Shown here in pieces: positions 1 through 64,000 of a stretch of 64,000 nucleotides of DNA. The translations under genes and the position numbers were made by a program. The notes under the pieces were generated by a model that searched no databases, was not told the DNA's origin, and saw only the letters and a list, made by a program, of their open reading frames with translations. The stretch spans positions 5,699 to 69,698 of the forward strand of contig CAYSEV010000001.1 in assembly GCA_964430295.1 (NCBI GenBank), written 5' to 3'. Source of the stretch: an uncultured Gammaproteobacteria bacterium. GTDB lineage: Bacteria; Patescibacteriota; Microgenomatia; UBA10105; UBA927. Numbering within the stretch: the stretch's first letter is position 1; each line of letters opens with the position of its first letter.

Positions 1-386
1 AAGAAGCAGGGGAAACCGAAAAACCTGCTGTGTCTGAAAATGCTACCGGAACAGGAGGGTCACTGACCGTCATTGGTACGGCATTGGTAGACACAGGATC
101 CCGTATGGACGACATGATATATGAAGAATTTAAAGGCACGGGCAATATGGAACTTCACTTGTCCCGATCTCTGCAGGAGAGAAGAGTATTTCCTGCAATA
201 GATGTTGTTAAGTCAGGAACGAGACACGATGAATTGCTGCTTGGCGAAGAAAAGATGAAAAAAGTAGTGACGCTTCGTCATATGCTATCACTGTTGGGTG
301 ATGATGAGCGAACAATGATGTTGGTAGAAAAGCTAAGTAAAACAAAAAGCAACGACGAGTTCCTCGATTCTCTTTCTCAGGGATAA
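1..386 (+). CDS. rho: Transcription termination factor Rho, C-terminal fragment. The gene starts upstream of the window; the reading frame is open from nt 3 and stops at TAA 384-386.
   Basis: The translation ...[63 protein letters not shown]... aligns almost residue for residue with the C-terminal RecA-like/ATPase region of bacterial Rho (E. coli ...[62 protein letters not shown]...). The frame is open back to the window edge. Confidence 0.88.
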   Translation, partial: [127 protein letters not shown]

Positions 387-526
387 ATCTGCAACTTTCT
401 AGGATTTTTGTACTATTTTGTAAGTGATGCAGTTAAATATTCGGTCAAATCAATCTATACTAAGTCGTATATGCAAATGGGGCAAATTTTTAATCAGGGA
501 AAAATGGTATAAAATTGCCTAGAAAT

Positions 527-555
527 TTGCTGTCGGTTTACTGATTTAGTATACT
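527..555 (+). promoter_or_regulatory. Putative sigma70-type promoter for the M23 peptidase gene: TTGCTG (527-532), 17-bp spacer, TATACT (550-555).
   Basis: A -35-like and a -10-like hexamer with canonical 17-bp spacing sit about 20 nt upstream of the ATG at 574. This would give a very short leader with no obvious Shine-Dalgarno sequence. Confidence 0.25.
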
Positions 556-573
556 GCGTGTGTCTTACAGCGT

Positions 574-1659
574 ATGAAAAAAAACATACAGGTATTCATT
601 GATGATATCTACACGTGGAGAGACGGCTGGTACCACTATGCACAGCGCCATACACGAAAATTTGCCATGCGTTTTGAAACGCAAAAAGATGTAGTCGTTG
701 ATATACTCATGGCTCGCAGAGGCACGTATCAGCGGCCTTTCTTGCACTTGTCTCTTAGCCTCCTTTTGGTTGCCGGCGTCATTGGTGCACCAGTTATTGC
801 AAACGCATACCCGGGTGGATTGCCGAGCCAACTTGATGACTATACACCATCATCTGCCGTAGCGGTTTCACTTGATTTAAATGAATACGGTGTCCAAACA
901 CAAGTATCTGAAAAACCTCGGGATAAAGTTGAAACATATACAGTAAAAGATGGAGATACACTTGCCAAAGTTGCCGATACGTATGGCGTAAGTATTGATA
1001 CAATAAAGTGGGCAAGTGATCTAAAAAGAGATAGTTTGAGTATAGGTCAGGAACTTAAAATCCCTCCGGTTACAGGTGTTGTACACAAAGTCAGAGAAGG
1101 GGAAACTATACAAAGTATTGCGAAAAAATATCGCACAGATGCGCAGAAAATTGTTAACTTTCCGTTTAATGATTTCACCGATCTGGATACCTTTGCATTG
1201 AATGTGGGGCAGCTCGTTGTTGTTCCTGATGGTATACAGCCAGAGGCAGCACCAATCGCACCGTTCATACCACCTCCTCCGCAAATCGCCTCACTTGGGT
1301 CGGGAAAGCTGTTGTGGCCAACTTCCGGTGTAATTACCCAATACCCAATTTGGTATCATATGGCATACGATATTGCCAATCCTTCTATGCCAGGGGTTAC
1401 TGCTGCAGATAATGGTGTGGTCATTATTCCACCATTCATGCGCTATGGATACGGAAACCATGTCATTATTGATCATGGAGGTGGATTTTCGACATTGTAC
1501 GGGCATTTATCTGAAATCTATGTCAAAACAGGAGATCGTGTGGCACGTGGACAGGTTATTGGCCGAATGGGTACAACAGGTCGTTCAACCGGTACGCATT
1601 TGCATTTTGAAACACGGGTAAACGGCACTCCTGTAAATCCTGCAGGGTATTTTAAATAA
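574..1659 (+). CDS. LysM-LysM-M23 family metallo-endopeptidase (peptidoglycan hydrolase), with an N-terminal signal anchor.
   Basis: There is a hydrophobic anchor, PFLHLSLSLLLVAGVIGAPVIANA. Two LysM-like repeats follow (YTVKDGDTLAKVADTYGVSIDTIKW...GQELKIP and HKVREGETIQSIAKKYRTDAQKI...GQLVVVP). The C-terminus is an M23/LytM domain with the HxxxD motif (HMAYDI), a GYGNHVIIDHGGGFSTLYGHL core and the HxH motif (THLHFE). Confidence 0.85.
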   Translation: MKKNIQVFIDDIYTWRDGWYHYAQRHTRKFAMRFETQKDVVVDILMARRGTYQRPFLHLSLSLLLVAGVIGAPVIANAYPGGLPSQLDDYTPSSAVAVSLDLNEYGVQTQVSEKPRDKVETYTVKDGDTLAKVADTYGVSIDTIKWASDLKRDSLSIGQELKIPPVTGVVHKVREGETIQSIAKKYRTDAQKIVNFPFNDFTDLDTFALNVGQLVVVPDGIQPEAAPIAPFIPPPPQIASLGSGKLLWPTSGVITQYPIWYHMAYDIANPSMPGVTAADNGVVIIPPFMRYGYGNHVIIDHGGGFSTLYGHLSEIYVKTGDRVARGQVIGRMGTTGRSTGTHLHFETRVNGTPVNPAGYFK

Positions 1660-1789
1660 ATGGAGATAAGTAGTCTCACTTTGTCTCTGAGATGGGCTTC
1701 GCGGGACACACTTCGAACTTTTCCAATGCTGTTTTAATAATACATGTGGCAGTGCCACGCGTAGTCCCGATGTCTATCGGGACGAAGTG

Positions 1790-1860
1790 TGGACCCATCG
1801 AGAATCGAACTCGAGTCTCTGCAATGCGAATGCAGTGTTCTACCACTGAACCACGGGCCC
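1790..1860 (-). tRNA. tRNA-Ala, anticodon CGC.
   Basis: Reverse complement: GGGCCCGTGGTTCAGTGGTAGAACACTGCATTCGCATTGCAGAGACTCGAGTTCGATTCTCGATGGGTCCA. It folds as a cloverleaf with a 7-bp acceptor stem carrying the G3:U70 Ala identity pair, D-stem GTTC/GAAC, anticodon stem CTGCA/TGCAG with loop TTCGCAT (U33, anticodon CGC, A37), T-stem TCGAG/CTCGA with T-loop TTCGATT, and discriminator A. CCA is not encoded. Confidence 0.8.
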
Positions 1861-1876
1861 GATATCCAAAAGATGT

Positions 1877-1927
1877 GTCGCGTCAAACGCGACTACCTTC
1901 TCAAACGCGAAAACCGCGTTTGACGCG
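1877..1927 (-). promoter_or_regulatory. Structured spacer between the two tRNA-Ala genes. A 13-bp inverted repeat (cgcgtcaaacgcg at 1879-1891 and cgcgtttgacgcg at 1915-1927) encloses two perfect hairpins: GTCGCG-tcaaa-CGCGAC (1877-1893) and CAAACGCG-aaaac-CGCGTTTG (1902-1922).
   Basis: The complementarity can be read directly. On the transcribed (minus) strand the hairpins lie between the two tRNAs, and a short U-run (CUUUUGG) follows the second. The element could be a processing or anti-termination structure, or a weak terminator. Confidence 0.4.
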
Positions 1928-1928
1928 G

Positions 1929-1999
1929 TGGACCCGAGGGGAATTGAACCCCTTTCTACTCCATGCCATGGAGTTATACTACCGGTGTACTACGGGCCC
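1929..1999 (-). tRNA. tRNA-Ala, anticodon GGC.
   Basis: Reverse complement: GGGCCCGTAGTACACCGGTAGTATAACTCCATGGCATGGAGTAGAAAGGGGTTCAATTCCCCTCGGGTCCA. It has the same acceptor stem as the other tRNA, with G3:U70, D-stem GTAC/GTAT, anticodon stem ACTCC/GGAGT with loop ATGGCAT (U33, anticodon GGC, A37), T-stem AGGGG/CCCCT with T-loop TTCAATT, and discriminator A. Confidence 0.8.
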
Positions 2000-2075
2000 G
2001 GTGATGAGATTATAACAAAAAAACCACAAAAAAGCCTACCCTCATAGCAGTGTATGTTCAGGAAGGCTCATTTGG

Positions 2076-2300
2076 TTATCTGTCTGTTGATACACCAGCG
2101 ACTGATGGTGTGCTGGCATTCATTTGCTGGTTTACAAAATTACCAACAATAGCCCCAACGCCAAGCATCAGAGCAAATGCCACGACTAGCATCCATCCAC
2201 GCACCACTACCAGATAGTTCTCATTGGTGCCCGTTGAGGCTCGTGAGACTTTTTTGGAAGCCGCGCGATGATGTACGCGTCGCACTACTTTCTTTTTCAT
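2076..2300 (-). CDS. Doubtful small membrane protein (about 74 aa from the MKKKVVRR start; the ORF is open to 2336).
   Basis: The ORF shows a basic N-terminus (MKKKVVRRVHHRAASKKVSR) followed by one clear hydrophobic helix (WMLVVAFALMLGVGAIVGNFV). There is no convincing RBS and I recognise no homology. It would be co-directional with the tRNA pair. Confidence 0.22.
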   Translation of the reverse strand: MKKKVVRRVHHRAASKKVSRASTGTNENYLVVVRGWMLVVAFALMLGVGAIVGNFVNQQMNASTPSVAGVSTDR

Positions 2301-2453
2301 ACATCCAGTGTGGCATGAAAAAAGCGACCCTGTCAATCCCTAGTTTTCACGAAAATTATAGTATCCACATGTAAAATGCCAAAAATTGAGTGCCTCATTT
2401 GCATGTAACCGTACATAATTTTCTATTGATGCAGATATAGTACACACTGGCCA

Positions 2454-2482
2454 TTGACGGGATGTGTTCGCATATATATATT
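2454..2482 (+). promoter_or_regulatory. Putative sigma70-type promoter for giant gene 1: TTGACG (2454-2459), 17-bp spacer, TATATT (2477-2482).
   Basis: This is a near-consensus -35 with exact 17-bp spacing to an AT-rich -10, about 100 nt upstream of the GTG at 2582. The intergenic region 2337-2581 is AT-rich. Confidence 0.3.
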
Positions 2483-2581
2483 ATTACTATAGAAACACTT
2501 GCAGGGTTTCCGTACATGGGCACGTTTTGATTGTCAAAACAATAAAAACGACGGAATTGGGGCAGATTAAACGTCTGCACT

Positions 2582-5500
2582 GTGGGCGAACTTATACAAC
2601 GGGTTTTTCATCTGATTGAAAACAAAAGATATTCAGTATCTTCTTCTCAAAACCCCTCCAAACGATCTGGTTATTTATCGAATGATACGGTAAACAATAG
2701 TCGATCATCAGGGTTTGTTCAATTGCTTCCATTGGTTCTACTTGTCATTTTTGCCAGTAGTGTGTTTTTAGTGGTAAATCAGGTGGAACGATCAAATCAG
2801 GATGTTCGAAGTCGTGCTTCAGGACAGTATCCAAACGTTACGGTGACACCCGCTAAGACGAATACACCATCTCCCGCAAAAACAGTAACACCGACTGTCG
2901 TGAGAACGGGTACCCCCACCACTGCAAAAACAAATACTCCGGTGACAACAAGGACCGGTACACCGACCGCTGCAAAAACAAATGCTCCGGTGGCAACAAA
3001 AACTTCCACAACTACTCCGTTGGCACCGTGTCGTCCAAATATGCATAGAACAATGGGTGGGGACTGTGTCTCGAATTCCAGCACTACCGCACCAACGGGG
3101 TTTGTGAGCGGAAAGCCGGCAACGCCAAGGCCATCTGTTACCAGTGCACCAGCAGCTACTCCGACACCATGTCCGTTCTTCTCGATGTGTACATTGAACA
3201 AATTGCTTGGAAACAACACTCCGACACCGTCTCTCAAACCGACTACAACTGGTTCTTTTGGGAGCTTGGCCGGTACAGCGGGTGCAGGGACAGGAACGAG
3301 AAAACCAACTGCAACGCAGACGCAACGACCAAATCCAACAGGTTCGCCGTCTCCGACTCCAAAAAGCCGGTTTATGTGCGGATGCGGATTATTGGATGGT
3401 TCATGTTTGGCGAGTTGTGTAGCATCAGGGTTTTCTACACCAACAAAAACGCCGGTTCCGACAAGAACAACAACCCCGGCAAGGACTCCAACAGGTAATC
3501 CGTTTGCCGGAGTCACAGCAGGTGTTGGGACAAGAACGCCGACGCCTCAAAAAACAACAACGCCACAGAAGACGGCAACGCCAAACAAAACAGCGACACC
3601 CGGTGTCAGTGCTACACCGACATTGAAACCCGGCGCAGGTTGTGTCGTCGGTGTGTTTGGATTGTGGGATACGTGTAGTCAATGTTCAAATGGGCATCAT
3701 TCTGTCAGAGGTGGCGGAGAAGTATGTAACGGTGGGCCGTCAATCACACCTCCATGGCAGGCAACAAAAACGCCAACAATAAACCCATCAAAGTCACCTA
3801 CTGCAAAAGTCAGTGCGACACCGACAAAAACGGCACTTCAGAGTTGTATAGCAGGGTGCTATGGCTCGTCGTCCTGTATCACCCAGTGTGGTAAAAATAA
3901 TCCGACAGCAACGCCTCAAAAAACAGCAACACCGACGTTAAGCGATCTTCAGAAGCAGCAACAGGCATTGGGAGGATGTATTCAGGATGCAAAGGGAGAT
4001 GCCGCAAAAGTTAACGCATGTATCAGTAAGTATCCGAAGCCTTCAACAACGCCACAGAAGACGGCAACGCCACAGAAAACAGCGACACCTGGTGTCAGTG
4101 CAACACCAACGCTGAAGCCTGGAGCAAGTTGTGTTGTTGGCCTGTTTGGATGGGGAGATACATGTAGTCAATGTTCAAGTGGTCATCATGCTGTCAGAGG
4201 TGTTGGGGAAGTTTGTAACGGTGGACCGTCTATAACACCTCCATGGCAGGCAACAAAAACGCCAACACCAAAAGTAAGCATTACGCCTTCCAAAACAGTC
4301 ACACCAGCAAAAACAGGTACGCCTACTGCTGCCCCGACAATCGTTCTTCTGAAAGCAGGACAAAACTGTAATGTCTTTGGATCGTATGCAAGTTGTGGTC
4401 ATTGTCCATACGGAAGTGAACTGCAAGGATTAAATGGCGTCTGTAAACCGGCACCATCAGGGCAACCACAAGTTCCCACATATTTACAACCCGGAGCCGA
4501 TTGTAATCAGTCTGGAGCAGTGAACAACTGTAATAGATGTCCATATGGTGCAAATCTTGGTGGATATTGCTATCTGGCTCCCGATACAAAAATAAATCCA
4601 ACAGGTACGACAAAGCCAACAGGGACAGTTGCTGCTACAAGAACACCTACAGTTGCTCCAACAGGTACAGTTAGACCAACTGTAGCTCCATCAGCTAAAC
4701 CTGTGCCTACAACAACACCGCCACCCATACTTGCTGATCTGAAAAAAGGAACGCAAAGCTGCGGAGGTATAGATGCAGGTGCAGTTGTTATAGGAGAAGG
4801 ACATCATTTATATGGTTGTGATGGGAGAACAGGGACCTATGTTGATTTGACCAAAACTGGCACAGGCGTTACAGAAGCGGACCTGACTGCAAAGTATATA
4901 CCTGCATGGTATGAAGGATCAAAAACACAAACTGCTGTTGAAACGGCTCAATTTGAAGCGGCAAAAAATAAACAAAATAAAGAGAATGGTGTAGTTATCC
5001 CAAGCGGATCATGTTCGGGTGAAGGAGGAAGAAGTTATAGTGTCGGAACCGTTGTTATGGATAATTATGTCTGTGGCGAAGGTGGACGATGGACAAAGTG
5101 TGATCCGACAAAAGATGTCATGTGCGTACCCGATATTAGCAATATTCCGGCGTATGCACAACAAAGTATCACAAAGGCGCAGTATGATGCACTTTTGGCA
5201 AGTAACACTGCCGGCCTTATACAGGGAGCAGATGGAAAATACTATCAGATTACAGATCCAAAATTGGCCGCTGCGTATGATACCAAACAGAAAGAATTGC
5301 AAAAAATACAAAGTAATTTTGAAACCTGTGGTGGTAGTCAAAGCTGTGTGGATGCAGCACTCAAAGCTATGGGAAATTCCACAGCTGCACTGACCGCGAA
5401 AGTGAATTTTGTTGAGACACAACAATCCCAAAGCGCTCTCATGAGTTATTTTGAGCAAAAAGAACTGTATGACGCCTGTGTTTCACTGCACGGCGAATCA

Positions 5501-8500
5501 GGCTGTAGTAAATATGCGATGACACAGGCGTTTCTTGAAACAGGAGGGGCATATGGGGCCACATTGAAGGATGTTGACGTGCAGTATGCTTCCTATTTGG
5601 AATCAAAGTACGGTGCAGCGTCAGGTTCAGGTTCGTCTGGAATGGACCCTGCTGCTGAAAAATTAGCGAACGAGATATTAAATGCTCAAACAGCAGCCGC
5701 CAGAAACGCAATTATTGCAAATGCGGTTACTAACTGTGTTGCAAATGGTGGAGATAGGATTGCCTGTTCGAATGATATTCAGGGTTTTGCAAATAACGTG
5801 TTATATAGAGATAAAATTCTGGACGTAATGATCTCGGGTGATGCAGCAGCAAAGCAAAAATTGTGCCTTGAAATAAATCCGGGATCTTCGGGGAGTCGTG
5901 ATAATAATCCATGTTCACCTGAAAAAATAAATATAACCCTTTCATCAACATTGTCTGATTCCGATCCACTAAAGGTGCAGATCCGCTATGTGGAAGTTTC
6001 CACAGATGACGCAGCCCTTCGTCGTGTTTGTCCGACGTGTTTCAATAAAGACGGTACAGTGAACCAGACAGAAAAAAATAAATACCTTACAAAAATTACC
6101 ACTGCTGCAGGCTTAACAACAGAACAGGTTAAATCCCTCGAAACACAGGCTGCCGCTGTGCAAAACTACGAAACCGCCCTTAAGAAATCAGGACTTACGG
6201 AAGAACAGTTTAAAGCACAACAGGAAGCAGCTATGGCATACATGGCAGATAAGCTATCTGCAGGAAGTTATGCAGCATATGCACAGCAGGTAGCAAGCGG
6301 TGCCATACTCGCCACAGATGTTCAGAAAATGATAGAAAATGTGAACTCCTCCTGTGGAAAATTCCTTGGCATTAATTGGAAGGGCGGGTCAGACGGGTGT
6401 GCTGCAGCGAAGGATACGCTCATGTTGAATGCGTACAGCGACCAGGCAAAGGCGGAAATATTTGCCGGATATGATACATCCAACGCGTATAAGGATTACC
6501 TAAAATCGAAAGGACTTACACTGCAAACAGATTCGGAAGCAACCAAAGAACAGTTCTATCTGGATTCCATGAAAGCACTTGCAGACAACCATCAGTACAT
6601 GGTGAATGCAGATATATTGCGAGAAGGACAGAATGAAGCGGCGATTTTTGATCAAACCGCACGCGGGCAATTTGCAGCAATCACTTTGGATAAAGCTGTT
6701 GATGCCAATTTATCTCCAATGGGGCAATTCGGAATAACGGTTTACAAAGCAGTCGAATTCCTGAATCCTCAGACATGGACCGGCGGCGGGTATCATAACG
6801 ACGCGATAAATGCACAGTTCCTGCAGCAGCAGATGATAAACAACAATCCAACTGAGTATAAAACTATTCTGGATGGGTACTTAACTGATCCAGACTATCT
6901 AAAGGCAAAGAAAGACTATGAAACAAAAAATCCGGGTAAAACTCTAAGTACGCAGGAATATCAAAAAGACCTGCTGACGCAAGGTATGGCTATGGAGCGT
7001 GATGCGGAGCGAAGGGGTTTCCTCTGGCTGGATGTTACCGGAGATCGGTTGGATCTTGGAAAACCTGCCATGAATATGATCGCCGATGATTCCAAGTGGC
7101 TGGAGCAGGGGATTCTTCTTGGAAAAGTTAATCCAAACACGCTCAATACGGGTCTTGATACGATTAAGAACAATACTTCATTATCGGATGAAGCCAAAAA
7201 ACAACAGGCACAACAACTCGTCGGTGATATGTTTACATCTGCACTCGTACCGCAACAGTTGTCGGCATTAGACACAAGTGATGCATACAAAAATTACCTC
7301 ACTGCGAACAAACTAACAGATACGGAGGCTTCCCGAAAAGATTTCGTTGCCCAAAATGTGAAATCGTACATGGATTGTAAAGGATCATCATGGTATCAGA
7401 ACAGTTGTGATGATTATGCAAAAGTAAATGGAGAACAGTACACACTGGCTCAGGCTGTAACAGGTACAAAAGACTTTACCGGTATTAATAATGCGGTGGA
7501 GGGCTTACGAGATATGGGGGCAGGTACTTCCTTGTTGGTTAAGGTAAATTCCATGACGGGTGGAGATATGTCGAAAGGAAACGCAGAATCACTTGCTGCA
7601 ATGAATGAATTAACCGAGCGAAACCCAGTTCTGAAGAATTCAAAGTTCCTGCAGGGAGTTGCCAACGTCGTGTTACCGATTTATGAAGGTGCAACAAACC
7701 CCTTCAATTTACGTGGTATGGCAACCAACGCTGTCTTGGACGCAGTCGGTGTTCCAAACACATTTGATTCCAGAGGATGGGCATATTTTGAAAATCAGTA
7801 TCAGGGAAATGCCACAAAGGCATATATAAAACCCGCTGCGGCTGTATCCGTATTGGCTGCGCCGTTTGTAGCTCCTGCATTTAGTATCGTTGCGACACCA
7901 TTGGCATTAACTCAAACCACAATTAATTCTTACTTCATGCTCAACAGTTTCGGCAATATGAACAAAGCCTGTGTATCGGGATCGTTAACAAAAGAATGTG
8001 CTATGGCAGCAGGCAACAGTGCACTTATGACCGCATTTACATTCGGTGGCGCGATAATGGGAGACTATGCAACAGGTCAAAAACTTGCACAGGGAGAACA
8101 GGTATTAAACGCATCTCAGATGGCCAAACCGGGATACATAGAATCAGCAAAGGAATTGGCTACTAATTTTGTAAAGGCAGATGCAAACGGCGCATACACA
8201 GCCGCAGCCGCATCACAGCAGGCAGTGGGAAGAGCTGCTGCCGGATTCTTCACCTATCAGGCTATCGATACATGTAAAGCCAGTCCATGGTCAACTGAAT
8301 GTATAACATCAATCGGTATGGCCGGGTTAACAATCCCTGGTGCCTTAGGTATTCAGGGACTGGGAAGCTTTAAAGTGACCGAAGGGCTTAGTGCAGATAT
8401 AGGATTCACTGCACTCAATGCTGTTCAAATCGCTGAAGGGTGTATCAATCCAGATAAACGTTCGATGGACGCGTGTATCGCAGGACTTGGATTTACAGTA

Positions 8501-11500
8501 TTGGGACTTCATGAAACGCCGGTGACCGGAGGCGCAAATGCTGTAGAGGCAAAGCCTGAAGATCTGATCCCGCCCCCCGATGCATATGAACTTGCGAAAA
8601 CCAAGTATCTGGAAATGGTTGACGGCAACGGATTGCCTAAAAAAGGATTTACCGCGGAACAGGTAAAAACAGCAGAGACGGAGCTTAGAACTGCGTTGAC
8701 TCAAGAGGCGCAGAGGGTGGCGGCAAAGCAGCTTGCCGAAGAGTCTGTGGCAAATAAGTATGTGACGGCTGAACCTGCCAAGCCAGGTTTTATTGAATCT
8801 GTGAAGTCTCTCTTTACCAAGAAAACGTTTGTGGAAACATCCATTCAGTCAGATCTAGCCAAAGCAGCAGAGACAATGAAAGAAGCTGAAGCCAAGTACT
8901 TGGAAGCCAAAAAAGAAGCGGCAAAAACAGATACGACAAAAACACCGGAAGAACGGGCGGCTGACCTGCAAACGGCAAAGGAAGCATACGAAAAAGCGTA
9001 TGTTGACCTTGCAGGTAAAAACACACTGGCTATTCAGGAAAAATCTATTTACGATGGACCATCATTGGTTAAAAGAGTTACGGATTCAGTATTGGATCTT
9101 TTCAAAGGTAATCAGACTGAACGAAGCACGTTACAAAAAATGCAAGAGGAGGCTGCAAAGTTGGCCCGTGAATATCAGGCAGCGGATCCTGCCGCTAAAG
9201 AACAGCTGCATAATGACTATATTGAACAACTAGGCAACGTCCAAAAAGCACAGCAGGCATTAGACATCAGCAGACTTTCACCTGTGCAACAGGAGTTATA
9301 TAAGAAGATGGCTGCCGAAAAGCAGACGATTACGGATTTGCAAAAAAAGCTTGTCACAGAAGTTGCCTATAATGCGGAAAACACCACGCGTATTCAGGAG
9401 TTGGCTACGGAAATTGCCCAGCATAAGGTCACTCTCGCAAAAGCAGCGGCCGAAATGGCGATAGCAAAATCATTCGGTGGGCGGATCGCCGAACTGTTTG
9501 GGCAAACACAGTGGATCACTAATCGAGCGGCTCAGCAAACAGGTGCAGCACAAACGGAAGAAGCAAAGAAGAAACAGGAATTTAAAGCGTCACAGGCGGA
9601 AATTGAAAGCGCTCGAGATATCGTCAAACAGTATACAGAAGGGTTAAAAGCTGATAATCCGAGAGTATTGGAAATGCAGCGTGGACTCAATAAAGGTAGT
9701 GCAGAATTTACGAAAATACTGGAAGCAGAACGAACGGGTCTCACACCTGAGCAGGAAGCGACATGGAAGAAATCCATTATAGAAAATCAGGCAGAGCGTG
9801 ATGCATTGGCAGCCGGTGATCGCACTGCCGTTGAAAAAGCTATCTCTGATCGTTTTGAAGCACTCAAAGAGATCGAAGGTTTGACAGATTTAGAGAAATC
9901 GTACATTGAAAAACTAAGATCTTTGGAGGAACAAATAAGAAATAAAACAGTCGATACAAATCAGCTGATAAATGAGTTCAATAGAGCCCAAAAAGTTACC
10001 GAGTACAATAAGACACTTACAGATCTGCAAAAATCAATAGAAGCGCGATTGAAAGGTCCAGAGAATCTGCAACAAAGAGCTTCAGATTTGTTGAAAATCG
10101 TAAAAACTCTAAAACAAGTTGATTTGCTTGTAGATGTGCATACAGCAATCGGAGAAGGTAAGCCAGGTAAGGCTGCTTCTCTATTGCAGACAAAAGAATG
10201 GTCAATTCCCAAGGATATGGAGGGATTTACAGAACCCGGAATGAGCGAACAGTTTGAGTTTATCGTGCGCGATGTTGAGCATAGGCTTGCCGTTGATGAA
10301 GGTGGATTCAGAAGTCAGAGAGGCAATCAGGCAGATACAGTCCTCAAACTTATGCAGACGGACAGAATCGCCGTAGAGTTGACAACGAACGGAGTTAAAA
10401 CGACCATGGTAGGTTCAACAATCCTCAGAATGGAACTTGAGGTGTTTGAAAGGACTCCTGTGTTCGTAGCGAAAAAAGGCCAAACAGATGCTGTAAGAGA
10501 TATTATTAAAAAGTTAGTTCCAGAAGGGACAGATATTCAAATTGTTAAAGCAAGTGATTTAAATGGCACAGCAGGTGACGGTCGTGCTACTGCAATTGCG
10601 AATGCAGATATACTAATTATAGAACCGCATGAGGGAAACTTTATTCGCAATGCAAGCTTGGGCAAAGGTGAAAACGGCGCCAATATAGATGCAGCGACTA
10701 GAGTTTACAACAAGCTGACAAACGATGTTGCACTGTATGTTGATGAACTTCATCTGAATCTGGATATCAGCCAGCAGGGTATTAACCCGGTCGGCAATGA
10801 CTCCGCTCCGATTACAAAAGCACAGGCTGCGATAGCAAAAAGGACGGGAGACATTCTCAAAGACATGCAATTAATTGTCGAAAAGAACTTTGCGGAATGG
10901 GGTAAATACAATGGAAAAGACGGACTACTTCGGACAACAACACAGGCAGATGGAACGATCGTTTCCGATCCACGATTCTCAAGAGAAGTCGTAACTGAAT
11001 TCCTAAAGAGAATAGGCGAGTCTGAACGAATTCCGCAGGATATTATTGATACTATCCGCGACAGAGCTAGTGAATTTAAGAACCTATCGGAAAACGAAGT
11101 AGGAGTAAAACTGAAAGAACTGTTAGGAGAAAAAGCCTCAAGCAGTACTGTTGCCTCGTTAAGTGAGCAGGGCATAAAGGTGCTTGATTATATTGATTCT
11201 CTGAATACATTTGCCAATGGTATGGCGAGAACGTATGGTTCTGATTATCAGTACGCTATTGATGATGTAATCGCAAAGCAAAACGGAGGAGTTGAACGAA
11301 AGAGTGCCGTTCCTGCTTCAGGAGGAGATTTGAGTAAAGGCCAGGCGTTTGACTCAAAGATGATGCCTGCCATGGAATATCTAGCAGCGACAGCTGTGGG
11401 TGAGACCCCGAATTTTGAGGGGCTTAAGGCTACGCCAGAAAGTGCCTATAAATCCAGTGTTGCTGACTGGATGGGAGATCTTTCAAATGGGAGTGCTATC

Positions 11501-14500
11501 CGTGCAGTCACCGGCAATATGGCTGATGCAAAGGGTGTCGTTGAGACGGTCATGAGTCTCAAGACTGAATACTCTCCTGAAGCGGAATATAAGATATTTG
11601 GCTCACCAGACGGGTCAGTTGTAGGTCAACTAGCTAAGGAGCGATCATTTATCGTACGTAGTGACGCAGAGGCATCCAAGATGCTTTCCAAACTTATCGA
11701 GTCTAAACTGCTTGATACAACGATGGGTAATACTTCCAATGGCAATCTAAAAATTACTTTAGCCCACAAAGGCGCATGGGATCCGATTAAATTATTCCAG
11801 GATCAGGTATTAAGTAGGACTCAGGGAAATGATCCTGTATTAACCAATAAAACTGTACACGTGGCAGTTGGAGAAGGAAAGTTTGCGGAATTGCGAATCA
11901 ACGCGGAAGGAAGACTAGAAGGACTGGATGCGTCAGGAAAACCGACCGGCACGATTCGTACGACCGCAGAGGTTGAAAATATCTTTAAGAGCGGTAATGC
12001 AAAAGATACGATCGTTGTCATTGATGAAGGTGGTCACACAGGAACGACCATTCTTACTGAAAATGTGCCTGGTATTACTGTTGGCAACAGTAAAATTACG
12101 CTCGGAGACCTTATTCAAGGTGTGAGTCGAGGTAATCGAGGAAACAGTTTATCTGATCAATACCTTATTTATATAGACGAAGCTGCTCCAGTTATCGACT
12201 TTACTAAACCTGGGCGCGAAGTTGTCGACTCAACAAAGATGACGGATGAACAGTTTGCAAAAGTGCATGAAAATGCTCAGAGAGAACAGGTAGTAGCTGA
12301 AAAGTTAAAGACAACAAACGCTCTGAATCTAGCTGTGGAAGCGGCGAGTAAGCGGCCAATATCCGATGCTATTCGGGCACTTCGCAATGCAAACACTTCG
12401 AATGATCCTGTGTTAAAGAATTTGGCGGACTGGATGTCTGACACGCTTTTGGATTTTGGTACCAGATCAAAGAATCGTGATTTGAGACTTGAACAGGGTG
12501 AAGCCCAAACAACACTCGAAGCCCGACAGGAAATGATACAGCGGGAAGCGGCAAAGTGGGATGCATTCCTGAAAGATCCGGCTAATGCGTCTCAATTGAA
12601 AGCCCTCAAGGAAATTCTGCCTGACATAGTTGCACGTATGGAGGAAAACCGTGATGTGTTTGCCAACGGTGCAAAATTGTCCTATGCCGAGAATCCTGAG
12701 CCGATGTGGAAGACGCTGGCACGTCCTGAATTCAAAGAGACATGGGATGCTATGGTGAAGAAAATTCCGGAATTGGCAAACTTTGATCCGGCGGGCACTA
12801 CATGGAATGCACTCTTTGAGCCGGCAAATCGAGTCTTACTTGATAAAGTACGGGTAGATTTCCCGGAAGAATTTAAGCGATTCGGTTCCAATGAACCATC
12901 TAAAGATCCGGTATTGTTCGCCAAAGATCTGAAGGAATTAGTGTTGCGTCATGAAAGCTCTATTAAAGCTGATCAGGAAAGTAAGTATACAGCTAAAGAT
13001 TCTAAGGTGGATGTCAAAGATTACGTAAATGTGGCAGAACACCTGAGTACCAGCCAGAAGATTGGTGTCACGGTATTGGATGCGTTGGGTAATATGTTAC
13101 CGGGAAGTCTCGGCCTTCCGTTCCAAAACTGGTCAGCATCTATTAAGTATGGTGTACGCCAGACGGCAGCAGAAAAGTTACGTGAGGAACAGGATGCCGC
13201 TGCCTCAACCATTCCTGTGCCAAATTACAGCACAACTCAAAGTAGAGCTGCACTGATCGATGCGGCAAAGAAGCCGGATGCAACGGTTGTGGATAAAGCC
13301 CTCGGGCTTATTGCATTGGCTAAACAATACCAAGCAGCAAAAGATAATTTAGATAAAGCAGTCAACCCTGTCCGTGGAGTAGAAATAAAAGCAGGAGATA
13401 AACTTGGTAGTTCTATTCAACCTAACGCGGCTATTAAGGTCGAAGATTGGCGCATTATACGTGTAGATTCATCCGGAAATGTAACTTCTGTTGATCCGCT
13501 TATCGGCGCGACTATTAAGGATGGAGATATAATTATCAGTAATGTAGAATATGAAGCGAAAAAAGATAAACTCATCGGAAATAATCTTGAGACAGCAAAG
13601 AAAGTTGATGGAGTTGTCTATAGTATCGTTCCAACGATTGCTACAGTGATCAGAGTTGGTAAAGCAGATGCATTACCTGTTACTACCGTATCGAATAACT
13701 CATCAGAGGCTCTGTTTGCTGCCAATAAAGCGAAAGAAGAATTCCAGGCTCAGCTAGAAGTAGCAGAGAAAGATATCGCCCTGCGAATTGCAAATGAGTA
13801 TGGAATTATTGTGGCTAATGTTCCATCAGAACATCAGAACACAGTATCAACAGCGCTTCAGGATATAGCCGTGTATGAGGCACAGGTGATTTCTGCAGTC
13901 GCAATTGATCGTACTGTTGATGTAAATACTGTGCCTGAAGTTAAAACCGCGAAAACTGATGCAATTGCTTCACTGGACGCGTTGAAAACCGTCCTTTCGG
14001 ATGCGGATAAAGCAATACTACAGGGCAAAACATCTGAGCAGATTATAGAATCTCTTACATCGGCTGTGATTGCAAAAGCCAGAACAGCTTTGACTCCTAC
14101 AACGACAAAGACAACCGCGACGATACAGAGTGGATCATGGTTTACCAATGCTATAAAGAACAGTTGGAACTGGGCTCGCAGTCCTGAAAATATGGGTGCC
14201 CGCATCTTTAAGACTGTCGTCGTCATTAGTGCCTATATGCTTGCCGCTGGCGTTGCAATCTGGGTGGTCGGAAGTGTTATCGGATGGGCAGCCCCATTGA
14301 TTGGATCCCTATTTGCAGGAAGCACAGCAACAGGAGCCGCGGCAGCAACTGGGGCAGCGGCAACAACCACCACGGCTGCGGCTGCAACTACGGGTTCATC
14401 AGGATTGCTTGGATGGTTGATAACGACCAATCCGTTGCTCAACGTATTTAAGATCATGTTTGCGCTCTCATTCCTTGTTATGAGCTATTACAACATTATA

Positions 14501-17500
14501 AGTCCTGCTTCGCTTCGTAAAAATGAAGATGCAGTAGGTAAATTTGCCAGAACATACATATTTGCACCAAACCCGTTCAATCAAACATTATCACGAGGTC
14601 AAAAATGGGCATCAGCTCCAATGTTTATCGGCAGATATGTTGTTATAGCCGGTAGTCCACTGATGTGGCCGTTGGCTGTAATGGATATGGCAAATATATG
14701 GAATGAATATAGACTTTCACACGGTCAACCCACGTGGACGCAGCAACCGAATGCTCCGGAATGGTTAAAAAATGGAATGCGCAATGCAGTACAGCCGGAT
14801 GCTCTATATGGAGAAAATATCGAAAAGGGGAATGGGAGTAGATGGGGTGCGGTAGTCCATTTTGCAGCAGGGTTATCCGGTGCATTCATGCATGCAGTCT
14901 GGGGACCGGTTGCAATGCCATTTATGGCATATGATGTACTGACTGCATCAGCATCGAGATATCCACAGAGCAAAATTGTTGGATATCTAAAAGATGGGTT
15001 ATTCCCGGCTCCATGGAAGTCAGGACAGACAGGCATTCTCAATATTGGCTATTACGTAGCAACGCGTTGGCTACTATTTACTAATCCATTTACAGCACCG
15101 ATTGGAATACCTGTTCTTATTCATGATGCCTTCAGATTTTTAAATGATTTTGTAAATCAGGAAGTTGCCGGACAAATCCGACAACCAAATATAGATGCTG
15201 CAATTGCGTATACACAAGCCGAATTAGATAAGCAGGTTGCATTATATGAAAAGACTAAGTCTGATTTGGAAGCCGCTAAGAAATCGTACGCAGATTTGGT
15301 GGAAAAATCGAACAGTGGTAAGGCACGTGCAAAGGAGCTGCAAGAATTGATTCGAAAAGCCAGAATCTCTCTCTCTGCATCTGAAGCTAGATTGACACAA
15401 TCAACTGAGAGGCTGAATCAAGCAAAAAATACTGTAAATGCATTGAATCAACAAAAGACTCAAAAAACGTCGAAACAGGATCTGCAAACCGGATACGGTC
15501 TAGTCTCTGTTGCCTCCACTGAACTTATCGGTCGTGATTCTTCTCTCGGAAATATTCAAGGAAGCAGAGTATCGCGCAGACACGCATTAGTGTATCGGGA
15601 TCGTGCCACAAATGTGCTGGGAATCTCTGATTATAACTCAAGCAACGGGACATATGTAAATGGAGAACTGCTATCAGGCTATCTGGAACTGCAATTAGGA
15701 GATATTGTTACACTCGGTAAATTACGAGAACCTGAAAGTGCTGTATTGACGGTAAAATTACTTAATGGAGTGTTGGAGTTAGTAGATAGTCATGGAAAAA
15801 CAGTCAAAGGTAAGGCTATTAGTGCTCCGCCAGTAACTTCTGCATCAGATGCAGTAGTAAAATCAACAGTTTCTAGAAAGACTCCACTTGAAACCATATC
15901 AACTGGAGAAGCTAACTCTTTGAAAAACAGAATAACTATATCTGGCGATGAATTTAGAGGGAAAAAACTTACGGTAAATGAATTATATAAACAAAAACTA
16001 CAGCCTAAATACAGTATTCAAATTGACGGAACACAATATTACCTATCCGATTTATATGACATAGGTCAAGGCAGGCTGGCAGGCGTTGTCTATGTAGAAA
16101 TTGACGGTGTGTTTCACGCAAGATCATTCTATAGAAGTAATTCTTCAGCTGTATGGCGCTATTTGCCGGGATACGCTTCTGATGATGATGAAATTACCTG
16201 GTATTCGAAGGCATATGGTGAGGAAGGTATTAACGCTCCAATTACACTACAACAAGCATTAAGTAGATTACAACAGGACGGATCTCTAGTTCGCCCTGCT
16301 GACGATCAATTTATATTTGCTGGCCTTGCCCAAAGGCGAAGAGTCTCATCGACCTGGCTCATTAATATGAGGGAACAACCGGAAATGCTGAATATATCAT
16401 ACTCACGAAAAGATGCAGATAAACTTGCTGATCCGGAAAGTATGAAGTTCACAAATCCTGATGATGCTCCGGATTTTGGATCATTCCTAACAAGTTGGGA
16501 AGAGGACACTGCTCTATACGGAAAGATTACAAAAGATGCATTTTTATCTAAAAATAAAAAATATACATATGTCTTTTATCGCGATGAAGAGGGTAGAGCA
16601 GGCATAGCTTTTGTAGAAAATCAATCAGAAATTGTATCTCAGGGTATACGCCAACAAGCAGTTATAATTGGTGATTTAGCAACGCCTATATTTGAATATG
16701 ATTCACAAGCAGGCGGATATGGAAATGCCAAAATTCGCAGAGGACATTATGTGGATATGTATGCGAACTACCTAAGTAAAATACCAGTGATTCAGGAATA
16801 CCAATCATTCGTGAAACAAGGTGTCCGAAAAATAGCAAAGGTAGAGTCAATAACAGCAGAAGAAGCTGATCGTTTGTCAGAAGAAATTAGAAATGCATCT
16901 ACCGCAATGGAAGATGCACGAAGAGTTACGGTTTCTGATGCGAAACAGGTTACGCAATACAGAGAACAACTAGCGGTACTCCTCAATGAATTGGAATTGT
17001 TGGTTTCACAGGAAGGAGATGTTAAAGCTTCTTACGATGCCATCGTTTCGGGTAACGATGAAATTAAAAAAATTCAGGAAAAGATTGATCATTTGGAAAC
17101 AAAACTGGAAGCCCTTACAAACTGGAATCAGGCGAAGAAAAATCTTCTTGCTGCAAAACCACAAGCACAAATTGAGTGGATTGACCTGTTAACTGCACCG
17201 ACAGAAGAAATCATCCGAAGTATGAATAAGATGATTACACAATCGGCATCTGTGCCATCAAGCTCTCAGGTATTGGAAGCCTTGAGAGATAAGGATAATG
17301 ATGGAAAATCCGGCATAGAGCGAGTATCAGCGGCCGGAGGATACGTTGCTGTTTACACTGCACTTCAAAGCGCAAAAGCGTCAAATAGACAGGCCGATAT
17401 AGATATTGTTATGACAACACTTCGCACTGCTGCCGCAGAGCGATTGGAAAAAATAACCGGAAAAGCTATCGATCTGAACTCAAAAGAAGGGAAACGGATG

Positions 17501-20500
17501 ATAGAGGAGGCAATTTCCTATGAGCTTTCAATGTTTGCAGGAGAAAAACAATCAACAAAAGTGACCGATGCCACGGCTCCAAATAAAATAACTGCGGCAA
17601 TCAGTAAGTTCTGGCACAGTTTGCCACGTCCAGGGAAAATATTTGCCAGCCTTGGCCTGGGCATAGTCACGGTGTCTCTTATCACCACAATGCTTTCATC
17701 AACCGGATCCAGAGCTCCGCCTGTAGATACAGCACCACCTCAGACTCAAGTTGTACAGATGGTAGAACAGTCTCCGGTCCAGGCATTAGACCAGGTATAT
17801 CAGGAATCAGATCAACAATATGTATACACACAGGTAGCACAGGCTCCACAAGCTTCAGATCATGCATCGTCTCCACCCGTGATTACAAATACAAATCAAC
17901 AAGGAGGATTGACCGCTCAACAGCAGGACCAACTCATAAATGTGTCGATGGAGTTTGTAACAGATTCAGGAAGTGAGACAACACAGAGATCAGCGGAACT
18001 TCTGGGATTAAAACAACAGGATGGCAGTGTGATATGTGGTCCACTAAGTGCAACAATACTGCAAAAAGCCGGTTTATTGGATGCATCTGTTGATCCAATC
18101 GATTTCTATCAGGCAAATGACTGGACAAGCCAAGAATCCAAAGTAGGTACACTCTGGTATCTGCAAAAAACGTTCCCGACAGATAAATATGATTGGGTTG
18201 AATCACAACAATCGATTGGGGAGTATGATTTCAAGGCAAATCCACTACAGCCGGGAGATCTGCTCTATTTGAAAGGTGGAAACTTCACTCATTGGATCAC
18301 CATTTCACGCGTAGATAGTAGGGGTAGAGTATATGCAGTAACGAATATACAAAAAGGATTTATTACAGGTAATCCAAATGATTCCGAATGGCTTATACAA
18401 GAAGTGTTAGTGTATGATCCTGCAAACCCGCAGCTTGGACAGTTTGCAAAATGGACAGGGAATGATTATCCACAACTTGGAAAAACAGGGCTGAAAGGAT
18501 TCAGGCTTTGGAGGGCAAAGGGAACTACACAGGCACCAGTCAGTAGTACAAATACGGGGTCAAATACAACAACACAACAATCTCAGTCTACAAATTCAAA
18601 TGCCGCTACAAACAACAATAACCGTGTATCGGATTATTCCGCTTATAGTGTAAGGGCAGATGCTGCAATCAACGCAGTGCCATATGAAGGAATTCCTCAG
18701 GCTCGCTATGATCAAATGTTGGCGGATGGTGTTCTTTCAGATGATGAAGTGCGTGAAATGTATGAAATGTACTATAAGCCAATGCCTGCAGAATTTGTAT
18801 CTACAGGCACATTATACGGACCGCTCGCTAACGCAATCGGTGAATTGCATTGGTATGGAAATGCAATGCGCCAACAAATGGCCAGAGGGTTTGTACTTTT
18901 TGGCAATAATTCATATGGATATAGAGAAGATTTGGCAGATGAGCTGAAAAATTATGATGGTCCGTATGGGTCAACTCTCGGTGATAGGACAAATATATTA
19001 TTACAAAATCAGGCATCACCTCTTTATACTGTTCTTGCTGATCGGGTACGTACACCGGATAATCAGCCGGTTCCGTTGGAGTATAACGATCTCAACGAAC
19101 GACAGAAGTTAATCTACGACATGACCTCAATGGGACAGGATGAAACTGCAAAGAAATACTTCGTGAGTATAGAAGAACAGTCACAAATGACACCTGAAGA
19201 AGCATTGGCATCAGGCAAGTTTATAGGAATTGTATCATCCAAATCTCCAAATGACTTTGGTCGAAGATATATGCTGTGGAAATATGACGAAACCACAAAA
19301 CAAAAGAAATTTATTGGAATCGTCGTAGTCGCAGGTGAAGCAAAGCGTGGAGATTGGGTTCCGGATCAATCAGGTGATCCAACTTTTAATACGTATCCGC
19401 TTGGTCTTCGGGTGCAAAACGGGCAATCATGGGGATTTGATTTGACGACAAATGTGTACGAAGCGTTTGGTGGGACAGGGGGTCCAGTGTTTGATATCGT
19501 TGCAGTTGACCCTGACGGTCCGCTTACGACTAGAATGGAGCGTGTTGCAACAACAGAAAGTGTACAACCAACGTCATTAGCTCAGCCGTCAACATCAGGT
19601 CAAACATCTAATACATCTGCGCCACAATCGGCAACTGTACAGCAGACATCTCAGGTTGCTACACCTGGTCAGACATATGAAGTCGCATACGATACGTCAG
19701 TCCCCGAGAAGTATACAGTAGGAGCCTCAACCGCAAGGAGTGAGGCGGCTCCAAATGGCGGCATCCTTCTTACAGATCATGACCAGTGGTTGCCGATTGC
19801 TGAAAGTGATATTCCTGCATCTGCACAACTGCGTAATCCGCAGAGTTATATAAATACCATCAGATATTTCCACGTCACAGAATCTATACGATACAAAGCT
19901 GCAAGTAATACCACATACTGCAATATATTTGTATCGGATGTCACACGTGCCATGGGAGTAGAGATTCCGAAGTGGATTAATGGTGAAGGAACGTATGCGA
20001 ATTTCTTGTATGACTGGCTGGCAAATCCAAGCGAAGGCGGCAAAGCAGGATGGGTAGAAGTAAGCGCACAAGATGCGCAGGCATGGGCGGATAAAGGATA
20101 CCCTGTCGTGGCCTCCGCCCAATTTGAAGGGCACGGTCATATTGCTATGGTTATACCCGGGACGCCGGCGGACGGATTTATCCACAACGGTGAATATTAT
20201 CCAAACAGTGCGCAGGCAGGGCGGATAAATTTTGAAGGAAAGAGCACATATGAAGGATTCCATAGAGGATTGGAGCAAAATCAAGGACATCCTATCAAAT
20301 ACTTTGTGAACACGGGCAAAACTGTAAATATATACAAATCTGCTGCCGGTATCATCCCGATCGGGCTGGTTGGACTATGGGAAAAAGCAAAACAGGGAAT
20401 GGGCTTAACCAAACATACGGGTAATCCGGAAGATGAAGAAGTTGTAGAGACTGCCGGACCACAGGGTGCAGATGCAAAACTCGAAGAATCCATTACGGCA

Positions 20501-23500
20501 TATCTGGATGCGCACGATCCGGAAGGGTATACGCGTATATATGATTATTCCAATGCCCCAGAAGGAAATAGAAAACATCTGATTGCACAGTATATCATCG
20601 ACAAATTGTATGAGCAGGTACAGACTGATTCAAATGAACGCGGGGTATTTGCATCGGCAATGGGCGCATCAGGAGGCAATATACAGCCACGTATAACCGT
20701 TATAATTGACGATGTTAATAACATAAAAGAAGGTGCAGCGATAACAGTCAGGTATAGTGACGGTTCTGAAGTAAAAAGCAAAATAGTTCAGAAAATACCG
20801 GGTAAATCTACAGGTCAAGATTATTGGTTAATAAACAGTAAAGACGAACTATTTGCAGTGCCGACAATAGCCATACTGACGAGAGCAGCGGCAGATGCGC
20901 AACGAGACAATAAATCAGCAACAAATCAGCAGGGCACATCAGGTTCAAATGCAGTGAAGACTGAATCGGACGCAGTTAACAAAGCAAATGCTGATGTTCT
21001 GGCAGCCAAAAGTGAGTTTGAGAAAGCACACCAGGAATCTGAAAAGGCACGTATTGCAGCTGAATCTGTAACAACTTCCACAGTAGATCCGCAACTTCTC
21101 AAGGTCGCTCAGACGAATATGGCTGATGCACTTGGTGAGCTGAAAGTTGCAGAAGCAGATCTGACACAAAATAGAGAAATGGCTGATCATTACAGACAAA
21201 AACTTGAGCAGTTGAGAATACAACAAACGCTTCAAGAGCACACAACCGACGAAATGGCTATATTATCTCTCGGTTCTCCAATTACAAGAACTGATACCAC
21301 ATATGTCGTTGATGATGAATCATATGACGAATCATACGCTATTGAAGCCCAAGATGGTGAGTTTTTTGGAGAATTTGGAGCATCAGTTCGTGAAATTATC
21401 GGCATAGGCTCACCGAAGAAATTTGGTGCTATTGAAGTCTGGCTATTTGATAAAAATGATATAAAAACAAAAACAATTTTCCTTGTATCGGAGTATGCAT
21501 TTAACGATCCTGAAATCCGTTCACGATTAGAACAACTGGGAGAAGTAGTGCAGATTCAGACTGGTCCAACGGGCATATCCGTCATACGAACAAAAGATTT
21601 ACAGTTACACATATTTGTAAAGGATTTCGTGTACAGCAAAGGTGGGCCACAGGCAGATGTAAGCACGTTTGATAGAGTAACAGTTCAGTTAGAAGCATAT
21701 GCGAATGACGTTTCCACATTTGCAGGTCCTGTGGATATGCCCCAAATCGAAAAAGACATACTGGAAGCACAACAGCAATATACTGCATGGTCTGAAAAAG
21801 CGCGTCTTTCTCAAGAGGATGTCGCAAGACGCCTGGCGGCATACACAGAAGCGAAAAGGATTCTTAAGCAACTGGAAGAATCAGCAGAAACCGTTGCAGA
21901 TATGGCTGCATACGAATCAGCAAAAACCCGGGAAAATGAGGCAAAAGCACGCTTTGAAAAAGCACAATCTCATGCAGATGTATTGGCTGACTGGCAGAAA
22001 GCAAAAAATGAAATGCATGTGCTTAATCCAAAAGCGACCGTTGAACCGATAGATCTAAATACCGCAGATGATGGGGCTATAGTTGCTAATACTGCGCTGA
22101 TGCGTGCTGTTGAGCCTGTTATAGTGGCCGAGGCATCAACGCTTTATGACATGGATATCAAGAGAATCGGGCGTGTAAAGGTCGCTCTTCTATGGATTGA
22201 ATTCCTCAAAAAGTATCCAAACCAGATAACGACAGAACATAGAGTTCGCCTGTATCAGGGACTTGTAGCCGCACAAAAAGGACTTGCTGCAAAAGATGAT
22301 CTGATTTCAGCAGCGGATAAGACACTCATCGAAGAAGTACTTGCAAATGACGTTATCATACGCATTCGTGACGGATTTGGTGTCGGATCTACGCCGATCA
22401 ACACGCCGATGATGAAGACATTTGCATTGGATCTCATGGCATATGAGCAATCCGTTTTTGAAACCGGAAAACTAAATACAGATACAGAGAAAAAACTGAA
22501 AAAGCAAATAGCAGATATACTAGACAGTAAGTCGACAATTTCTGACAGTCTTCTTGCTACACTACCGAGCCGTGATCCAGAAGTGATTTGGAAGAAGATT
22601 ACAGACGGATTATTTAATGCAGCAATAGCAAATGGATCAACAAATGGGAATAAAAACCAGAATAACCCTGCTGCGAATACTTCATCAGTAACACCTGCAT
22701 CTGGAACATCAGGACAATCTACATGGCTATCAAGGCTGTGGGACAGGTCATCAAATTGGGTAAAATCCGGGAGTAATTTGGGCGAAAAGATCTTTAGAGG
22801 AATAGTTGTTGGTTCTATTTGGGTCACAGCTGCTGTAGCTTCAGCTTTTCTGATTACAGTTGTCTTTAATTCTGTTATGTTGTTGATCCCATGGTATGCC
22901 GGGTTGATCAGTTCTGCACACGTTTCATATTCATTGCTTGCATGGATAATTCCATCATTATTCATGCTCTCTGGATTATTGAATTTATCTGCGCCTCCGA
23001 TTATGCCACCAACGAATGCATCAGTTGTAGCGAGAGTGTGGCATGCTGTTCGCAATCCGTATCCTTGGCAGAACGGATTAACAAAAGAACAAAAACCTTA
23101 TGTATGGGGTGCCTTTGTTGGGAGATATGTGTTGGCAGGGATAATTAACCCAATGGAAATAGGCATGGGTCTTGTTGACCTAACAAACGGCATAAATCAC
23201 ATGGTGCGCCCTGCGATTGCACCTCAAACAGTTGAACCCAATAATACTGCTGTTGAACCGTCAGCATTCAGAAAATGGATCAATAAACCAACTTCACCTG
23301 CATTTTTGTCTAAAACAATACGATTCCTTGTTAATCCGCGATTTAGAGCAGATGACCCAGAGAAGCGGACAGGGAGTAGCTGGGGATACGTTCCCCATGG
23401 TGTAGGATTGCTAGGTATTTTCAGAGTATTCCAGACACCGATGGCTGCAACAATCGCGATTCCATTTGTGGCCCATGATGTCTATAACCTGCTGCGCAAC

Positions 23501-26500
23501 GACAAACCGACAGGCTTTTGGGCTACTGTTGGTGACTATTTCCTTTTCCCGACATTCTGGCAAAAGAATACGATGACAACAGGTCAGAGGTGGTTATCTT
23601 TTGCAGGCTGGGTTGTCTCTAGAGGATTCCTCCTATTAAATCCGACTACGCCATATTTTGGATATACTTTGATAGCTCAGGATATACTTCGTATGACAAA
23701 TGATTTCCTTGCTGCCAAGTGGGCATTCCAAGGGAAAGATCTGACTGTAGCACCCACCACAACAGGAGCCGGTGCACCACCACCAAAAGAAGAAGATCTG
23801 ACAGTGTCAGGTAAAAAGACAATTGGCAAACAGGATGTACAGACCAATAGTAAACTCCTTGCCATTGTGACGAATGCTGAGAACAAAGGATTGAAAGTTA
23901 TTGAGTACACAGTAAAGGCAAAAGACGCAGGCGTAAAAGATCAACGAATATGGGTGGTAGAGGGTGCAGGCGTAACCCCAATAACCAACGAATATATCAT
24001 AAAACTGGCAGCACAGCGAAATAGCATCACCGCCAAAGCCGGGTTCCCCGGACCAGGAAAATATGTTGATGCATTGTCACAAGAAGCTATTACTCAGGGG
24101 ACTGCAGAGTTATCTGCGGTTGGAGATAGGCAGATAGTGCAGGAAGAAGCAGCAATATCATCAATGAGTGATGGAAGCAAACTCGGTATTCACTATGCTG
24201 CAGATGTTGCACAATACACAGATGAAAATCTACATATACCAGATAATGAGTTACTTGATCTTAGTATTGTTGTTCATGCGAAAGACCAAACAGGTGTCTT
24301 GGCACTTCTTGGAAATGTGTACGGTGGTCAGTGGATGAGTAAAAATGACTATTTTGCAAAATGGGCAAAAGAAGAAGGAATCGTTACCCCATTACCAAAA
24401 AATATCGTTACGTATAAAGCATTTATAACATGGTATGAGACACAGGCAGTGTTTACCAGTGGCGCATATTCATCACAAAATGGCAAACTGTTTGTAAATG
24501 GTACTCCAACACAGCAGGTTATTGCACCGGATGGCAAACCGATCACAGATCTGTATAAATTCCGCCATCTTCAAGGTGATTTTTATATGATCAGTGCAGA
24601 GAATGCGCATGGAATCTTCAAGATTAATGGAACAAAAGCAGAGTTGATTGTGGCAGCGCACAACAATAATTTCCACGATGATGTGACACAAGCCGGATGG
24701 ATTACATTTGACAAAGAAGTAGATGTGAAACAGGCAAGTGTACTTCCATATGTAGATGGCAGTGCACTCTTTAACGCGCAAACAGGCAATCATGTTCAGA
24801 TCAGCTCTCTGAAGAATTTTGAACGAACAGGGGCATATATGCTCAAGAGCGAAACGATTGATCCGAGTGAACGATATGTTGTATTTATCCAGAGCAATAA
24901 TAAGGATGCAACCGCAAAAATCGGTATTATCGATCTACAGAATTTGGATGCAGGAATTGTGTATTCTGGTCAACTTACCGGCCATGTATCAGATATAGAA
25001 TTTATCGATGGAAACACCATTGCGGTGTCTGAATACGGAAAAGAAAAGGGAAGAATAGATCTATCTGCCACGTTGGGTGGCAATAAAACAATACTTCCTG
25101 GTGTTGTAAAACCAGTATCAGCACCGAATGTATACGATTCAGAAGGGCGAAATATTAAAGTGGGCGATACCATAGAGTACAAAGATAATAGCGGAGCGAA
25201 GAAGGCTGTGGTACAGGGCTTTACAAAAACTGGCCAAATCATCTTCATGGAGCTTAATAGCACAGATGGGAATAAAGCGAAGATTGCTCAGGGAGATATA
25301 GTAGCAAGAGGTGTGAAGGTTGTGTCTCCAGATTCCTCTTCTCCAAGACCTCAGCCAATTCCTGCTGTTGGAGTTAAACAAAAATTGACCACAAAAGGAA
25401 AGATTACTCCAGGAAAAGATACACTTCAGGTATATGCGGAGAATAAATCGACTAATAGTAATGTAGATACCTCAAAAGCCCGTGTCAGTTGGAATGTGCC
25501 TTCTACGCTTGCCAATATAACATATGGCTACGCAGTAACGAATAACCGTGGCGGAATATTTGTGAACGGAGAGCTTCAAACAGGAATAAATAACCCTATT
25601 CAAAAAAAGAGTGAATTCAAAAAAACAAGTCTAACATTCGGTACTGCAACTCCAAGTGACACACGGCCTGTTTTGGATGTCTATGCAGTATTTGAAGATG
25701 GGGATATGCGCTACTATGTACCGCTATCTGAACTGGAAAATGCTGAGCTTGCAGTGCCAATAGGACCGACGAAAACAGTAGATCAAATTATTCAAGAATT
25801 GGATGCAATTTTAGCTACAACCGTATCCGAAGAAAATTTGGAAATAATGCAACAAAGTGGAGAAGCGGCATCCGATCTTATATCCCAGCTTACAGAGAAT
25901 GGATTTTATTGGGTAGAAAGTCAAAGAGATATCGTGACTTTGAATGCAACGAGAGAAAAATTAATTAAACTTAAACCATACTTCCAAAAAACTAAAAGAC
26001 TGGAAGATTTTAATACTATGATCGCAGCTATTGATGGGCTTTTAGAACTTGCTAAAGCATCACCTCAGGAAGTGCGGAATGCTGAAGCCGTAGCGAAGCT
26101 TCAGGAGGAAATCAATGCCTCCTTTGATGAAATCATCAACAATGGCATCTCTTTGGATTCTATTAATGTATTCAGGATTATAATTGCCCAGACTATAAAA
26201 AATGCCAGAGCCCTTGAAGGATTAACAGAAACTGCATTGAATCATTACAGTAATAATCTGACTGTATTGGAGAAATTACGCGATGTGATCATGAAAATGG
26301 TACCTTCTCTATCCGTGATGAATGAAATTGCTGAGATTCAGGACCTCATAGATCAATTAGACCTTCTTATTGAAGCCGCCAAGAAGACTTCACATACACC
26401 TATTGGCACATCAGAAGCAGAGATTCTAGCAGCACTGCAGAATGTGCAAAAAACAGCGATATCAGAATTTAAGGCAAATAATATAGAAGATATGCAACGG

Positions 26501-29500
26501 GATTTGGCTGATCAACGGGTAGATGTAATGGAATTAGTTATTGCAAGCATCACAATGTATCCGACTGATACAGAATATCTAAAAGAAGTTGCGAAGATAT
26601 TTGATGCATTGAAGCCGGGATATGAACATACCTGGAGCGCTTGGACATATAATGATGTGTATAAAGCATTACATGAAGCGATAGATCATCCAAGTTCATC
26701 ACCAACTATACCGAGTGGATTTAAAATTGCGCAGTATCTGGGTCAACAGCAACAGCAATTATTAGCTCAGCTTGGATTGCTTGGTGATGTCAGTATTCTT
26801 CCCGTAGGTGGTAAAACAGTACAAAATGCGTTAGCTGCTGCAACAAACACAACAGAAGCATTTGTTCAGTTAGCAGAGAGAATATTTAATGAACACCAGG
26901 CAAATAGAACATTGTTAACTGCTTTATCTGAATCTATAGCTTCAGTTAACCCTGCATTTAATCTGGTCTGGCGATGGAATGCCCTGATTCGAATACAGGA
27001 GGAAATAGATAGGTTGTTAAAACAGCCTGTACAGCCAACTGGGGCAATTACATATGAAGTCTCTAAACAGCGTATGTCAGCACCACTTGAGAGTGCTTCT
27101 GACTTGAAAGCCGGCGATTATTTCCAAAGAAAAGTAAAGAGCGGTTGGGAATCATTCCAATTAAAGCAAAGCGCAGATGGATCGTACTATACGGTTGAAT
27201 TCAAACCTGATGGGACTATTAAGCGCATAAAGGCTGTCTCTGATCCAACATCATGGGGTTTTGTCAAAGAAAATTATCGACGGTTTGATCCTATACAAAT
27301 AATGACGACGGCAAAGAACATGTTAACTGATTTATATACATATGGTGAAGCATATGATGCGAATAACGCTGAAATAGTCAAAACAGTACTTGAAGAAATT
27401 AAAGAAATGCTTGGAGGAGAGGCTACTCTCGAACCGATGAAGACACAAATCGGCATATTGGAGGCAGTGATAGCCGGCGGACGCCCGACAAAAACGACGA
27501 CTCCGCCTATATTGATAGCTACGGTTGAAGAAGCAACGAAACAATTAAATGAACTCTTCTTAGATGGAGCATCGTATCTTCCTGCTAATGTTGGAAGAGT
27601 CAAAGCCTCTGTTGATTCTATTCGGACTGCGCTTGCAAATACACCAGTCTCACAAACTGTAACAGATCAGTTGTTGGCACTGGATACGGTTATTCAACGA
27701 AATCTGCCTGCGGAAGAAAAACCTGTAATTGATCCAAATTTGCACGCTCGACCACAGACAGAACAAGGTATAACTCAACCTGTTCTGGATCCGGCTAAGC
27801 AGCCACAGGAAGCCCAAATGGCAAAAACGCAGGTATTTACTACTCAAAATACGCAAATTGCAGTCAATGAAGGAAGTCAACAAGGTAATAAACTAATAAA
27901 CTCCTATGGGACACCAGAATTATTCCTCGCAGTAGATCAAAAGGATTTGAACTCATACAATCCATCTCAATACACAGGATTACGAGTCCAATTGAAGTGG
28001 GATACGCCAAAATTAGCAGGAAAATTGGCTAAATTTGGTCGCGCTACCGTTCTGGCAGAAGGTAAAGGACAAAACGGAGATTTTGCTAGCAGATATGCAA
28101 TCGGAAGGTTCTATGAATTATTCTATGGTCTTAATGGTCAAGTGTTTGCTGAGAATGTAACAGATGTACCATCCAGAATTCGTCAAATTATTTCCCAGAT
28201 AGATATCGAACTTGCATATATAAATAAACAACACAATACACAGGCAGAAACGACGTTGTCAGTGGCCTTAGAATTCAATGGAAAACTATTCACTGCCTGG
28301 GTTGGAAATTCTAGTATCTACGTAACACGCAATGGAAGCATACACCTGTTAAGTGCTCCAAATGATATGGTTTTGGGAAGTTCAGTGGAAGGGCGAGACA
28401 CAGAATTTATCCATACAAGCGATACATTAGCTGCGGATTTGAAAACAAAAGCCCAAAGGGCTAGAAACAACGGATATCCACTGGCAGCAATTGTTGAAGA
28501 CTGGGCAAATAGTGTAGATACCGCTGTGAACCTTCAACAAGGTGACCAGATTGCTCTTATGACGTATGGAGTAGATGATTTGAACGTAGCACAAAATGCT
28601 ACCGCAGTAGATCCAATTGCATCATTAATCAACGGATTAACAGGTCAAAAGCCTGCTGAAGCTGTCATTGATAGGGCTATTTCAGAAGCTGCTATTCGAA
28701 ACGTGCAAACGCCTCCAATGACAACAATCATATATACAGTAGGTACTTCGGAAAGTGTACAGCCAGTTGCCGTCAAGTCTCTTACAACACTCAGGCAAGA
28801 GCGGGATGCTGAAGTGGATCAAATAATTCAGAACATAGAAAAAGGAGAGGTTTCCCCAGATGCAGATGCCATAATTTCCGATTTGAAATCACGACTGTCT
28901 GAACGCATTGTTCTTCCTGTTGTACAGCAAAACAGAATACGAGCGGCAGCAGCACGTAAGAAGGCTTCCAATGAACGAGAACAGGCATGGAAAGCAGTAT
29001 TATCAACAGATTTGACGGCAGCTGTGACTGATCTGACACAGGCAGGAATTGAGGATTTCTGGGCAAATGCATATGAAGCACTGGGTACAGCAGGTCGGAT
29101 ATTCCCTGAGGTTGAAGTAGCGCCAGAGGAAAGCGCCCAAAAAACAGCACAACCGGTTACAGTCGTTGAGATACGGGATATTATCCAAAAAACATCGCTC
29201 AAAGAACTGCGCAGACAACGGGATGAAGTACTCATTCCGGCTGCAATCAAGTCACTTGCAAATGGGAAATATACCGCGGGTGTAGGCAACATCATCAAAT
29301 CAATTGAAGAAAAGCTAGGCGGCAAAGTAACGGTCACTCGGGCTCAACGTGCAAAACTAAATGGAGCAGCGGCTCGTGGTGAAGCGATCTGGGCATATGA
29401 GAATTTGCTTACACAAGCGTCTCACTGGAGAGGGGCTCCGACAATAGAGATTGCAAACGCAACTATCCAGCAAATCAGATCTGCCATAAAGCAACTCGAG

Positions 29501-32500
29501 GCCTTTATAGAGCAAATGAAAGCAAGTCCTGTCGAAGAGCAACCTGAAGTGTTAGGAAAAACCGTACCGGATATAACTGAAAAAGCAGCGGTGACATTAC
29601 CAAGTGTTCGTGAAGCCGTAAACGAAGCCATAGTTCAAACACTCATCAAGATAGGTGTTGCTTATATTGAATCAGGTGATCGATCCATTATAGAAACTGA
29701 GCTTAGAGGTCAGTTGCAAAAGCAAAAGGTAGATCTGACTCTTATAGCAAGGCCGGGACAAACAGCAGAAGCTGTGTTAGAAGAACTTGTTACCGCACTG
29801 GTAGAAGATTACGCTCCAGCTGTTAAAGAACATACAGCTGATCTTTCTGCAATAGAGCCTGCCAAAGCAATGAATAAGCTTGAAGTAGCCATTGATGAGG
29901 CTACAAACGCTATACTAGCTCGCGTTTCAGCGGAACAGCAAAAAACTCAAACACACACTATCGGTCCGGTAGAGATTGCCACCAATATCGGTCCGAAAAA
30001 GACGACAGGTTTGAGTGCAGATGCCTATGGAGTTCCAGAGCGATTTGTCAGTATAAAACCGGGATTTGCAACTATATCACAGGCACAAGAGGACGTTCAA
30101 ACAGTTTCACCTGAACGTATACAACAATATGGACGTGCCAATATAGTTACTCATGGTCTGGGACAAGCCGATTCCTACGCGAGCAGATATGTAGTCGGCA
30201 GATTCTATTCACTATTTTATGGAATAGGAGTAGCTGCTCTTCAACCTACGCTTGAGTCTACTGAGCGTGTCATGGCAATTCTTGCACAAATAGATGGTGA
30301 ATTGATTGAACAAAGCGCCAAACAGAATACCAAGCTCACAGCATCAGTGGCGGTAACGGTACAGAACGGGGGATTATTACAAAGTATTTGGGTGGGAAAT
30401 GTTCAATCTCATTTGGTGCGTGAAGGTCGGGTTATTCCACTCACATCCCCATCTTCATATGTACTTGGAGAAGGAAAAGCTCTGCAGCAGGGGGTCATTC
30501 AAACACACAATGATATGCCGACGTTAGCCCCTGAAACATTTGGTCCTGAGAGTGATATCGTGCTTGCAAATGGAGACAAGATAGTACTCTCTTCAGATGA
30601 AGTTATATCTCTATACGGTGGAGCTACTGCTGTTGTATCTGAAGGTCAGTATGCTGTGAGTGTCACAGATGCGAATCCTGCACAAACCACAGTAAATAGC
30701 GCCATTAAAACCGCATGGGAATCAAATAACAGTTCATACGATGCACTGACGACGGTTGTTGAGACAATCACAGTAAGTGGTAAGCGCGTGGCTACCAAAA
30801 AAGAAACCAAGCTTACAGAAGCCCGCAAACATGCTATTACATCCGGAGTAGCTCCATTAGCAGCATTCCAGGCAGAAACGCCAGAAGAATTAGCAGTATT
30901 AGAAACAAAGGCTTCACAAGCTCAAGTTCAAAGAGACGCCCAGCTGGAGGAAACATCGGATAAAGGAAAAGGGCGAAGATCCAGAGCAAAAGCCACTACG
31001 AAGAAACGCATGATTCAGGTACAAACACATGTGGGTGAAGTAGAGCTGCTATCAACTGAACCATTTAGTACGCAGGTTGTAGAAGTTGAAAAAGTGGTAA
31101 ACGATCTTGATCAGAGTATTGCCAGACTTGAATCATCGCCACTGTTAGATATCCCTCAGGAAGACCGTGCAGATGTCGCAACAACACTTATAGCGGCACA
31201 GAAGACTCGTGAAGATCTGACAGAACTGCATAAGAAGATACAGCGACTTATGGAGGCAAAAACGGCCATACAAAAACAATTTGGGCTTACATTGTTTGAG
31301 TGGCAAGAGCTGACGACAATTTCAAGCTTTGGGCAATTGCAGAAATTTGTTGCACAAGTTCAGCAGAGAATAGAGGAAGATGCCAGTATCAGAGAAGCTG
31401 CCGCAAACCGTGCAGCTAAGGAGGAAACACAGCAGGCACAAAAACAGGCGGACATCGATGCATTATCAAAAGAAGGGCAATTAACATTGGATAGTGAATT
31501 AAAGGCAAGACAACTGGAATCAAGAATCGCTATGTTAGAAGCCCTAGAATCTCTTAGAAGAGTGTATGAAATACAAGATTCACAGTACCTGCAGATGGAG
31601 AATGAACAGGCAGATGCCATCAACGCAGAAATAGATGCGGCATGGATTGCACACGAAGCCGAAGCAGCATTAGAGCAGTATTGGTCAGTCACGCTAGATA
31701 TACAGGAAGCATCCGCATTGCCGTCTGCGGAGAGAGTTCAAAAATACACAAATCTGCGTCCAAAGCTTGAAGAGGCAATTGATGTAATCCAATCCATGGA
31801 TCCACGAACATATCCTGAAGATGTGGCATACACACTTCGTGTCATAGCAACACGATCAGACGAACGATTAGCAGATATAGATGCAACGATTGCAGCGGAT
31901 ACACAGGCAAACGCACTCCGTGAAGCCCGCAGGGTTGCTATTGCTGCCGGACTGTTGACGGCAAAAGAAGCATTTGAAGCAAAAACTGTTGCAGAAGTTG
32001 AAACAAAGCAAAAAGCTGCACAAGAGCAAAGACAACAAAATCAGCAATTGGCACAGGAAAAAGCAACCGCAGAAGTCGCCACACGTAAAAAAGCGGCTAT
32101 TACGACAGCCGTAACCAAAATTCAAAAAGCCATCAATGTCCCACTTGTTGAACTTTCGACCCTCAATGTAGAAACAATTCTGACAGCACCGGAACTTGAG
32201 GCATTAGCCGCTATTTCAGCACAGGGAGATGAAACAGTAATAGCCGCTATCACTACACTATCTGAAACACAGGAGAGTGCGAGAACTGCAGTAGAGCAAG
32301 CAAAAGCAGCACTTGAAGTCATAGGACACGTCAATGAAGTCTTTACTCAACAATCCGCTACTTCTATAGATGGGCCTGATACAGGCGTGTTGAGTCTGGC
32401 AGATACAGTTGGACAGGTTATAGAAACCCGATTGCAGCAAACAGAAGATCTATCAAATCAAACGGACGCTATTGTTGAGGATTCATTGCCACCTGTTGCA

Positions 32501-35500
32501 AAAGAGCAGATTGCGGCAGCACGCAAAAAGGTTAAAGCCCGCAAAGATGCAATCACAAGAGTAAAAGGAAAAGTAACAGCTGTACGTGTCGCAGTAAAGA
32601 AAACAAATACACTTATTGCTCAAAAAACACAAACCGATAAAAAACCGGATGCCGAATATCTTTCAGAGCTCAGTGAACTTAATATCTTACTCGTGGAGGT
32701 TTCACAGGATATGAAGGTTGCGGGATTACTCAGTCCAGTCGTGACTCGAGCCGCTGCCTTGGTAAAAGATGAAATAGCGGTAGCAGGCCCCGAGGCACTT
32801 AGCACTATATCTGAATCATTGGAGAAAGCGCAAAAAGCCCTACAGCAGCAACAGGAAGCAATCGCAAAAGCAAAGGAAGCGCGCAAAGATGCAGGATTAC
32901 CTGAAGAGCAGAAATTTATAAAGGGAAATCCAAATGTTATCTCCGACTTGATCAAATCCATAGTTGATACAGCCAGATATTATTTGGGCTTTGATCGTAT
33001 AAAGCCAACGACAGTAGGAGTGCCCACAGGTCTTCCTGATGAAGAATCAAAACAAGTTGAACCTGAAGTAATCATCCCGCGTTGGAGGATACTCTGGTCA
33101 TCCACATTCCAACCAGCACGTGATCTTGAAAACAGAATAGCCCGTATGGAAGATTCATACGCAAAGATTATGACTGATATGGAATCAGAAGGATTTAATA
33201 ATCTCGATTTGTTAACGGTATCTGCTGTTGATGCTGTCCAAATGCGCACATCCATAGACGCGTATAGGACCCGATTACGAGCGTTGGTTGGTACGTTATC
33301 AACTGTACAGAATAGATACACTAGACAAAATGGTAGATACTCACAGTCCGATCGCGAGAGGCTCTCTGGATTCCTATCGGATTTGCAGACACGCATAGAT
33401 GTCTCAAATGAATCATTGGATTTGTTATATACAGGACTAGGGGAAATTGTACAAAGGCGAGACGTATTTATTGATGAATTGCCTCCTGTTGAACGCCCTG
33501 CGTTCTTACTTGTAGAACAAGTTGAAACAGCGCTTAGCGTTTTCCCATCAATCAATGATGGATGGTCAAATAAAAAAGAATTGGCAAAGACATTGGAAGA
33601 ATCATTGGCTGAACGCGAGCGAATGTATCTCGTAATGCGCAATGATTTCTTGTGGAATCCACCATATATTAGTGAACTGGGAGGAGTTAAAGAAGAAGCA
33701 TATCAAAAATATAAGAAACAATTCGATGCACTGTTTGAACAGTGGGATAATCTCAACAAAGCGTACGAAGAAATGCTCAAGGTTATGCCGGATGAAAGAG
33801 TTCTAGGACATGTTGCTGGTGGCAGATTTGTCCCGTCCGAGCAATCTCCGGAATTTGGCGGATCACGACTATCTATAGACTGGTCAGGTGATCACATTGT
33901 CATTGCGTATTCACTGATTGGTATTTCAGATCCGGCAAGCAACTGGACGCTCAACGGTCAACCAATTGCCCTTACACCGGATCATACGATTGATATAGCA
34001 GATGGTGACGTCCTTGCAGTTGCGCATGGCGAGTATTATGGGCAGACATTAGAAATTCATAAGAATGGCGAAATTACATTCGTATCAAAAACAGATCAAA
34101 CATTAGCACAAAGAGCAACCGCAACTTCTGTAAAAGCTGCTGGTGGTCTTATCGGCTGGTCGGTCGTTAGTATTGTCGAGTCAAGTGAGACACAAATGAA
34201 AGCAACTGATGAATTCAATGCATTGCATAAGAAGAATACTCAGTTGCCTCTTCTAAAAATGGAAAAGGTAGAAGGTCAGATAAAAAAGACTGAAAAAGCA
34301 CTAACAGAGCTCAATAGACACCTGTCACTATTGCAAAGTACTGTCATGGATAACGTTTCCGGCAGATCCGCCACACGCCGAAATGAAATTATCGCAGAGC
34401 TTACCCGAAGAAAAGAGATTCTGGAACAGGATCTTTTAGCACTGAAAGCAAAATATGCAGACCAAGGATTCTCGGTAAATATATCTATGCTCAATGAACC
34501 TATACGCATCGAAAGAGGACAGGAAGCGGAATCTCCAATTCCTGGTGTCGTCATTAATGAAGATAAAACTATTCAGTTAACATCATCAGATCAGGTTGAA
34601 AACTTTGTAAATGGTACTCCAAACGCATTTGGATTTATCATTCAGCCAGGCGTTGGTTTGCCGATATTAACCAGAAACAAGCTGACAGGACACCTTCAGG
34701 CTTATTTTGTGCTGAACGAAGATGGCGTGCTCATTGTTCATGAAATTCCGTTGGCACCATGGTATAGAGATACAAACAAAAATATAGATGCTCTTGAAAT
34801 TATTAATCACAGAATTGCAGACATAGAAATGTATGATTTGGAGAATATGTTCGGTACAAGAGCCGTTGGAATATATGCCGAAATCATAAATGGTACCTCT
34901 ATACTTCGTAAAATTCGCGGAGATGATGGCAAAACTCTCATTGCCATTACCGATGCTACTATCCCGACGGTTCGGAACACAATGAAAGAAGAAATAAAGA
35001 ATCAAATAGCAGCGTTCAAAGAACAATTAAAACGTACGCGAAGATCAGATGAGCAATATGATCTGATTCAGAAGAGAATTGATGAACTGCAGGCACTTGA
35101 TAAATCAGATATCCTGAAACCGGATGGGTGGGAAGATATCGCCTTTATCAGCGAAAAATACGAACGCAGTTTAGTACATCGTGTGGCTATAAAAGCGGAA
35201 AACTTCCGTTCAACATATAGAAAATTTCCGTTAGTTCGATGGCTCAATTTCGCTTCAGGTATACCATTCTACGCGTCTACAGTGACAATGGTTACAGGTG
35301 TTTTGGGAACAGTACTTGGTCCTGTAGGATTAGCCATAGGTCCTATTGTAGGTCCTATCTTGTGGGCATCACCGATTCCACTGAATCCATCTGATTTTTT
35401 CTGGTTCGGTGTTGATATATTCGTCAAAACGGTTACTGCGCCGTTTATCCTTCCAGATACGATTGTCGGCATGGCTGCACGAACTCATGGATTCTCTGAT

Positions 35501-38500
35501 TTACCACGATTGCTTGAATGGTTGATATTGCCACGATTCTTAGGTCAGGTTGGATATAGGGTGTCTCCTGAACAGTACACAATCTCATCGGATGTCAGAC
35601 GGGCAGGAAATAATACGGAAGTATGGTATGTGAAGAAAAATATCAAGAAACCGAAGAAGATAACTATGAATGTGTTTGGTAAAGAGGTCCTAATCCATGA
35701 TCCAAACTATGGTTTATATAATATCCAAAAATGGAGAATTCCTATACCATTTATAGATCATAGTTTCCATATACTGGGATCAGGGTATCAATCAAAGTTC
35801 AAGATATTCTTGGGCAAGAGTCAGGAATACATAAACCTCTATGTACGCGTTTGGGAAATGCAAAATAAATTGCGTCAAAAAGTACCGACAGAACGAACCA
35901 AGCTGTTAGGTGGTGTTGCATCAAACGGATACCTTGATGAGGTACAGCAAACCCTTGCACTCCTTGCTACGGAAACTGATCCAGGCCGGATTCGTACACT
36001 GGAGCAATACTCAAGAAAGCTTTTGACAAATATAGACGAGCTCATCATTGAACTCACAAAGCTTCGTGATGATACACAGTCGTTCATCATCCGCGAGCCA
36101 AGGCAGATGAAAGGCCTTGATACGGCAGGAATCTCTGCTACACTCCTGGCTCTTATGGACAATAAGGCACTATTAGTCAGCCAGTTATCTGTTGCGCAAC
36201 TGCGCATACAACATGATGTCATTGATGGGGCGATAAAAGGTGAGGTTAGAAACGCGGCTCCAAGTGTCAGAATCGCATTGGAACGAGCCATTCTCTTGCC
36301 TCAAAAACTGTTAAACAAATTATCACAAGTGTTTGTTAAAGCAGGTCCGCAGGGAGCGGCGTTGGAACCAACAAATTGTACGTCCTGTTACACAGCTCTG
36401 CGAGATATGAATGGGTATGTAACTCGTGCTATCGCAGATAAGTCAGGAAAGAGCAATGTATTATTTGACGATGCAAATGTCGTACTTCAGACAGAAATAG
36501 ATAAACTTACTCGTGAAAGCGGAAATGCGTTAGTCTTAGCTGATGCGGAACTTGCAAAGTCTATGCTTTCTGCCGTTGTCAGTGAGGATCCTAAGGCCGT
36601 ACGCGAATATCTGAATAATATCCATACCCAGAAATTAGCATTATCAAAAATTGCAGATAAAAAGAGATTGTCTAAAGAACAAAAAGCACGATTGGATGAT
36701 ATTATACGCCTACTTAATACACTTGGTGATCGTATAGAAGATCTCGTAGATGTCATAGATACACCGACCATAGGTGTGAAAGCAGATGCAGTGGAAAAAC
36801 ATCAGCAGATATTGGATATCGATGATGACTTTGTCGTAAAAGAGGTAAATCAGATTGTTACCCCGCGCAAGATAACAGTGGCAAGTTTTGTGCGTATGAT
36901 GTCATTCTTCCTTCCATTCCTGGTTGAACCGGCATATGACGATACATATGTTGCAGATGTGCTTTCACAGGTTCATGTTCCGGAATTACAAAAACTTCAC
37001 CCCGAAAGACAGTACCTTAGAGTCCGTACTAGGGATATAAAATACCTGGCAAACGGCACGGAAAACTTTGTCTATAAAGGAACATTCCGTTACCTGGAAA
37101 ATGGTGAGCTTAAGACAGAAGTGAAGATTGTAAAGATAAACCGTAAAGAAGATAGCAGGGAACTGTATGGGTGTTACCTTGCCTATGTTGCGTGTCTTCG
37201 CTCGTATGTATACATGTACTCATCGATAGGAAAGGTTATAGAAGAAAAGTATCCGGACCTGAAGTATTTTGTACCACATCACGATCTGTACCATATAGGC
37301 AACCTGCAAAACTCACTCATCGTCACAGAATTTGTTGAATATAAGAGCATGAGTAAGTATAAGTTTGAAAGTGAAGAAGAACGGGAGCGCTTAAGTAAAG
37401 AAATAAAAGCAGCAACACAAGGACTCATGGAGGATCTGGATAAACGATATGCATTCCAGTTTGATTTCGTGGGAACAGATAATTTAGTCATAGGCAAGGG
37501 AGCTGATGGACTATCTCATGTCATGTTGCTAGACCCTGGTATGTATGATTCACGGCGTGTTGTGTTAAACAAAATCCTAGGGCCGATATCTCGAAGTGCG
37601 ATGCGTGTAATCGATCGATTTAGAGCAAAACAATACATCAGAATCTTTGAACCTAGTGTTTGGAAGACAATGGGATTCAGATTGCAGGCCCTTCGGGTTG
37701 GCGGTTTTTCAAAGGAAGATGAACCGATTGCCCGTAAAGTATACGATGCAGGCTATCGTGGCGCCTCAATGGCTGTATTAACTGATCGAATTCAGAAGAT
37801 ACGTACGTATCTTCCATTGACTGAGAGTATCAGAACTGTGTTGGAAGGGTATAAAACGATCGGATCATACTTATTTGATCGGTATTATTTGCGAATAGAC
37901 AGTACCAATAAAGCAAAAGTATTTTTGCATGTGGCTGACTGGGTAAAAAATAAACTTCCTGATGCACAAATTTATCAGCTTTGGAATGCTGTTGCGGCTC
38001 TTCCTGATGATATGCGCACGTCGGCAGCCAACTATGTAACCATAGCAGTTCGAAGACATGTTCCAACCAGTCAGATATTGGGAACATTAAGGAATCTAAC
38101 CTCTCAGGGAACAGCACAGGCAGGTTGGAAGGGGATAGCCACAGACACGAGCCTTACAACAGTAAATGATCAGGCATATACACAATATCTTTATGCGGCA
38201 GCACTCCCACAACTTCGAACCTGGATTCAGGGAAATACTGATACAGCAGATATTCAATCTGAAATAACACAAATAGTAGGGAATATGGCAAATCTGAATC
38301 CTTCTACTCCAACCCGCGGATCTCCGTTTACGCAGGTACATATTGATGCTGCTATCCGAGCCTTGGTAGCTGATTTCTCCGAAATTCAACGAGATGCGCT
38401 CCAAAATCAGGTTACTCCTCAAACAACACAACCGTCACTGCAGCAGGATCTTATACGAATTATTCAGGAAGTTGTTAAAGATCCTAAAGAATTTATTCGT

Positions 38501-41500
38501 ACATTCATTCAATCAATTAAAGGATCAGATTTTTCCTTCGTAAGACAACTGGAATCCGTCGTAAAGCGTCTGGTTAGTAAGATAACATGTGGTCAGGCAG
38601 GAAGGTTGATAGGTATTATCTATGCAACAGATGCATCCGCTGCCGCTTGTGAGCCATCTTTAGTTTCACAGACAGCTTCATTTGCCCCCTGGACAGTAAT
38701 TTCTCATGTCGTGAAGGTTGGGGCGGCGCTTATTGCAAAACCATTAACATCTCAAGGATTACGTCAGGCTTATAGGGCTATAATGCCTGTTTCTCCCGCA
38801 TTGTCTAAACCTGTGTATACAATTATCAATAAGGTAGAAGATGAAAAATATTATGTGTATGAGATTAAGCTACAGAATTCTTCACATACATTTAATGTTA
38901 GGATTTCTAAATTCCTTTCATTTGACCGAAATACAACACAGTCTACAGGGAATATATTTTTAGACTGGCATACGGCATATATTGAATCAGTTGTTGAGGG
39001 ATATGATCGTGCTCTGACTATAAATCCAAATATATTTGATACGCAGTATCCGCTGGATACAGTAGATTTTGACATACGCGCGATAAATGTGGATGTGTTA
39101 TACGAAAGCAATTTCTCCAATAGAATTTTTGATGGTATAGATGTGCCTGAAAATACAATAGTGCTTCCTGGTAGTGTCGTCCAGAAATTTGGGCAGGATC
39201 CGACTGTTGTGACGCGTACAATCACAGGAAAGTTGCTGTTAAATGCAGCATATTTCGGGTACTCTCACGATGAAGCTCTATGGCTGCGAATAATTTCTAA
39301 AGATCCATCCGCATTACAGGCATACCATGCACAGACGGATGCACAAGGTGTTACGACACATCTTGATGAATACCACAAAATTAAAGATGCACTTATACGT
39401 GCATTGCCATCACAACTAGTTGTTGAGGCAATGAAAATGAATGCAGATGAACTTATTCAGTTTTTCGCACAATTAAATGATGAAGAGTGGATGAATGTAT
39501 TGAAAACATACTTCGAACAAAGGGGGTTATCTCATGATGATCAGCAAAAGGCTGTTCTTTCATCCTTAGCTGCTAATGAAAAGTTCGTATATTATGCATC
39601 GTTCATTAAAGATGTGTTTAAGCATCAGTTCTCAGGAGATTTTATCGCGAGAGCAAGGTCCGAGGCGAATAGTCAACCTGCATTTCAGAGACGAATGCTG
39701 CGAATATTTAATTCGATACAGTTTGAAATGGATCAGACATATATCATTTCATTCTGGAAATATCCAAGGCGCATGTTTACTTTGTTGAGGGATATTTTCT
39801 ATTTTGAGCGCAATTTCATACCCGGTGACGAATTAGATACCCATGATGTTTCATCGTATGAACGCCTTATGAATTTACATTGGATCTCATTGGCACTGGA
39901 AACAAAGTCATTCACACCCGAATTGAGAAATTTAACTATTCAAATGTTCTTCAGTGTCATGCAGAAGGTTCTTGAGGGCAAACGAAATGCTGACAATGGT
40001 CCTATATCCGAGTATACGGATGAAACACACAGATATGTTGTGGAAACTAATATTGTAGCATTTGAAAAAATGTATGAATCTCTTTACCCAAGGGGCGTAT
40101 CCCGAAAAGAGTTAGATGCTTTGGCTAATGCTGTACGAAACATCGTTTTGAAAAAAGGAATATATAGTATTTTTGGAAGTTCCAGTGCATATGAAAGTAG
40201 AGCAGAAGAATGGTATTTACGATGGATCGACACTATTCCGGGTTTGCGGGGCAAATATAAGATAACAAAGTCAGAGGAAGTACTATTATCACGTGCGGTG
40301 CTTTTGATGCAGCATATTCCTGATTTCACAACATTGTCCGCACATGATCGCGAAGTTATTGGAGCGTCGCTGCTGAGGTATTTAGGAATTCCGGATGCGA
40401 GGGCAAAATATTTGTCTTCATTGTTTGTTCTAACGAGAAAAGACACATCAGTGGAGACCGTATTAAATGACTATGCTAACGCTCAGTATGATGGGCTTAT
40501 TAAGAAATATTCAGCAAGATACACTCCGCAGCAGATGCAAAAGAATATTGCATTAGCGAAGCAGGCTGCGGAAGCAAAAATAAAAAATAGGAATGCTAAA
40601 GTAGCGGATCTTTTGAATCTGCCGGACACGGATGAAAATAGAATTCAGGTATTTTTAGATGGCTATGATGTAAATCCTGAAAATGTGCTCTTTTATGACT
40701 CGGAAGTTTATGTTGATACATCGTATAAAAAACAATGGGAAGCTCTCTACCTTACAAGACTATTCTATATTCAGGATGAAGCCTACATGTCTGAAAAGTC
40801 AGGTATTCCAGCTGCTGATCTTCGGCGAGCCTCAGATGAAACACTTCGAATTTTCCGTTCAGAATATGAAGAAGTGTTTAAACGTGCGTATCCGAATGCA
40901 GAGATAATTCCTTCTGTTTTTGAGTCTGCGAACGCACTGTTTAAAACGATAAATATGATTGGTAATCCACTTGTTGTGATTCCTCCAACGAGTGTCATGG
41001 GTCCATCTACATTCGAGGAAATTTCAGTAAACGCGGGATCGGCAAATATTATCGGAAGATCTCATATGATAAATGCCGCTGTTTATTTTAGCTATGGAAA
41101 TTCTGTTTATCCGCTAATAGATTCCTCAGTGCATGAATTATGGCATTTAGCCCGCAGAGTAAACGATCGCGGTACTATGAATAGCATGTATCGGTATCTG
41201 CCGCAGTCTATGTGGCACCAGCTTGAGGAAGGAACTGTAACAAATCTGGAGAGGAAGGCAATGACTATTGCGTATCCGGGAGTTCCAATCATATCAATGG
41301 CAGATTATGCTATGGCTGAACAGTCATACCTGAGCATGCTTCAATCACTCCGACAGGTTCTTCCGACAATGAGTGATACAGAGTTTGATCGTCTAAAAGC
41401 AAAAATGGAGATTGGGGATTACTACGAAGTTGTTACGATGCTTGGCGGCTGGGATGCATTTAATACATTTTTGGAGGCAAATAAGATTGGTAATTTGCCA

Positions 41501-44500
41501 TATTTCGAATACACATTCGGCAGAAATAAATTGACTGATGCAACCGGTATGCAAACAGTTCAGATGGCGCAACGAACATCTTCAAATATTTCAGCATCTA
41601 ACGATACAAATCATTCTGACATGGCAGGAGTTCCAACTCTCACACAAACCGCTGAGTTTGTCGAAGTAAAACAAGCACTTCAGGGAGCACAGCGACAACT
41701 GGAAGGATATCAGGAAAACCTGATGGAAATGGAACGCTCGCTCAACTTTGTAAAGATTGGACGATTTATTGCCTCTGTAATCGGTATTGGAGGGGTACTA
41801 GTTCTTTTAACAGCTTCTGTAATACTAGCCACAACATATCTCATTCCGGGGATAATAATGGCAGCTGTCACTGCTGTCCCGGTGGCAATTTCATTACCGT
41901 TTATTATAGGAGCGTTTAACACATCTATTGTATATCCGCTGGAAGAAAATATAACCGATGTAAAGGTAGAAGTAATCGATCAGCAACAAGTCATCAAAAC
42001 ATTACAGGAAAATCCTCTATTCACAGAGCCTGCACTTCAGGATCTCAAAAAAGAAATGATACAACAGGAAACGGCTCATATGGAAGCGACACATGATGTA
42101 CTTATCGAAACACAAGACACACTTGACTTCTGGAAGCGGGTAAGAACTGTAATTATGGCTATTTTAGCTACAGGAGCGATCTTCGTTGGGGTCATATTAT
42201 TCTTCTTAACGGGGATGCCTGCCGCACTTGCTGCACTATTCATGACGCTGCCTGTCGTAACAATAATGGGTGGAATATTTATGGGTATGCAAATTATACC
42301 GATTGCACCGTTGGCAAATGATGTACGTGATTTACAGAAAACCTATGAATTACAGAAGAATTACATTCAAAAATTACAGGGAAAAACGTCTGAGACTGCC
42401 CCCAAATTAAAAGTCGCCAATGACCCATGTACAGGTGAAGGAGCGTTCCGACTCTTTGGTCGGGTGTTTGCGGCTGGGCCATGTCCGATTATCCCACTAG
42501 GCGCTACGGTTCCTGTTGTGACAACTGGTGGTAAAACAACAGATATAGCTCTCCCAGCTGGTAAATACGTGATTGCACAGACAGAGGAAGAAGCAGCGCA
42601 ATCAACAGCAGAGAAAGCAGAACCAATTATAGGAACCATACACGGCATGCAAACTGGGAATGAATTCATACGTATATTCCCGACTGTTCCATCAACCACA
42701 TATCCTGAACCCTTCATCATCAATTATGCTGGATATGTCAAAGCGCATCCGGTAGAAGAAAATATTCAAGCTACAAAAGAACAAGGAACGCAGATGTTGA
42801 AGTCTGGCCTATCTTATCCATCTTGGAGATTAGATAGCAAATCAGAGAAACGAGTAAAACTGGCAACAGACACACTTCCAAAGGGACAATACTGGTGGTG
42901 GAGGAAAATTGATCCAGTTACATTACAACCAATTGGCGACCGAATACTCATCAAAAACAATCAAGGAGAGATGCCAACCATAAAGCCTGGAGAGACGATA
43001 GCGGTAGGCACATTCAACGCAGACAAGTCTGGTAATCCAACCACATTTATGGCTGCTACCTATGTGTTTGATGGTGATGTGATCCTAGGGATAAAAACAG
43101 GATCCGACGCAATAGGGCCATCATCTACCACAACAAATAATTCACAATCAACACGACAATCTTCAAAACCAAGCACATTTCCAAAAATCTATGCATCGAT
43201 TATTGCATTTATATTTGATCCATTCGGCCGATTGGCCGAAATTCTATCAACGAATGGAAATATAGTGACAGCAGAAGAGTTACGACAATCCGTTTCTTTA
43301 CGGAAGTCAAATACTGATGCCGATGGTAATTTTACGCTTGACTATTTGATTTCGCTTGTTGGAGAAAGCCGTTCAGTACTGAGAAAACTGGTTCAATATA
43401 TGATGAATTTAGATTTTGCATATGAAGATATACGGGATATTGTAGAGGAAATTGTTTCCGGCCAATTTGGAAGTAGAACCGATAAACTTGTAAATTCAAG
43501 ACGCGTAAATATAGCAATCGTCAGCGCTATTATGTACGACAATTCCATATACGGTTCAAAAGTTCCCATGCCGTATACCATGAAAGAAGCGCTAAAAGCA
43601 GCCAATCTATATCTAGAACAGGGAGATGATTCTATTGTAACCAGACTGATTTCAGTAGGTATATTAGAAAACAGAGCACAGCAGATAAAACAAATGCTAG
43701 ATTCCGTTAATAGTGCAGGCTGGGATCAGCAAATATCGAGAATTGGTATAGTTCCAGTTCTCCTTACGCAAGCAGAATTAGTCGCGTATGACATCACAGA
43801 GCGTGCAGCAGGGCAGTTATATGAGGAAGCTCGGCGATGTTCCGGTCTATCGTTACTCCCGACTGTGTATGCTGATGCTGGTACAAATACTTCCTGTTCT
43901 GCTATGGGGAGAATTGTCTCTACAATGCCTCAAATAATCCCAATCATTGAAAGTAGCTGGGAAACATTACCTGGGAGATTTAGAAGAATCTGGTTGAACT
44001 TGTGGAATTTTCCAACTAGTTCTCTCACCATCAATACATCACCGGGAAACGATGATACGGTCTCGATAAGTCAAGAACAAATCTATGCGGCAACGCTGGA
44101 TTATATGGGTCAATTATTCGCACAGAACACCAATGGTAATACTGAAGAAATACTCTCACAAGTAACTACGTATGCAAGGAATCAAGGTTTGAATCAAATC
44201 CAGATTGATAAACTATCGTTAGCAATGGAAGTGATGGGGAAGAATCGTATCAGATCAGAAGAATTGCTTGCTCAATATAAAGATCCAAAAGATTTGTTTT
44301 ATGCAATGTTTGGATTACGACCATGGTTTCCTATTACAGCAGAGAGGGTTGGGGTAAATATTGCCTTTAGATTATATGATATAGATAATGCACGCTTGGT
44401 GGAAAAATTTATCCCACCGATAAAAGATAAAAATCCTCTAAAGAATTCAATTAATTATATATATTGGTTAATCAATAGGCCATTTAGATTCGCATATGGA

Positions 44501-57500: not shown

Positions 57501-60500
57501 AAAGGGACACAAAGCAAACTCCTTTTGTTATAACGTCACTAACTTGGACTTCGGATAAGACCGAGTATAAAAAAACTGACTCAGATTTCAAGATTAAAAC
57601 AATAGGAAAACCAAATGATGCAAAGAAATCAGACATTGTATTGCCTGAAATCGGTCCTATAGGAGAGGGTCATGCAAGCACTCGATACTCTACATCTATG
57701 CGAACGCTTGAAATAAAACCGGAAGAAAAAGCATTTGCTATATGGATAAAGAAAAAAGGTGAACGGCTAGCTATCAAATATACCGCGCCAAATGCATACA
57801 GATCTTTAGCAACAGGTGATGAAGTGACGTTTTCATACGCATCCGCAGAGAGTGCATCAGAAGGTGTTACCTATGTTGTTGCTAAACTCGCTGACGGCAA
57901 TTTTGCATTTGTTTTGAGCTCTAATCACGAAGTGCTATACGGATTACCATTTATAGCACCGGAAAATGAACCTGTCTTTGTTCAGCAAAAAGCGAATCGT
58001 GTGCAGGGGAATACCGGCTGTGGAACGGCATATGATTCGTTTCTCACAGTCTTTGCCGAGGAACCTGCAGAGCCTGTCGTTTGTTATCCTGTCAGAGCAG
58101 GTTCGCTACTTCAGTTAACTAACGGTAAAAATATCCGCATCCCAAAATGGGGGATATATGTGCAAAATGGCTTGCATATCTTTAGTCCTAAGACAGTCAT
58201 GCAAGTGCCTAAAAACGGTTCGATAACAATTATAGGATTATGGGTATGGAGAACGATACAGGGAACAGAGATAACAAATACAACTCGTTCCATAACCGTA
58301 CTTCCCACATCATCTGGTGACATATCTTTACGTGCTTCTGCTTCACCTGGTGATTTTGTGAATAGTACTGCACATGAAGAACATACACGTCGCTATTACA
58401 AACAGGCAGTTATGGAACATGCTGCCCCTGATATTTCATTGGCTGCAGCGAAATCAATATTTTCAAGACTTTATAGAACGAATGCTCCAAATCGTGATGA
58501 AGCAAACAGATTATATATACAGGCATGGATTATTATGCATACACTTGTTGCAAATGGTCATCTTCGTGCAGAGCAAATTCCTACACTATATGCAGTTCGG
58601 GTAAAGGGAGAACTGCGCTATGTATTTTCCTTCGCGCAAACATTTATTACGCATAACCATACAATAACAAATGCGGATGGATTAACAGTACATACAGGAT
58701 CAGCGCCTGCAGAAACGATTTTGACATATATGCAACAAGCGGATCCGACGCTTTCTCAGTCAGATATATCTGAAGTAGTGTGGAATGCCTCTTCATACCC
58801 ATTTATGCCTATTGGTACTGAAATTGAGTCAGAATTATTAGAAAAAGATATTACTGTTGATACTCATGCTATTGCTCAGCTTGTTACTCCGGAAAAAATT
58901 ACTCTACTGCGGCAATTTCCGAATGGTTCAGGGACCGGTTTTGGTGTCAGTCAGATAGTCGCATCCGATCAGTTTGCTCTTTTAACCGCTGGTGTAAATG
59001 CAGAAGAGGTCGAGAGAATGTCCGGTATGATTCGTCAAATCATTACTGAAACTCTTGATTTGATGAGTGGTGATCCACCAATTGTAAAAATCAGAAATAA
59101 GATAGATGCGATTCGTTCAGAAAATTTTGATGAATTAATAAGAAATAACAGTGCATTACAACAGTCAGTATTGGAAAAGTCCAACTCACTCTTTGGTAAA
59201 GGCGTCCAGTATGTGAAAATTTGGCTTAATGCCTTCGGTCTCTATGTGGATTATGATACTGCCTTCAAGGCAATTCGTGAAAAGGTAAATACAGATGTAG
59301 TAGCCTTTGCAAGCTACATGAGTTTATATGAATCGGACAGATCCACATTCTCAGAACTGGATCAATTTGACGCTACTCGATATTTCCTTGATATGTTACA
59401 GGAAAGATACAACGTACAGCTGGCGCACTACAAAGGGGGGCTGTTTTTCAGACCTCTTGCATCTGGACATAAAAAAGATCCCGGAGGTCCACTAGATTAC
59501 GTTATCGATGCTGCTTTTGCGCAAAGTGCAAACCAGAATATTACATTCCTTAATCCGATTATCAAACAGTGGAAAGAACGCCATGTGTACGTTCTACAGC
59601 CATGGTATCTGAATTACCTACAGCCTGACATGAAGTATACGTCGTATACAGACCTTGGTATCACAGAAGAAGATATTCCGCTGGTAAACCTCTCAAGCCG
59701 CCCACAGGAAGATCAGCATATGTTGGCTAATCTCACAGGATTATTTCAGAAATATCTGAGAGCACCACTGGTAACGGATACGTTTACAGATCATGTCTCA
59801 CAGAGAAGACCATGGCTTTCAGCATTGAGATCAAGGATTACTCAGGAAAGAACCCAAAGTGATGCCACTGATTTTATCCGATGGATATCTACAAATAAGC
59901 TTTCCGGTGGGGAGATATCTCAAATGACAAGTCATGTCCTTACACTTCAGGCATTGGGAATATTTTCATTTTCTTCCGAACTTCTTGAGCAAGCAAACAC
60001 GTTACAATCATATTTCCTTAACAATAGTGAACGGTATGATTCACTTACAAATGAGGAAAAACTTACTGTTGTGCAGGATGCAATTTCATTTGCTAAGAAT
60101 GGTCTTAAAGAATTAGCATCCGCATCAGTTCTTGAATCTACTAATTTACCAAAAGAAGAACCTTCTGAAGTGCACTCAAAAGAATTAAAACAGGAAGAAA
60201 AAAAAGTATCAACCGAGAATTCCGGATGTGATATAACCATTTCCTTATTTCATCAAGTGTTTGCTCAGGAGCCTGCAGTACTTGTTAATTGTTATCCCAT
60301 TGGAGCAGGTTCGCTACTTCAGTTAACTAATGGGGACACCATACGTATACCAACGTGGGGAATATACGTTCAGAACCGCAAATTACATTTTTTTGGTCCT
60401 GATACGATACTGGAGGTTTCTCAGAATGGCAATATCACAATACTTGGACCGTGGTTGTTTCGCACAATACACGGAGGAGACATTTCACTTGAGGGAAAAC

Positions 60501-63478
60501 ACACTCAAACTCAGGATATTCGTGTAGTGGAAGAAGATCCTGTTACTGTTTCGCCAACAGTTGTCAGCGATGCCATGAAGGAGCGCATAAAATTATTGTT
60601 AGGAAATAAAGTATATGAAGCTGTGGCCGGGGTTATTTCTCAAAATAGAGAAGGAGCAAAAAAAGAACAGGATTTGCTTGACGCATTGGCTCAGTATATG
60701 GTTGACGCCAATTACAATTCACAGCTTGAAAAAATATCGCTCGATAAGTTTGTTGCTGATGTTCGAGGAATACTTGGTGAACACGCAGATGAATTTATAC
60801 AACAACTTGAAACTGTACGAGATCCGATTCACGAGGTATTTTCACCATCATCTCTTTTGCCATTTATCCATGAAGGATGGAGTGTTGATGCCAGGTTTGA
60901 TATTTCAAATTCTTCAAATATAAATCAGGCGTATACAAGCAACGTATTGGGTGATTATGCGTTCCGGTTTGGAATACGTGCCGTGTTGGACGTGATTGAT
61001 AGATACCCAGAATTACGGGGAAATGCAGTTATTGTACATTCATCAGGAGATGAACATCTTATTTTAACCAGAAATGGCTATAATTTACCGTTATCATTTA
61101 AGTCTGAAGTCGAACGCATATCAAAAGAGAAAAAAATCATTCGGAAAGGTTTTGATGGTTTACTGCATTATGAAGACTTAGGAGTTCACTTTTCTGATGT
61201 AAAATTTCCTATAGAAAAAACGATACCATCAGATGGAAATGTTGATATAACGCCAAAATATCTCAATGATACAAAAACGTCAAAAAGACTATTTAATTAC
61301 CATCCTGAAATGGCATTTATAGTGGATCGTATAAGCCAAATTCAGGTTAAATCTTCTTCTCAGAAAATAGATATAGCGGCAGGACAACGAGTAATGAGTT
61401 ATCTGCAATGGCTCTTTGAGCGAATTTATGTCGATGACATTATGGAACAGGGGTTTAATCAGTATGAAGCTGATAGAATATCCAAACCACATTATGACAG
61501 AGAACACATCTTTATTTATAAAGATTTTCGTGATTTTGTTGGAGGTATAAAACAGCGTGGTACAAAATTCAAACTCCTAAAGTTGGATTTCATTGGGAAT
61601 GCAAAACGTATAAATGATGAAATCAGTTATGAAGAGGGAAATAGGTTTATTCAGCAACAATTGGCTAAGACACTTGATATGTTGCATGCCCAAGGGATAC
61701 AAAACGTACGTATTTTTAGACGAGCAAGTGAATTTTATATTGCCCTTGAAGATGGTGAATATGCAAAAGAATTTGTAGATATATCGGATGAAAGTGTTCG
61801 AAAAGCATTGAATGGCACATTTACTACACTGGATGGAAGAAGCTTTTACGTACCGGTGTCCTATGCATTTACAGATTTGAAGCTGGTAAAAGATACAATC
61901 GCCGATGAAATATTACCGGACGGAACCCGTATAAATAGAAATATTAAAAATATGGGTGACGCATATGATCGTCTACGTGAACTGAGCAAGGCAAATGCAT
62001 ATAGATATTTGCAGAAAGTACTTCAGACAGAATCGATGACCGAACCAATGTGGGATTTCGTTATGTACTATTTTAACCCGAATGATAAACGGGGAATTAT
62101 GCGAATATCGGATCTGGCTATATCACCTGATGATCTTATACATCTGCAAACTTTTTATGCAGATCAGACGAGATATCAGAAACAGATACGCAGTATACTT
62201 ACCACGGTTATAAGAAACTACATACCAAAACAGACCCGGATAATTTCTGAAAAACACAGTACGATATCGCTTAAAAAATGTCTTGTAGATGCTGGCGTTC
62301 AACATGTCGTATATGCGCAGGATGCAGGTGGGGGAGGTGGTTGGACATGCCCGCCGTTTTTACAGGCACCTTGGAAAACGATTAAGACATATACAGAGCA
62401 ATTTAACATGCCAGATTTTTCTATACAAAAAATACTTGGAGCAGGAATGGGACTGCTAAAGAAAGCAGGCAAATGGACCATTGGACTCTTTCCATTTAGT
62501 TGTAGAACAATTGTATACATGATGCTACATGATATTGATCAGGGAGTCATTCATACTGAATATGCAAAAGACGCGTTCCCGACAATCTTTAAAGGTGAGG
62601 CTGCATGTACAGAATTAATGAAAAATTTAATAAGCGATAGTCAATTAATTATCATAGGAGATACGAGTGTGACAAGGGTTGTCGATGGAGAGGTTATACG
62701 ATTTTATCTCAATAATTCCACTACAGCTAAAAATTTAGGATTAGAACAAGACAGCGAAAAAAAACCCGCTTTTATAATTGAGCCAATAGCAAATGGAATA
62801 ATAGTTCCTTTGACAGATCTAGCGACAGTACAAGCAGCGTATGCAAGTTTAGGAAAGACATTGCAAGATCCGGTATCTGTCGTCTATTTAGGAACAGTCG
62901 GAGATGGTTCAACATATAAATATAACGGTACTTTTGTATTAAAAACCGGATTCGATCAGAACAACATATGGGTAATGTCTAATGGTCAACAAATAACTGC
63001 AGCCACTAGTATAAATCCAAAAGATTTATATCCAACTGCAGTGCAGATTCAAACATTATATGACTATCGGGACATATATGATCTATCTTATGCAACGAGG
63101 AATAATGAACTAAGGTTATTGTCACAACTATCGCAACAATTCAACGATTATATTTATAATAATTCAAATTCTTTTGCATTCCAAGGATACATAAATATGG
63201 TCGGCTTTGATAAAACTGGAAAGCCTGTACATATTTTTGTTGATAGGTCCGTATTTTATAATCTCGAATTACAACAAGAGTTTAGAGAGAATTTAGAAAA
63301 AGAAGGAATTCAACATCAGGTAGCGATTTCAGATGTTGTAGAGAGTACTATGATATCTACAAACACTGGAAACTCGATAGATGAGTCAACACAAAAACCG
63401 GTGGCAGACCATACGTGGAATGGTATCATTAACAATGAAAAATTAAACGAGGATACACCATTTGTTATTATTCGGTAA
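45542..63478 (+). CDS. Giant multi-domain membrane protein 2, 5,978 aa from the ATG at 45542 (the ORF is open from TTG 45494). It contains N-terminal TM helices, TM pairs, repeated Cys-bracketed modules, two HExxH domains, a class-3 lipase domain and long internal repeats.
   Basis: The frame is uninterrupted for about 18 kb. The first ATG, at 45542, is preceded by GAGG (45530-45533) at 8-nt spacing, whereas the TTG at 45494 has no RBS. The N-terminus MVGMLQYLFAFVSHIFTLF...MSGMVVGFILSFSIIYGIS is hydrophobic. The protein's architecture is paralogous to the C-terminal 1,200 aa of gene 1. Confidence 0.88.
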   Translation: MVGMLQYLFAFVSHIFTLFTKRFSHGLQSKKHHSIVFGGMSGMVVGFILSFSIIYGISQDCRSAIHQLVSFKLIPVVHAAQNCPVLPPAEVAAAKANAVKKESQLRGFAKVLNQPYAITFFQYLNQLLGGSSKTANTADKTASTPLENTSSLNNISEDKVLNGQAAKEHILALARKYKGVLSTQLLSHIETAIGVGMLPKEYMSFNDGEKIQFLAGGQSSALFTPAVLQKLADYALVDPRIAIGQFSEMAAATYAEQLPQESDIRLAIVKLKEMGVNQYSLKLQLFSDGQPLWIVNTSGQSFVIRAKKTTIPIEEVRSRIASLGDTIPFTYAEQLAPGKVLLFIRNLSYDNDGEYVKLPEQASFVEKVLERFRDLGFEPDFVHESYMNLQNFMYSKFYGKMFYVDQDVFDELLKSDGIKPNDKVTRAVNSQLEELSKRSSVKTPDTAPSSVTPNPSSALNTAKQQAVVSRLKLALDGANNALVNSQRNFWFAAVGTIVFAIGMIAIMATVPWLIVPAALALLVTVPSSMFLIPNFYMSMDTNRQTLQSAQAQYISAQNDLLILERSQASATPLNISSEQAKARAQETLDAATKANNVAFNNLVFGSAATIAIVFLAVAVMMISPGLFVLPSAIALVGVVLLSSFGLFRLSSNFNTSLSTLRGTQQVVKTGVSQVISKDNPCKPTGFHLFGQVYAEGPCIILSVGGDPVATAKEGEKGEPIPSTPAQILPGSTYVVGTFDELKNVTEGKDSVGTQIKEIPSDQYVKVFPPVGATGPNNQPIQPFVVDVPTIYATQQANQPIQQQNSGAKVNMSDSSPNTTTTIRNTINRILDIRSWFPSPYSIIQNNIVLRMFAPFISPVTTSISPWSIFGRGRSEPIQEIANIVSSEEAQQYVISKYNAMISALESGAKLSSTRTTMMRAEAIAGLIASPAENIDAANRRYAMAFILMNTLVDRELAHPRQVERFFMVRTSKGIRLIYTDGKNFVTNTNPKSSTERVAVKYLTGGIKEALAYMQEYDSTVQLSDFEEVNWDASLFPFMDRTNIAPDSAKIRSKRGVEIAEDIVKKLENPPIPTAIEFAKDKLMELQPEKASSVDRALKDIAVDMNAVDGDQAVKQNAIYRKFFGDPIWQNYGLAKGYFELHVAAPKKYPLELKANSDELTDESLKAIHEWYESQQTPDEAHQERLNRGGALNMVQKIKTLLAKLGIKLPLAETDPIHNSVVVFSDDQFKLLYPDKEDANILAFYDERLGLYVIRSSANLTSNQKTELEEIKFMIAAHEAGHDMVRYIGPFMTHEWNEGMATMFMIALLVKQNGISWTEARAKVVAFVSPEYVKHLEMVEQSQFGSVLIERAFEKGFTSETVADVFLTFYKKLPNKEKMLAGATYADSTNAFTTAVTSTAQQFGIITPDQKVELWPKLYTFFVDNTVAKDLDPDTEVKFDPTTRSIGKKRVTLPILSSIPSSELFGTIAGLDRKGYALPKADFDSLDIEAPGYVLAVQNDSEAKEYLERLYRTYPGAATKPIFILVATSRRTAVSGNVLLTSNGSDLLRALDTIFQSSGPLHELRTQAKKTEVTEIRPGVYQFGSALFFVDKTTGAMAMDYAPDTSLASVQIDGRSLAQTAYVFNNTQIGISGVAYTVTTQGNAVILIKENGESVQLPIAAKSLREFPKNPGQSPLPAPVLPATQKQAAQPVVSVKQPEAVLKNPVSTSDEANVLTMKTKDGVIKVRRAELVDGKLIGHGAIIYDDPAKQIEYGATEMPIRIMFNTTDENLSGLTQETLMRELERRYVYANDVLIAWHGYLETGEQFEPAGNTVLEPWDKNGKRQMMIALSHSGTEGTYVENPDYTAKNLIAQVEAAVELVSEQINYTDEDVHITLMGHSLGGAIAFKLAEKHGLDTTGVWAKVKYIMLTPYVGDPNQLTLLNEYSLIPGVKSLGILRIINSWYLPSALRRGLLAFAHFVGFDEALFSAMMSLDLKKMDDASVRLSKDIALKNLSDAPVAIRMTQSLLNIGMVENNAPLQDLTRKSRMVVFYPGVDDTLDSAITRSFNLSRGFFQVGYDRTHNPSTASYKSHIFEVVQGLFEGFDIQKTRPGVFAQIDRRSHNFYKVVWDGLKMKFSKLSSTDPCTPTISVQIFGRVYAAGENCVIFYSNSEVETRTENGQSTGIKRNIPQSGTFRVVTQEQLTDEVLNPQTTDFKFNGKISFTNSLDGQTQNRYLVVFPSDNTPAFIIRIPDIHTQSGTQSGKVVSIDTHTNVRLDGKTWKLSYSAADTSAKLNGISLGQGDISLEKGSRNTLYVAPNYVLLIDIDPNSNELTYQKLPSDDPRVVFESLEIESLPESISPQVRERRDAAYKGDLARSILNNVDEAQDARMIEFRDGSRAFPKTPPHPAYSGETSSWKYHSEYAQKELWNSYYTSLVAALASGKSKEDIKGEVNKLLAQFRNTANLELFKEKQAFSDGLVRQLEAQPAEEFLPLTLGSAFREILNRYPLLKTIITPDQLAALKRVLIEEVKNAYMLFAASGSNAILEARGYFFPNPVKSVTTNENGSLVIDTLKKDEANTIIEIRNKDGTYKKNPVILAAYIKAIEEGAQYISFTLASKTDEGFNEILPDLAEYVYEHNRNPKYKSSPVVLMVDAVQLFGRAPESEVFQWLLVEGISGVIHTGSKAAAGPAHAGITHISTYGKTVTGTVSTVDQSIANMTTPAIVRAIGNLKAIRGMWDLGPAFQLYSPIAVALQRVYDRFFTRIGLVPIGDEEGFQRKNTFGSIRTYRLMMGWDGKTIVDAKKLLATWSPVWLMGGVLEETPLAGPLLRNGIPIGVMKWLKETVITPEDLKDPHMSAEKAANAVDDALRQVEGRMQDDLIRLAEENGVYLRIADEIAPVDQTEAAAQAALIALVNTAAKRTGVQDEGESCDPTQVGIHILPRVYAAGCKTGMTRKLYNQLITGAKLLGTRMNRIVWGRLFGKKNVFGQFKQNQVQNITSRSRLFVYSNEQMNISKYFSTEQLSDFDSIINKILDNYNKTGSYDIRHSSQQKDVININDDLTAEEKYGRMFDWTKSFFILKALQKYTKLYPFYLIGHSIIVANAALFSGTDFGTFLYQKALPWMYATVSSDIKHTAILMMISYINNLSIAGEIADMSVSELSEFNREVVNTFIKAFDRNFQLAYSNASTGLDSDELRSDAEKKILQAITINSYFPILPLPRFLTGMINQNGFMGHGTGVAFLSKALIVENRKQAISTSVHEMNHMQVDTQINTPELNYYSHLPYGLSMTLDESITRLNQLESIDAYNESYYDIGVIKLLTVLKPFLVEKVGQNTADQVFAQIKLGDFSTIVSIFGGWDAFRAYLQDPTMFGSYYKIDEIQYRDNSSDVWKKVNFENDREIFLSQSAELLLPNGIVVPMQKSIISGVKKKTNKQIVDSKSRILYTYDNADIAEEIELKDDKYILLKEYVSIGINITDFSSRLIVGARKSKEILAMQSEYADLLHSLFVEPDDVVSSIHANVNPIAKTIYMRSAHIDATCILGQRLIPQVFAESIGTVQTSYCEFAGREGLLYSPNAVLRAMIGNANGQVTRLTAIAKSLAVNADNPELSPTERRMWHFLGQIIGGDLFTYMEKLQQTTAKKIRISDAQMEDLYATYIALYPHVREAIARKNEQGTVTATYDPEVVYAVLKNTPVEIRELAVRAVSFMMQTAQHDDAGNIMSMPMDIDSVEGRRHLHDALAYYNDQFFAWLSLASPDGYQQYQERLSGRAPNALRRDVSDVSSLELIFPTIQTSASSAFPFSTQVVGSTPSKETMKSLYTVVNGDTVTASTETMSVILRDPQGRTDQSERMSIMAEEIGKYFQKHELMPEHLMDVWPQDALRFFLREQLQLMGIKKETVELTFVFRIKDVNGQWIGVALTNTDEPLVINKEGSKAVRASDPAELGTVALAQVVDKFKSEWNVYFYPIPKTGNQYVMTRKNIKSIQNELLSTMALDVPVSAYGEKLTEILQRDTKQTPFVITSLTWTSDKTEYKKTDSDFKIKTIGKPNDAKKSDIVLPEIGPIGEGHASTRYSTSMRTLEIKPEEKAFAIWIKKKGERLAIKYTAPNAYRSLATGDEVTFSYASAESASEGVTYVVAKLADGNFAFVLSSNHEVLYGLPFIAPENEPVFVQQKANRVQGNTGCGTAYDSFLTVFAEEPAEPVVCYPVRAGSLLQLTNGKNIRIPKWGIYVQNGLHIFSPKTVMQVPKNGSITIIGLWVWRTIQGTEITNTTRSITVLPTSSGDISLRASASPGDFVNSTAHEEHTRRYYKQAVMEHAAPDISLAAAKSIFSRLYRTNAPNRDEANRLYIQAWIIMHTLVANGHLRAEQIPTLYAVRVKGELRYVFSFAQTFITHNHTITNADGLTVHTGSAPAETILTYMQQADPTLSQSDISEVVWNASSYPFMPIGTEIESELLEKDITVDTHAIAQLVTPEKITLLRQFPNGSGTGFGVSQIVASDQFALLTAGVNAEEVERMSGMIRQIITETLDLMSGDPPIVKIRNKIDAIRSENFDELIRNNSALQQSVLEKSNSLFGKGVQYVKIWLNAFGLYVDYDTAFKAIREKVNTDVVAFASYMSLYESDRSTFSELDQFDATRYFLDMLQERYNVQLAHYKGGLFFRPLASGHKKDPGGPLDYVIDAAFAQSANQNITFLNPIIKQWKERHVYVLQPWYLNYLQPDMKYTSYTDLGITEEDIPLVNLSSRPQEDQHMLANLTGLFQKYLRAPLVTDTFTDHVSQRRPWLSALRSRITQERTQSDATDFIRWISTNKLSGGEISQMTSHVLTLQALGIFSFSSELLEQANTLQSYFLNNSERYDSLTNEEKLTVVQDAISFAKNGLKELASASVLESTNLPKEEPSEVHSKELKQEEKKVSTENSGCDITISLFHQVFAQEPAVLVNCYPIGAGSLLQLTNGDTIRIPTWGIYVQNRKLHFFGPDTILEVSQNGNITILGPWLFRTIHGGDISLEGKHTQTQDIRVVEEDPVTVSPTVVSDAMKERIKLLLGNKVYEAVAGVISQNREGAKKEQDLLDALAQYMVDANYNSQLEKISLDKFVADVRGILGEHADEFIQQLETVRDPIHEVFSPSSLLPFIHEGWSVDARFDISNSSNINQAYTSNVLGDYAFRFGIRAVLDVIDRYPELRGNAVIVHSSGDEHLILTRNGYNLPLSFKSEVERISKEKKIIRKGFDGLLHYEDLGVHFSDVKFPIEKTIPSDGNVDITPKYLNDTKTSKRLFNYHPEMAFIVDRISQIQVKSSSQKIDIAAGQRVMSYLQWLFERIYVDDIMEQGFNQYEADRISKPHYDREHIFIYKDFRDFVGGIKQRGTKFKLLKLDFIGNAKRINDEISYEEGNRFIQQQLAKTLDMLHAQGIQNVRIFRRASEFYIALEDGEYAKEFVDISDESVRKALNGTFTTLDGRSFYVPVSYAFTDLKLVKDTIADEILPDGTRINRNIKNMGDAYDRLRELSKANAYRYLQKVLQTESMTEPMWDFVMYYFNPNDKRGIMRISDLAISPDDLIHLQTFYADQTRYQKQIRSILTTVIRNYIPKQTRIISEKHSTISLKKCLVDAGVQHVVYAQDAGGGGGWTCPPFLQAPWKTIKTYTEQFNMPDFSIQKILGAGMGLLKKAGKWTIGLFPFSCRTIVYMMLHDIDQGVIHTEYAKDAFPTIFKGEAACTELMKNLISDSQLIIIGDTSVTRVVDGEVIRFYLNNSTTAKNLGLEQDSEKKPAFIIEPIANGIIVPLTDLATVQAAYASLGKTLQDPVSVVYLGTVGDGSTYKYNGTFVLKTGFDQNNIWVMSNGQQITAATSINPKDLYPTAVQIQTLYDYRDIYDLSYATRNNELRLLSQLSQQFNDYIYNNSNSFAFQGYINMVGFDKTGKPVHIFVDRSVFYNLELQQEFRENLEKEGIQHQVAISDVVESTMISTNTGNSIDESTQKPVADHTWNGIINNEKLNEDTPFVIIR
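49300..49700 (+). other. HExxH domain type B in gene 2 (HEAGH at 49370-49384).
   Basis: The context is ...EEIKFMIAAHEAGHDMVRYIGPFMTHEWNEGMATMFMIALL..., with a downstream Glu-containing segment that could supply the third zinc ligand. Confidence 0.35.
50890..51330 (+). other. Class-3 (fungal-type) lipase / alpha-beta hydrolase domain with a GHSLGG nucleophile elbow.
   Basis: The sequence ...RQMMIALSHSGTEGTYVENPDY...DEDVHITLMGHSLGGAIAFKLAEKHG...KYIMLTPYVGDPNQ carries GHSLGG at 51170-51187. Together with the downstream P-x-V-G-D/N motif, this reproduces the Lipase_3 signature (hh-GHSLGGA-hA, then G-x-P-R-V-G-N). Confidence 0.6.
55160..55620 (+). other. HExxH domain type A in gene 2 (TSVHEMNH...GGWDAF), the paralogue of 41050..41520.
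   Basis: HEMNH lies at 55256-55270. Its context is ...KQAISTSVHEMNHMQVDTQINTPELNYY...; about 85 aa downstream is ...DFSTIVSIFGGWDAFRAYLQDP. Confidence 0.45.
58011..58335 (+). repeat. Internal repeat R1 of gene 2, about 105 aa and beginning with the Cys-bracketed module. It is repeated at 60218..60500.
   Basis: R1 NTGCGTAYDSFLTVFAEEPAEPVVCYPVRAGSLLQLTNGKNIRIPKWGIYVQNGLHIFSPKTVMQVPKNGSITIIGLWVWRTIQGTEIT aligns with R2 NSGCDITISLFHQVFAQEPAVLVNCYPIGAGSLLQLTNGDTIRIPTWGIYVQNRKLHFFGPDTILEVSQNGNITILGPWLFRTIHGGDIS. The two copies share an identical 26-nt DNA core, gcaggttcgctacttcagttaactaa. Confidence 0.8.
60218..60500 (+). repeat. Internal repeat R2 of gene 2.
   Basis: See R1. Confidence 0.8.

Positions 63479-64000: not shown

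Follow-up and report, generated by a model that had tools for sequence, protein, structure and literature searches.

The closest known kind of protein to the pair described here is the giant multi-transmembrane SecA_DEAD protein of Omnitrophota ("archaeovorin-type"), with similar large proteins in Actinobacteriota. The Omnitrophota giants have numerous transmembrane (TM) regions, a divergent SecA_DEAD domain without scaffold or wing, and Ser/Thr phosphatases; they were proposed to mediate adhesion to prey and the digestion of cell walls, the SecA-like domains threading segments of their own chain across the membrane (West-Roberts et al. 2023, bioRxiv 10.1101/2023.11.21.568195). In that work, proteins of at least 10,000 aa are termed "large" and those of at least 30,000 aa "giant"; its only mention of the CPR is as one instance of predatory nanobacteria, and it nowhere uses the terms Patescibacteria, Microgenomates or Gottesman (bioRxiv 10.1101/2023.11.21.568195).

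We analysed a stretch of DNA of 64 kb, called here the window, which contains two very long genes, g1 and g2; coordinates are those of the window and features lie on the plus strand unless stated otherwise. The products resemble the Omnitrophota giants in general kind, yet form a distinct and very small sequence family. Both sets are very long single ORFs from ultra-small, probably host-dependent bacteria, with many hydrophobic or TM regions (in g1 and g2 by a hydropathy heuristic) and with Ser/Thr-phosphatase-type and peptidase domains, and both are mostly unannotatable, their domains emerging through structure prediction. A divergent SecA_DEAD-type motor without scaffold and wing is also common to the Omnitrophota giants and g1, where it was recognised by structure alone, and this SecA-like motor ties the locus to the described proteins. 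The phylum differs (Patescibacteria, Gottesmanbacteria, versus Omnitrophota), and so does the length, 14,241 and about 5,980 aa against at least 30,000 aa. Searches of all tiles against Pfam and NCBIfam returned no glycosyl hydrolase or transferase, methylase or methyltransferase, NUDIX, dockerin, thrombospondin or beta-helix domain; g1 and g2 have in their place a Tae1-like amidase, an FHA and a lipase-like domain. No type II secretion or carbohydrate import gene was found near g1 and g2 in the window (3.1 kb of flank).

Polyvalent proteins and polymorphic toxins, as described by Iyer, Burroughs and Aravind, are reportedly long mosaics of peptidases, wall hydrolases and helicase-type ATPases, the polyvalent proteins being said to be soluble products of mobile elements that are delivered into a recipient cell. 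With them g1 and g2 have in common the mosaic string and the shuffling of module content between relatives; unlike them, g1 and g2 are chromosomal, syntenic within their lineage and rich in TM clusters. The sole Pfam hint in this direction, LPD16 in one relative at E 0.21, is not significant.

Two separately started genes of exceptional length

Gene g1 (2582..45307) comprises 14,241 codons plus the stop and begins with GTG, and g2 (45542..63478) comprises 5,978 codons from the ATG at 45542, which has a GAGG 8 nt upstream and agrees with the size of about 5,980 aa given in the first-pass annotation; the g2 frame is open already from a TTG at 45494, which would give 5,994 aa. The two genes span 60,663 nt combined and share a frame, separated by a 186-nt AT-rich spacer with four in-frame stops. 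The GTG at 2582 is supported as the start of g1 because residues 1-85 are conserved (67-70% identity) in the related loci L001 and L002, and a promoter-like TTGACG-17-TATATT lies ahead of it at 2454-2482.

With a stop-codon frequency of 0.064, computed from the base composition of the window, log10 P(no stop) is -412 for g1 and -173 for g2, and chance origin of the open frames is therefore ruled out. Across the same stretch, each of the remaining five frames is interrupted by 637-1,514 stops, and no open run in them exceeds 280 codons. GC by codon position is 0.53/0.41/0.34 in g1 and 0.51/0.38/0.31 in g2, uniform across 3-kb blocks except for the Thr/Pro-rich first block, so that the earlier reading of both ORFs as real coding sequences stands: g1 and g2 are genuine, separately started genes. 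The DNA had been called AT-rich, which it is, though moderately so (GC 0.35-0.47). Internal repeats had been named as a point to check in the assembly; the locus contains just two DNA repeats, short and diverged, and misassembly-prone repeats are nearly absent. The statement that g1 ranks among the largest known bacterial proteins was too strong, since reported proteins reach 85,804 aa (bioRxiv 10.1101/2023.11.21.568195); by the size classes of West-Roberts et al. 2023, g1 (14,241 aa) is "large", not "giant", and g2 has 5,978-5,994 aa. About 85-90% of the 20,219-20,235 residues of the two proteins are without a match in Pfam, NCBIfam or PDB.

Lineage, neighbouring genes and conservation

Upstream of g1 lies the syntenic anchor of the locus, a gene for a 361-aa LysM and M23 peptidase protein (574..1659; Pfam Peptidase_M23 E 4.8e-31, LysM E 1.2e-18). 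Its orthologues occur in 80 loci at 48-85% identity, mostly in MAGs of Gottesmanbacteria, which agrees with the earlier naming of the CPR as a main source of comparable giant genes and assigns the genome to Candidatus Gottesmanbacteria (CPR/Patescibacteria). The CPR account for much of bacterial diversity, and a life in attachment to other cells is assumed for them. Two tRNA-Ala genes (anticodons CGC and GGC; ARAGORN, Rfam) are located on the minus strand between the M23 gene and g1 (1789..1999), and the C-terminal part of a YfhO-family membrane protein (63479..63988, minus strand; Pfam YfhO E 1.8e-8, above cut-off) is convergent with g2; with rho, these genes make up the visible flanks (3.1 kb). 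The window contains no mobile-element genes (integrase, phage or conjugation).

Across Gottesmanbacteria, the locus keeps its chromosomal synteny with rho, the M23 gene and tRNA-Ala. In 26 of 42 related loci the M23 gene is followed, at most 3.5 kb downstream, by the start of an ORF that stays open to the end of the DNA examined, with 2,200-3,175 aa visible as minimum lengths; the other 16, including the complete chromosome L016, are without the gene at this position. In five metagenome loci, ORFs stay open over at least 3,274-7,364 aa. The relative P0001 covers g1 residues 686-3560, and the metagenome locus L084 matches g1 at 1092-2065, 2323-3370, 6961-7043 and 10165-10292, in the same order. 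As complete Gottesmanbacteria chromosomes are about 1 Mb, the 60.7-kb gene pair would take up about 6% of one; the little of it that can be read comprises a translocation-type motor, a toxin-like wall amidase and a lipase-like domain.

Architecture and membrane segments

The view of the pair as mosaic proteins with several hydrophobic clusters, sharing modules without being simple repeats of one unit, was confirmed by internal comparison and a hydropathy scan. Few internal similarities were seen: g1 3726-4198 resembles g1 6585-7050, g1 8411-8599 resembles g1 9117-9296, g2 4156-4261 resembles g2 4886-4998, and g1 12846-13393 resembles g2 438-818 and g2 3250-3360 at 22-25% identity. The scan gave about 20 candidate TM segments in 10 clusters for g1 and 5 segments for g2; the topology is thus that of a hydropathy heuristic, and the outward-facing segments were assigned by inference.

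At the N-terminus of g1, a candidate membrane anchor (aa 46-64, 2717..2773; hydropathy 2.58) is kept in the relatives P0001, P0008 and P0013 and in many loci. It is followed by a Thr/Pro-rich, Cys-pair-rich region with PTSG-rich windows (aa 65-1965, 2774..8476), into which 56 of the 69 g1 cysteines fall, as close pairs, and which is probably extracytoplasmic. This region contains a module at aa 686-1010 with 43-51% identity in L001, L028, P0001 and P0008, and one of the two DNA repeats, D1, is a 229-nt tandem duplication within it. Further along are a multi-pass hydrophobic module (aa 3726-4198, 13757..15175) with four hydrophobic segments at aa 3879-4033, a single hydrophobic helix (aa 5020-5038, 17639..17695; hydropathy 2.06) that precedes the hydrolase cluster, a second multi-pass module (aa 6585-7050, 22334..23731) recognised by hydropathy and by paralogy to the first and conserved in L084 at aa 6961-7043, and a hydrophobic cluster at aa 10894-10919 (35261..35338). 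The module common to both proteins (41117..42760 in g1, resembling the two g2 stretches named above) has an HExxH motif at aa 12851, strong TM helices at aa 13063 and 13190 and a Cys-loop at aa 13283, and gave no family match in Pfam. In g2, a TM-pair module (aa 513-644) with a Cys-loop at aa 697 (46805..47947) is paralogous to g1 12982-13393.

A predicted SecA-like motor in g1

Structure prediction and fold search indicate that a divergent SecA-like motor ATPase is built into the g1 chain at aa 2540-3380 (10199..12721). The predicted fold of two RecA-like lobes and the position of an insertion after motif II agree with SecA, and the motifs follow the order I, II, III, V, VI seen in SecA and SecA2. 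In g1 as in SecA, a long insertion separates motifs II and III; in SecA it is the preprotein cross-linking domain of about 150 aa, whereas in g1 it has about 320 aa. Identity to SecA is about 10%, with no significant sequence or profile match. Unlike that of the Omnitrophota giants, the motor is not detected by the Pfam SecA_DEAD model, SecA is not among the matches of its profile in the PDB, and with hhalign against E. coli SecA motif I alone aligns, at a probability of 0.5-1.9%. The motor also differs from SecA in that no helical wing or C-terminal domains are recognisable and in that it sits inside a 14,241-aa membrane protein.

Among 1.84 billion representative proteins, the motor family is limited to 23 clusters, the longest member having 7,842 aa; its members are large and mosaic without exception, and no canonical SecA is found among the HMMER relatives. 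Identity of the motor is 29-36% where that of the M23 neighbour is 60-75%. The Walker A consensus of the family is TTAGGKT, and GGK is present in 11 of 11 relatives, whereas g1 has TTNGVKT, with valine for the glycine before the lysine, so that g1 may have an impaired motor. Similarity to g1 revealed no SecA-like module in g2. The motor, which is the most conserved module of the locus, was absent from the first-pass annotation.

A Tae1-like amidase and a papain-like domain

By fold and profile, aa 5731-5917 of g1 (19772..20332; Cys5780, His5853) are predicted to form a Tse1/Tae1-like peptidoglycan amidase, and the earlier description as peptidoglycan-hydrolase-like holds; its activity and location are putative. 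The model has a pLDDT of 70-95 over these residues. With it, the best 17 Foldseek matches were all Tse1/Tae1 (E 6e-7, target TM-score 0.70-0.76, 20-23% identity), the next family being NlpC/P60 at E 0.14. The domain profile (A5) matched Tse1 as the sole PDB entry (E 0.003), with the histidine aligned to that of Tse1 GHVAVV, and the Cys, Asp and His, among them Cys5780 and His5853, are invariant across 9 sequences. Tse1/Tae1 of Pseudomonas aeruginosa, a type VI secretion (T6SS) effector, thus has the fold and the conserved catalytic Cys/His in common with the g1 domain; unlike it, the g1 domain is internal to a giant membrane protein and has no adjacent immunity gene. Neither a T6SS nor an immunity gene was found within the 64-kb window, and to our knowledge type VI secretion is not known from the Gottesmanbacteria lineage.

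The amidase-domain family is without a Pfam model and also has small members outside giant proteins. One of these, P0026, is encoded in a flagellar operon, where a rod-associated wall hydrolase is expected; others, as read from their sequences, have a Tat signal or an LXG/WXG-like toxin N-terminus (the latter in P0030).

Ahead of the amidase, a weakly supported papain-like Cys/His domain of CHAP/C39 type may be present at aa 5146-5310 (18017..18511). Its Pfam CHAP match is below cut-off (E 0.058) and its AF2 model is of low confidence; the motifs ICGPLS and HWITI are kept in P0012, in which a Pfam-significant SLT lytic transglycosylase lies between two Cys/His domains.

FHA and PP2C-like domains

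The FHA domain of g1 (aa 4316-4379, 15527..15718) matches PF00498 at E 1.7e-12 with 48 bits against a cut-off of 20.7, with FHA matches in the PDB and NCBIfam too, and FHA domains occur in the relatives P0001, P0005, P0006 and P0007. FHA domains are frequent regulators of cell-envelope processes. Two PP2C-like domains follow, the first at aa 8411-8680 (27812..28621) and its paralogue at aa 9117-9380 (29930..30721; 31-35% identity). The PP2C matches are low: NCBIfam Stp1_PP2C E 1.7e-5 with 24.5 bits against a cut-off of 230 for the first domain, Pfam PP2C_2 E 2.4e-4 with 21.2 against 24, and Pfam PP2C 14.3 against 20.3; in the PDB, the profile of domain 1 matched PP2C proteins only, at E 0.06-0.15. 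Active PP2C enzymes have the motifs DGxGG and GDSR. The corresponding metal-binding positions read AEGKG and VGNSS in domain 1, where the catalytic Asp is replaced, and THGLG and VGNVQ in domain 2, and both domains thus appear catalytically degenerate. Of the phospho-signalling-like content proposed earlier, the FHA domain stands, and the two PP2C-like domains are weak matches without the catalytic Asp.

A lipase-like domain and HExxH modules

An alpha/beta-hydrolase of class-3 lipase type is a borderline assignment for g2 aa 1805-2080, approximately (50906..51733), which contains GHSLGG at aa 1893. The GxSxG nucleophile elbow is present, and the Asp and His of a triad can be read off the sequence. 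On a 221-aa tile, LIDHydrolase reached 28.0 bits (cut-off 27) and Lipase_3 22.4 (cut-off 22), both falling below cut-off on a 1,000-aa tile, so that the lipase-like label given earlier reaches the Pfam cut-offs by a narrow margin on the short tile. The tile also matches many Abhydrolase families, with Tle3 at E 0.11, and phospholipase A1 was matched in the PDB at E 0.084.

Four HExxH motifs, to which the earlier metalloprotease-like label goes back, are distributed over g1 and g2, in modules with no Pfam, NCBIfam or PDB family match, and HExxH is conserved in the relatives P0001 and P0012. The C-terminal domain of g1 (aa 13823-14205, 44048..45196), with HELQH and no Pfam match, recurs at the C-terminus of P0012 (aa 7479-7834, E 7.6e-22) with HERQH. 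A conserved g2 module with AHEAGH (aa 1050-1463, 48641..49882), also without a family match, aligns to P0001 aa 4808-5204 at E 2.4e-97, AHEAGHD being kept there, and the HEMNH module of g2 (aa 3221-3360, 55154..55573) is a paralogue of the g1 12829-12965 region.

Proposed function and alternatives

The overall best explanation, to which we give a probability of roughly 0.55, is that the pair forms a contact device with which an ultra-small, host-dependent cell grips a partner and locally opens its wall and membrane; g1 and g2 may thus serve in attaching to a host or attacking it, and the single multi-functional surface machine put forward earlier would be a reasonable reading. The N-terminal helix, a strong hydrophobic segment conserved in relatives, would anchor g1, and the Cys-pair pattern suggests that about 1,900 aa of Thr/Pro-rich, disulfide-paired stalk would then be exposed outside the cell. 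The cytoplasmic SecA-like ATPase may thread later extracytoplasmic segments of its own chain through the membrane, with the repeated multi-pass hydrophobic modules as anchors or conduits. Beyond a further helix, a wall-active cluster would be exposed, made up of the weak CHAP/C39-like Cys peptidase and the putative amidase with its predicted fold and intact catalytic Cys/His. To this g2 would contribute the borderline alpha/beta-hydrolase or lipase and the HExxH modules, putative proteases by motif. On the cytoplasmic side, the FHA domain and the degenerate PP2C-like domains could serve in regulation or docking that depends on phospho-Thr, and, speculatively, cleavage at the disulfide-bridged V[YF]A loops might split both proteins into modules.

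The wall amidase and the M23 neighbour fit self-directed wall remodelling equally well, and the pair could be a housekeeping scaffold that serves the cell in building and remodelling its wall and membrane during growth and division or in anchoring an S-layer or pili, amidase and lipase acting on self and the FHA and PP2C-like modules linking them to cell-cycle phospho-signalling. The conserved position of g1 beside a LysM-M23 (NlpD/EnvC-like) gene across Gottesmanbacteria, the YfhO-family envelope glycosylation protein downstream, the self-directed use of the amidase fold in a flagellar operon and the frequent regulation of envelope processes by FHA domains all point this way. We nevertheless consider it unlikely: evolution is very fast (motor 29-36% against 60-75% for the M23 neighbour), modules are gained and lost among close relatives as is typical of conflict or interaction proteins and not of core machinery, 16 of 42 related loci, one a complete chromosome, lack the gene here, the solved structures nearest to the amidase are of an interbacterial toxin, and among other small homologues of the amidase domain, to judge by their sequences, are proteins with a Tat signal or with a toxin N-terminus of LXG/WXG-like type. 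A polymorphic toxin or polyvalent effector aimed at competitors, or mobile-element cargo, which would release a string of toxin domains (amidase, lipase, metallopeptidases) into rival bacteria rather than serve a life on a host, would fit the Tse1/Tae1-like amidase, the lipase-like domain with its faint Tle3 match, the N-terminus of P0030, typical of type VII polymorphic toxins, the shuffled mosaic of modules among relatives and the Cys-loops as conceivable release sites. The stable chromosomal synteny across a candidate phylum-level group argues against it, as do the lack of integrase, phage and conjugation genes in the window and of an immunity-like small gene adjoining the amidase (as this domain lies inside the ORF), and the many internal TM clusters and built-in motor point to a resident membrane protein; we regard this reading, too, as unlikely.

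An assembly artefact with chimeric joins, or a decaying pseudogene that has lost expression, would account for the split of the gene over two overlapping frames in the closest orthologue locus, L001, for the lack of a homologue spanning g1 aa 3560-14241 continuously and for the absence of g1 and g2 themselves from the searched protein collections. It is, however, very hard to reconcile with log10 P(no stop) of -412 and -173, with codon periodicity that is uniform in 3-kb blocks outside the Thr/Pro-rich first one, with only two short, diverged repeats, with distant relatives collinear over more than 9,000 aa of g1, with a g1 C-terminal domain common to P0012 and with equally open ORFs in dozens of independent assemblies, and we give it hardly any weight. 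The pair extends the theme of the giant SecA-bearing membrane protein, described in Omnitrophota, to ultra-small bacteria of a second radiation, and offers concrete testable parts: the amidase domain of about 190 aa, the lipase domain, the motor and a candidate processing motif. The locus also exposes a Pfam-less Tae1-like family found too in flagellar operons and toxin-like proteins.

A recurrent Cys-loop motif

A series of Cys-loops with V[YF]A, which resemble signal-peptidase sites, runs through g2 at aa 2140, 2926, 3533, 4176, 4912 and 5596 (51911..62350), with further copies at g2 aa 77 and 697 and g1 aa 12003, 13283 and 13753. The regular expression for the motif was matched 7 times in g2 against 0.024 expected and 3 times in g1 against 0.06 expected. 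This recurrent disulfide-loop motif may mark processing sites. A bolder and rather doubtful proposal is that g1 and g2 form a self-exporting, self-partitioning "effector belt", which would let a genome of about 1 Mb deploy type-VI-like effectors without a secretion system: the Tae1-like amidase and the lipase would be joined in cis to a SecA-like motor and membrane conduits of their own, and the chain would be nicked at the V[YF]A loops into modules of 600-1,400 aa that stay tethered until host contact. Neither the Cys-loop motif nor the Gottesmanbacteria-wide synteny figured in the first-pass annotation.

Reading frames and coding capacity of the two giant genes

The two co-directional giant ORFs reported in the first-pass annotation were found at the positions it had given. 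Giant gene 1 (g1; 2582-45307, + strand) begins with GTG and codes for 14,241 aa, and giant gene 2 (g2; 45494-63478, + strand) codes for 5,994 aa from a TTG or 5,978 aa from the ATG at 45542, which has a GAGG ahead. With stops expected at 6.4% of codons from the base composition of the window, the log10 probability of finding none is -412 for g1 and -173 for g2. Read in any of the remaining five frames, this 60.9-kb stretch shows 637-1,514 stops, and no open run exceeds 280 codons. For codon positions 1/2/3, g1 has a GC content of 0.53/0.41/0.34 and g2 one of 0.51/0.38/0.31, and this ordering is kept in all 3-kb blocks except the first, a Thr/Pro-rich stretch, which indicates that g1 and g2 are coding along their entire length.

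The two genes are in a common reading frame and are separated by a spacer of 186 nt. A single split gene or a stop-codon read-through was considered in view of this common frame and rejected, because the spacer is AT-rich and contains four stops and because g2 has its own GAGG-ATG start. Only two notable DNA repeats were present in the window, one of them of 120 nt with 76% identity (at 58048 and 60256). So few repeats offer scant material for a repeat-driven chimeric assembly, and an artefactual origin of g1 and g2 is very unlikely. The other, a 229-nt direct repeat with 86% identity (3555-3783 and 4044-4272), gives rise to two copies of a Cys-rich unit in the protein (g1 aa 341-415 and 504-582, 76% identical as protein), the sole recent internal duplication of g1.

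Lineage and conservation of the locus

The LysM + M23 peptidase gene upstream of g1 (M23) was used as the syntenic anchor. In a search of one-genome-per-species contigs, its orthologues were 48-85% identical, and those with a meaningful name came overwhelmingly from Candidatus Gottesmanbacteria, the remoter ones from Roizmanbacteria and other Microgenomates; the collections searched do not include the window's own genome, and a look-up of the exact M23 protein gave no entry. A Gottesmanbacteria-type synteny and an M23 gene 59-85% identical to that of the window occur in dozens of MAG records with the title 'uncultured Gammaproteobacteria bacterium' (in one case 'Rikenella'). These titles, among the related loci L001-L080, seem to be placeholders or taxonomically wrong, and many of the records under the Gammaproteobacteria name clearly belong to this lineage.

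Synteny was counted in 42 loci that extend 8 kb or more past the M23 orthologue on its downstream side. In 26 of these an ORF begins within 3.5 kb downstream and is still open where the fetched DNA ends, so that 2,200-3,175 aa of it can be read. Such an open ORF is missing from all four Roizmanbacteria-like loci, and the giant gene is absent at this position from one complete Gottesmanbacteria chromosome (L016). The syntenic ORFs have the N-terminal anchor in common with g1; their closest members show 43-51% identity over the module at g1 aa 686-1010, and the collinear block at g1 aa ~2440-3370 is 29-34% identical. The giant gene is evolving at a far higher rate than its M23 neighbour. In the locus whose M23 gene is most similar (L001, 85% identity) the orthologous giant gene lies in two overlapping frames, 8553-11249 and 11069-17713, which reflects either an assembly frameshift or a true disruption.

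A SecA-like motor in the conserved core of g1

Alignment of g1 aa 2440-3380 with its orthologues brought out helicase-type motifs: motif I (AVELTTAGGKT), motif II (VDELQINLDPSRQAINP, which resembles VDEVDSILIDEARTPLI of SecA), motif III (AVTGAxADG, separated from motif II by an insertion of ~320 aa), motif V (GRGGATGDSI) and motif VI (QAGARIDR). By sequence, the block could be assigned to no family. Tests for SecA with Pfam (tiles as well as relatives), with a profile run against the PDB and with hhalign on E. coli SecA gave negative or insignificant results, and it was only structure that settled the conserved core of g1 (aa 2540-3380) as a predicted SecA-like motor. When 1.84 billion representative proteins were searched exhaustively with HMMER, only 23 motor relatives emerged, 16 of them with E<=1e-30 and with lengths up to 7,842 aa; no canonical SecA was among the 23.

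The Walker A motif of g1 (window 10385-10405, aa 2602-2608) reads TTNGVKT, and all 11 aligned relatives have Gly-Gly-Lys, as TTAGGKT or, in the closest relative of g1 (P0001; 7,292 aa, motor 59% identical), TTNGGKT. This replacement of Gly by Val beside the P-loop Lys could weaken the binding of ATP, or it could be a sequencing error.

Mosaic organization and domain content

Internal similarity within g1 and g2 is sparse, and the earlier description of the two products as mosaic rather than repeat proteins was thus borne out. P0001 is collinear with g1 aa 686-3560 and then continues with a pair of FHA domains, an AHEAGH module of the g2 type (aa 4808-5204) and a g2-type C-terminal region (aa 7021-7270); g1-type and g2-type modules can therefore share one protein, and the g1/g2 split varies between genomes. 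Another relative, P0012 (7,842 aa), contains both g1-type Cys/His domains and has the C-terminal HExxH domain of g1 at its own C-terminal end. A search with the motor alignment found five metagenome loci, each with an ORF that stays open from end to end of the fetched DNA (at least 3,274-7,364 aa). One of these, L084, matches g1 aa 1092-2065, 2323-3370, 6961-7043 and 10165-10292 with the order kept, which argues that the module order of g1 is real. A metagenome scan with the C-terminus of g1 found no relative.

When 1,000-aa tiles of g1 and g2 were scanned against Pfam, NCBIfam and PDB sequences, three signals only were obtained: an FHA domain (g1 aa 4316-4379, 48 bits against a cut-off of 20.7), a weak PP2C and, in g2, a weak alpha/beta-hydrolase. 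A short tile covering g2 aa ~1805-1970 reached 28.0 for Pfam LIDHydrolase (cut-off 27) and 22.4 for Lipase_3 (cut-off 22); the segment matches many alpha/beta-hydrolase families and contains a GHSLGG nucleophile elbow, so that its assignment as a putative alpha/beta-hydrolase or lipase is borderline in score and coherent.

The PP2C signal comes from two paralogous domains, g1 aa 8411-8680 and 9117-9380 (window 27812-28621 and 29930-30721), with E-values of 1.7e-5 for NCBIfam Stp1 and 2.4e-4 for Pfam PP2C_2, and with PP2C proteins as their only PDB profile matches. Active PP2C enzymes have the metal-binding Asp motifs DGxGG and GDSR. Because these are replaced in both copies, by AEGKG and THGLG and by VGNSS and VGNVQ, respectively, the domains are probably pseudo-phosphatases, without phosphatase activity.

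Four HExxH motifs are present (g1 aa 12851 and 14011, g2 aa 1293 and 3255), and two of the corresponding modules show strong conservation in relatives, which have kept the motif; neither a family nor a fold match was obtained for the HExxH modules. A protein-kinase-like region read by eye at g1 aa ~11,480-11,720 (VKIVKI ... DFVGTDN ... LLDPG) received no support from Pfam. Similarly, ART-, HD- and GGDEF-like motifs read by eye in P0001 were not confirmed by Pfam, and a regex search found none of them in g1 and g2.

A Tae1-like amidase domain and its papain-like neighbour

With g1 aa 5700-5950 as query, seven small proteins of 165-399 aa were retrieved, none with a Pfam annotation, and a single Cys, Asp and His as well as an AQAG motif were invariant in the alignment. 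The AlphaFold2 model of g1 aa 5110-5935 was confident only for its last 190 residues (aa ~5731-5917, pLDDT 70-95). The 17 best PDB structure matches of this segment belonged without exception to Tse1/Tae1, a peptidoglycan amidase that Pseudomonas aeruginosa uses as a type VI secretion effector, with an E-value of 6e-7, target TM-scores of 0.70-0.76 and 20-23% identity; the next family, NlpC/P60, followed at E 0.14. The sequence profile of the domain against PDB likewise matched Tse1 entries only (E 0.003-0.02), and its conserved His aligned with the GHVAVV His of Tse1. On the model, g1 aa 5731-5917 is a toxin-like predicted wall amidase of the Tae1 kind.

A role as wall hydrolase is supported by the context of P0012, P0026 and other homologues. 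In P0012 a Pfam-significant SLT lytic transglycosylase lies between the two Cys/His domains. The gene of the small homologue P0026 (L082 5001-5885) belongs to a flagellar operon, with FliK/FlhB-like genes on one side and FliD on the other; its product may be a wall hydrolase associated with the rod, as FlgJ is. As read from their sequences, P0024 has a Tat-type signal and P0030 an LXG/WXG-like N-terminus. The Tae1-like domain, which occurs in the small homologues (P0024-P0030), defines a family without a Pfam model.

Just upstream of the amidase, g1 aa 5146-5310 forms another Cys/His domain, whose match to CHAP stays below threshold (E 0.058), and is a candidate CHAP/C39-like domain. From its sequence, a DPBB/RlpA-like fold is suspected in the segment between the two domains.

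Membrane segments, cysteine residues and the Cys-loop motif

A hydropathy scan showed a strong N-terminal helix in both proteins, and further hydrophobic clusters at aa 1749-1775, 3879-4033, 5020-5038, 6751-6960, 10894-10919 and 13063-13313 of g1 and at aa 513-644 of g2. Fifty-six of the 69 Cys residues of g1 lie within aa 150-1965, as close pairs in a Thr/Pro-rich region; the whole Cys-rich part extends over window 2774-8476 (aa 65-1965). The pattern is that of a probable disulfide-bonded extracytoplasmic stalk. The following 9,300 residues (aa 1966-11265, window 8477-36376) contain two Cys only, Cys5152 and Cys5780, each the candidate catalytic Cys of a papain-like domain.

The 18 Cys residues of g2 form nine pairs. 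Eight of these, and likewise three C-terminal pairs of g1, enclose a recurrent Cys-loop motif, C-x(5-20)-hydrophobic-x-[QRPT]-[VI]-[YFH]-A-[AEQDT]-x(1-16)-C. By regex it was counted 7 times in g2 and 3 times in g1, compared to 0.024 and 0.06 expected. The copies are located at 45722-45790, 47582-47635, 51911-51970, 54269-54325, 56090-56161, 58019-58084, 60227-60292 and 62279-62350 in g2, and at 38588-38650, 42428-42484 and 43838-43897 in g1. They are spaced 600-1,400 residues apart, and local duplication accounts for two pairs of copies only. The first g2 copy directly follows the N-terminal helix and resembles a signal-peptidase AXA site (...LIPVVHA before the site, AQNC after it). We speculate that the motifs might be nicking or processing sites, the disulfide holding the cut chain together, or hinges that delimit modules.

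Proposed function and comparison with known giant proteins

The best-supported reading is that g1 and g2 code for a resident envelope protein pair of a host-dependent ultra-small bacterium. The pair would form an external stalk; the built-in SecA-like motor and the repeated membrane modules would place later segments outside, where the enzymes would be directed at peptidoglycan and lipid, and the FHA and pseudo-PP2C modules would lie on the cytoplasmic side. As target we prefer the envelope of a partner cell, with a probability of about 0.55. That the enzymes act on the cell's own envelope is rather unlikely, and an action on competitors, as known from polymorphic toxins, is somewhat less likely still.

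In Omnitrophota, and also in some Actinobacteriota, giant proteins are reported to have numerous TM regions and a very divergent SecA_DEAD without scaffold or wing, proposed to aid their own export (bioRxiv 10.1101/2023.11.21.568195). The g1 protein carries this hallmark of TM regions with a divergent SecA-like motor. The domain set of g1 and g2 differs from that of the Omnitrophota giants. The general kind is already known from West-Roberts et al.; the motor family is tiny and without annotation. A literature search found no papers on giant genes in Gottesmanbacteria or Microgenomates. The most original leads are the Cys-loop motif and the fusion in cis of a Tae1-like effector.

Flanking genes

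Another very long ORF, of up to at least 3,187 aa, lies upstream of M23 on the opposite strand in L004 (2-9562, - strand) and in L039, L050, L051, L053 and L056; no similarity of these ORFs to g1 or g2 was detectable. In the window, a pair of neighbouring tRNA-Ala genes (anticodons CGC and GGC; 1789-1860 and 1927-1999, - strand) runs opposite to M23 and g1 and is surrounded by terminator-like hairpins. Between these tRNA genes and g1 lies an ORF of 86 aa (2076-2336, - strand), without a Pfam match, with a basic N-terminus and one hydrophobic helix. It has a sigma-70-like promoter, TTGGCA-16-TATAAT, at 2382-2355 (11/12 match), and could be a genuine small membrane-protein gene.

Follow-up and report, generated by a model that had tools for sequence, protein, structure and literature searches.

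Giant membrane proteins and envelope phospho-signalling systems

Very large proteins have been described in Omnitrophota, where every full-length giant gene is reported to encode numerous transmembrane (TM) regions (West-Roberts et al., 2023, bioRxiv 10.1101/2023.11.21.568195), and where 94% of 916 long proteins carry TM helices or a signal peptide, with about one helix per 370 aa in the most helix-rich of them (2026 preprint, 10.64898/2026.06.07.730766). The protein described here is like these giants, the 'Archaeovorin' type and others, in that it is longer than 10,000 aa and would belong to a bacterium of an ultra-small, host-dependent kind, has few Pfam-recognisable domains and many TM helices scattered among kilobases of soluble sequence, and is predicted to mix extracellular and intracellular parts with peptidoglycan-targeting and peptidase-like modules. 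As in the Archaeovorin-type giants, its TM regions are spread along the ORF, with at least five strong sites over 14,241 aa. The initial annotation had called this topology unusual for a giant protein, a view that does not stand, since the published Omnitrophota giants carry many scattered TM helices. The present protein differs from the Omnitrophota giants in its lower TM density, with about 1,000 aa for each helix, and in its flanking genes, which point to Patescibacteria or Chloroflexota. Unlike most Archaeovorin-type giants, it lacks SecA_DEAD (Pfam scan over the full length, E <= 1), and whereas the genes of that type often have type II secretion or pilus genes as neighbours, neither these nor other secretion-system genes were seen in the window (the whole 64-kb stretch of DNA that was analysed). 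The dockerin-type giants, with their dockerin, TSP3 and discoidin repeats and TM-free N-terminal part, are also different, as none of these repeats was matched here and an N-terminal TM helix is present; over the giant protein, Pfam gave no match to C39, dockerin or TSP3 domains.

In the CPR predator Vampirococcus lugosii, the longest proteins are membrane-localised and have been proposed to act in host recognition and attachment (PMC8080830). The protein described here is similar in probably being a giant membrane protein of a CPR-type organism, but the V. lugosii proteins range from 1,392 to 4,163 aa and carry WD40, PKD, integrin and fibronectin domains, whereas this one reaches 14,241 aa without them. 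The present locus suggests that the range of giant multi-pass proteins may include Patescibacteria/CPR-like genomes.

Phospho-signalling in the control of the Gram-positive cell wall involves FhaA/FhaB and the PP2C phosphatases PstP/Stp1, while the threonine-phosphorylation pathway of the Pseudomonas H1-T6SS combines Fha1 and PppA with the amidase effector Tse1. The giant protein resembles these systems in carrying FHA, PP2C-like and putative Tse1-/CHAP-like amidase modules next to a LysM-M23 peptidase gene. It is unlike them in that a single membrane-threaded polypeptide would unite all the modules and in that the window holds no secretion-system genes and no kinase domain that we could find, and its PP2C-like copies carry Asn at the position where aligned PP2C structures have the Asp of VGD.

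The giant reading frame and its hydrophobic sites

The 42.7-kb gene, which had been annotated as a single ORF, was borne out by ORF listing and translation as one unbroken in-frame coding sequence (Table 1), with a promoter-like site ahead of it at 2454-2482. The coding signal is in frame in all 3-kb blocks (G1 >> G2), and the two alternative frames contain 844 and 1,054 stops. An accidental or artefactual ORF was rejected because this signal runs the full length, as was inflation by tandem repeats because no more than one 43-nt repeat was seen; the tape-measure protein of a phage or the conjugation protein of a plasmid was likewise rejected, given the lack of phage or plasmid matches and the chromosomal rho and tRNA genes nearby. 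As part of the best explanation, the product is rather likely to be one giant membrane protein, alpha-helical and multi-pass.

Table 1. Features of the giant ORF and of the neighbouring ORF2 (nucleotide positions in the window; KD, Kyte-Doolittle).
Feature	Residues (aa)	Nucleotides	Strand	Basis or remarks
Giant ORF		2582..45307	+	14,241 aa, GTG start, no internal stop
N-terminal signal-anchor helix, then Pro/Thr-rich linker	46-66	2717..2779	+	KD 2.58, Hessa sum ~0
Cysteine-rich, Thr/Gly/Pro-rich region	150-1965	3029..8476	+	Cys distribution, composition
Weak hydrophobic cluster 1	1751-1987	7832..8542	+	Best window KD 2.03, Hessa +3.9
Module M1	3726-4191	13757..15154	+	Paralogue of M2, E 5e-22
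M1 hydrophobic core	3875-3973	14204-14500	+	Windows aa 3878-3896, 3952-3973 (nt 14213-14500)
FHA domain	4316-4379	15527..15718	+	Pfam PF00498, E 1e-11 to 1.7e-12
Single strong TM helix, then Pro-rich linker	5018-5040	17633..17701	+	KD 2.06, Hessa -0.21
Papain-like (CHAP-like) module 1	around lone Cys5152	17999..18361	+	Pfam CHAP, E 0.053
Papain-like amidase module 2, Tse1-like	5775-5860	19904..20161	+	PDB sequence matches
Module M2	6585-7043	22334..23710	+	Paralogue of M1
M2 hydrophobic core	6737-6802	22790-22987	+	Hydropathy windows
PP2C-like module 1	8411-8741	27812..28804	+	NCBIfam Stp1_PP2C, E 5.5e-6; Pfam PP2C_2, E 1e-4
PP2C-like module 2	9117-9415	29930..30826	+	Paralogue of module 1, self-BLAST E 4e-25
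Weak Gly/Pro-rich hydrophobic cluster	10887-10958	35240..35455	+	Best window KD 1.86, Hessa +3.0
HExxH module (HELWH)	motif at 12851	41117..41476	+	BLASTP E 2e-10 vs ORF2 aa 3250-3360
C-terminal double TM hairpin	about 13061-13120 and 13187-13246	41762..42310	+	KD <=2.76, Hessa down to -3.4; windows aa 13063-13117, 13190-13241 (nt 41768-42304)
Conserved domain after hairpins (PC..G.F.LFG.V.A.GPC)		42419..42781	+	Alignment with ORF2
Second HExxH motif (HELQH)	14011	44612..44626	+	Motif search
Second giant ORF (ORF2)		45494..63478	+	5,994 aa, ORF listing
ORF2 double TM hairpin	505-666 of ORF2	47006-47491	+	Homologous to giant protein's C-terminal hairpins
ORF2 HExxH module	3250-3360 of ORF2	55241-55573	+	Common to both giant proteins

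Hydrophobic stretches were located with simple scales, as 19-residue windows of KD >= 1.6 and by summing the Hessa scale. Strong sites were found at five places, namely the N-terminal anchor, M1, aa 5020-5038, M2 and the C-terminal pair of hairpins, and eight stretches have a summed Hessa dG below zero, as against 0.56 +/- 0.85 in 50 shuffles. Charged residues make up 22% of the protein, and yet M1 contains a charge-free run of 79 aa (aa 3878-3956) and M2 one of 78 aa (aa 6740-6817), while the C-terminal hairpins, which are joined by a polar, helix-predicted linker of ~70 aa and have K/R directly before their first helices, contain runs of 59 and 58 aa. These four runs have a mean KD of 1.2-1.9, and the number expected by composition is 4e-5 to 7e-3. 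Charge-free hydrophobic runs of 58-79 aa far exceed the usual hydrophobic stretches of soluble domains. TM insertion very probably occurs at five or more widely separated sites, and almost certainly at several; the several separated clusters proposed for this chain in the initial annotation are upheld. The clusters at 14.15-15.18, 22.72-23.74 and 41.75-42.31 kb are well founded; the stretches at 7.83-8.54 and 35.23-35.54 kb are hydrophobic but ambiguous as TM segments, and a site at 17.64 kb had been missed, although the helix concerned (aa 5020-5038, nt 17639) is among the strongest single helices.

The two weaker clusters have a different character. In cluster 1, Ala/Gly-rich 12-21-mers alternate with C-x8-10-C loops, Pro is also frequent, the strongest window lies at aa 1752-1771, and a 44-aa charge-free run has a mean KD of 0.92, with Hessa sums of +3.9 to +6 for its segments; it is probably not a net membrane crossing. 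The cluster at aa 10887-10958 has a 51-aa charge-free run with a mean KD of 1.08 and several prolines (windows aa 10901-10929), and may or may not be a TM segment.

Modules along the chain and their neighbours

The homology between M1 and M2 spans about 430-470 aa in self-BLAST (E 5e-22), and in M1 the hydrophobic core is followed by a conserved Trp/Pro-rich domain of ~220 aa. Sequence identity within the paralogous module pairs is 25-30%, while the hydropathy profiles correlate at r = 0.84 between M1 and M2 and at r = 0.81 between the C-terminal hairpin module and aa 505-666 of ORF2; such conservation of hydropathy despite divergence is as expected for membrane segments. AlphaFold2 models from two-sequence alignments were of low confidence, with a pLDDT of 39.9 for M1, where two long helices rather than three were predicted, and 43.4 for the C-terminal hairpin module, behind which the conserved domain was given beta strands, again at low confidence.

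The sequence between the clusters had been described as soluble and rich in Ala, Lys, Glu and Gln, and it is indeed hydrophilic throughout, but its first 1000 aa are Cys/Thr/Gly/Pro-rich, with A+E+K+Q+L+R at 28-32%, compared with 33-58% per 500 aa from residue 1001 onward. Within aa 150-1965 lie 56 of the 69 cysteines, closely spaced, together with a duplication (aa 322-429 and 485-604, 69% identical), and this region would be extracytoplasmic. Cys is then absent from aa 1966 to 5151.

Among the domain modules, the FHA domain is the most clearly recognised, scoring 45.5-48 bits against a PF00498 gathering cut-off of 20.7 bits, with PDB FHA matches as well and with the phosphothreonine-binding motifs GRDSS, SRRH and NGTYVNG (GR / SRxH / NG) in place; it was the sole match of PDB sequence searches over aa 1-10026 and 9401-14241. 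The CHAP-like module 1 stays below threshold, at 14.5 bits against a Pfam cut-off of 26. For module 2, which has a lone Cys5780 and a His in GHGHIAMV, all seven PDB matches are to the type VI peptidoglycan amidase Tse1, at weak E values of 0.09-0.96. Here Y-C-N-I-F-V aligns with N-C-S-G-F-V and G-H-I-A-M-V with G-H-V-A-V-V, in which we take the aligned Cys and His of Tse1 to be its catalytic residues.

The PP2C-like match is partial, at 26 bits against a cut-off of 230 (NF033484) and 22.4 against 24 (PF13672), and a profile of both copies matched exclusively PP2C structures in PDB (E 0.2). In both copies VGN replaces VGD, with Asn for the Asp of the aligned structures, copy 1 has TYG and copy 2 has SDE where PP2C has SDG, and a motif search found neither DG[HM] nor DG.W[DE]. 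These matches and substitutions suggest that the modules likely have a PP2C fold and are probably non-catalytic. HExxH motifs occur twice in each of the two giant proteins, where about 0.09-0.10 would be expected per protein, and one is conserved and aligned between the giant protein and ORF2; searches of the HExxH modules against Pfam, NCBIfam, PHROG and PDB gave no peptidase family, the PDB matches being noise (arrestin, designed coiled coils).

The initial annotation had placed CHAP-like, PP2C-like/FHA and HExxH modules in different inter-TM segments. This can be kept for the FHA domain (aa 3974-5017), the papain-like modules (5041-6736) and the PP2C-like modules (6818-10886), with the reservations that the CHAP match is below threshold (E 0.053) and that the PP2C-like copies carry Asn for the Asp of VGD; the HExxH motifs are present at aa 12851 and 14011 but match no peptidase family.

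At the level of sequence, the giant protein is a complete orphan with no detectable relatives, and it is this, apparently in a Patescibacteria/CPR-like genome, that sets it apart, rather than its topology. No homologue was found by word-indexed search with M1, aa 141-1200 and aa 12800-14241, and a HMMER profile of M1 and M2 had no match among 1.84 billion representative proteins. Matches were equally absent when aa 12105-14241 were compared with phages and plasmids (tblastn), an exact 41-mer with GTDB species genomes, the M1/M2 alignment with metagenome contigs, the alignment of the C-terminal module with viral contigs, and both giant proteins with 80 Rho-containing loci (tblastn). A metagenome scan with the stretch from the domain downstream of M1 through FHA returned generic FHA domains only, and an exact look-up of the M23 protein had no match.

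The two giant genes, both lacking detectable relatives, occupy 60.7 kb of the window, in which the neighbours of the giant ORF are rho, the LysM-M23 gene, tRNA-Ala and ORF2, the last encoding N-terminal TM helices and a weak alpha/beta-hydrolase region. The best matches of the Rho C-terminus are to Ca. Roizmanbacteria, a MAG and a Patescibacteria-group MAG (65-66%), compared with 58-60% for Omnitrophota Rho, and those of the LysM-M23 protein are to the MAG L002 (50%) and to a Roizmanbacteria MAG, L001 (44%). In several Patescibacteria and Chloroflexota loci, though not in L002, rho is followed directly by a LysM-M23 gene. From these two genes, at 44-66% identity and with Chloroflexota close behind, the bacterium that encodes the giant protein, which would be monoderm-like, is probably a member of Patescibacteria/CPR.

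Predicted topology and alternative readings

FHA and PP2C domains are normally cytoplasmic, while peptidoglycan amidases and regions of closely spaced cysteines are normally extracytoplasmic. In the explanation that we favour, and which we consider moderately probable, aa 1-45 would be inside and aa 46-66 would act as a signal anchor, followed outside by aa 67-3874 with the Pro/Thr linker, the head rich in cysteine and a long stalk that is A/E/K/Q-rich and lacks Cys. M1 would then make an odd number of crossings, probably three, to place aa 3974-5017 inside with the FHA domain, which is predicted to bind phosphothreonine; the helix at aa 5020-5038 would cross once, leaving aa 5041-6736 outside with the two papain-like, peptidoglycan-amidase-type modules and their Ser/Thr/Asn/Gln-rich linkers. 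M2, again with odd crossings, would return the chain to the inside from aa 6818 onward, where the two PP2C-like, probably non-catalytic modules are found, and the C-terminal hairpins would re-anchor its end, with the last ~3,300 residues assigned to neither side. Such an envelope-spanning scaffold would physically link modules for surface adhesion and for cutting the cell wall with cytoplasmic modules for phospho-signalling and docking, and the adjacent 5,994-aa protein would probably be its partner.

The alternation of sides, proposed in the initial annotation, is suggested indirectly by the Cys distribution, by the Pro/Thr-rich linkers behind the helices at aa 46-66 and 5020-5038, by the FHA, papain-like and PP2C-like module types and by the parity of M1 and M2. 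As homologues, M1 and M2 should have the same orientation in the membrane, and with only one strong helix between them this leads us to infer an odd number of crossings for each, which gives the same alternation as the module types do. The N-terminal flanks of M1 and M2, however, carry 2-3 K/R and would be cytoplasmic by the positive-inside rule, which speaks against this arrangement. The helix at aa 5020 has two K/R within 15 residues on its N side (three counting K5019) and one on its C side, a weak lean to an inside N flank, and positive-inside counting alone leaves the topology ambiguous. The single ORF, the hydrophobic clusters, the paralogous modules and the FHA domain are observed, whereas TM insertion, sidedness, odd parity, function and taxon are predictions.

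It has also been considered that cluster 1 could be a true crossing, leading from an extracellular cysteine-rich head to a cytoplasmic coiled-coil at aa 1991-5017, and that M1 and M2 could be even-numbered hairpin anchors, with aa 5041 to at least aa 10886 outside; both parts of this reading are unlikely. The composition changes sharply at ~aa 1990, where Cys/Thr/Gly/Pro-rich sequence gives way to sequence that is Glu/Lys-rich and lacks Cys; this fits such a crossing, as do the K/R-rich N flank of M1 and the two long helices of its low-confidence model. M2 would, however, have to face the opposite way from its homologue M1, the PP2C-like modules would end up extracellular, and cluster 1 is weakly hydrophobic (Hessa +3.9 to +6) and Ala/Gly/Pro-rich, its segments interleaved with C-x8-10-C loops of the kind seen in the preceding region.

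It is decidedly unlikely that the chain is translated as one polyprotein and afterwards processed, possibly by the papain-like or HExxH modules that it carries, into several ordinary membrane proteins; the pieces, each with its own anchor (aa 46, aa 5020 or an M module), would with comparably low likelihood be mature products free of extreme topology. The TM helices with Pro-rich linkers at aa 46-66 and 5020-5038 do resemble independent signal-anchor proteins, putative peptidase modules are present in the chain, and the same idea has been raised for Omnitrophota giants with C39/S8 domains (West-Roberts et al., 10.1101/2023.11.21.568195). Neither cleavage sites nor a precedent are known for this protein, the peptidase assignments are weak, and the Tse1-like module looks more like a peptidoglycan amidase than like a protease.

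The initial annotation had further allowed for different membranes, for example that of a target cell, for which no supporting evidence was found. That some clusters insert into a host or target membrane, like translocator or fusion-loop elements, is very unlikely, and so are the individual candidates for this role, which are cluster 1, aa 10887-10958 and the module of two hairpins with a helical linker. Such a reading would suit CPR bacteria, which live as episymbionts and have surface proteins of very large size (Vampirococcus, PMC8080830), and would fit the place of cluster 1 between the cysteine-rich head and a long stalk of helical composition, with flanking C-x8-10-C loops that are possibly disulfide-bonded, and for the weak lipase-like alpha/beta-hydrolase signal in ORF2. 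Its basis is entirely architectural, Pfam and PDB searches gave no homology to a translocator, pore-former or fusogen, and the K/R before the first helices of the hairpins are as in ordinary hairpins inserted from the cytoplasm.

A bolder proposal, to which we give very little credence in any of its parts, is that the giant protein and its 5,994-aa neighbour could form a machine for host contact, of a kind not seen before, in a CPR episymbiont, with one chain bridging two cells and two membranes. Its parts might be a disulfide-rich head and fusion-loop-like Gly/Ala segments at aa 1751-1987, flanked by C-x8-10-C loops; a long, helical stalk might reach and penetrate the host envelope aided by the papain-like amidases, and the cytoplasmic part might report or gate contact through FHA and pseudo-PP2C phospho-docking. 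Scarcely credible is the reading in which the internal hydrophobic stretches lie buried in the cores of soluble domains, in a single-anchor surface protein or a cytoplasmic protein, for although this is plausible for aa 1751-1987 and 10887-10958 (Hessa +3 to +6, many Pro/Gly), it is opposed by the 58-79-aa charge-free runs (mean KD 1.2-1.9, with composition making them 1e-2 to 4e-5 events), by single helices of KD > 2 flanked by low-complexity linkers and by the hydropathy conserved between paralogues.

If the favoured topology, with odd crossings in M1 and M2, is true, ~5,500 residues would lie outside and ~8,500 inside, and extracytoplasmic loops of 3,800 and 1,700 residues, lying between membrane anchors, would have to be translocated, a hard case for Sec/YidC-type insertion. 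The giant protein would also be an unusually clean test case for topology, in that sidedness markers (FHA, papain-like amidase, PP2C-like) flank well-defined helices, in contrast to the published Omnitrophota giant proteins, on which predictors disagree.

Coding status and hydrophobic clusters

The 14,241-aa ORF is a real, uninterrupted coding sequence, since it holds no internal stop, shows coding-type periodicity in frame in all 14 of its 3-kb blocks (G at codon position 1 far exceeding position 2), has 844 and 1,054 stops in its two alternative frames, and contains almost no tandem repeats. Three ORFs of at least 300 aa are found in the window, the others being a LysM-M23 peptidase gene and the 5,994-aa ORF2. 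Residues of the giant protein are converted to window positions by nt = 2582 + 3(aa - 1).

Features of the window and of the giant protein (KD, Kyte-Doolittle)
Feature	Window (nt)	Strand	Residues (aa)	Remarks
Rho C-terminus	3-383	+
LysM + M23 peptidase gene	574-1659	+
Two tRNA-Ala genes	1789-1999	-		CGC, GGC anticodons; upstream of giant gene
Giant ORF	2582-45307	+		14,241 aa
ORF2, second giant ORF	45494-63478	+		5,994 aa
Strong site, N-terminal			46-66	KD 2.58
Strong site, M1			3878-3896 and 3952-3973
Strong site, 5020 helix	17.64 kb		5020-5038	KD 2.06, Hessa -0.2
Strong site, M2			6737-6802
Strong site, C-terminal hairpins			13063-13117 and 13190-13241	maximum KD 2.76, minimum Hessa -3.4
Duplication, M1 and M2			3726-4191 and 6585-7043	homologous, E 5e-22
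Duplication			8411-8741 and 9117-9415	homologous, E 4e-25
Duplication			322-429 and 485-604	69% identical

Hydrophobicity was scored with 19-residue KD windows and with the summed Hessa biological scale, the latter giving eight window stretches with dG below 0 in the giant protein, as against 0.56 +/- 0.85 in shuffled sequences. D, E, K and R make up 22% of its residues, and charge-free runs of 79 (aa 3878-3956), 78 (6740-6817), 59 (13062-13120) and 58 residues (13189-13246) occur, with mean KD of 1.2-1.9 and expected run numbers of 4e-5 to 7e-3. The initial annotation had described one polypeptide with separated hydrophobic clusters, which is confirmed, and on the Hessa counts and the charge-free runs three of its clusters (14.15-15.18, 22.72-23.74 and 41.75-42.31 kb) are solid. 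Two further clusters that it listed, at 7.83-8.54 kb (cluster 1, aa 1751-1987) and 35.23-35.54 kb (aa 10887-10958), are present but weaker: in the first, segments rich in Ala, Gly and Pro (Hessa +3.9 to +6) are interleaved with C-x8-10-C loops, and the second is Gly/Pro-rich; the 5020 helix, among the strongest single helices, was absent from its list. The 35-kb cluster includes a glycine-zipper-like small-xxx-small run, GVLGTVLGPVGLAIGPIVGPILW (aa 10899-10934, window 35276-35380, +), with three prolines, which is unusual in a TM helix.

Recognisable domains and sidedness

The module labels first proposed (CHAP-like, PP2C-like, FHA and HExxH) are all plausible, but FHA alone is established, as the sole domain from full-length Pfam scans of the giant protein (aa 4316-4379, 45-48 bits where the cut-off is 20.7), with canonical GR, SRxH and NG motifs. 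A PP2C_2 match (E 1e-4, 22.4 bits) lies under its 24-bit cut-off, NCBIfam Stp1_PP2C matches aa 8489-8686 (E 5.5e-6), and a profile of the two PP2C-like copies matches only PP2C enzymes in the PDB (E 0.2). Both copies carry VGN at the VGD position of aligned PP2C structures, a regex search gave no hit to DG[HM] or DG.W[D/E], and the copies look like pseudo-phosphatases. Pfam CHAP matches near the lone Cys5152 (E 0.053), and all seven PDB matches of aa 5775-5860 are to the type VI amidase Tse1 (E 0.09-0.96), with Cys5780 and GHI aligned to the Tse1 NCSGFV and GHV motifs, which presumably hold the catalytic Cys and His. Two HExxH motifs are found in each of the giant protein and ORF2, where about 0.09-0.10 would be expected; these modules match no peptidase family.

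Several independent features bear on which side of the membrane each segment may lie. Of 69 cysteines, 56 are closely spaced within aa 150-1965, a Thr/Gly/Pro-rich, Glu-poor region preceded by a Pro/Thr linker, and none occurs in aa 1966-5151; the Cys-rich region is typical of extracytoplasmic sequence. FHA lies just N-terminal to the 5020 helix; after the helix come a Pro-rich linker, low-complexity stretches rich in Ser, Thr, Asn and Gln, and the two papain-like modules. The PP2C-like copies are C-terminal to M2. FHA and PP2C-type modules are part of phospho-signalling that depends on ATP, and their usual place is the cytoplasm. The K/R content of the helix flanks (two N-terminal, or three counting K5019 inside the segment, against one C-terminal) leans weakly towards the N flank being inside. 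Because M1 and M2 are homologous they should share one orientation and, with a single strong helix between them, each would therefore cross an odd number of times. Cysteine distribution, 5020-helix context, FHA/PP2C placement and M1/M2 parity combined point to a topology in which aa 67-3874 would be outside, aa 3974-5017 inside, aa 5041-6736 outside and the chain inside from aa 6818, an assignment that stops short of the last ~3,300 residues, where the C-terminal hairpins would serve as additional anchors.

In a less likely alternative topology, cluster 1 would be the crossing. The K/R-rich N flanks of M1 and M2, a low-confidence AlphaFold model of M1 with two long helices rather than three, and a sharp change in composition at ~aa 1990 speak for it and against the arrangement just described; however, M2 would have to sit the opposite way round from M1, and the PP2C-like modules would lie outside. 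The alternation of modules is the robust part, since the 5020 helix separates FHA from the amidase-like modules in either topology. The initial interpretation has partial support: the alternating sides are supported indirectly, and the accompanying insertion into a target cell's membrane is unsupported speculation.

Relatives, duplications and other giant proteins

No matches to the giant protein came from three word-indexed searches, from a full HMMER profile run against 1.84 billion representatives, or from phage and plasmid collections, GTDB genomes, metagenome contigs and viral contigs, making it a sequence orphan in all collections searched. Self-comparison revealed three internal duplications. 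Hydropathy of the paralogous modules correlates at r = 0.84 and 0.81 with identity of just 25-30%, the pattern expected for membrane segments. ORF2 has TM helices at its N-terminus, and its double hairpin (aa 505-666) is a homologue of the hairpin module near the C-terminal end of the giant protein; a conserved PC..G.F.LFG.V.A.GPC motif comes after the hairpin in both, and one HExxH module (ORF2 aa 3250-3360) is common to the two proteins (E 2e-10, motif aligned).

The duplication at aa 322-604 (window 3545-4393, +) is of a four-cysteine unit, C-x10-C-x2-C-x13-C, with similar units of slightly different spacing at aa 596-621 and 641-663; this small Cys-rich repeat has no recognised family, PAN_3 (E 0.07) being the sole Pfam hint. 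Between its hydrophobic segments, M1 carries a 26-residue insertion of only Ala, Thr and Gly, STATGAAAATGAAATTTTAAAATTG (aa 3913-3939, window 14300-14400, +), which M2 lacks and which is the site of the sole tandem DNA repeat in the giant gene (18-nt period, 2.4 copies).

The topology had been called unusual for a giant protein, yet it is not unusual within the class, since bacterial giant proteins with many scattered TM helices have been published, numerous TM regions being reported for every full-length giant gene (West-Roberts et al., 10.1101/2023.11.21.568195). TMHMM and DeepTMHMM conflict on those of Omnitrophota (West-Roberts et al., 10.1101/2023.11.21.568195), where 94% of 916 long proteins have TM helices or signal peptides and the most helix-rich carries a helix roughly every 370 aa (10.64898/2026.06.07.730766); membrane-localised 'giant' proteins of CPR predators reach 4,163 aa (PMC8080830). 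Unlike the Omnitrophota types, the present protein lacks SecA_DEAD, C39 and dockerin domains and comes from an apparently different taxon, and it would therefore be a variant rather than a member of them. Its novelty appears moderate, residing in the orphan sequence, a probably CPR-like genome, and the order FHA, TM, amidase, M2 and PP2C-like, which renders the topology testable.

Gene neighbourhood

The locus likely has a Patescibacteria/CPR-like affinity because of the best matches of Rho and the LysM-M23 gene and their arrangement. Among GTDB species genomes, the Rho C-terminus is closest (65-66%) to a Ca. Roizmanbacteria MAG, a second rho-bearing MAG (L002) and a Patescibacteria-group MAG, with Chloroflexota next, and the LysM-M23 gene best matches L002 (50%) and a Roizmanbacteria MAG (L001, 44%). 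Several loci from Patescibacteria and Chloroflexota have an M23-like gene immediately 3' of rho; L002 does not.

Divergent from the giant gene, a small ORF (window 2076-2336, -) encodes a single-pass membrane protein of ~75 aa with a basic N-terminus and then a hydrophobic stretch, WMLVVAFALMLGVGAIVG; its strong promoter-like site, matching 11 of 12 consensus positions, lies at 2382-2355. At the other end, window 63481-64000 (-) encodes the last 174 aa of the product of a gene extending past the window, with a final hydrophobic helix, LLLLIAASCTIGLIIIYY, and no match among the loci compared. The giant ORF and ORF2, which starts 186 nt 3' of it after an AT-rich spacer, occupy 60.7 kb of the 64-kb window. 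Around ORF2 aa 1843-1931 (window 51020-51286, +), 11 alpha/beta-hydrolase or lipase Pfam families, all sub-threshold and led by LIDHydrolase (E 2.4e-5) and Lipase_3 (E 6.7e-4), suggest a lipase-like nucleophile-elbow region.

Follow-up and report, generated by a model that had tools for sequence, protein, structure and literature searches.

The window, a stretch of 64,000 nucleotides, belongs to a Gottesmanbacteria lineage (Patescibacteria/CPR) and carries two adjacent giant genes, g1 and g2 (5,994 aa), which together occupy about 61 kb, or about 5–6% of a CPR genome of about 1 Mb. Genomes of about this size are found in CPR/Patescibacteria, which are thought to live attached to hosts. Upstream of g1 lie a LysM–M23 peptidase gene and two tRNA-Ala genes. 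The location of the giant gene 3' of the LysM–M23 peptidase is syntenic across many Gottesmanbacteria, and at least 28 of 80 related loci carry an orthologous giant open frame behind the M23 peptidase. The content of the orthologues varies, and g1 diverges very fast, with 24–50% identity between orthologues versus 75–85% for the neighbouring peptidase. Self-BLAST revealed modules common to g1 and g2 (g1 aa 13015–13381 and g2 aa 473–802; g1 aa 12829–12965 and g2 aa 3221–3360). A strongly hydrophobic N-terminal segment was found in 24 of 25 orthologue fragments of g1. In g1 itself, the corresponding transmembrane (TM) segment follows a net-positive head of 45 aa and precedes a Pro/Thr-rich stalk, an arrangement that resembles an N-in signal anchor. 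The features of g1 are listed in Table 1.

Table 1. Features of g1, with residue numbers of the protein and nucleotide positions in the window.
Feature	Residues (aa)	Position (nt)	Strand	Basis or description
g1, giant ORF with both modules	1–14,241	2582..45307	+	14,241 aa, GTG start
Putative N-terminal signal-anchor TM	46–68	2717..2785	+	Hydrophobicity scans
M1, full duplicated unit	3726–4191	13757..15154	+	Self-BLAST, alignment
M1, pre-TM soluble helical part	3726–3856	13757..14149	+	Net charge −5
M1, hydrophobic core	3875–3974	14204..14503	+	Kyte–Doolittle and biological-hydrophobicity scans
M1-only Ala/Thr-rich loop insert	3913–3941	14318..14404	+	Gap in M2 in the alignment
M1, post-TM Trp/Phe/Pro-rich basic domain	3976–4191	14507..15154	+	Smith–Waterman 166 against M2
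FHA domain	4316–4379	15527..15718	+	Pfam PF00498, E 1e-11 / 2e-12
Predicted TM between the modules	5016–5043	17627..17710	+	KD 2.06, summed dG about −0.2
M2, full duplicated unit	6585–7043	22334..23710	+	BLAST, alignment, Smith–Waterman
M2, hydrophobic core	6737–6804	22790..22993	+	Hydrophobicity scans; about 70 aa continuously hydrophobic
M2, post-TM Trp/Phe/Pro-rich basic domain	6807–7043	23000..23710	+	Similarity, motifs, composition
Putative PP2C-like domain, copy 1	8411–8741	27812..28804	+	Pfam PP2C_2, E 1e-4
Putative PP2C-like domain, copy 2	9117–9415	29930..30826	+	Paralogue of copy 1, self-BLAST E 5e-26

A duplicated membrane module in g1

The original prediction held that g1 contains a duplicated TM module, with the copies M1 (aa 3857–4200) and M2 (aa 6713–7053) lying about 8.5 kb apart. 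Both copies were indeed in frame within the single ORF, and their starts are 8,570 nt apart. A pairwise BLASTP alignment with composition-based statistics gave 91 identities in 361 positions (25%), 42% positives, and an E value of 6e-19. The Smith–Waterman score of M1 against M2 was 213, compared with a mean of 39 for global shuffles (z 29) and a mean of 45 with a maximum of 101 for 10-aa local shuffles that preserve hydropathy (z 21; 1,000 shuffles). As natural controls, five further segments with TMs from the two giant proteins scored at most 49 against M1 or M2. Thus, the identity is above that of two random hydrophobic segments. The idea that the likeness is a chance or compositional artefact draws some support from the TM core, which alone barely exceeds the shuffles (z about 4), but the soluble pre-TM part (z 5.5–7) and above all the post-TM domain (z 18–24) speak against it together with the overall score, the controls, and the composition-corrected E value. 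We rejected this explanation on the shuffle and control scores and regard it as practically out of the question. M1 and M2 are a genuine paralogous internal duplication of a membrane module, the copy number of which is exactly two.

The duplicated unit proved to be longer than first described, comprising about 470 aa and beginning about 130 aa further upstream (self-BLAST matches of aa 3726–3909 with 6585–6778, E 1e-8, and of aa 3802–4191 with 6650–7043, E 3e-18). Each unit consists of a soluble helical part of about 130 aa, a hydrophobic core of 70–100 aa, and a net-basic domain of about 225 aa that is rich in Trp, Phe, and Pro. In M1, the core runs from a 39-aa hydrophobic stretch through a loop to a second TM segment, and an imperfect 18-bp tandem repeat at 14325–14367 (TRF) overlaps the loop insert. 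The first hydrophobic stretch of the core (39–42 aa) is over-long for one TM helix and short of two full ones, and the core could be two or three helices. In the AF2 model of the module (overall pLDDT 40.5), the core appeared as two long helices at a pLDDT of about 30–40, and the pre-TM part of M2 was helical with a pLDDT of 56–81. The post-TM segments were too polar for a TM call in the hydrophobicity scans. These domains are enriched in Trp (3.7-fold in M1 and 3.4-fold in M2), Phe (2.0- and 2.3-fold), and Pro (1.8- and 2.0-fold) and poor in Lys, Glu, and Asp, and no other 220-aa windows of the entire protein are as rich in Trp as the M1 and M2 regions. The net charge is +6 (M1) and +9 (M2) in the post-TM domains versus −5 and −1 in the pre-TM parts.

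Two motifs had been proposed, and both were found exactly: F-[IV]-G-R-Y-V as FIGRYV (aa 4015, nt 14624–14641) and FVGRYV (aa 6845, nt 23114–23131), and the tail motif as HDAFRFLNDF (aa 4181, nt 15122–15151) and QDILRMTNDF (aa 7033, nt 23678–23707). The copies share two further patches, GSxWGxVxH (GSRWGAVVH in M1, GSSWGYVPH in M2) and PFxAxDV (PFMAYDV and PFVAHDV, respectively), and a search across both giant proteins found none of the four motifs beyond M1 and M2. The original prediction had also placed the conservation in the tails rather than in the TM helices. The similarity does lie mostly outside the most hydrophobic helices, but it is not focused on the terminal motif: a z of only 7–9.5 was obtained for the last 60 aa, the conserved patches are scattered over the entire post-TM domain and occur also in a pre-TM amphipathic W-x-x-N-W...G-x-x-I-F segment, and the aligned TM columns are 31–53% identical. 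Since the similarity is found mostly outside the most hydrophobic helices, the module is argued to be more than a greasy anchor, as had been suggested; nothing was found in support of a gating element.

Neighbouring domains, relatives, and known systems

A coiled-coil-like linker separates M1 from an FHA domain about 125 aa C-terminal of it. Both the PF00498 score (45.5–47.9 bits against a gathering cutoff of 20.7) and the retained phosphopeptide-binding residues G-R, S-x-x-H, and N-G (in IGRD, SRRH, and SNGT) support this assignment. The FHA domains of the window and of the relative L081 additionally gave weak NCBIfam/Pfam matches to FhaB_Rv0019c and Yop-YscD_cpl. The segment at aa 5016–5043, which is followed by a Pro-rich linker, is the only convincing TM between M1 and M2, all others having a dG above 7. 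Two putative, degenerate PP2C-like domains begin about 1,400 aa after M2. In a comparison with the PP2C phosphatase families (PF13672/PF00481), copy 1 scored 22.4 bits with PP2C_2, slightly below the cutoff of 24; it matched PP2C and SpoIIE in Pfam more weakly and Stp1 in NCBIfam at E 5.5e-6, well under its cutoff. Copy 2 had no Pfam match by itself. The metal-binding motif of copy 1 is AEGKGQNGDFASRY, and the D-G-x-G-G motif is degenerate in both copies, which read AEGKGQ (copy 1) and THGLGQ (copy 2). The two domains probably have a PP2C-like fold and are possibly catalytically dead.

The module itself has no known relatives in the collections searched. The regions containing it (aa 3726–4273 and 6585–7139) gave zero matches in Pfam-A and NCBIfam even at E ≤ 1, a profile search against the PDB gave a best E of 2.3, and a profile of the module had no match among 1.84 billion proteins. 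Foldseek, with a model at pLDDT 40.5, gave a best E of 1.2 and a TM-score of at most 0.15. In the relative L081/L082, a TM cluster and a Trp-rich region (5.6-fold, net charge +16) occupy the position equivalent to M1, and the Trp-rich region sits directly before a linker and an FHA domain, which in L081 are collinear with those of the window (27% identity, E 4e-6). Comparison of this region with M1/M2 was not significant with hhalign (probability 0.3) or Smith–Waterman (z ≤ 1.6), and a sub-domain HMM detected no significant similarity (empirical p about 0.2–0.3). The region thus behaves like a counterpart of M1/M2 in position and composition, without significant sequence similarity. Because it precedes the collinear linker and FHA domain, it indicates that the order Trp-rich membrane module, coiled coil, FHA predates the lineage of the window. 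Another relative, L083, has neither the module nor the FHA domain, keeps a homologue of the soluble domain, the TM at aa 5016–5043, and the Pro-rich linker, and has two TM segments only in 4,070 aa.

The giant genes of Omnitrophota (West-Roberts et al. 2023, bioRxiv 10.1101/2023.11.21.568195) are single ORFs that exceed 10,000 aa and occur in ultra-small bacteria that probably depend on a host. Their products have numerous TMs and domains that diverge fast, are covered by Pfam to a very small extent, and give ambiguous topology predictions (10.1101/2023.11.21.568195; 10.64898/2026.06.07.730766). g1 resembles them in all these respects, from ORF size to ambiguous topology, but belongs to another phylum. 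Pfam searches of g1 and g2 detected no SecA_DEAD, peptidase C39/S8, or carbohydrate-active domains and none of the Omnitrophota 'Archaeovorin'/Dockerin-type markers (SecA preprotein-binding, TSP3/dockerin/C39), and g1 has the LysM–M23 peptidase nearby instead of type II secretion genes. g1 was not counted among the Omnitrophota-type giants, from which it is set apart by its domains and neighbours. Large genes for membrane-localised proteins with a presumed role in host contact are also present in genomes of CPR episymbionts and predators, and Vampirococcus lugosii (CPR) has large surface or membrane proteins of up to 4,163 aa (PMC8080830). These are three to four times shorter than g1 and carry interaction domains that can be recognised (WD40, PKD, and others), whereas g1 has almost none. 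Juxtamembrane-FHA proteins, i.e. mycobacterial FhaB/FipA (Rv0019c), SctD/YscD (T3SS), EssC (T7SS), and TagH (T6SS), have an FHA domain near a TM like that after M1, but the likeness is limited to FHA, as their membrane part consists of one or two plain TM helices and is not similar to the M module. To our knowledge, a Trp-rich basic domain of about 225 aa occurs in none of them.

Proposed membrane topology and function of the module

M1 and M2 probably carry the giant chain across the membrane beside cytoplasmic signalling domains; here we infer the side of the membrane, how often the chain crosses it, and any coupling or signalling role. The explanation that we tentatively prefer, with a little less than even confidence, is that they are lineage-restricted, fast-evolving paralogous modules that cross from outside to inside and are coupled to the next cytoplasmic segment. 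Each module is built of the short soluble part with its helices, the hydrophobic core, which would hold two to three helices, and the Trp/Phe/Pro-rich basic domain, most likely placed at the membrane–cytoplasm interface. It would act as a topogenic crossing point, leading from an extracellular megadomain into the cytoplasm by an odd number of crossings, and the conserved juxtamembrane domain would couple the part within the membrane to the next cytoplasmic stretch of the chain, i.e. the coiled-coil-like linker and phosphothreonine-binding FHA domain after M1 and a long stretch with the two PP2C-like domains after M2.

The charge asymmetry has the same sign in both copies and fits the positive-inside rule, which argues for a shared orientation. 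Because one convincing TM separates M1 from M2, each module would then cross the membrane an odd number of times. A cytoplasmic side for the tail, as originally predicted, is plausible in view of these charges and the FHA domain after M1, and characterised bacterial FHA domains (GarA/OdhI, FhaA, FipA, SctD/YscD, EssC, TagH) act in the cytoplasm. The preferred explanation also draws on the PP2C-like domains after M2, on the apparent N-in signal anchor with its Pro/Thr stalk, and on the matching arrangement in L081/L082. The membrane side is nevertheless contested by L083, since an odd-crossing M1 would place the L083-homologous region on opposite membrane sides in the two proteins. Hydrophobic segments in the middle of the protein were seen in about 7 of 25 orthologue fragments. 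In g1, a borderline one at aa 1746–1778 has a counterpart at the aligned position of L062 and may be a genuine TM, in which case the parity upstream of M1 would change.

An even, topologically neutral M1 would remove the conflict with L083. It is conceivable, if somewhat unlikely, that the modules are neutral membrane 'staples', in which a helical hairpin with even crossings and an interfacial Trp-rich domain tethers a continuous stretch of the giant protein, keeps it on the same side, and can be freely gained or lost. L083, with just two TMs and the aa 5016–5043 region kept in spite of the missing M1 and FHA domain, fits such a neutral M1, as do the two long helices of the low-confidence AF2 core, the positive charges on both immediate flanks of the core, and the length of its first hydrophobic stretch. 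However, because a strong TM separates them, M1 and M2 would face opposite sides if each crossed an even number of times, yet their charge asymmetry has the same sign, and either the FHA domain or the PP2C-like domains would be extracellular, contrary to known families. The duplication might also be a relic left when paralogous giant genes exchanged modules or fused, with a merely anchoring function and with conserved patches that reflect folding and insertion constraints. This would agree with the modules shared by g1 and g2, the variable content of the orthologues, and the extremely fast divergence of g1. We consider it unlikely, since motifs that are not hydrophobic have stayed invariant despite divergence to 25% identity and the odd Trp-rich basic composition is retained by a distant relative, which indicates selection beyond insertion.

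Two homologous multi-helix modules in seemingly the same orientation on one polypeptide are also found in duplicated transporters (MFS 6+6, ABC TMD pairs), and M1 and M2 could accordingly be imagined to pair in cis as one pseudo-symmetric TM unit, a conduit or signal transducer. Conserved residues of polar or aromatic character (H, D, R, N, W) within and beside the hydrophobic segments would suit such a unit, as would a conservation that exceeds the needs of simple anchors. The pairing is hypothetical and, in our judgement, very improbable: unlike in the transporters, about 2,500 aa and one more TM lie between the copies, and no similarity to transporter or channel families was found in Pfam, NCBIfam, or the PDB. 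Because L081/L082 show one such region and L083 shows none, the pair is not a conserved requirement in the sequence at hand; the L081/L082 fragments end at the locus edge, and a second module may lie further downstream.

Although g1 is syntenic across many Gottesmanbacteria, nearly all of its sequence is unrecognisable, and M1, M2, and the adjacent FHA domain are among the few handles on its membrane organisation. The two modules would mark where the giant chain meets the bilayer and thereby provide a concrete topology model, and the post-TM domain is a conserved domain other than an anchor and a candidate for binding or signalling. A more far-reaching idea, which we put forward as improbable, is that the Trp-rich basic module is a hitherto unrecognised, fast-evolving transmembrane coupling domain confined to the giant genes of Gottesmanbacteria and that M1 and M2 are signal-transmitting crossings, possibly paired in cis. 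If this is true, the 14,241-aa chain would be woven through the membrane several times, and extracellular megadomains for host or prey contact would be wired to the cytoplasmic FHA and PP2C-like phospho-threonine parts. Should the coupling itself prove right, it would connect cell-surface megadomains with the Ser/Thr phospho-signalling of an episymbiont; otherwise, the module would still be a marker for annotating this dark giant-gene family.

Giant open reading frames and their surroundings

The two giant open reading frames g1 and g2 lie next to each other and together take up approximately 61 kb of the 64-kb window (2582-63478); residue numbers below refer to g1 unless g2 is named. The M23 peptidase encoded ahead of them had no match in the exact-sequence index. 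Orthologues 60-85% identical to it were found in MAGs labelled Candidatus Gottesmanbacteria, Microgenomates or Patescibacteria, with chromosomes or contigs of about 1.0-1.2 Mb among them, and the closest relatives (loci L001 and L002) showed 85% identity. Among the records for loci L001-L080, the title 'uncultured Gammaproteobacteria bacterium' is carried by many TPA MAGs whose locus is clearly of the Gottesmanbacteria type, and the title 'uncultured Rikenella sp.' by one; both titles are probably placeholders or labelling errors. When the 10-kb flanks of the 80 peptidase loci were analyzed, an open frame of at least 1,500 aa, continuing past the edge of the flank, was present downstream of the peptidase in at least 28 of them. 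These frames were identified by tblastn as g1 orthologues only 24-50% identical, and the giant gene is thus a conserved, fast-evolving feature of the lineage. A literature search yielded no paper linking Gottesmanbacteria with giant genes.

Coordinates of the features (positions in the window unless a locus is named)
Feature	Nucleotides	Residues	Strand	Remarks
LysM + M23 peptidase gene	574..1659			before g1
Two tRNA-Ala genes	1789-1999		minus	anticodons CGC and GGC; between M23 peptidase gene and g1
g1	2582..45307	14,241 aa	+	ORF
N-terminal TM of g1	2717-2785	46-68		hydrophobic segment
Tandem repeats of ~156 aa	2834-4768	85-729		right after the N-terminal anchor
Borderline hydrophobic segment	7817-7915	1746-1778		Ala/Pro/Val-rich
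M1, segment as originally predicted		3857-4200		g1 reading frame
Imperfect 18-bp tandem repeat in M1	14325-14367			2.4 copies
FHA domain		4316-4379		Pfam
M2, segment as originally predicted		6713-7053		g1 reading frame
PP2C-like copy 1	27812-28804	8411-8741		just under Pfam PP2C_2 threshold
PP2C-like copy 2	29930-30826	9117-9415		paralogue of copy 1, E 5e-26
Second TM-cluster module, in g1	41624-42724	13015-13381		C-terminal part
g2	45494..63478	5,994 aa	+	ORF
Second TM-cluster module, in g2	46910-47899	g2 473-802		N-terminal part
Hydrolase/lipase-like match	51020-51286	g2 1843-1931		sub-threshold
g2 internal repeat	57959-58276 and 60149-60487	g2 4156-4261 and 4886-4998
Region joining upstream part to TM-5016 homologue	L083 11470-13271			metagenome contig Ga0172371_10002251

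Pfam recognizes a single domain in g1, an FHA domain located approximately 125 aa after M1, the first of the two related membrane modules of g1, behind a linker that is coiled-coil-like by eye. A pair of PP2C-like domains starts approximately 1,400 aa past the second module, M2. Their metal-binding motif is degenerate (AEGKGQ and THGLGQ instead of ADGxGG), so by sequence both may be pseudo-phosphatases; together with FHA, the pair hints at Ser/Thr phospho-signalling parts inside g1.

The N-terminus of g1 has the pattern of an N-in signal anchor, in which a net-positive 45-aa head is followed by a strong TM and a Pro/Thr-rich stalk. Of 25 orthologue fragments (loci L003-L062), 24 have a strongly hydrophobic N-terminal TM, encoded within the first ~100 codons of the giant ORF. 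In short tblastn matches its sequence (GGFVQLLPL...FAAS.F) retains 50-62% identity while the remaining protein falls to 24-30%, suggesting that this TM has a specific role, e.g. in targeting or interaction, beyond that of a generic anchor. Units 238-399 and 394-562 of the tandem repeats behind the anchor are 51% identical (E 2e-44); being far better conserved than M1/M2, these repeats are much younger or homogenized.

A second, different TM-cluster module is shared by g1 and g2 with 22% identity (E 2e-8). Further similarities connect residues 12829-12965 with g2 3221-3360 and 13225-13368 with g2 2088-2236, which suggests that the two giant genes have exchanged modules. Within g2, the internal repeat listed in the table shows 51% identity (E 2e-31), and a second one (g2 942-1054 and 4326-4438) 33% (E 3e-15). 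The only enzyme-like signal in g2 is the alpha/beta-hydrolase or lipase-like match (LIDHydrolase E 7.5e-5; Lipase_3 E 1.4e-3).

A duplicated membrane module in g1

BLASTP with composition-based statistics aligned M1 and M2, as delimited in the original prediction, over 361 columns with 25% identity and 42% positives (E 6e-19). Their Smith-Waterman score was 213, compared with an average of 39 for global shuffles and an average of 45 and a maximum of 101 in 500 local 10-aa shuffles, which keep the hydropathy profile (z 21-29 over both kinds of shuffle). Since five further stretches of g1 and g2 that contain TMs reached at most 49 against M1 or M2, the similarity exceeds that of random hydrophobic segments. 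The shuffles and these controls rule out chance hydrophobic similarity, and the predicted duplication within g1, which concerns a membrane module of no described family, is solid. The repeat is longer than first proposed, as a chunked self-comparison extended it to residues 3726-4191 and 6585-7043. An HMM built from the pair found exactly two copies in g1 and g2 taken together. The motifs of the original prediction are exact and, within g1 and g2, confined to M1 and M2, as are two further exact patches found in the motif scan (GSxWGxVxH and PFxAxDV).

Each unit consists of a soluble part, a hydrophobic core, and a post-TM domain. The soluble part (~130 aa) has a net charge of -5 in M1 and -1 in M2, where it is predicted to be helical (pLDDT 56-81). 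An amphipathic W-x-x-N-W...G-x-x-I-F segment, conserved in both modules, precedes the core, which in hydrophobicity scans comprises a hydrophobic stretch of 39-42 aa and one further TM-grade segment; the biological hydrophobicity values followed the published scale. In M1, an Ala/Thr-rich insert with no counterpart in M2 splits these two elements and marks a loop. Part of the insert is encoded by an imperfect 18-bp tandem repeat; local expansion of this repeat apparently lengthened the loop, whose size could vary between strains. The post-TM domain (~225 aa) has moderate hydrophobicity and a net charge of +6 in M1 and +9 in M2; Trp (3.4-3.7x), Phe (2x) and Pro (2x) are over-represented in it, and Lys, Glu and Asp are scarce. 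With M1 as the sole alignment row, AF2 modelled M2 at a pLDDT of 40.5, and Foldseek matches to such a model are meaningless. The core could consist of two helices or of three.

According to the original prediction, conservation lies in the tails (tail motif HDAFRFLNDF in M1, QDILRMTNDF in M2) more than in the TM helices, which was taken to suggest a gating or interaction element. As a statistical signal, conservation beyond the TM helices holds: the post-TM domain accounts for most of the similarity (Smith-Waterman 166, z 18-24), whereas the TM core alone reaches a z of about 4 and the pre-TM part 5.5-7. Aligned TM columns are 31-53% identical. Concentration in the tail motif was not borne out, since the last 60 aa reach a z of only 7-9.5 and a sliding window shows conserved patches throughout. 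Gating is without support.

Relatives of the module and its counterparts in related loci

The module had no match in Pfam or NCBIfam, nor in PDB by profile. The M1/M2 profile likewise matched nothing in a word-indexed database of 5.8 billion proteins or in an exhaustive HMMER search over 1.84 billion representatives, both of which may not contain giant proteins. Control queries, namely conserved parts and exact giant-ORF fragments from the GenBank MAGs UBA6580 and nzgw408, were also without matches in the protein databases, and g1 regions lacking any such match do have orthologues in GTDB genomes. Either the protein databases lack very long proteins or the word prefilter loses them, it seems; the absence of homologues there is thus uninformative for giant proteins. 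The profile had no match in GTDB genomes, JGI metagenomes, IMG/VR, phages or plasmids, and a phage or plasmid origin was rejected on the last two results. As judged from these searches, the module is outside every described family.

A profile of the family, covering the conserved region ahead of M1, retrieved three metagenome loci (L081, L082 and L083), which extend 10 kb further. At the expected M1 position, L081 and L082 have a region of ~470 aa with a strong TM cluster and a Trp-rich domain (Trp 5.6x, Phe/Pro-rich, acid-poor, net +16), followed by a linker and FHA collinear with those of the window (27% identity, 187 columns, E 4e-6). Over the whole protein, Trp content peaks in the M1 and M2 regions in g1 and in the M1-position region in L081. 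Neither hhalign nor Smith-Waterman scores set against shuffles nor a sub-domain HMM run with decoys gave significant similarity between M1/M2 and the L081/L082 region, and the order of TM cluster and Trp-rich domain is apparently reversed. A collinear chain of motifs (HDVY/WDVY, LFPxxW/IFPxxW, WVVSR/WLISR, QDILRMxND/YDFQRFxDE) was rejected as evidence for homology since these three objective tests failed, and is a lead only; the loosened tail pattern matching L081 was set after L081 had been seen. The region is therefore called a counterpart of M1 in position and composition rather than an established homologue.

L083 has neither an M1-type module nor FHA. Its conserved upstream region leads through ~600 soluble aa into a clear homologue of the g1 stretch consisting of a soluble domain, TM 5016-5043, and a Pro-rich linker, and its 4,070 aa contain two TMs only. 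The presence of the cassette of module and FHA thus varies between lineages, in conflict with the simplest topology model.

Membrane topology and significance

FHA and PP2C families are cytoplasmic in characterized bacterial proteins. The N-in anchor, the like charge asymmetry of M1 and M2, the FHA and PP2C-like domains downstream of them, and the single convincing TM in the M1-to-M2 interval (5016-5043) argue for a model in which each module crosses the membrane an odd number of times. Residues 69-3874 would be outside; M1 would cross to the inside, where residues 4192-5015 with FHA would lie; TM 5016-5043 would cross back, leaving residues 5044-6736 outside; and M2 would cross again, placing residues 7044-10900 with the PP2C-like domains inside. 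On this reading, the best supported one, M1 and M2 would be paralogues that cross the membrane and carry a conserved juxtamembrane domain at the interface, facing the cytoplasm.

The modules could instead be neutral hairpin staples in the membrane. This is what L083 favors: it keeps the TM-5016 homologue without M1, and with two TMs in all, the homologous domain preceding that TM would face opposite sides in L083 and g1 if M1 were not topologically neutral. The borderline segment at 1746-1778, directly upstream of the region homologous between g1 and locus L062 (1758-2295), may form a further TM or a hairpin and so alter the count. A hydrophobic segment occupies the matching position in L062, and about 7 of the 25 orthologue fragments have mid-protein hydrophobic stretches, 36-49 aa long in several others (loci L003, L026, L059, L006 and L045). 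Given L083, this segment and the two-or-three-helix core, we regard the full alternating mechanism as possible, stopping just short of calling it probable, and the hairpin staples as unlikely.

Giant multi-TM proteins are documented in Omnitrophota (bioRxiv 10.1101/2023.11.21.568195; 10.64898/2026.06.07.730766) and large membrane proteins in the CPR bacterium Vampirococcus (PMC8080830). While g1 resembles the giant, poorly annotated, multi-TM proteins of the ultra-small Omnitrophota, it belongs to a different phylum and has none of their hallmark domains. Nothing yet shows an unusual mechanism of M1 and M2; their duplication is a useful starting point for understanding how the proteins of this dark family of giant genes are built.

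Follow-up and report, generated by a model that had tools for sequence, protein, structure and literature searches.

An FHA domain and two probably inactive PP2C-like domains in a giant multi-pass membrane protein

The largest open reading frame described here encodes a multi-pass membrane protein of 14,241 aa in which only three modules are recognisable, namely one FHA domain and two domains of the PPM/PP2C fold. As read from the translation, the FHA domain keeps the Arg/Ser/His/Asn signature required for phosphothreonine binding, and both PP2C-like copies are probably pseudophosphatases. With moderate confidence, we favour a model in which an FHA reader and a pair of pseudophosphatase-like domains within this membrane giant would mediate phosphorylation-dependent docking.

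The giant protein, which the preliminary description had put at about 14,000 aa, indeed reads as one uninterrupted ORF (Table 1), and hydrophobicity scans reveal at least seven hydrophobic (transmembrane) clusters along it. Two of its membrane modules represent an internal duplication (29% identity; BLASTP tiles, E=4e-13 and 2e-6), the strong hydrophobic segments of the first module lying at aa 3879-3897 and aa 3955-3973, while for the second module the topology obtained by simply counting helices disagrees with the positive-inside rule. The linker between the first module and the FHA domain is probably a coiled coil, as suggested by weak SMC/Rad50-type matches over roughly aa 4211-4298 and by the heptad-like charged sequence in the translation. 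The PP2C-like pair lies approximately 4,100 residues C-terminal of the FHA domain, and its tandem copies are approximately 700 residues apart. Since the FHA domain follows the first membrane module, the PP2C-like copies follow the homologous second module, and the hydrophobicity scan found no strong hydrophobic segment between this second module and the copies, we infer that all three domains would face the same side of the membrane. When the giant and the next giant ORF (5,994 aa) were searched in tiles and boundary tiles, FHA was the sole Pfam domain above threshold; scanning aa 4001-14000 against NCBIfam and PDB sequences gave nothing further, and no orthologue of the giant was found in any collection searched. 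As for the host, an uncultured bacterium, the sequence provides weak evidence of a Patescibacteria/CPR lineage, a flanking rho fragment pointing to Patescibacteria rather than Omnitrophota.

Table 1. Location of the giant ORF and of the features discussed in the text; positions are counted from the first nucleotide of the window (the whole 64 kb stretch of DNA that was analysed)
Feature	Residues (aa)	Position (nt)	Strand	Remarks
Giant ORF		2582..45307	+	14,241 aa, GTG start; ORF list, table 11, uninterrupted
Multi-TM membrane module, copy 1	3777-4246	13910..15319	+	Directly upstream of coiled coil and FHA domain
Linker, probably coiled coil		15320..15526	+	About 70 residues, between membrane module 1 and FHA domain
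FHA domain	4316-4379	15527..15718	+	PF00498, E=1e-12; 48.7 bits (cut-off 20.7)
Multi-TM membrane module, copy 2	6627-7103	22460..23890	+	Internal duplication; hydrophobicity
PPM/PP2C-fold domain, copy 1	8440-8724 (alignable core 8476-8709)	27899..28753	+	
PPM/PP2C-fold domain, copy 2	9147-9411	30020..30814	+	Paralogue of copy 1; reciprocal HMM
Proposed kinase-like segment	11489-11655	37046..37546	+	Motif order of the protein-kinase core

The PF00498 match above the cut-off (Table 1) substantiates the FHA domain that had been claimed at 15490-15730. Among NCBIfam models the domain matches FhaB/FipA best (2.6e-6) and also OdhI (3.7e-5), and the solved FHA domains that it matches include those of Vps64 (5e-6), SLMAP, ArnA and M. 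tuberculosis FhaA (PDB). The phosphothreonine-binding signature is intact, with IGR at aa 4316-4318, SRRH at aa 4331-4334 and SSNG at aa 4353-4356; moreover, the SRxH and SSNGT motifs align with those of solved FHA domains.

Both PP2C-fold domains that had been proposed were likewise found, at 28.0-28.7 kb and 30.0-30.8 kb, with profile homology that is significant and reciprocal. The copies are paralogous (29% identity, BLASTP E=1e-28) and have a long block in common (ASRYxxGRFYxLFYG, WVGN). Of the Pfam families for the fold (PF13672, PF00481 and PF07228), copy 1 stays below the cut-off (PF13672, 22.1 bits vs. 24, E=1.2e-4) and matches NCBIfam Stp1_PP2C at 6.9e-6; copy 2 alone has no Pfam or NCBIfam match. 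An exhaustive search of 1.84 billion proteins with a two-copy profile returned 80 matches at E<=1e-3 (best E=3.9e-10); all ten of its top matches that were checked score above the Pfam PP2C cut-offs, and one carries the name PrpC in its source. A reciprocal HMM built from 35 PP2Cs scored copy 1 at 64.9 bits and copy 2 at 46.5 bits, and these were the only places it matched in both giant ORFs (approximately 200 tiles). Hence, despite the sub-threshold Pfam score, the exhaustive profile search, the reciprocal HMM and its specificity identify the two copies as true PPM/PP2C homologues. A PDB profile search with the copies retrieved PP2Cs only. An AF2 model computed from the two-sequence alignment was of low confidence (pLDDT 40.3, pTM 0.45); the top 50 Foldseek matches of the copy 1 model were all PPM proteins, including TAB1, PppA and the deAMPylase SidD, at TM values of only ~0.2-0.3 and with a score that is partly sequence-driven.

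In catalytically competent members of the fold, the DGxGG Asp bridges metals M1 and M2, the SDG and DN Asp residues are M1 ligands, the GDSR Asp and Arg serve third-metal and phosphate contacts, and RxxNED contributes the phosphate-binding Arg and M2 ligands. The relatives matched by the two-copy profile carry the DGxGG Asp in 80 of 80 cases, the GDSR Asp in 75 of 80 (five genuine relatives have His or Asn), the SDG Asp in 74 of 76 and the DN Asp in 72 of 73, and the GDSR Arg is present in 75 of 80. In the giant, MAFFT and HMM alignments place Glu (copy 1, LAEGKG) or His (copy 2, VTHGLG) at the DGxGG Asp; the loss had been noticed for copy 1 and holds there, and it extends to copy 2. At the position of the GDSR Asp both copies have Asn, as previously read from WVGNSS (aa 8573) and WVGNVQ (aa 9270) and now upheld by alignment, and the GDSR Arg is not recognisable in either. 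Copy 1 additionally has Tyr for the SDG Asp (MTYGV) and Arg or Pro for the DN Asp, and copy 2 appears to retain both residues (SSDEV and YDALTT). The placement of SSDEV on the SDG motif is common to MAFFT, the two-copy alignment and the second HMM domain, the single-domain HMM alignment being shifted there. In the RxxNED region, the HMM alignments begin past the motif, and the MAFFT alignment shows QKD (copy 1) or QED (copy 2) at this place and no Arg. Realignment, by which intact catalytic Asp residues might have emerged, leaves none of the four alignable metal-binding positions intact in copy 1 and apparently two of the four in copy 2.

Glu, His and Asn are all able to ligate metals; given this, along with the two Asp residues that copy 2 appears to keep, residual or altered activity would be possible, and copy 2, which also has a His for the DGxGG Asp, may retain the binding of a single metal. 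PPM catalysis requires a binuclear, Asp-coordinated centre (PMC12002173), and TAB1, PHLPP2 and RssB, which are devoid of such metal-site residues, are inactive (PMC12002173, PMC6546054). The earlier suggestion of pseudophosphatases or docking scaffolds is consistent with these degenerate sites and seems the most reasonable reading of them.

A further component had been proposed in the form of a kinase-like segment (aa 11489-11655). The strings on which this proposal relied do exist, DPG included (LANGTENFVYKG, EVKIVKI, FDFVGTDN and LLDPG), but kinase similarity was absent from Pfam, NCBIfam, PDB sequences and the PknB-family HMM. Only one G-loop Gly is present (LANGTEN), the Lys lies within KIVK/TEVK rather than VAIK, the catalytic loop has QFD for HRD and D-x5-N instead of D-x4-N, and DPG takes the place of DFG. 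In Pfam and NCBIfam, no kinase-like family (PF00069, PF07714 and atypical kinases) reached E<=1, ApoE noise was all that PDB sequences yielded at E<=10, and no homologues at all were found; the unfiltered PknB-family HMM left the segment outside its top 15 tiles. A relaxed kinase motif constellation was matched once, at a chance rate of 1-14% of shuffles. On present evidence, we do not accept the segment as part of the phospho system. Neither giant ORF nor the flanking genes of the window gave a Pkinase match in Pfam, and no partner Ser/Thr kinase, for which a search of the neighbourhood had been proposed, was found within these 64 kb.

We therefore consider phosphorylation-dependent docking as a reasonable model, in which the phosphorylation input is hypothetical because no kinase was found in the window. 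The PPM fold of both PP2C-like domains may have been kept to offer a surface for binding or scaffolding, as is the case for TAB1, PHLPP2 and the RssB C-terminal domain, and the FHA domain would dock phosphothreonine sites made by a Hanks-type kinase whose gene lies elsewhere in the genome. Through such docking, phosphorylation could assemble or switch the giant, or partners gathered at its cytoplasmic stretches, similarly to FHA-dependent T6SS control (Fha binding phospho-TssL) or to the M. tuberculosis transporter Rv1747.

Other readings of the same modules deserve consideration. One or both PP2C-like domains might still be enzymes, either phosphatases or other phosphoester hydrolases, whose metal site is non-canonical. 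This is more plausible for copy 2, its SSDEV and YDALTT Asp and the His at DGxGG being possible M1 His/Asp/Asp ligands; the occurrence of His or Asn in place of the GDSR Asp in the five relatives, the single metal still bound by PHLPP2 and TAB1 (PMC12002173) and the support of other chemistry by the PPM fold, as in SidD, also speak in favour of this reading. However, loss of the DGxGG bridging Asp, invariant in the relatives, removes the binuclear centre needed for catalysis (PMC12002173), none of the four alignable ligands is present in copy 1, and neither the GDSR Arg nor RxxNED is recognisable. We consider retained enzyme activity quite unlikely. The FHA and PP2C-like domains could also be evolutionary relics that serve only as structural filler in a surface or attachment protein of huge size and rapid evolution, with no phosphorylation-dependent function left. 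The orphan status of the protein, its near lack of other recognisable domains, the absence of a kinase from the window and the degenerate PP2C sites all fit such a view. Yet a fully intact phosphothreonine signature would be unexpected for a relic in so divergent a protein, and the block common to both copies suggests that constraint continued after duplication; on balance, we regard the relic explanation as unlikely.

Low probability is likewise assigned to the idea that aa 11489-11655 forms a protein-kinase-like domain, or a pseudokinase, that has diverged very far, by which writer-like, reader and eraser-like modules would be brought together, in spite of several features in its support. 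The order and spacing of its elements are core-like (G-loop-like LANGTENFVYKG, beta3-like EVKIVK, hinge-like LIVTEFVEY, catalytic-loop-like FDFVGTDNLVI, and LLDPG for DFG), a low-confidence AF2 model gives the secondary structure order strand-strand-helix ... helix-strand-strand-DPG, short Foldseek matches reach the N-lobes of EGFR, HER2, SYK and DDR1 (25-30% identity over 56-69 columns), and a generic constellation including the G-loop occurs in only 1.3% of shuffles. A self-contained phospho-switch, in which a divergent kinase-like module, the FHA reader and two pseudo-PP2C docking modules are united in one giant, appears very unlikely; were it true, the giant would control its own assembly or host-cell contact without separate signalling proteins.

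The favoured docking model can be set against several known systems. Omnitrophota 'Archaeovorins' and other giants of ultra-small bacteria are alike in being encoded by long ORFs, with many TM regions and divergent, mostly unannotatable sequence (bioRxiv 10.1101/2023.11.21.568195); in contrast to them, no SecA-DEAD, dockerin or peptidase domain was detected by Pfam tiles in the present giant, and the text of that paper contains no FHA, its single mention of a 'phosphatase' being fructose 1,6-bisphosphatase (bioRxiv 10.1101/2023.11.21.568195). The nearest sequence relatives of the two copies are bacterial PP2Cs of the Stp1/PrpC/PstP type, with matching blocks in the alpha1 helix (ASxYA), the ATT strand, the VG[D/N]S strand and GDxIxL. 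These relatives are proteins of 250-550 aa with the catalytic Asp present at the position-wise frequencies given above, whereas in the giant two to four of these Asp are missing from the copies, and neither has a RxxNED motif that can be aligned.

Fusions of FHA and PP2C domains exist, e.g., in plant KAPP. The statement that small, separate proteins are the normal setting of FHA, PP2C and STK was overstated, as the FHA-bearing ABC transporter Rv1747 of M. tuberculosis is itself a large membrane protein (PMC8339232), and FHA control of membrane machines has precedents (PMC3953482, PMC8339232). In the threonine-phosphorylation systems of T6SS (PpkA/PppA/Fha-TssL) and M. tuberculosis (PknB/PstP/FhaA/FhaB, and Rv1747 with PknF), an FHA reader is likewise tethered to a membrane assembly or part of it, and cooperates with a PP2C-type module (PMC3953482, PMC5995506, PMC8339232). 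Kinase, phosphatase and FHA are there encoded by separate genes and the phosphatase is active, whereas the giant fuses FHA and PP2C-like domains in one polypeptide, its PP2C parts look inactive, and no kinase was found in its 64 kb window. TAB1, PHLPP1/2 and the C-terminal domain of E. coli RssB resemble the two copies in having a PP2C/PPM fold from which metal-coordinating Asp residues are missing, and they function in binding or as adaptors rather than as enzymes (PMC12002173, PMC6546054). Unlike these, the giant carries two tandem paralogous copies inside a multi-pass membrane protein, and its substitutions, Glu or His at DGxGG and Asn at GDSR, differ from those described.

Our Pfam scan of both giant ORFs (1000-aa tiles, plus 500-aa tiles centred on each tile boundary) revealed a single domain above its curated cut-off in approximately 20,200 residues, namely an FHA domain (PF00498; E=1e-12, 48.7 bits vs. 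the cut-off of 20.7) within the first giant protein, where the preliminary description had put it. FHA domains are phosphothreonine binders, and the phosphothreonine-recognition residues are present here (IGR, SRRH and SSNG), with SRRH and SSNG lining up with the SRNH/SRKH and SSNGT of solved domains. The region also matched NCBIfam models (FhaB/FipA, 2.6e-6; OdhI, 3.7e-5) and solved FHA domains (Vps64, 5e-6; SLMAP; ArnA; M. tuberculosis FhaA), and is a typical representative of the FHA family. A charged, coiled-coil-looking linker of about 70 residues separates it from the preceding multi-TM module, and a search for a second FHA domain after the other such module found none.

The two PP2C-fold domains proposed for the same protein are likewise supported. 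The strings that had suggested them, WVGNSS (aa 8573) and WVGNVQ (aa 9270), are found in the protein, and tiled self-comparison (250-aa tiles), used to find internal repeats, showed the pair to be a duplication, the copies being paralogues (29% identity over ~340 columns, E=1e-28). Copy 1 matched Pfam PF13672 below the cut-off (E=1.2e-4, 22.1 bits vs. 24) and NCBIfam Stp1_PP2C (6.9e-6), while copy 2 alone gave no match in Pfam or NCBIfam. A profile built from both copies was compared with 1.84 billion cluster representatives with no word filtering and retrieved 80 proteins at E<=1e-3 (best library-wide E-value 3.9e-10); all ten of the top matches tested exceeded the cut-offs of the Pfam families PP2C_2 and PP2C, and one match carries the source name PrpC. 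Reciprocally, copies 1 and 2 scored 64.9 and 46.5 bits, respectively, with an HMM of 35 real PP2Cs, which, run unfiltered over ~200 overlapping tiles of both giants, matched just these two places. Profile search of PDB sequences to E=10 returned just two chains, both PP2C. Based on these sequence comparisons (paralogy, two-copy profile, reciprocal HMM, specificity and PDB matches), we regard the homology of both copies to the PPM fold as established. The AF2 model of copy 1, made from an alignment of the two paralogues only, is poor (pLDDT 40.3) and unfit for site geometry; hence, its Foldseek matches, the top 50 of which are all PPM (including tPphA, PstP, Stp1, PppA and TAB1), count just as corroboration.

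Mapping onto real PP2Cs by MAFFT and HMM alignments, with residue counts among the 80 nearest relatives, revealed that metal-binding Asp positions are substituted, so that the catalytic sites were rightly described as degenerate. The Asp of DGxGG, which bridges the two catalytic metals and is present in 80/80 relatives, is Glu in copy 1 (LAEGKG) and His in copy 2 (VTHGLG); its loss had been noted for copy 1 and holds there, but not as a feature of copy 1 only. As had been claimed, Asn replaces the Asp of GDSR (D in 75/80) in both copies, and the Arg of this motif (R in 75/80) is lost from both. The Asp of SDG (74/76) is Tyr in copy 1 (MTYGV) and apparently kept in copy 2 (SSDEV), and that of the DN motif (72/73) is Arg or Pro in copy 1, depending on the alignment, and apparently kept in copy 2 (YDALTT). 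Both MAFFT and the alignment of the two paralogues place SSDEV on SDG, as does the second HMM domain, the one-domain HMM alignment being locally shifted; the N-terminal RxxNED motif could not be aligned confidently in either copy. In copy 2, a possible His/Asp/Asp set therefore remains at M1, with which it might, like TAB1 and PHLPP2, bind one metal (PMC12002173). The two domains are homologous to phosphatases of the Stp1/PrpC/PstP type but do not qualify as competent PPM enzymes, and we group them with the PPM pseudophosphatases by analogy rather than through descent from any of them.

Coordinates of the features discussed in the text (aa positions refer to the first giant protein unless stated otherwise)
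Feature	Window position	aa	Strand	Remark
rho, 3' end	3-386			upstream of giant ORF
M23 peptidase with two LysM repeats	574-1659			upstream of giant ORF
tRNA-Ala(CGC), tRNA-Ala(GGC)	1789-1999		-	upstream of giant ORF
Giant ORF	2582-45307		+	14,241 aa, GTG start
Pro/Thr-rich, Cys-rich repeats	~3530-4570	317-662	+	N-terminal, after first TM helix
Multi-TM module 1	13910-15319	3777-4246	+	~470 aa, precedes FHA
FHA domain	15527-15718	4316-4379	+
Cys...His pair	18029-18307	5150/5235	+	VICGPLSA...FTHWITIS, by eye
Cys...His pair	19913-20152	5778/5850	+	TYCNIFVS...GHGHIAMV, by eye
Multi-TM module 2	22460-23890	6627-7103	+	~470 aa, precedes long stretch with PP2C-like pair
PP2C-like copy 1	27899-28753	8440-8724	+
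PP2C-like copy 2	30020-30814	9147-9411	+
Putative kinase-like segment	37046-37546	11489-11655	+
HExxH string	41132-41146	12851	+	HELWH, near C-terminus
HExxH string	44612-44626	14011	+	HELQH, near C-terminus
Second giant ORF	45494-63478		+	5,994 aa, directly after the first
Hydrolase- or lipase-like stretch	~51020-51286	~1843-1931 of second giant
YfhO-type membrane protein, C-terminus			-	downstream of giant ORFs

The multi-TM modules are also a duplicated pair (29% identity) with common motifs (SxNW...IF, GRYVxAG, EKxxGSxWG, PFxAxDV, LFPxxW and NDF), which matched no Pfam family. Strong hydrophobic clusters lie at aa 46-64, 1752-1770, 3879-3973, 5020-5038, 6751-6802, 10901-10957 and 13063-13234, leaving the stretch from module 2 to aa 10901 free of strong hydrophobic segments. 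Since the modules are homologous and no such segment intervenes, we infer that the PP2C-like pair and the FHA domain face the same side of the membrane, if both modules share their orientation. We presume this to be the cytoplasmic side, given that at module 1 and at the helix at aa 5020 a cytoplasmic FHA domain agrees with the positive-inside rule; for module 2, hydrophobicity and the positive-inside rule are internally inconsistent, as is simple helix counting. The repeats behind the first TM helix (aa 322-415 vs. 485-582, 76% identical over 98 aa) have the look of an extracellular region of stalk or adhesin type. Both Cys...His pairs follow the single TM helix at aa 5020-5038; considered by eye as papain-like NlpC/P60 or CHAP hydrolases, they received no support from Pfam even at E<=1, and neither did the HExxH strings as metallopeptidases. 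Three parts of the second giant ORF are related to the C-terminal stretch at aa 12846-13372, in which TM hairpins also occur.

The giant protein is essentially an orphan. Apart from the FHA domain, NCBIfam and PDB-sequence scans of aa 4001-14000 yielded only the weak PP2C match and noise from coiled coils. Two segments of 320-400 aa (PP2C copy 1 and the kinase-like segment) had no match among 5.8e9 proteins in word-indexed searches, and the PP2C region had no relative in GTDB genomes or JGI metagenomes by pattern scan. The second giant ORF gave a single domain hint, a stretch resembling an alpha/beta-hydrolase or lipase (best LIDHydrolase, E=1.1e-5; Lipase_3, 3.6e-4; all under curated cut-offs). 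This ORF also contains N-terminal and internal TM hairpins and two repeats (aa 4156-4261 vs. 4886-4998, 51% identity; aa 947-1054 vs. 4331-4438). The neighbourhood of both ORFs is an ordinary chromosomal context. A phage origin is unlikely, as phage records gave only short blastn matches at 78-241, inside the conserved rho region, and the flanking genes (rho, M23/LysM, two tRNA-Ala and YfhO) are chromosomal. The rho fragment has its best matches (65-66% identity) in MAGs assigned to Candidatus Roizmanbacteria and Patescibacteria, with Chloroflexota close behind, so that an origin from Patescibacteria/CPR is plausible, though weakly backed. In the closest rho relative, a Roizmanbacteria MAG, the corresponding position downstream of rho lacks a giant gene, and the ORF beside rho is unrelated to the M23 peptidase, for which exact look-up matched no record.

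The possible kinase-like region suggested for the same protein fared differently. The strings on which it was based are present, and their order and spacing fit a kinase core; canonical signatures are absent, with one of three G-loop glycines, QFD in place of HRD, D-x5-N in place of D-x4-N, and DPG in place of DFG. No kinase-like family was matched in Pfam or NCBIfam at E<=1, nor any PDB sequence at E<=10. In an unfiltered search with a PknB-family HMM, the segment fell outside the top 15 tiles; this profile is narrow, since the M. tuberculosis PknB kinase domain used as bait retrieved nothing but close orthologues of PknB (78-96% identity). The single-sequence AF2 model (pLDDT 36.6, pTM 0.29) is unfit for site geometry, and its Foldseek matches (best E-value 0.29) were scattered short N-lobe matches to EGFR, HER2, SYK and DDR1, which reflect the VYKG...VKIVK stretch. 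A generic kinase motif constellation, relaxed after the sequence had been seen, arose in 14% of shuffled sequences when no G-loop term was included and in 1.3% when the term was added. As every test was negative or uninformative, the kinase reading is unproven and, in our opinion, doubtful. Moreover, no canonical kinase is encoded in the 64 kb window, and a regular-expression search of 80 rho-linked loci revealed no Hanks kinase.

The identity of the parts can be stated with high confidence: an intact FHA domain beside a membrane module, two PPM domains with disabled binuclear metal sites, and no kinase in cis. Given what is established for the FHA and PPM families, we propose that a kinase encoded elsewhere would phosphorylate Thr sites on the giant protein or its partners, that the FHA domain would read these sites, and that the pseudo-PP2C pair would offer a non-hydrolysing docking or scaffolding surface within the same long cytoplasmic stretch. 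Bacterial FHA domains couple Hanks-type kinases to membrane machines, as seen for Fha, whose binding of phospho-TssL activates the T6SS (PMC3953482; PMC5995506), and for the transporter Rv1747, whose FHA domains act with PknF (PMC8339232). Similarly, PPM domains without the metal-binding Asp are inactive and serve as binding modules in TAB1 and PHLPP2 (PMC12002173) and in E. coli RssB (PMC6546054). The proposed scheme of kinase, reader and docking or scaffolding surface would be the most economical working model, which we put forward tentatively, at somewhat below even chances; parts and model taken together are reasonably probable. With an intact FHA domain next to a membrane module, Ser/Thr phosphorylation would be expected to target the giant protein or its partners, and this offers an experimental entry point (pThr-peptide binding, pull-downs).

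Other readings appear weaker. Residual or altered catalysis, in copy 2 especially, is quite unlikely. It is also improbable that the FHA and PP2C-like domains are relics without phospho-function, as the FHA signature is intact and copy-specific conserved blocks are common to both PP2C paralogues. We would give about the same low weight to the third segment, placed beyond the hydrophobic cluster at aa 10901-10957, being a genuine, extremely divergent kinase or pseudokinase, and consider a self-contained circuit of writer, reader and pseudo-eraser inside one polypeptide very unlikely.

To our knowledge, hardly any annotation exists for the giant proteins of uncultured ultra-small bacteria, and in the more than 20,000 residues of these two adjacent giants the phospho-signalling parts are the sole recognisable handles. 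The notion that FHA, PP2C and STK domains normally occur on separate small proteins is too strong, since plant KAPP joins FHA to PP2C, Rad53/Chk2 joins FHA to a kinase, and Rv1747 carries FHA domains on a transporter. Giant multi-TM proteins with divergent domains have been described in Omnitrophota and other phyla, in a text in which FHA does not occur and the sole phosphatase mentioned is fructose 1,6-bisphosphatase (bioRxiv 10.1101/2023.11.21.568195); none of the domains characteristic of those giants (SecA-DEAD, dockerin, peptidase) was detected in the protein studied here. The component domains and FHA-controlled membrane machines are already established, and no new principle is involved; the novelty is the architecture, in that an orphan membrane protein of 14,241 aa has no recognisable parts other than a tandem degenerate PPM pair and an FHA domain. 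With Glu and His at the otherwise invariant bridging Asp, the pair would add a bacterial case to the few PPM pseudophosphatases on record (TAB1, PHLPP, RssB), and could help to define the role of the PPM fold once hydrolysis is lost.

Follow-up and report, generated by a model that had tools for sequence, protein, structure and literature searches.

A probable membrane-tethered, peptidoglycan-directed cassette with two papain-fold domains inside a protein of 14,241 residues

What does a protein of 14,241 residues do with two conserved pairs of cysteine and histidine, set in an expanse that is otherwise almost devoid of recognisable domains? The window, as we call the whole stretch of 64,000 nucleotides that was analysed, contains only a LysM-M23 gene, two giant open reading frames (ORFs) and a YfhO fragment, and the interval 17980-20230, in which a preliminary description had proposed two CHAP/NlpC-P60-like domains with cell-wall amidase or endopeptidase activity, lies entirely within the first of these giant ORFs (Table 1). 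An FHA domain is the sole Pfam domain above threshold across the giant protein, and wall-binding repeats of the LysM, SH3b or PG_binding type were not detectable in it by Pfam scan. We consider here the two Cys-His segments (D1 and D2) and the conserved domain that lies between them (Dmid), and argue that together they probably form a peptidoglycan-directed cassette tethered to the membrane. What the analysis shows is how the two enzyme domains fold, that their catalytic residues are conserved, that D2 is homologous to the amidase Tse1 and that fusions to wall-related domains recur; the topology, the substrates, the bond specificity and the choice between the producer's wall and that of another cell are inferred.

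Table 1. Features of the window. Residues are numbered along the giant protein; for whole genes and ORFs the length of the product is given. Single positions mark the start of a motif.
Feature	Residues (aa)	Position (nt)	Strand	Basis or key property
LysM + Peptidase_M23 gene, DipM/NlpD/MepM-like	361 (length)	574..1659	+	Pfam and NCBIfam
Giant ORF with the D1-Dmid-D2 cassette	14,241 (length)	2582..45307	+	ORF list
FHA domain	4316-4379	15527..15718	+	Pfam E 1e-11; 45.5 bits, cut-off 20.7
Predicted TM helix, putative N-terminal loop anchor, IFASLGLGIVTVSLITTML	5020-5038	17639..17695	+	Hydropathy
D1, papain-fold Cys-His domain, unannotated family	5127-5317	17960..18532	+	C5152, H5237
Motif ICGPLS (D1)	5151	18032	+	Frame of the giant ORF
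Codon of C5152 (D1)	5152	18035-18037	+
Motif PGDLLYLKGGNFTHWITI (D1)	5224	18251	+	Frame of the giant ORF
Codon of H5237 (D1)	5237	18290-18292	+
Dmid, conserved uncharacterised domain of ~290 aa	5357-5653	18650..19540	+	48 homologue clusters
D2, Tse1/Tae1-like NlpC/P60-superfamily domain	5731-5911	19772..20314	+	C5780, H5853
Motif YCNIFVSDV (D2)	5779	19916	+	Frame of the giant ORF
Codon of C5780 (D2)	5780	19919-19921	+
Motif GHGHIAMVIPG (D2)	5850	20129	+	Frame of the giant ORF
Codon of H5853 (D2)	5853	20138-20140	+
Hydrophobic segment, putative C-terminal loop closure, one or two helices	6740-6769	22799..22888	+	Hydropathy
Second giant ORF, downstream of the first	5,994 (length)	45494..63478

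All four peptide strings quoted in the preliminary description are present, in frame, where it had placed them, and the conserved histidine of D2 is the second of its 'GHGH'. The spacing of 80-90 residues given there for both Cys-His pairs fits D1, where the distance is 85 residues, and does not fit D2, where it is 73. A loose regular expression for the Cys...His motif finds one match for each domain, with 0.05 and 0.16 expected in shuffled sequences, an enrichment so mild that the motif pattern alone proves little. The motif pairs are real and far beyond chance because both residues are invariant among homologues (C5152 and H5237 across 49 aligned D1-family sequences, C5780 and H5853 across 21 aligned D2-family sequences) and because their surroundings are free of other cysteines, both here and in the closest relative. 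The giant protein has 69 cysteines in total; its N-terminal 720 residues are Cys-rich, beyond them nearly all cysteines except C5152 and C5780 occur in close, disulfide-like pairs, and throughout aa 1966-11265, a span of ~9,300 residues, these two are the only ones. The closest relative (L091), a metagenomic giant-ORF fragment of at least 3,445 aa with 50% identity in both D1 and Dmid, contains a single cysteine in 3,445 residues, and that cysteine is the equivalent of C5152, the D1 nucleophile.

The identity of D2 can be followed furthest. It has no match to Pfam CHAP (PF05257) at E<=10, and nothing in Pfam or NCBIfam reaches threshold for it, so the claim that this domain follows the CHAP consensus closely was not borne out; its nearest relative is instead the Tae1/Tse1 branch. 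NlpC/P60 (PF00877), the other family that had been proposed, gave no hmmscan match to D1 or D2 at E<=10 and none at E<=1 among 21 D2-family and 49 D1-family members. Compared as a single sequence with the sequences of the PDB, D2 yields weak matches to Tse1 (E ~0.3), with C30 and H91 of Tse1 falling exactly on C5780 and H5853 in the pairwise alignment, and a profile built from 20 homologues retrieves Tse1 as the only family found, at a borderline E of 0.005. Tse1 is a peptidoglycan amidase of the type VI secretion system (T6SS) with the catalytic dyad C30/H91, and cleaves the gamma-D-Glu-mDAP bond (PMC3391265). The AlphaFold2 model of D2, built on the alignment of homologues, covers a segment of 237 residues and has a confident core, with pLDDT mostly above 90 between its residues 70 and 200. 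In this model a helix begins at the Cys and a strand at the His, and it superposes on Tse1 at 2.0 Å; the superposition and the aligned Cys and His imply that the modelled pair stands at dyad distance. The arrangement that defines the clan CA fold, with Cys at a helix N-terminus packed on an antiparallel sheet that carries the His, is present, and D2 has the similarity expected of a Tae1/Tse1 member, including equivalents of the catalytic Cys30 and His91.

Relatives of D2 are widely scattered among bacteria. A scan of 185,579 reference genomes recovered 94 D2-family loci, the best of them 46% identical to D2, in Myxococcota (Archangium, Myxococcus, Pyxidicoccus and Hyalangium), Christensenellales, Oscillospiraceae and other Bacillota, Acidobacteriota, Nitrospirota and Chloroflexota; in viruses they are rare, amounting to two identical GenBank phage records and one IMG/VR locus. 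The family is marked by conserved motifs of its own (YCNIFxxDVTRAM and AQAG), and eight of the nine multi-domain members tested also carry LysM, PG_binding_1, Glucosaminidase, SLT, GH19 or GH46-like modules. Within these fusion proteins the part that corresponds to D2 has no annotation. Since the homology to Tse1, the fold and the fusions to wall modules point in the same direction, a role for D2 as a hydrolase of peptidoglycan peptide stems is well supported, and we consider it very probable.

D1 is a domain of a different kind. Its best score on Pfam CHAP is 14.2-14.6 bits (E 0.05-0.06) against a gathering cut-off of 26, nothing in Pfam or NCBIfam is above threshold, and comparison with PDB sequences, using the single sequence and two profiles, returned only noise. 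In its AlphaFold2 model (pLDDT 85.5) the Cys lies at a helix N-terminus and the His opens a beta-hairpin, a geometry that supports a papain fold with a Cys-His dyad and makes N5255 a candidate for the third catalytic residue, D5245 being the other. Foldseek found no PDB match to the model at E<=1e-3; among the neighbours ranked above that value, papain-like toxins and C39 stand slightly above CHAP lysins, and the list comprises CHAP lysins, C39 ComA/PCAT1, AvrPphB (C58), AvrRpt2 (C70), CdiA-CT and the toxin 9l5u. With a sub-threshold score and neighbours so mixed, D1 could not be placed in CHAP, and of the earlier reading of this segment what survives is the papain-type fold with its conserved residues, whereas assignment to CHAP or NlpC/P60 as families does not. 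The notion that D1 and D2 are duplicates of one another was ruled out (hhalign probability 0.2%), and neither giant ORF contains a further copy of either.

The D1 family numbers at least 867 proteins at E<=0.01, and its invariant residues across 49 sequences include C5152, G5225-D5226, H5237, R5243, D5245 and N5255. Sub-threshold matches to Amidase_6 (PF12671), a putative amidase family that we take to belong to clan Peptidase_CA, like CHAP, occur in 47 of the 49 (best E 2.7e-4; ~18 bits in two individually tabulated members, with a gathering cut-off of 23.2); they cover only profile positions 98-143 of 163, the 'PGD...H' region, and the window's own D1 has no such match. The best 120 family matches are mostly proteins of ~300 aa in which an N-terminal hydrophobic, TM-like segment is followed by a Pro/Thr-rich linker. 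Precomputed Pfam domains are absent from all 120, and the members with source names come from Chloroflexota/Anaerolineales. In Anaerolineales the standalone genes are chromosomal and are followed by an overlapping HAD-hydrolase gene, a polyprenyl synthetase lies nearby in two of three loci, and no toxin-immunity or phage signature was found around them. These neighbourhoods gave no decisive clue to function.

Between the two enzyme domains lies Dmid, which the preliminary description had overlooked. Among 1.84 billion representatives, scanned exhaustively with HMMER, 48 clusters of homologues were found, 16 of them at E<1e-30, either as standalone proteins of ~330 aa or as parts of proteins of 2,034 to 7,661 aa. 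Neither Pfam nor the PHROGs nor the PDB contains a match for it, the PDB searches with the single sequence and with a profile giving noise. A double-psi-beta-barrel or '3D'-like lytic domain in its C-terminal half was considered from the pattern of conserved Asp residues and is not claimed. The company that Dmid keeps is more telling. In P0165 (4,007 aa) the order is GGDEF ... Amidase_2, D1-family domain (E 1.7e-23), Dmid and CHAP; in P0156 (2,034 aa) Dmid, D1-family domain (E 4.5e-29) and a CHAP-like domain; in P0142 (3,013 aa) Dmid and a weak CHAP; and in P0174 (868 aa) a D2-family domain (E 9.5e-33) and Dmid. P0143 joins Dmid to a NAGPA phosphodiester glycosidase, P0180 (7,661 aa) combines Dmid with a segment elsewhere that aligns to the FHA region of the window, and L091 runs from a TM helix through a Pro/Thr/Gln-rich linker to Dmid, a linker, D1 and, further on, another TM helix. 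From these partnerships D1-Dmid-D2 emerges as one arrangement of a cassette that is shuffled between proteins, with Dmid as the companion of Cys-His wall hydrolases. A metagenome scan with the block from D1 to D2 returned no match, and the collections searched contain no exact record of the LysM-M23 protein. An origin from phage endolysins had been suggested by the packed small-ORF contexts of some homologues; it stays unconfirmed, since the PHROGs gave no match for any of the three domains, nor for the small proteins in which homologues stand alone and the genes beside them. No viral relatives of D1 or Dmid were found.

Where such a cassette would act depends on the membrane topology of the giant protein, which we infer from a simple Kyte-Doolittle hydropathy scan. 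The scan shows about eight hydrophobic, TM-like segments, strong at aa 46, 3879, 5020, 6751, 13063 and 13190 and weaker at 1752 and 10901, with an ambiguous helix count around aa 3879-3950 and 6740-6770. The helix just ahead of D1 has a mean of 2.06 over 19 residues and a basic flank, HSLPRPGK, on its N-terminal side, and the envelope of the D1-family HMM extends back over it to aa 5018, mirroring the anchor of the small family members. Beyond D2, a hydrophobic 19-mer lies at aa 6740 and the hydropathy peaks at 2.33 at aa 6751. FHA domains are normally cytoplasmic, and because one clear helix parts the FHA domain from D1, the simplest interpretation makes aa ~5040-6740 an extracytoplasmic loop with three tethered domains. 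Linkers rich in S, T, Q and N (~88 residues before D1, ~39 before Dmid and ~77 before D2) separate these domains. The TM-like anchors at the N-termini of D1-family proteins and the disulfide-like cysteine pairs elsewhere in the giant protein were also counted in favour of an external loop.

The mechanism that we propose is as follows. A loop held by two membrane helices would present D1, Dmid and D2 on flexible linkers outside the cytoplasm. D2 would act as a cysteine amidase of the NlpC/P60 superfamily, of Tse1/Tae1 type. H5853 would activate C5780, which sits where its helix begins, and the thiolate would attack an amide in the peptide stems of peptidoglycan; judging from Tse1, the bond between gamma-D-Glu and the diamino acid is the most likely target. 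D1 would be a second Cys-His(-Asn/Asp) hydrolase, unrelated to D2 and most likely cutting a different bond of the wall peptides, and Dmid an accessory wall-directed module that contributes binding or a third activity. The cassette would most likely act locally on the sacculus of its producer, opening or remodelling the wall around a huge surface protein; action on the cell's own wall is favoured because the enzymes are tethered and because the small relatives of D1 look like housekeeping genes. The upstream LysM-M23 protein may cooperate in this remodelling. Its domains, noted in the preliminary description, are confirmed by Pfam (Peptidase_M23 E 4.8e-31, LysM E 1.2e-18), with partial NCBIfam matches to DipM, MepM, NlpD and ShyA that fall under the equivalog cut-offs; the gene, placed there 1 kb upstream, lies ~0.9 kb before the start of the giant ORF, which is ~16 kb from D1 and D2.

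Other readings of the same domains have to be weighed against this one. Many NlpC/P60-like and M23-like domains are non-catalytic activators, and neither D1 nor D2 passes a Pfam threshold, so one might suppose that the motifs are accidents or relics and the domains inactive binding scaffolds, that is, pseudo-enzymes. The invariance of Cys and His across both families contradicts this supposition, as does the retention, here and in L091, of the catalytic cysteine alone among thousands of Cys-free residues, which is the opposite of what a degenerate site should show; we regard it as very improbable. A different division of labour, with D2 alone acting on peptidoglycan and D1 a papain-like protease rather than a wall hydrolase, deserves more attention. 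D1 would then process the giant protein itself, freeing a Dmid-D2 lytic module or other fragments, or would cut proteins of another cell. Its fold neighbours ComA/PCAT1, AvrPphB, AvrRpt2, CdiA-CT and 9l5u, among them proteases that process themselves or peptides as well as papain-like toxins, score as well as the CHAP lysins do, the flexible linkers on both sides of D1 offer possible cleavage sites, and for the giant proteins of Omnitrophota cleavage by C39 and S8 domains has been proposed (bioRxiv 10.1101/2023.11.21.568195). As these neighbours mix lysins, proteases and toxins, a peptidoglycan substrate for D1 is deduced mainly from the domains with which it co-occurs; we lean slightly towards D1 being a wall hydrolase and think its service as a protease unlikely.

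The more serious alternative concerns whose wall is cut. The target could be the wall of a partner cell attached tightly to the producer, and the cassette a weapon by which a predatory or episymbiotic bacterium displays D2, D1 and Dmid to the wall of its prey or host, a reading that changes the target and leaves the chemistry as it is. The nearest characterised relative of D2 is an interbacterial toxin, domains of the D2 family are common as multi-domain lysins in predatory Myxococcota, the second giant ORF, just downstream, has a weak lipase-like motif, and giant genes have been linked to predation (bioRxiv 10.1101/2023.11.21.568195). The domains of polymorphic toxins, however, are C-terminal, whereas those of the cassette are internal and bounded by membrane helices; the window contains no immunity-like gene and no secretion-system gene, and the D1-family genes of Anaerolineales sit in a housekeeping context. 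Use as a weapon is the less likely possibility, and remodelling of the producer's own wall is the reading that we prefer.

Set beside known systems, the cassette combines familiar parts in an unfamiliar place, for the chemistry and the superfamily of its enzymes are well known. Tse1/Tae1 of Pseudomonas aeruginosa is a free T6SS effector of ~150 aa with a neighbouring immunity gene, whereas D2 is an internal domain of a membrane protein with no Tai1 gene adjacent to it in the window; the likeness in sequence is borderline even by profile, and the D2 family has its own motifs, its members often carrying modules of the LysM, PG_binding_1 or glycosidase kind as well. With multi-domain autolysins, in which CHAP, Amidase_2/3 and glucosaminidase modules are combined, the cassette shares the principle of several wall-cleaving modules of different specificities on flexible linkers, and its relative P0165 has Amidase_2, D1, Dmid and CHAP likewise in series. 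Unlike those lysins, it occupies what we read as an internal loop of a multi-pass giant protein with a cytoplasmic FHA domain, is accompanied by no canonical wall-binding repeat that could be detected, and has an uncharacterised domain at its centre. The giant proteins of Omnitrophota, compared here by description, are likewise very long, mostly unannotated and membrane-anchored; enzymatic modules are dispersed along them, and they have been proposed to function at the cell surface. They and other bacterial giant proteins have been implicated in cell-wall degradation (bioRxiv 10.1101/2023.11.21.568195), and the preliminary description had pointed to reports of wall-degrading modules in giant genes of predatory or episymbiotic bacteria; the giant-gene literature examined, that study included, makes no mention of NlpC/P60, amidase or CHAP modules, nor of Cys-His hydrolases such as these.

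What is new is the occurrence of a Tse1-like domain outside the context of T6SS effectors and within a giant multi-pass protein, the existence of two families, D1 and Dmid, for which our searches of Pfam, NCBIfam and the PHROGs gave no match, and the way in which these recur together, as a cassette, in a number of very large proteins. A broader and rather doubtful version of the proposal, offered as speculation, would make D1-Dmid-D2 an undescribed, mobile 'tethered wall-opening cassette' of giant multi-pass surface proteins, in which Dmid is a new wall-active domain, catalytic or recognising, D1 founds a new clan-CA family with a housekeeping role in Chloroflexota, and the FHA domain (kinase or GGDEF domains in relatives) couples signalling inside the cell to local cleavage of the wall outside. 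Should the cassette open the wall of its producer, this would hint at the means by which a cell threads surface proteins of such size through its wall or makes room for them; an attack on partner cells would favour a connection of giant genes with predation. The cassette also offers a concrete, testable biochemical handle on a protein that is nearly free of annotation. The D1 and Dmid families, which travel with known wall hydrolases, could be curated as new families, and the Tse1/Tae1 branch of NlpC/P60 amidases now reaches beyond T6SS effectors, to lysins with several domains in Myxococcota, Bacillota and Acidobacteriota and to a giant membrane protein.

The giant ORF of locus L091 is homologous to aa 4876-6030 of the window's giant protein (14,241 aa), in which Dmid, a conserved domain of ~290 aa, lies between the two papain-fold Cys-His domains D1 and D2. 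Over its 10.3 kb, L091 instead presents Dmid followed by D1, without D2, a difference in order that shows shuffling of domains between homologous giant proteins. Large Dmid-carrying relatives also bring in domains of cytoplasmic signalling: P0165 (4,007 aa) contains a GGDEF domain by Pfam, and P0180 (7,661 aa) an FHA-like segment recovered by BLAST, together with kinase and PP2C motifs recognised by eye only. Together with the FHA domain of the window's own giant protein, such combinations hint at a coupling of signalling to the external modules.

Features of the window and of homologous loci (window coordinates unless a locus is named)
Feature	Position	Remarks
Pro/Thr/Lys-rich repeats (TPxKTxTP)	2800-4740; aa ~75-720	giant protein, after first hydrophobic helix
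FHA phosphothreonine-binding domain	15527-15718; aa 4316-4379	sole above-threshold Pfam domain of giant protein
Second giant ORF, 5,994 aa	45494-63478	begins 187 nt past end of first giant ORF
YfhO-family membrane protein, C-terminal part	63479-63988, - strand	Pfam E 1.8e-8; convergent with giant genes
Closest standalone D2 homologues, 166-178 aa	L082 2956-3456; L083 3090-3626	
L091 giant ORF (JGI Ga0182021_10001297)		open throughout 10.3-kb locus

Cys-containing motifs are scattered among the N-terminal repeats of the giant protein, one of them, CNGGPSITPPWQATKTPT, in two copies, and the region has the look of a repetitive stalk. The distribution of cysteine along the whole protein (window 2582-45307) is extreme. 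Thirty of its 69 cysteines fall within the first 720 residues, and nearly all of those beyond are arranged in close pairs (for example 727/746, 811/831 and 13753/13772) that look like disulfides. The long stretch from aa 1966 to 11265 holds only two, C5152 and C5780, which are the two candidate catalytic cysteines.

Relatives of both Cys-His domains are also encoded as standalone genes. In three Anaerolineales genomes (L086, L088 and L090, around 5001-6540), a HAD-family hydrolase gene directly follows the standalone D1-family gene; at two of these loci the two genes overlap. A polyprenyl synthetase gene is the next one along in two of the genomes, and the set may constitute a conserved operon. 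The closest standalone D2 homologues lie in dense runs of small ORFs, all on one strand and unannotated, which look phage-like; none of the proteins tested matched a PHROG family.

Downstream of the giant gene, the second giant ORF has four hydrophobic segments in its N-terminal part. Alpha/beta-hydrolase or lipase models match it at aa 1843-1931, below threshold (LIDHydrolase, E 7.5e-5; Lipase_3, E 1.4e-3), and one weak match, close to the C-terminus, resembles a carboxypeptidase propeptide; it gives no other domain signal. In Bacillota, YfhO proteins are linked to wall-polymer glycosylation, and such a role for the YfhO-family gene at 63479-63988 would agree with the locus's envelope theme.

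Follow-up and report, generated by a model that had tools for sequence, protein, structure and literature searches.

A recurring cysteine-bracketed loop in two giant proteins anchored in the membrane of a Gottesmanbacteria-like CPR bacterium

Several described systems come close to what is seen here. In diphtheria toxin, the Cys186-Cys201 loop is nicked and the two halves are held by the disulfide (PMC2172777). Large surface adhesins of Mycoplasma hyopneumoniae are cut at a short S/T-X-F↓X-D/E motif (PMC3322551). Giant CPR membrane proteins are presumed to function in host attachment (PMC8080830). The text of this last paper, on Vampirococcus, does not contain the word 'cysteine' and describes no repeated Cys-bracketed loop. 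The text of a preprint on giant genes of Omnitrophota (bioRxiv 10.1101/2023.11.21.568195) likewise describes no Cys-bracketed loop; 'cysteine' is absent from it and 'disulfide' occurs in the reference list only.

Here we describe such a loop in two giant membrane-anchored proteins, g1 and g2, carried by an uncultured Gottesmanbacteria-like CPR bacterium. Their genes lie in a 64-kb window (the whole stretch of DNA that was analysed; Table 1) and are separated by an AT-rich spacer and four stops. In the database gene call g2 starts at the ATG at 45542, giving 5,978 aa. Both proteins are fast-evolving and multi-pass, g1 has an FHA domain (aa 4316-4379), and relatives have syntenic giant g1 orthologues of 14,806 aa and 11,585 aa downstream of an M23 gene. 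Most of the sequence between the loops is without a detectable paralogue or homologue. Four HExxH cores and one alpha/beta hydrolase do stand between the loops. Three of these four cores form one family, with invariant H, E and H, a Glu ~28 aa downstream and weak matches to M48, M1 and minigluzincin; the g1 core at aa 12790-12960 is a paralogue of g2 aa 3250-3360. The HExxHxxN domain of g1 is also conserved in other large CPR proteins (P0123-P0127), at or close to their C-termini. From the TM segments and positive-inside loops, all Cys loops are predicted to be outside the membrane, and we infer that all are extracytoplasmic. The best reading of g1 and g2 is that they are giant, enzyme-bearing surface proteins.

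Table 1. Positions of g1, g2 and their features in the window.
Feature	Position	Strand	Remarks
g1, giant ORF, 14,241 aa	2582..45307	+	GTG start; N-terminal signal anchor, several TM segments/hairpins
g2, giant ORF, 5,994 aa	45494..63478	+	TTG start at 45494
Loop g1 aa 12003-12023	38588..38650	+	strict; CGQAGRLIGIIYATDASAAAC
Loop g1 aa 13283-13301	42428..42484	+	strict; CTGEGAFRLFGRVFAAGPC
Loop g1 aa 13753-13772	43838..43897	+	strict; CSGLSLLPTVYADAGTNTSC
Loop g2 aa 77-99	45722..45790	+	loose, V-H-A core; CRSAIHQLVSFKLIPVVHAAQNC
Loop g2 aa 697-714	47582..47635	+	strict; CKPTGFHLFGQVYAEGPC
Loop g2 aa 2140-2159	51911..51970	+	strict; CTPTISVQIFGRVYAAGENC
Loop g2 aa 2926-2944	54269..54325	+	strict; shares loop alone; CDPTQVGIHILPRVYAAGC
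Loop g2 aa 3533-3556	56090..56161	+	strict; CILGQRLIPQVFAESIGTVQTSYC
Loop g2 aa 4176-4197	58019..58084	+	strict; start of repeat R1; CGTAYDSFLTVFAEEPAEPVVC
Loop g2 aa 4912-4933	60227..60292	+	strict; start of repeat R2; CDITISLFHQVFAQEPAVLVNC
Loop g2 aa 5596-5619	62279..62350	+	strict; CLVDAGVQHVVYAQDAGGGGGWTC
Long Cys pair g2 aa 5670-5705	62501..62608	+	loose, T-E-Y-A core; doubtful member
Extended module copy 1, g1 aa 13271-13388	42392..42745	+	loop + ~95-aa beta-rich segment; ends F-I-R-I-F-P...P-F-I-I-N
Extended module copy 2, g2 aa 686-802	47549..47899	+	
Extended module copy 3, g2 aa 2127-2245	51872..52228	+	
Two TM hairpins, g1 aa 13063-13117 and 13190-13241	41768..42304	+	directly upstream of module copy 1
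Two TM hairpins, g2 aa 513-548 and 626-666	47030..47491	+	directly upstream of module copy 2
R1, g2 aa 4156-4261	57959..58276	+	separate beta-rich domain; 51% identity with R2
R2, g2 aa 4886-4998	60149..60487	+	
Gluzincin-like HExxH core, g1 aa 12790-12960	40949..41461	+	HELWH at 12851; Glu ~28 aa downstream
Gluzincin-like HExxH core, g2 aa 1230-1400	49181..49693	+	HEAGH at 1293, then W-N-E-G-M-A-T
Gluzincin-like HExxH core, g2 aa 3195-3365	55076..55588	+	HEMNH at 3255
Alpha/beta-hydrolase (lipase-like) domain, g2 aa ~1843-1970	51020..51403	+	
C-terminal HExxHxxN domain, g1 aa 13828-14206	44063..45199	+	

The recurring element is a loop of ~20 aa (18-24 residues) with the pattern C-x(4-14)-hh-[GP]-x-[VI]-[YF]-A-x(2-16)-C. 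Its first half is of nearly fixed length after Cys 1 and runs hydrophobic-hydrophobic-[Gly/Pro]-x-[Val/Ile]-[Tyr/Phe]-Ala; the second half, up to Cys 2, varies in length and is rich in Gly, Ala, Ser, Glu and Pro. A pattern scan of the window found 10 strict and 2 loose copies across g1 and g2, and together the two proteins have at least 11 loops. An initial annotation had reported six copies of a novel Cys-bracketed motif in both giant genes. All six peptides are present in the g1 and g2 frames, at or within a few bases of where it placed them, and the motif is indeed unmatched in Pfam, NCBIfam and PDB sequences, but six is too few: g1 loops 12003 and 13753, g2 loops 77, 3533 and 5596 and the loose pair at 5670 had gone unlisted. 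The g1 loops are all confined to its last 2,240 aa. With all loops counted, the g2 loops recur every 604-787 aa (1.8-2.4 kb), apart from one gap of 1444 aa, instead of the 2.2-4.4 kb first given.

These loops are far more frequent than expected by chance. There are three matches to C-x(4-14)-[VI][YF]A-x(2-16)-C in g1 and seven in g2, where shuffles average 0.03 and 0.008, and 7 of the 13 [VI][YF]A tripeptides of g2 fall inside paired cysteines, which enclose 3.3% of its residues (binomial P = 6e-8). Almost all cysteines of the loop-bearing region are in close pairs. In g2 all 18 form neighbour pairs, nine in number and at most 36 aa apart; in 200,000 trials of random placement the mean was 1.7 pairs and the maximum 8. 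This pairing fits disulfides, which presumably form. The loop is selected at the peptide level: its core uses each of the four Val and each of the four Ala codons, and mean nucleotide identity is 51%. The loops stand before unrelated sequences, some beta-rich and others apparently helical; the segment after g2 loop 2926, for example, is basic and probably helical. The recurring unit is best explained as a short inter-domain loop, presumably closed by a disulfide, not a 100-aa domain.

The loop is confined to one family of giant CPR proteins. Four further loops are present in related metagenomic proteins: one in P0122, an orthologous fragment that keeps g1 loop 13753 as CRSGIFSFLQVYAAGGQAGSC, two in P0123 (4,085 aa), and one in ORF2 of the related locus L005, 160 aa downstream of HExxH. 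A six-frame scan of ~115 kb of related loci found none elsewhere. Loop 3599 of P0123 is similar to g2 loop 5596, including a downstream C-P-x-[YF]-L-x-A-P.

The loop core resembles a protease site. In a logo of 14 loops, 3 of them from other organisms, P1 is Ala, P3 is Val/Ile and P2 is Tyr/Phe/His in every case, P5 is Pro/Gly in 9, P6 and P7 are hydrophobic, and P1' is Ala, Glu, Gln, Thr or Asp and never Pro. Cys 1 is at P13 in half of the loops (7/14), and Cys 2 lies between P3' and P11', after a Gly/Ala/Ser-rich stretch. Such a logo is that of the von Heijne -3,-1 rule plus a helix breaker at -5, and its core aligns in register with LVGRVAA↓GEP, the LexA site of E. coli. Ala-P1/Val-P3 specificity is a property of clan SF Ser-Lys peptidases, including signal peptidase I and the LexA-type site. 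Genuine signal peptides of one relative have like ends (...NLSLVYA↓ATG and ...ARGEVYA↓SETKD). In another relative the orthologous signal peptide ends A-F-A, and thus V-Y-A is one ordinary SPase-type site and not a lineage signature. Signal peptidase I normally requires a hydrophobic h-region immediately upstream of its cleavage site. Most loops have no TM helix nearby, and the only one within 25 residues of such a helix is g2 loop 77, which begins 4 aa past TM 51-73. No S24 or S26 peptidase is encoded within the window.

We tentatively propose, with a probability of about 0.35, that the loops are disulfide-tethered nicking or linker sites between enzyme cassettes. Loop cleavage, the scissile bond and the protease are hypotheses: the first half of the loop would be the recognition strand for an Ala-P1/Val-P3 endopeptidase of the clan SF type, and nicking at the loops could divide the giant proteins into cassettes of ~600-800 aa, some of which bear gluzincin-like metallopeptidase cores or the lipase-like hydrolase. 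The loop disulfide would tether the nicked pieces until its reduction. The same logic underlies the protease-sensitive activation loops that a disulfide subtends in AB toxins; here it would recur along a polyprotein.

The loops could instead be purely structural staples, a reading that we regard as somewhat unlikely. Each would be a disulfide-clamped beta-hairpin or knuckle, with V-[YF]-A as a packed strand and no cleavage, and would either stabilise linkers or cap the following domain at its N-terminus within a very long extracellular protein. Consistent with this, loops 13283, 697 and 2140 and those of R1 and R2 pass directly into beta-rich sequence, V-[YF]-A and its flanking hydrophobics could equally form a buried beta-strand, and structural disulfides of exported proteins typically show such strict Cys pairing. 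A low-confidence AlphaFold2 model of the extended module (pLDDT 39) is all-beta and sets short strands on F-R-L and R-V-F, and in the P0122 orthologue the 30 residues past Cys 2 are more conserved than the loop interior. However, the same core stands before unrelated classes of sequence, and a post-Ala half of 2-10 residues, rich in Gly, Ala, Ser and Glu, is unusual in a fixed hairpin. The invariant Ala with Val/Ile two residues earlier also fits protease subsites better than a generic strand.

It is less likely still that the loops are disulfide-constrained docking motifs, that is, short linear motifs repeated for binding, like RGD-type loops. The target could be a partner protein, the cell wall or a host surface, or else a chaperone or export factor working along the chain one segment at a time. 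An element that is short, portable, selected at the peptide level, restricted to this protein family and conserved on one face but variable elsewhere would suit such a role, as would the presumed part of giant CPR membrane proteins in host attachment. The conserved residues, however, are mainly hydrophobic (L, F, V, Y, A), unlike those of a typical exposed binding epitope, and no co-varying neighbour gene was found within the window.

We consider improbable the original proposal that six copies of a ~100-aa beta-sandwich domain, stapled by a disulfide, mark the starts of an iterated supermodule; for six copies it is largely refuted. Only loops g1 13283, g2 697 and g2 2140 continue into a common beta-rich segment of ~95 aa, and the likeness is weak. 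These three modules align across ~120 aa (blastp E 1e-5 to 1e-9 in a two-protein database) and keep the V-F-P...P-F-I-I motif that had been described. With the loop removed, their post-loop segments gave Smith-Waterman shuffle P values of 0.0045, 0.07 and 0.056, and their leave-one-out HMM scores were equalled by 1-8 of 1000 shuffles (beating 99.2-99.9%). The G-T-F motif assigned to the domain did not hold up: in g1, IAVGTFNADKSG lies ~100 aa after IRIFPTVPSTTYPEPFIIN and not before it, and in g2 copies 2 and 3 GTF falls in different columns. A profile built from the three best copies recovered those three at full length, but the others matched over ~20-30 residues, and the post-loop segments of the other eight loops scored no better than shuffles. 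Copies 2926, R1 and R2, half of the original six, have nothing but the short core in common with the others, the outcome that the initial annotation had named as speaking against a domain. R1 and R2 are a separate duplicated domain, linked to the module via the loop (hhalign E 0.049, loop region only). Chunk-wise self-comparison of g1 and g2 found few local duplications and no iterated unit. The duplications are R1/R2, one HExxH domain common to g1 and g2, and two that speak for the original proposal: block X, which stands after module copy 2 and after R1, and a double TM hairpin with its module, present both at the end of g1 and at the start of g2 (the g1 hairpins are paralogous to g2 aa 438-717). 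The extended module has no match in Pfam, NCBIfam or PDB sequences and occurs in no other protein among the 1.84 billion representatives; the ~95-aa segment is lineage-specific.

A degenerate self-cleaving domain of the LexA/UmuD type (S24) is an extremely improbable reading of the module. In its favor, L-F-G-R-V-Y-A-A-G-P and V-K-V-F-P...P-F-V-V-D at the two ends of the module resemble the LexA cleavage strand and LexA V-E-L-L-P-E-N...P-I-V-V-D, and a 12-residue hhalign stretch is the sole computed support. Against it, the hhalign probability is 0.2%, and there is no match to Pfam Peptidase_S24 even at E <= 10 or to the LexA family in PDB sequences. The three copies also lack an invariant Ser or Lys, and the stretch where G-x-S-M would be expected is ~15 residues too short.

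If the loops are nicking or linker sites between cassettes, as we favor, they can be compared with several known systems. Their cores are like signal peptidase I and LexA/UmuD sites: P3 is small and aliphatic, P1 is Ala, P2 is bulky, P5 is Gly/Pro, P6/P7 are hydrophobic and P1' is not Pro. In contrast to those sites, they are internal, Cys-bracketed and mostly without an upstream h-region or TM helix, and, unlike in LexA and UmuD, no S24 catalytic domain follows them. MARTX and polymorphic-toxin arrays also have several enzymatic cassettes on one giant chain with short conserved junctions. MARTX junctions are processed, at Leu sites without disulfides. Unlike such arrays, g1 and g2 have no detected CPD protease, RTX/glycine-rich repeats or known pre-toxin/toxin domains.

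The giant proteins of epibiotic or predatory bacteria, in CPR and elsewhere (Vampirococcus, Omnitrophota), are similarly very long, membrane-anchored and fast-evolving, with little Pfam coverage, hydrolytic domains and a presumed action on host or prey surfaces, although the reported maximum in Vampirococcus, 4,163 aa (PMC8080830), is well short of the 14,241 aa of g1. The adhesins of M. hyopneumoniae differ in being ~ten times smaller and in having another motif, in disordered regions without cysteines, and their cleavage is experimentally shown, whereas ours is proposed. They too belong to a host-dependent small-genome bacterium and have a recurring short motif, and their fragments stay on the surface. 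AB toxins have one loop per protein with a basic furin/trypsin-type site, whereas here at least 11 loops in two proteins have a hydrophobic V-[YF]-A core, lack sequence homology to the toxin loops, and have a putative cleavage and disulfide. In both, a two-Cys loop of similar size (~14-24 residues in the toxins, 18-24 aa here) stands between functional parts of one chain, enzymatic domains lie beside it, and a disulfide would hold the nicked fragments until reduction.

The unit that recurs in g1 and g2, the two giant ORFs of the window, is real but was mis-scoped in the initial annotation: it is a short linear element in about twice the reported number of copies, together with a weak domain in three copies. 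The element is a loop of ~20 residues bracketed by two cysteines, with a V-[YF]-A core; we name each loop by the amino acid position of its first cysteine. Cysteines are rare in both proteins (0.3-0.5%) and strongly paired. In g2, all 18 fall into nine pairs of neighbours spaced by 17-35 residues; with random placement, 200,000 trials averaged 1.7 such pairs and reached eight at most. The six peptides originally quoted were all found in their places. A copy number of six is too low, about half of the actual number, as the same core occurs in further cysteine pairs: g1 aa 12003 and 13753, and g2 aa 77 (V-H-A), 3533 and 5596. The cysteine pair at g2 aa 5670 is a doubtful further loop. Matches to C-x(4-14)-[VI][YF]A-x(2-16)-C number three in g1 and seven in g2 (0.03 and 0.008 in shuffles), and seven of the 13 [VI][YF]A tripeptides of g2 lie inside the 3.3% of its residues that are between paired cysteines (P = 6e-8). 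The g2 loops are spaced fairly evenly, at 604-787 aa with one double-length gap.

Judging from its codons, the loop is under selection as a peptide. Every synonymous codon of Val and of Ala (four each) is used in the core, and nucleotide identity averages 51%, which argues for selection on the peptide and not for a DNA repeat. A DNA-level repeat or recombination site was rejected on this full degeneracy and because TRF found no tandem repeats. The cysteines of a loop are 18-24 aa apart, the pair is kept in an orthologue, and we predict that each pair forms a disulfide.

The longer unit fared differently. The initial annotation had proposed six domains of ~100 aa; what stands is three weak copies of a ~95-aa beta-rich segment that, with its loop, we call the module (g1 13283, g2 697 and g2 2140). 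A profile of these three matched in full length only g1 13271-13413, g2 686-838 and g2 2127-2269. It gave non-significant matches of 20-30 residues, over the loop only, to copy 2926, to R2 and to g2 loop 77, and no match to R1 (R1 and R2 are the repeats opened by g2 loops 4176 and 4912). We also ran the annotation's own refutation test, in which the loop is deleted and the downstream sequences are compared. The three post-loop segments are weakly alike in pairs (shuffle P = 0.0045, 0.07 and 0.056) and collinear, and with leave-one-out HMMs the copy left out outscores 99.2-99.9% of shuffles. Sequence downstream of the remaining eight loops does not outscore shuffles. R1 and R2 are 51% identical to each other, and hhalign joins them to the module through the loop only (E 0.049). 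By these comparisons R1/R2 are a separate duplicated domain, and the element common to all copies is the ~20-aa loop. The G-T-F motif originally assigned to the domain does not form a conserved column; the GTF quoted from g1 follows the V-F-P/P-F-I-I motif at a distance of ~100 aa. Nor does g2 show an iterated supermodule, as had been suggested: chunk-wise self-comparison finds scattered duplications only (Table). In g1, internal paralogous pairs also occur far from the loops (aa 3726-4191 and 6585-7043, TM segments included; 8411-8741 and 9117-9415). An AlphaFold2 model of the module from three sequences was unusable (pLDDT 39).

The loop and the module are covered by no curated family in Pfam-A or NCBIfam. 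As first claimed, the module is new to such collections: its three copies have no Pfam match even at E <= 10, and Pfam and NCBIfam scans of g1 and g2 give no match across the loop regions. Apart from one FHA domain (g1) and one borderline alpha/beta-hydrolase (g2), these libraries match almost nothing in the ~20,000 residues of the two proteins.

Coordinates of genes, domains and duplications in the window and in related loci (P and L numbers denote related metagenomic proteins and loci; block X is a sequence duplicated within g2)
Feature	Position	Strand	Remarks
LysM/M23 peptidase gene	574..1659
Two tRNA-Ala genes (anticodons CGC, GGC)	1789-1860 and 1927-1999	minus	between M23 gene and g1 start
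g1	2582..45307		14,241-aa ORF
C-terminal HExxHxxN domain of g1	44063-45199 (g1 aa 13828-14206)		also in P0123-P0127; L004, L006, L007
g2	45494..63478		5,994-aa ORF
YfhO-type gene, tail only	63479-63988	minus	169-aa ORF directly downstream of g2
R1/R2 duplication	g2		chunk-wise self-comparison
Block X duplication	g2 921-1080 and 4301-4460		chunk-wise self-comparison
HExxH domain common to both proteins	g1 12846-12965, g2 3250-3360		chunk-wise self-comparison
Double TM hairpin + module common to both proteins	g1 12982-13304, g2 438-717		chunk-wise self-comparison
Syntenic giant-gene loci in relatives	L001 12328-21083; L009 8726-17802

The window holds four protein genes. Because the named relatives of its M23 protein are from Candidatus Gottesmanbacteria and Patescibacteria, the source organism is a CPR bacterium. 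A giant gene follows the M23 gene in two relatives as well, where it encodes 14,806 aa and 11,585 aa. At its N-terminus, the 14,806-aa orthologue shares only 29-42% identity with g1, against 85% between the adjoining M23 proteins. Hence the giant gene is in synteny, differs in length between genomes and evolves very fast. Its divergence beside a conserved neighbour is extreme. The two giant genes share a reading frame, and the possibility that they are one gene broken by a single stop was rejected, as they are divided by four stops together with an AT-rich spacer of 186 nt. The spacer region (45308-45541) is strongly AT-rich with TATAAT-like strings. The start of g2 is ambiguous, TTG at 45494 or ATG at 45542, the latter being the database gene call. 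Of the 835 positions of the YfhO profile, the ORF downstream of g2 aligns with the last ~60 only; it is a fragment of a YfhO-type membrane protein or a short remnant of its C-terminus.

The loop occurs in relatives, and the ~95-aa segment, as far as can be seen, is private to this genome. An exhaustive HMMER search of 1.84 billion representative proteins, with a profile of the C-terminal 1,166 aa of g1 and two g2 module copies, returned seven proteins, one of them g2 itself; it found the extended module in no protein besides g1 and g2. P0122 is an orthologous fragment, 42% identical to g1 13579-13804, that keeps the core and both cysteines (CRSGIFSFLQVYAAGGQAGSC), and in the next ORF on its contig CLADYAGHKVYAADEQSSNNSGC comes 160 aa after an HExxH. 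P0123 (4,085 aa, from another metagenome) has only the C-terminal HExxH domain in common with g1, but has two loops nonetheless, CRPVGSLFVTPVFAAGEGGGGC and CIVSGPFVPRVYAAEGAGGGGTC; the latter is similar to g2 loop 5596, downstream residues included. A six-frame scan of ~115 kb of related loci found the loop pattern at those four places only. Thus, the loop is a portable, conserved element of this protein family. Comparison of P0122 with g1 hints that cassettes may have been rearranged at the loop. After its loop, P0122 does not run into the HExxH domain that follows the same loop in g1; its aa 262-382 resemble g1 aa 11726-11836 (25.6% identity over 121 aa, E = 3e-6; locus L005, 35-1213). Other searches found no relatives. 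An exact 38-mer from the window was absent from genome and metagenome contig collections, pattern-seeded scans of genome, metagenome and viral contigs with the module alignment gave nothing, and blastn against phage records gave no match. A word-seeded search of 5.8 billion proteins, queried with the module profile and with g2 aa 600-2400, also returned nothing. This negative is weak and counts little because the index, with 1,800 aa of g2 as query, missed g2, which is in the collection as its own cluster representative; its negatives for such giant proteins are not trustworthy.

From hydrophobicity and charge, all loops are predicted to lie outside the membrane. In g2, a basic segment and a TM helix precede loop 77 and two TM hairpins follow it; g1 has an N-terminal anchor, and two TM hairpins just before module copy 1. 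The sole confident Pfam domain in g1 is its FHA domain (15527-15718, aa 4316-4379, E = 1e-11), presumably cytoplasmic. It lies between TM segments at aa 3879-3897 and aa 5020-5038, and therefore a giant protein that is mostly extracytoplasmic seems to contain a cytoplasmic phosphothreonine-binding segment. The N-terminal region of g1 (~3030-8480, aa 150-1965), which comes after a Thr/Pro-rich low-complexity stalk, is rich in cysteine: its 56 cysteines form short C-x(2-19)-C pairs, which differ in kind from the V-Y-A loops, and it contains a ~100-aa repeat (aa 341-429 and 504-604, 65% identical).

Between the loops lie enzyme-like cassettes, namely HExxH cores and the alpha/beta hydrolase (g2 aa ~1843-1970). 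Gluzincin metallopeptidases have an HExxH and a Glu ligand ~18-30 residues downstream. This combination is found in the flanking cassettes and not in the loop itself: three HExxH cores are one family, with invariant H, E and H and a Glu ~28 aa downstream, and all four residues are invariant in an alignment of seven sequences. We regard these cores as candidate gluzincin-like metallopeptidases. Matches of individual members to Peptidase_M48 (3e-6), Peptidase_M1 (1e-4) and DUF5700, and the top PDB matches (proabylysin, BepA and Ste24), are weak and below curated cut-offs. The HExxHxxN domain of g1 belongs to a small family whose other members sit at the C-termini of large CPR proteins, or close to them. 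Besides it, these proteins have GDSL lipase, C39-like peptidase or GGDEF domains, and at three loci a SIMPL-domain gene is the neighbour.

The best-supported description of the loop is a disulfide-bracketed inter-domain element that recurs along those parts of giant CPR surface proteins that are extracytoplasmic and bear enzymes. We postulate, with a probability of roughly 0.35, that it is a protease nicking site. An endopeptidase that prefers Ala at P1 and Val at P3 would cut inside the loop, and the disulfide would keep the pieces joined until reduction. The position of the putative scissile bond is read from the consensus of 14 loops (three from other organisms) aligned on the invariant Ala. 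In all 14, P1 is Ala, P2 is Tyr, Phe or His, and P3 is Val or Ile. P4 is mostly Arg or Gln, P5 is Pro or Gly in 9/14, P6 and P7 are hydrophobic, and P1' is Ala, Glu, Gln, Thr or Asp and never Pro. The first cysteine is at P13 in half of the loops (range P12-P19), and the second is at P3' to P11', after a stretch rich in Gly, Ala, Ser, Glu and Pro. The loop therefore consists of a fixed hydrophobic, recognition-like strand and a flexible remainder that differs in length, with two cysteines holding both.

Sites of signal peptidase I have small residues at -3 and -1, a helix breaker near -5 and no Pro at +1. The loops share the -3,-1 pattern, the breaker at -5 and the avoidance of Pro. Two clear signal peptides in locus L001 end in NLSLVYA/ATG and ARGEVYA/SETKD (slash, cleavage site). 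V-Y-A as a lineage-specific signal-peptide signature was rejected: in another relative the orthologue of the second ends in A-F-A, and thus V-Y-A is an ordinary site of the signal-peptidase type. Sec signal peptides are N-terminal, with a positive n-region and an h-region of 7-15 residues that ends 3-7 residues before the site; unlike them, all loops are internal, and most have no TM segment nearby. The nearest upstream TM helix ends 22 residues before the core Ala in g2 loop 77 and at least 40 elsewhere. Canonical signal peptidase I requires an adjacent h-region, and its absence beside most loops speaks against nicking, as does the possibility that the V-[YF]-A core is a buried strand. The main rival is a purely structural disulfide staple, which we hold to be somewhat unlikely. 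A third reading, in which the loop would be a constrained docking motif, seems improbable.

Finally, homology of the module to S24/LexA was rejected. Signal peptidase I and LexA belong to one Ser-Lys clan, and the self-cleavage strand of E. coli LexA, L-V-G-R-V-A-A/G-E-P, is in register with the loop core L-F-G-R-V-F-A-A-G-P, a resemblance only. Peptidase S24 (LexA/UmuD) has a cleavage strand of the form h-h-G-x-V-x-A/G-x-P and, after it, a Ser-Lys dyad in a beta-rich domain. The homology suggested by the motif failed every test: aligning the three copies gave invariant P, C, F, G, V, A, G, V, I, P, F, P and F but neither Ser nor Lys within the module (the sole invariant Lys, K129, lies past its downstream end), comparison by hhalign with the C-terminal domain of E. 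coli LexA gave a probability of 0.2% over 12 columns, and the module as query matched no S24 in Pfam or PDB sequences.

CPR bacteria account for a sizeable part of bacterial diversity, live attached to other cells and encode very large surface proteins; g1 and g2 have almost no detectable relatives among the 1.84 billion representatives. A short, countable loop that divides such giants into cassettes is a handle on their organisation. It predicts exact peptide termini to look for in existing metaproteomes, and its pattern is a search key for related proteins overlooked by standard homology searches. Should the loops be nicking sites, this would be the first multi-site, disulfide-tethered processing scheme reported for a bacterial giant protein; if they are structural staples only, they are a useful family marker of modest general interest. 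We also consider, as a quite improbable extension of nicking, that g1 and g2 are 'poly-AB' pro-proteins. In that case, a signal-peptidase-like (Ala-P1) protease would cut at least 11 loops to give a disulfide-linked chain of enzyme cassettes (metallopeptidases and a lipase), released singly on reduction, for example on entry into the reducing cytoplasm of a host cell. This would be a new way for a tiny-genome episymbiont to deliver many effectors from one or two genes.

The loop probably belongs with an already known kind of element, the disulfide-subtended linker or processing loop. In AB-toxins, the activation loop has a disulfide between two cysteines 10-25 residues apart and separates two functional parts of the chain, and its cleavage is required for activity. 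By text search, the Cys-bracketed loop is not described in a preprint on Omnitrophota giant genes ('disulfide' is in the reference list only, and 'cysteine' is absent) or in the Vampirococcus paper ('cysteine' is absent; PMC8080830). The Cys186-Cys201 loop of diphtheria toxin is nicked, and its disulfide holds the pieces until reduction (PMC2172777). A second precedent for nicking is the processing, directed by a motif, of large surface adhesins in the genome-reduced Mycoplasma hyopneumoniae (PMC3322551). The present loops may be akin to AB-toxin activation loops: their cysteines are 18-24 aa apart and paired to an extreme degree, and the core consensus resembles a protease site.
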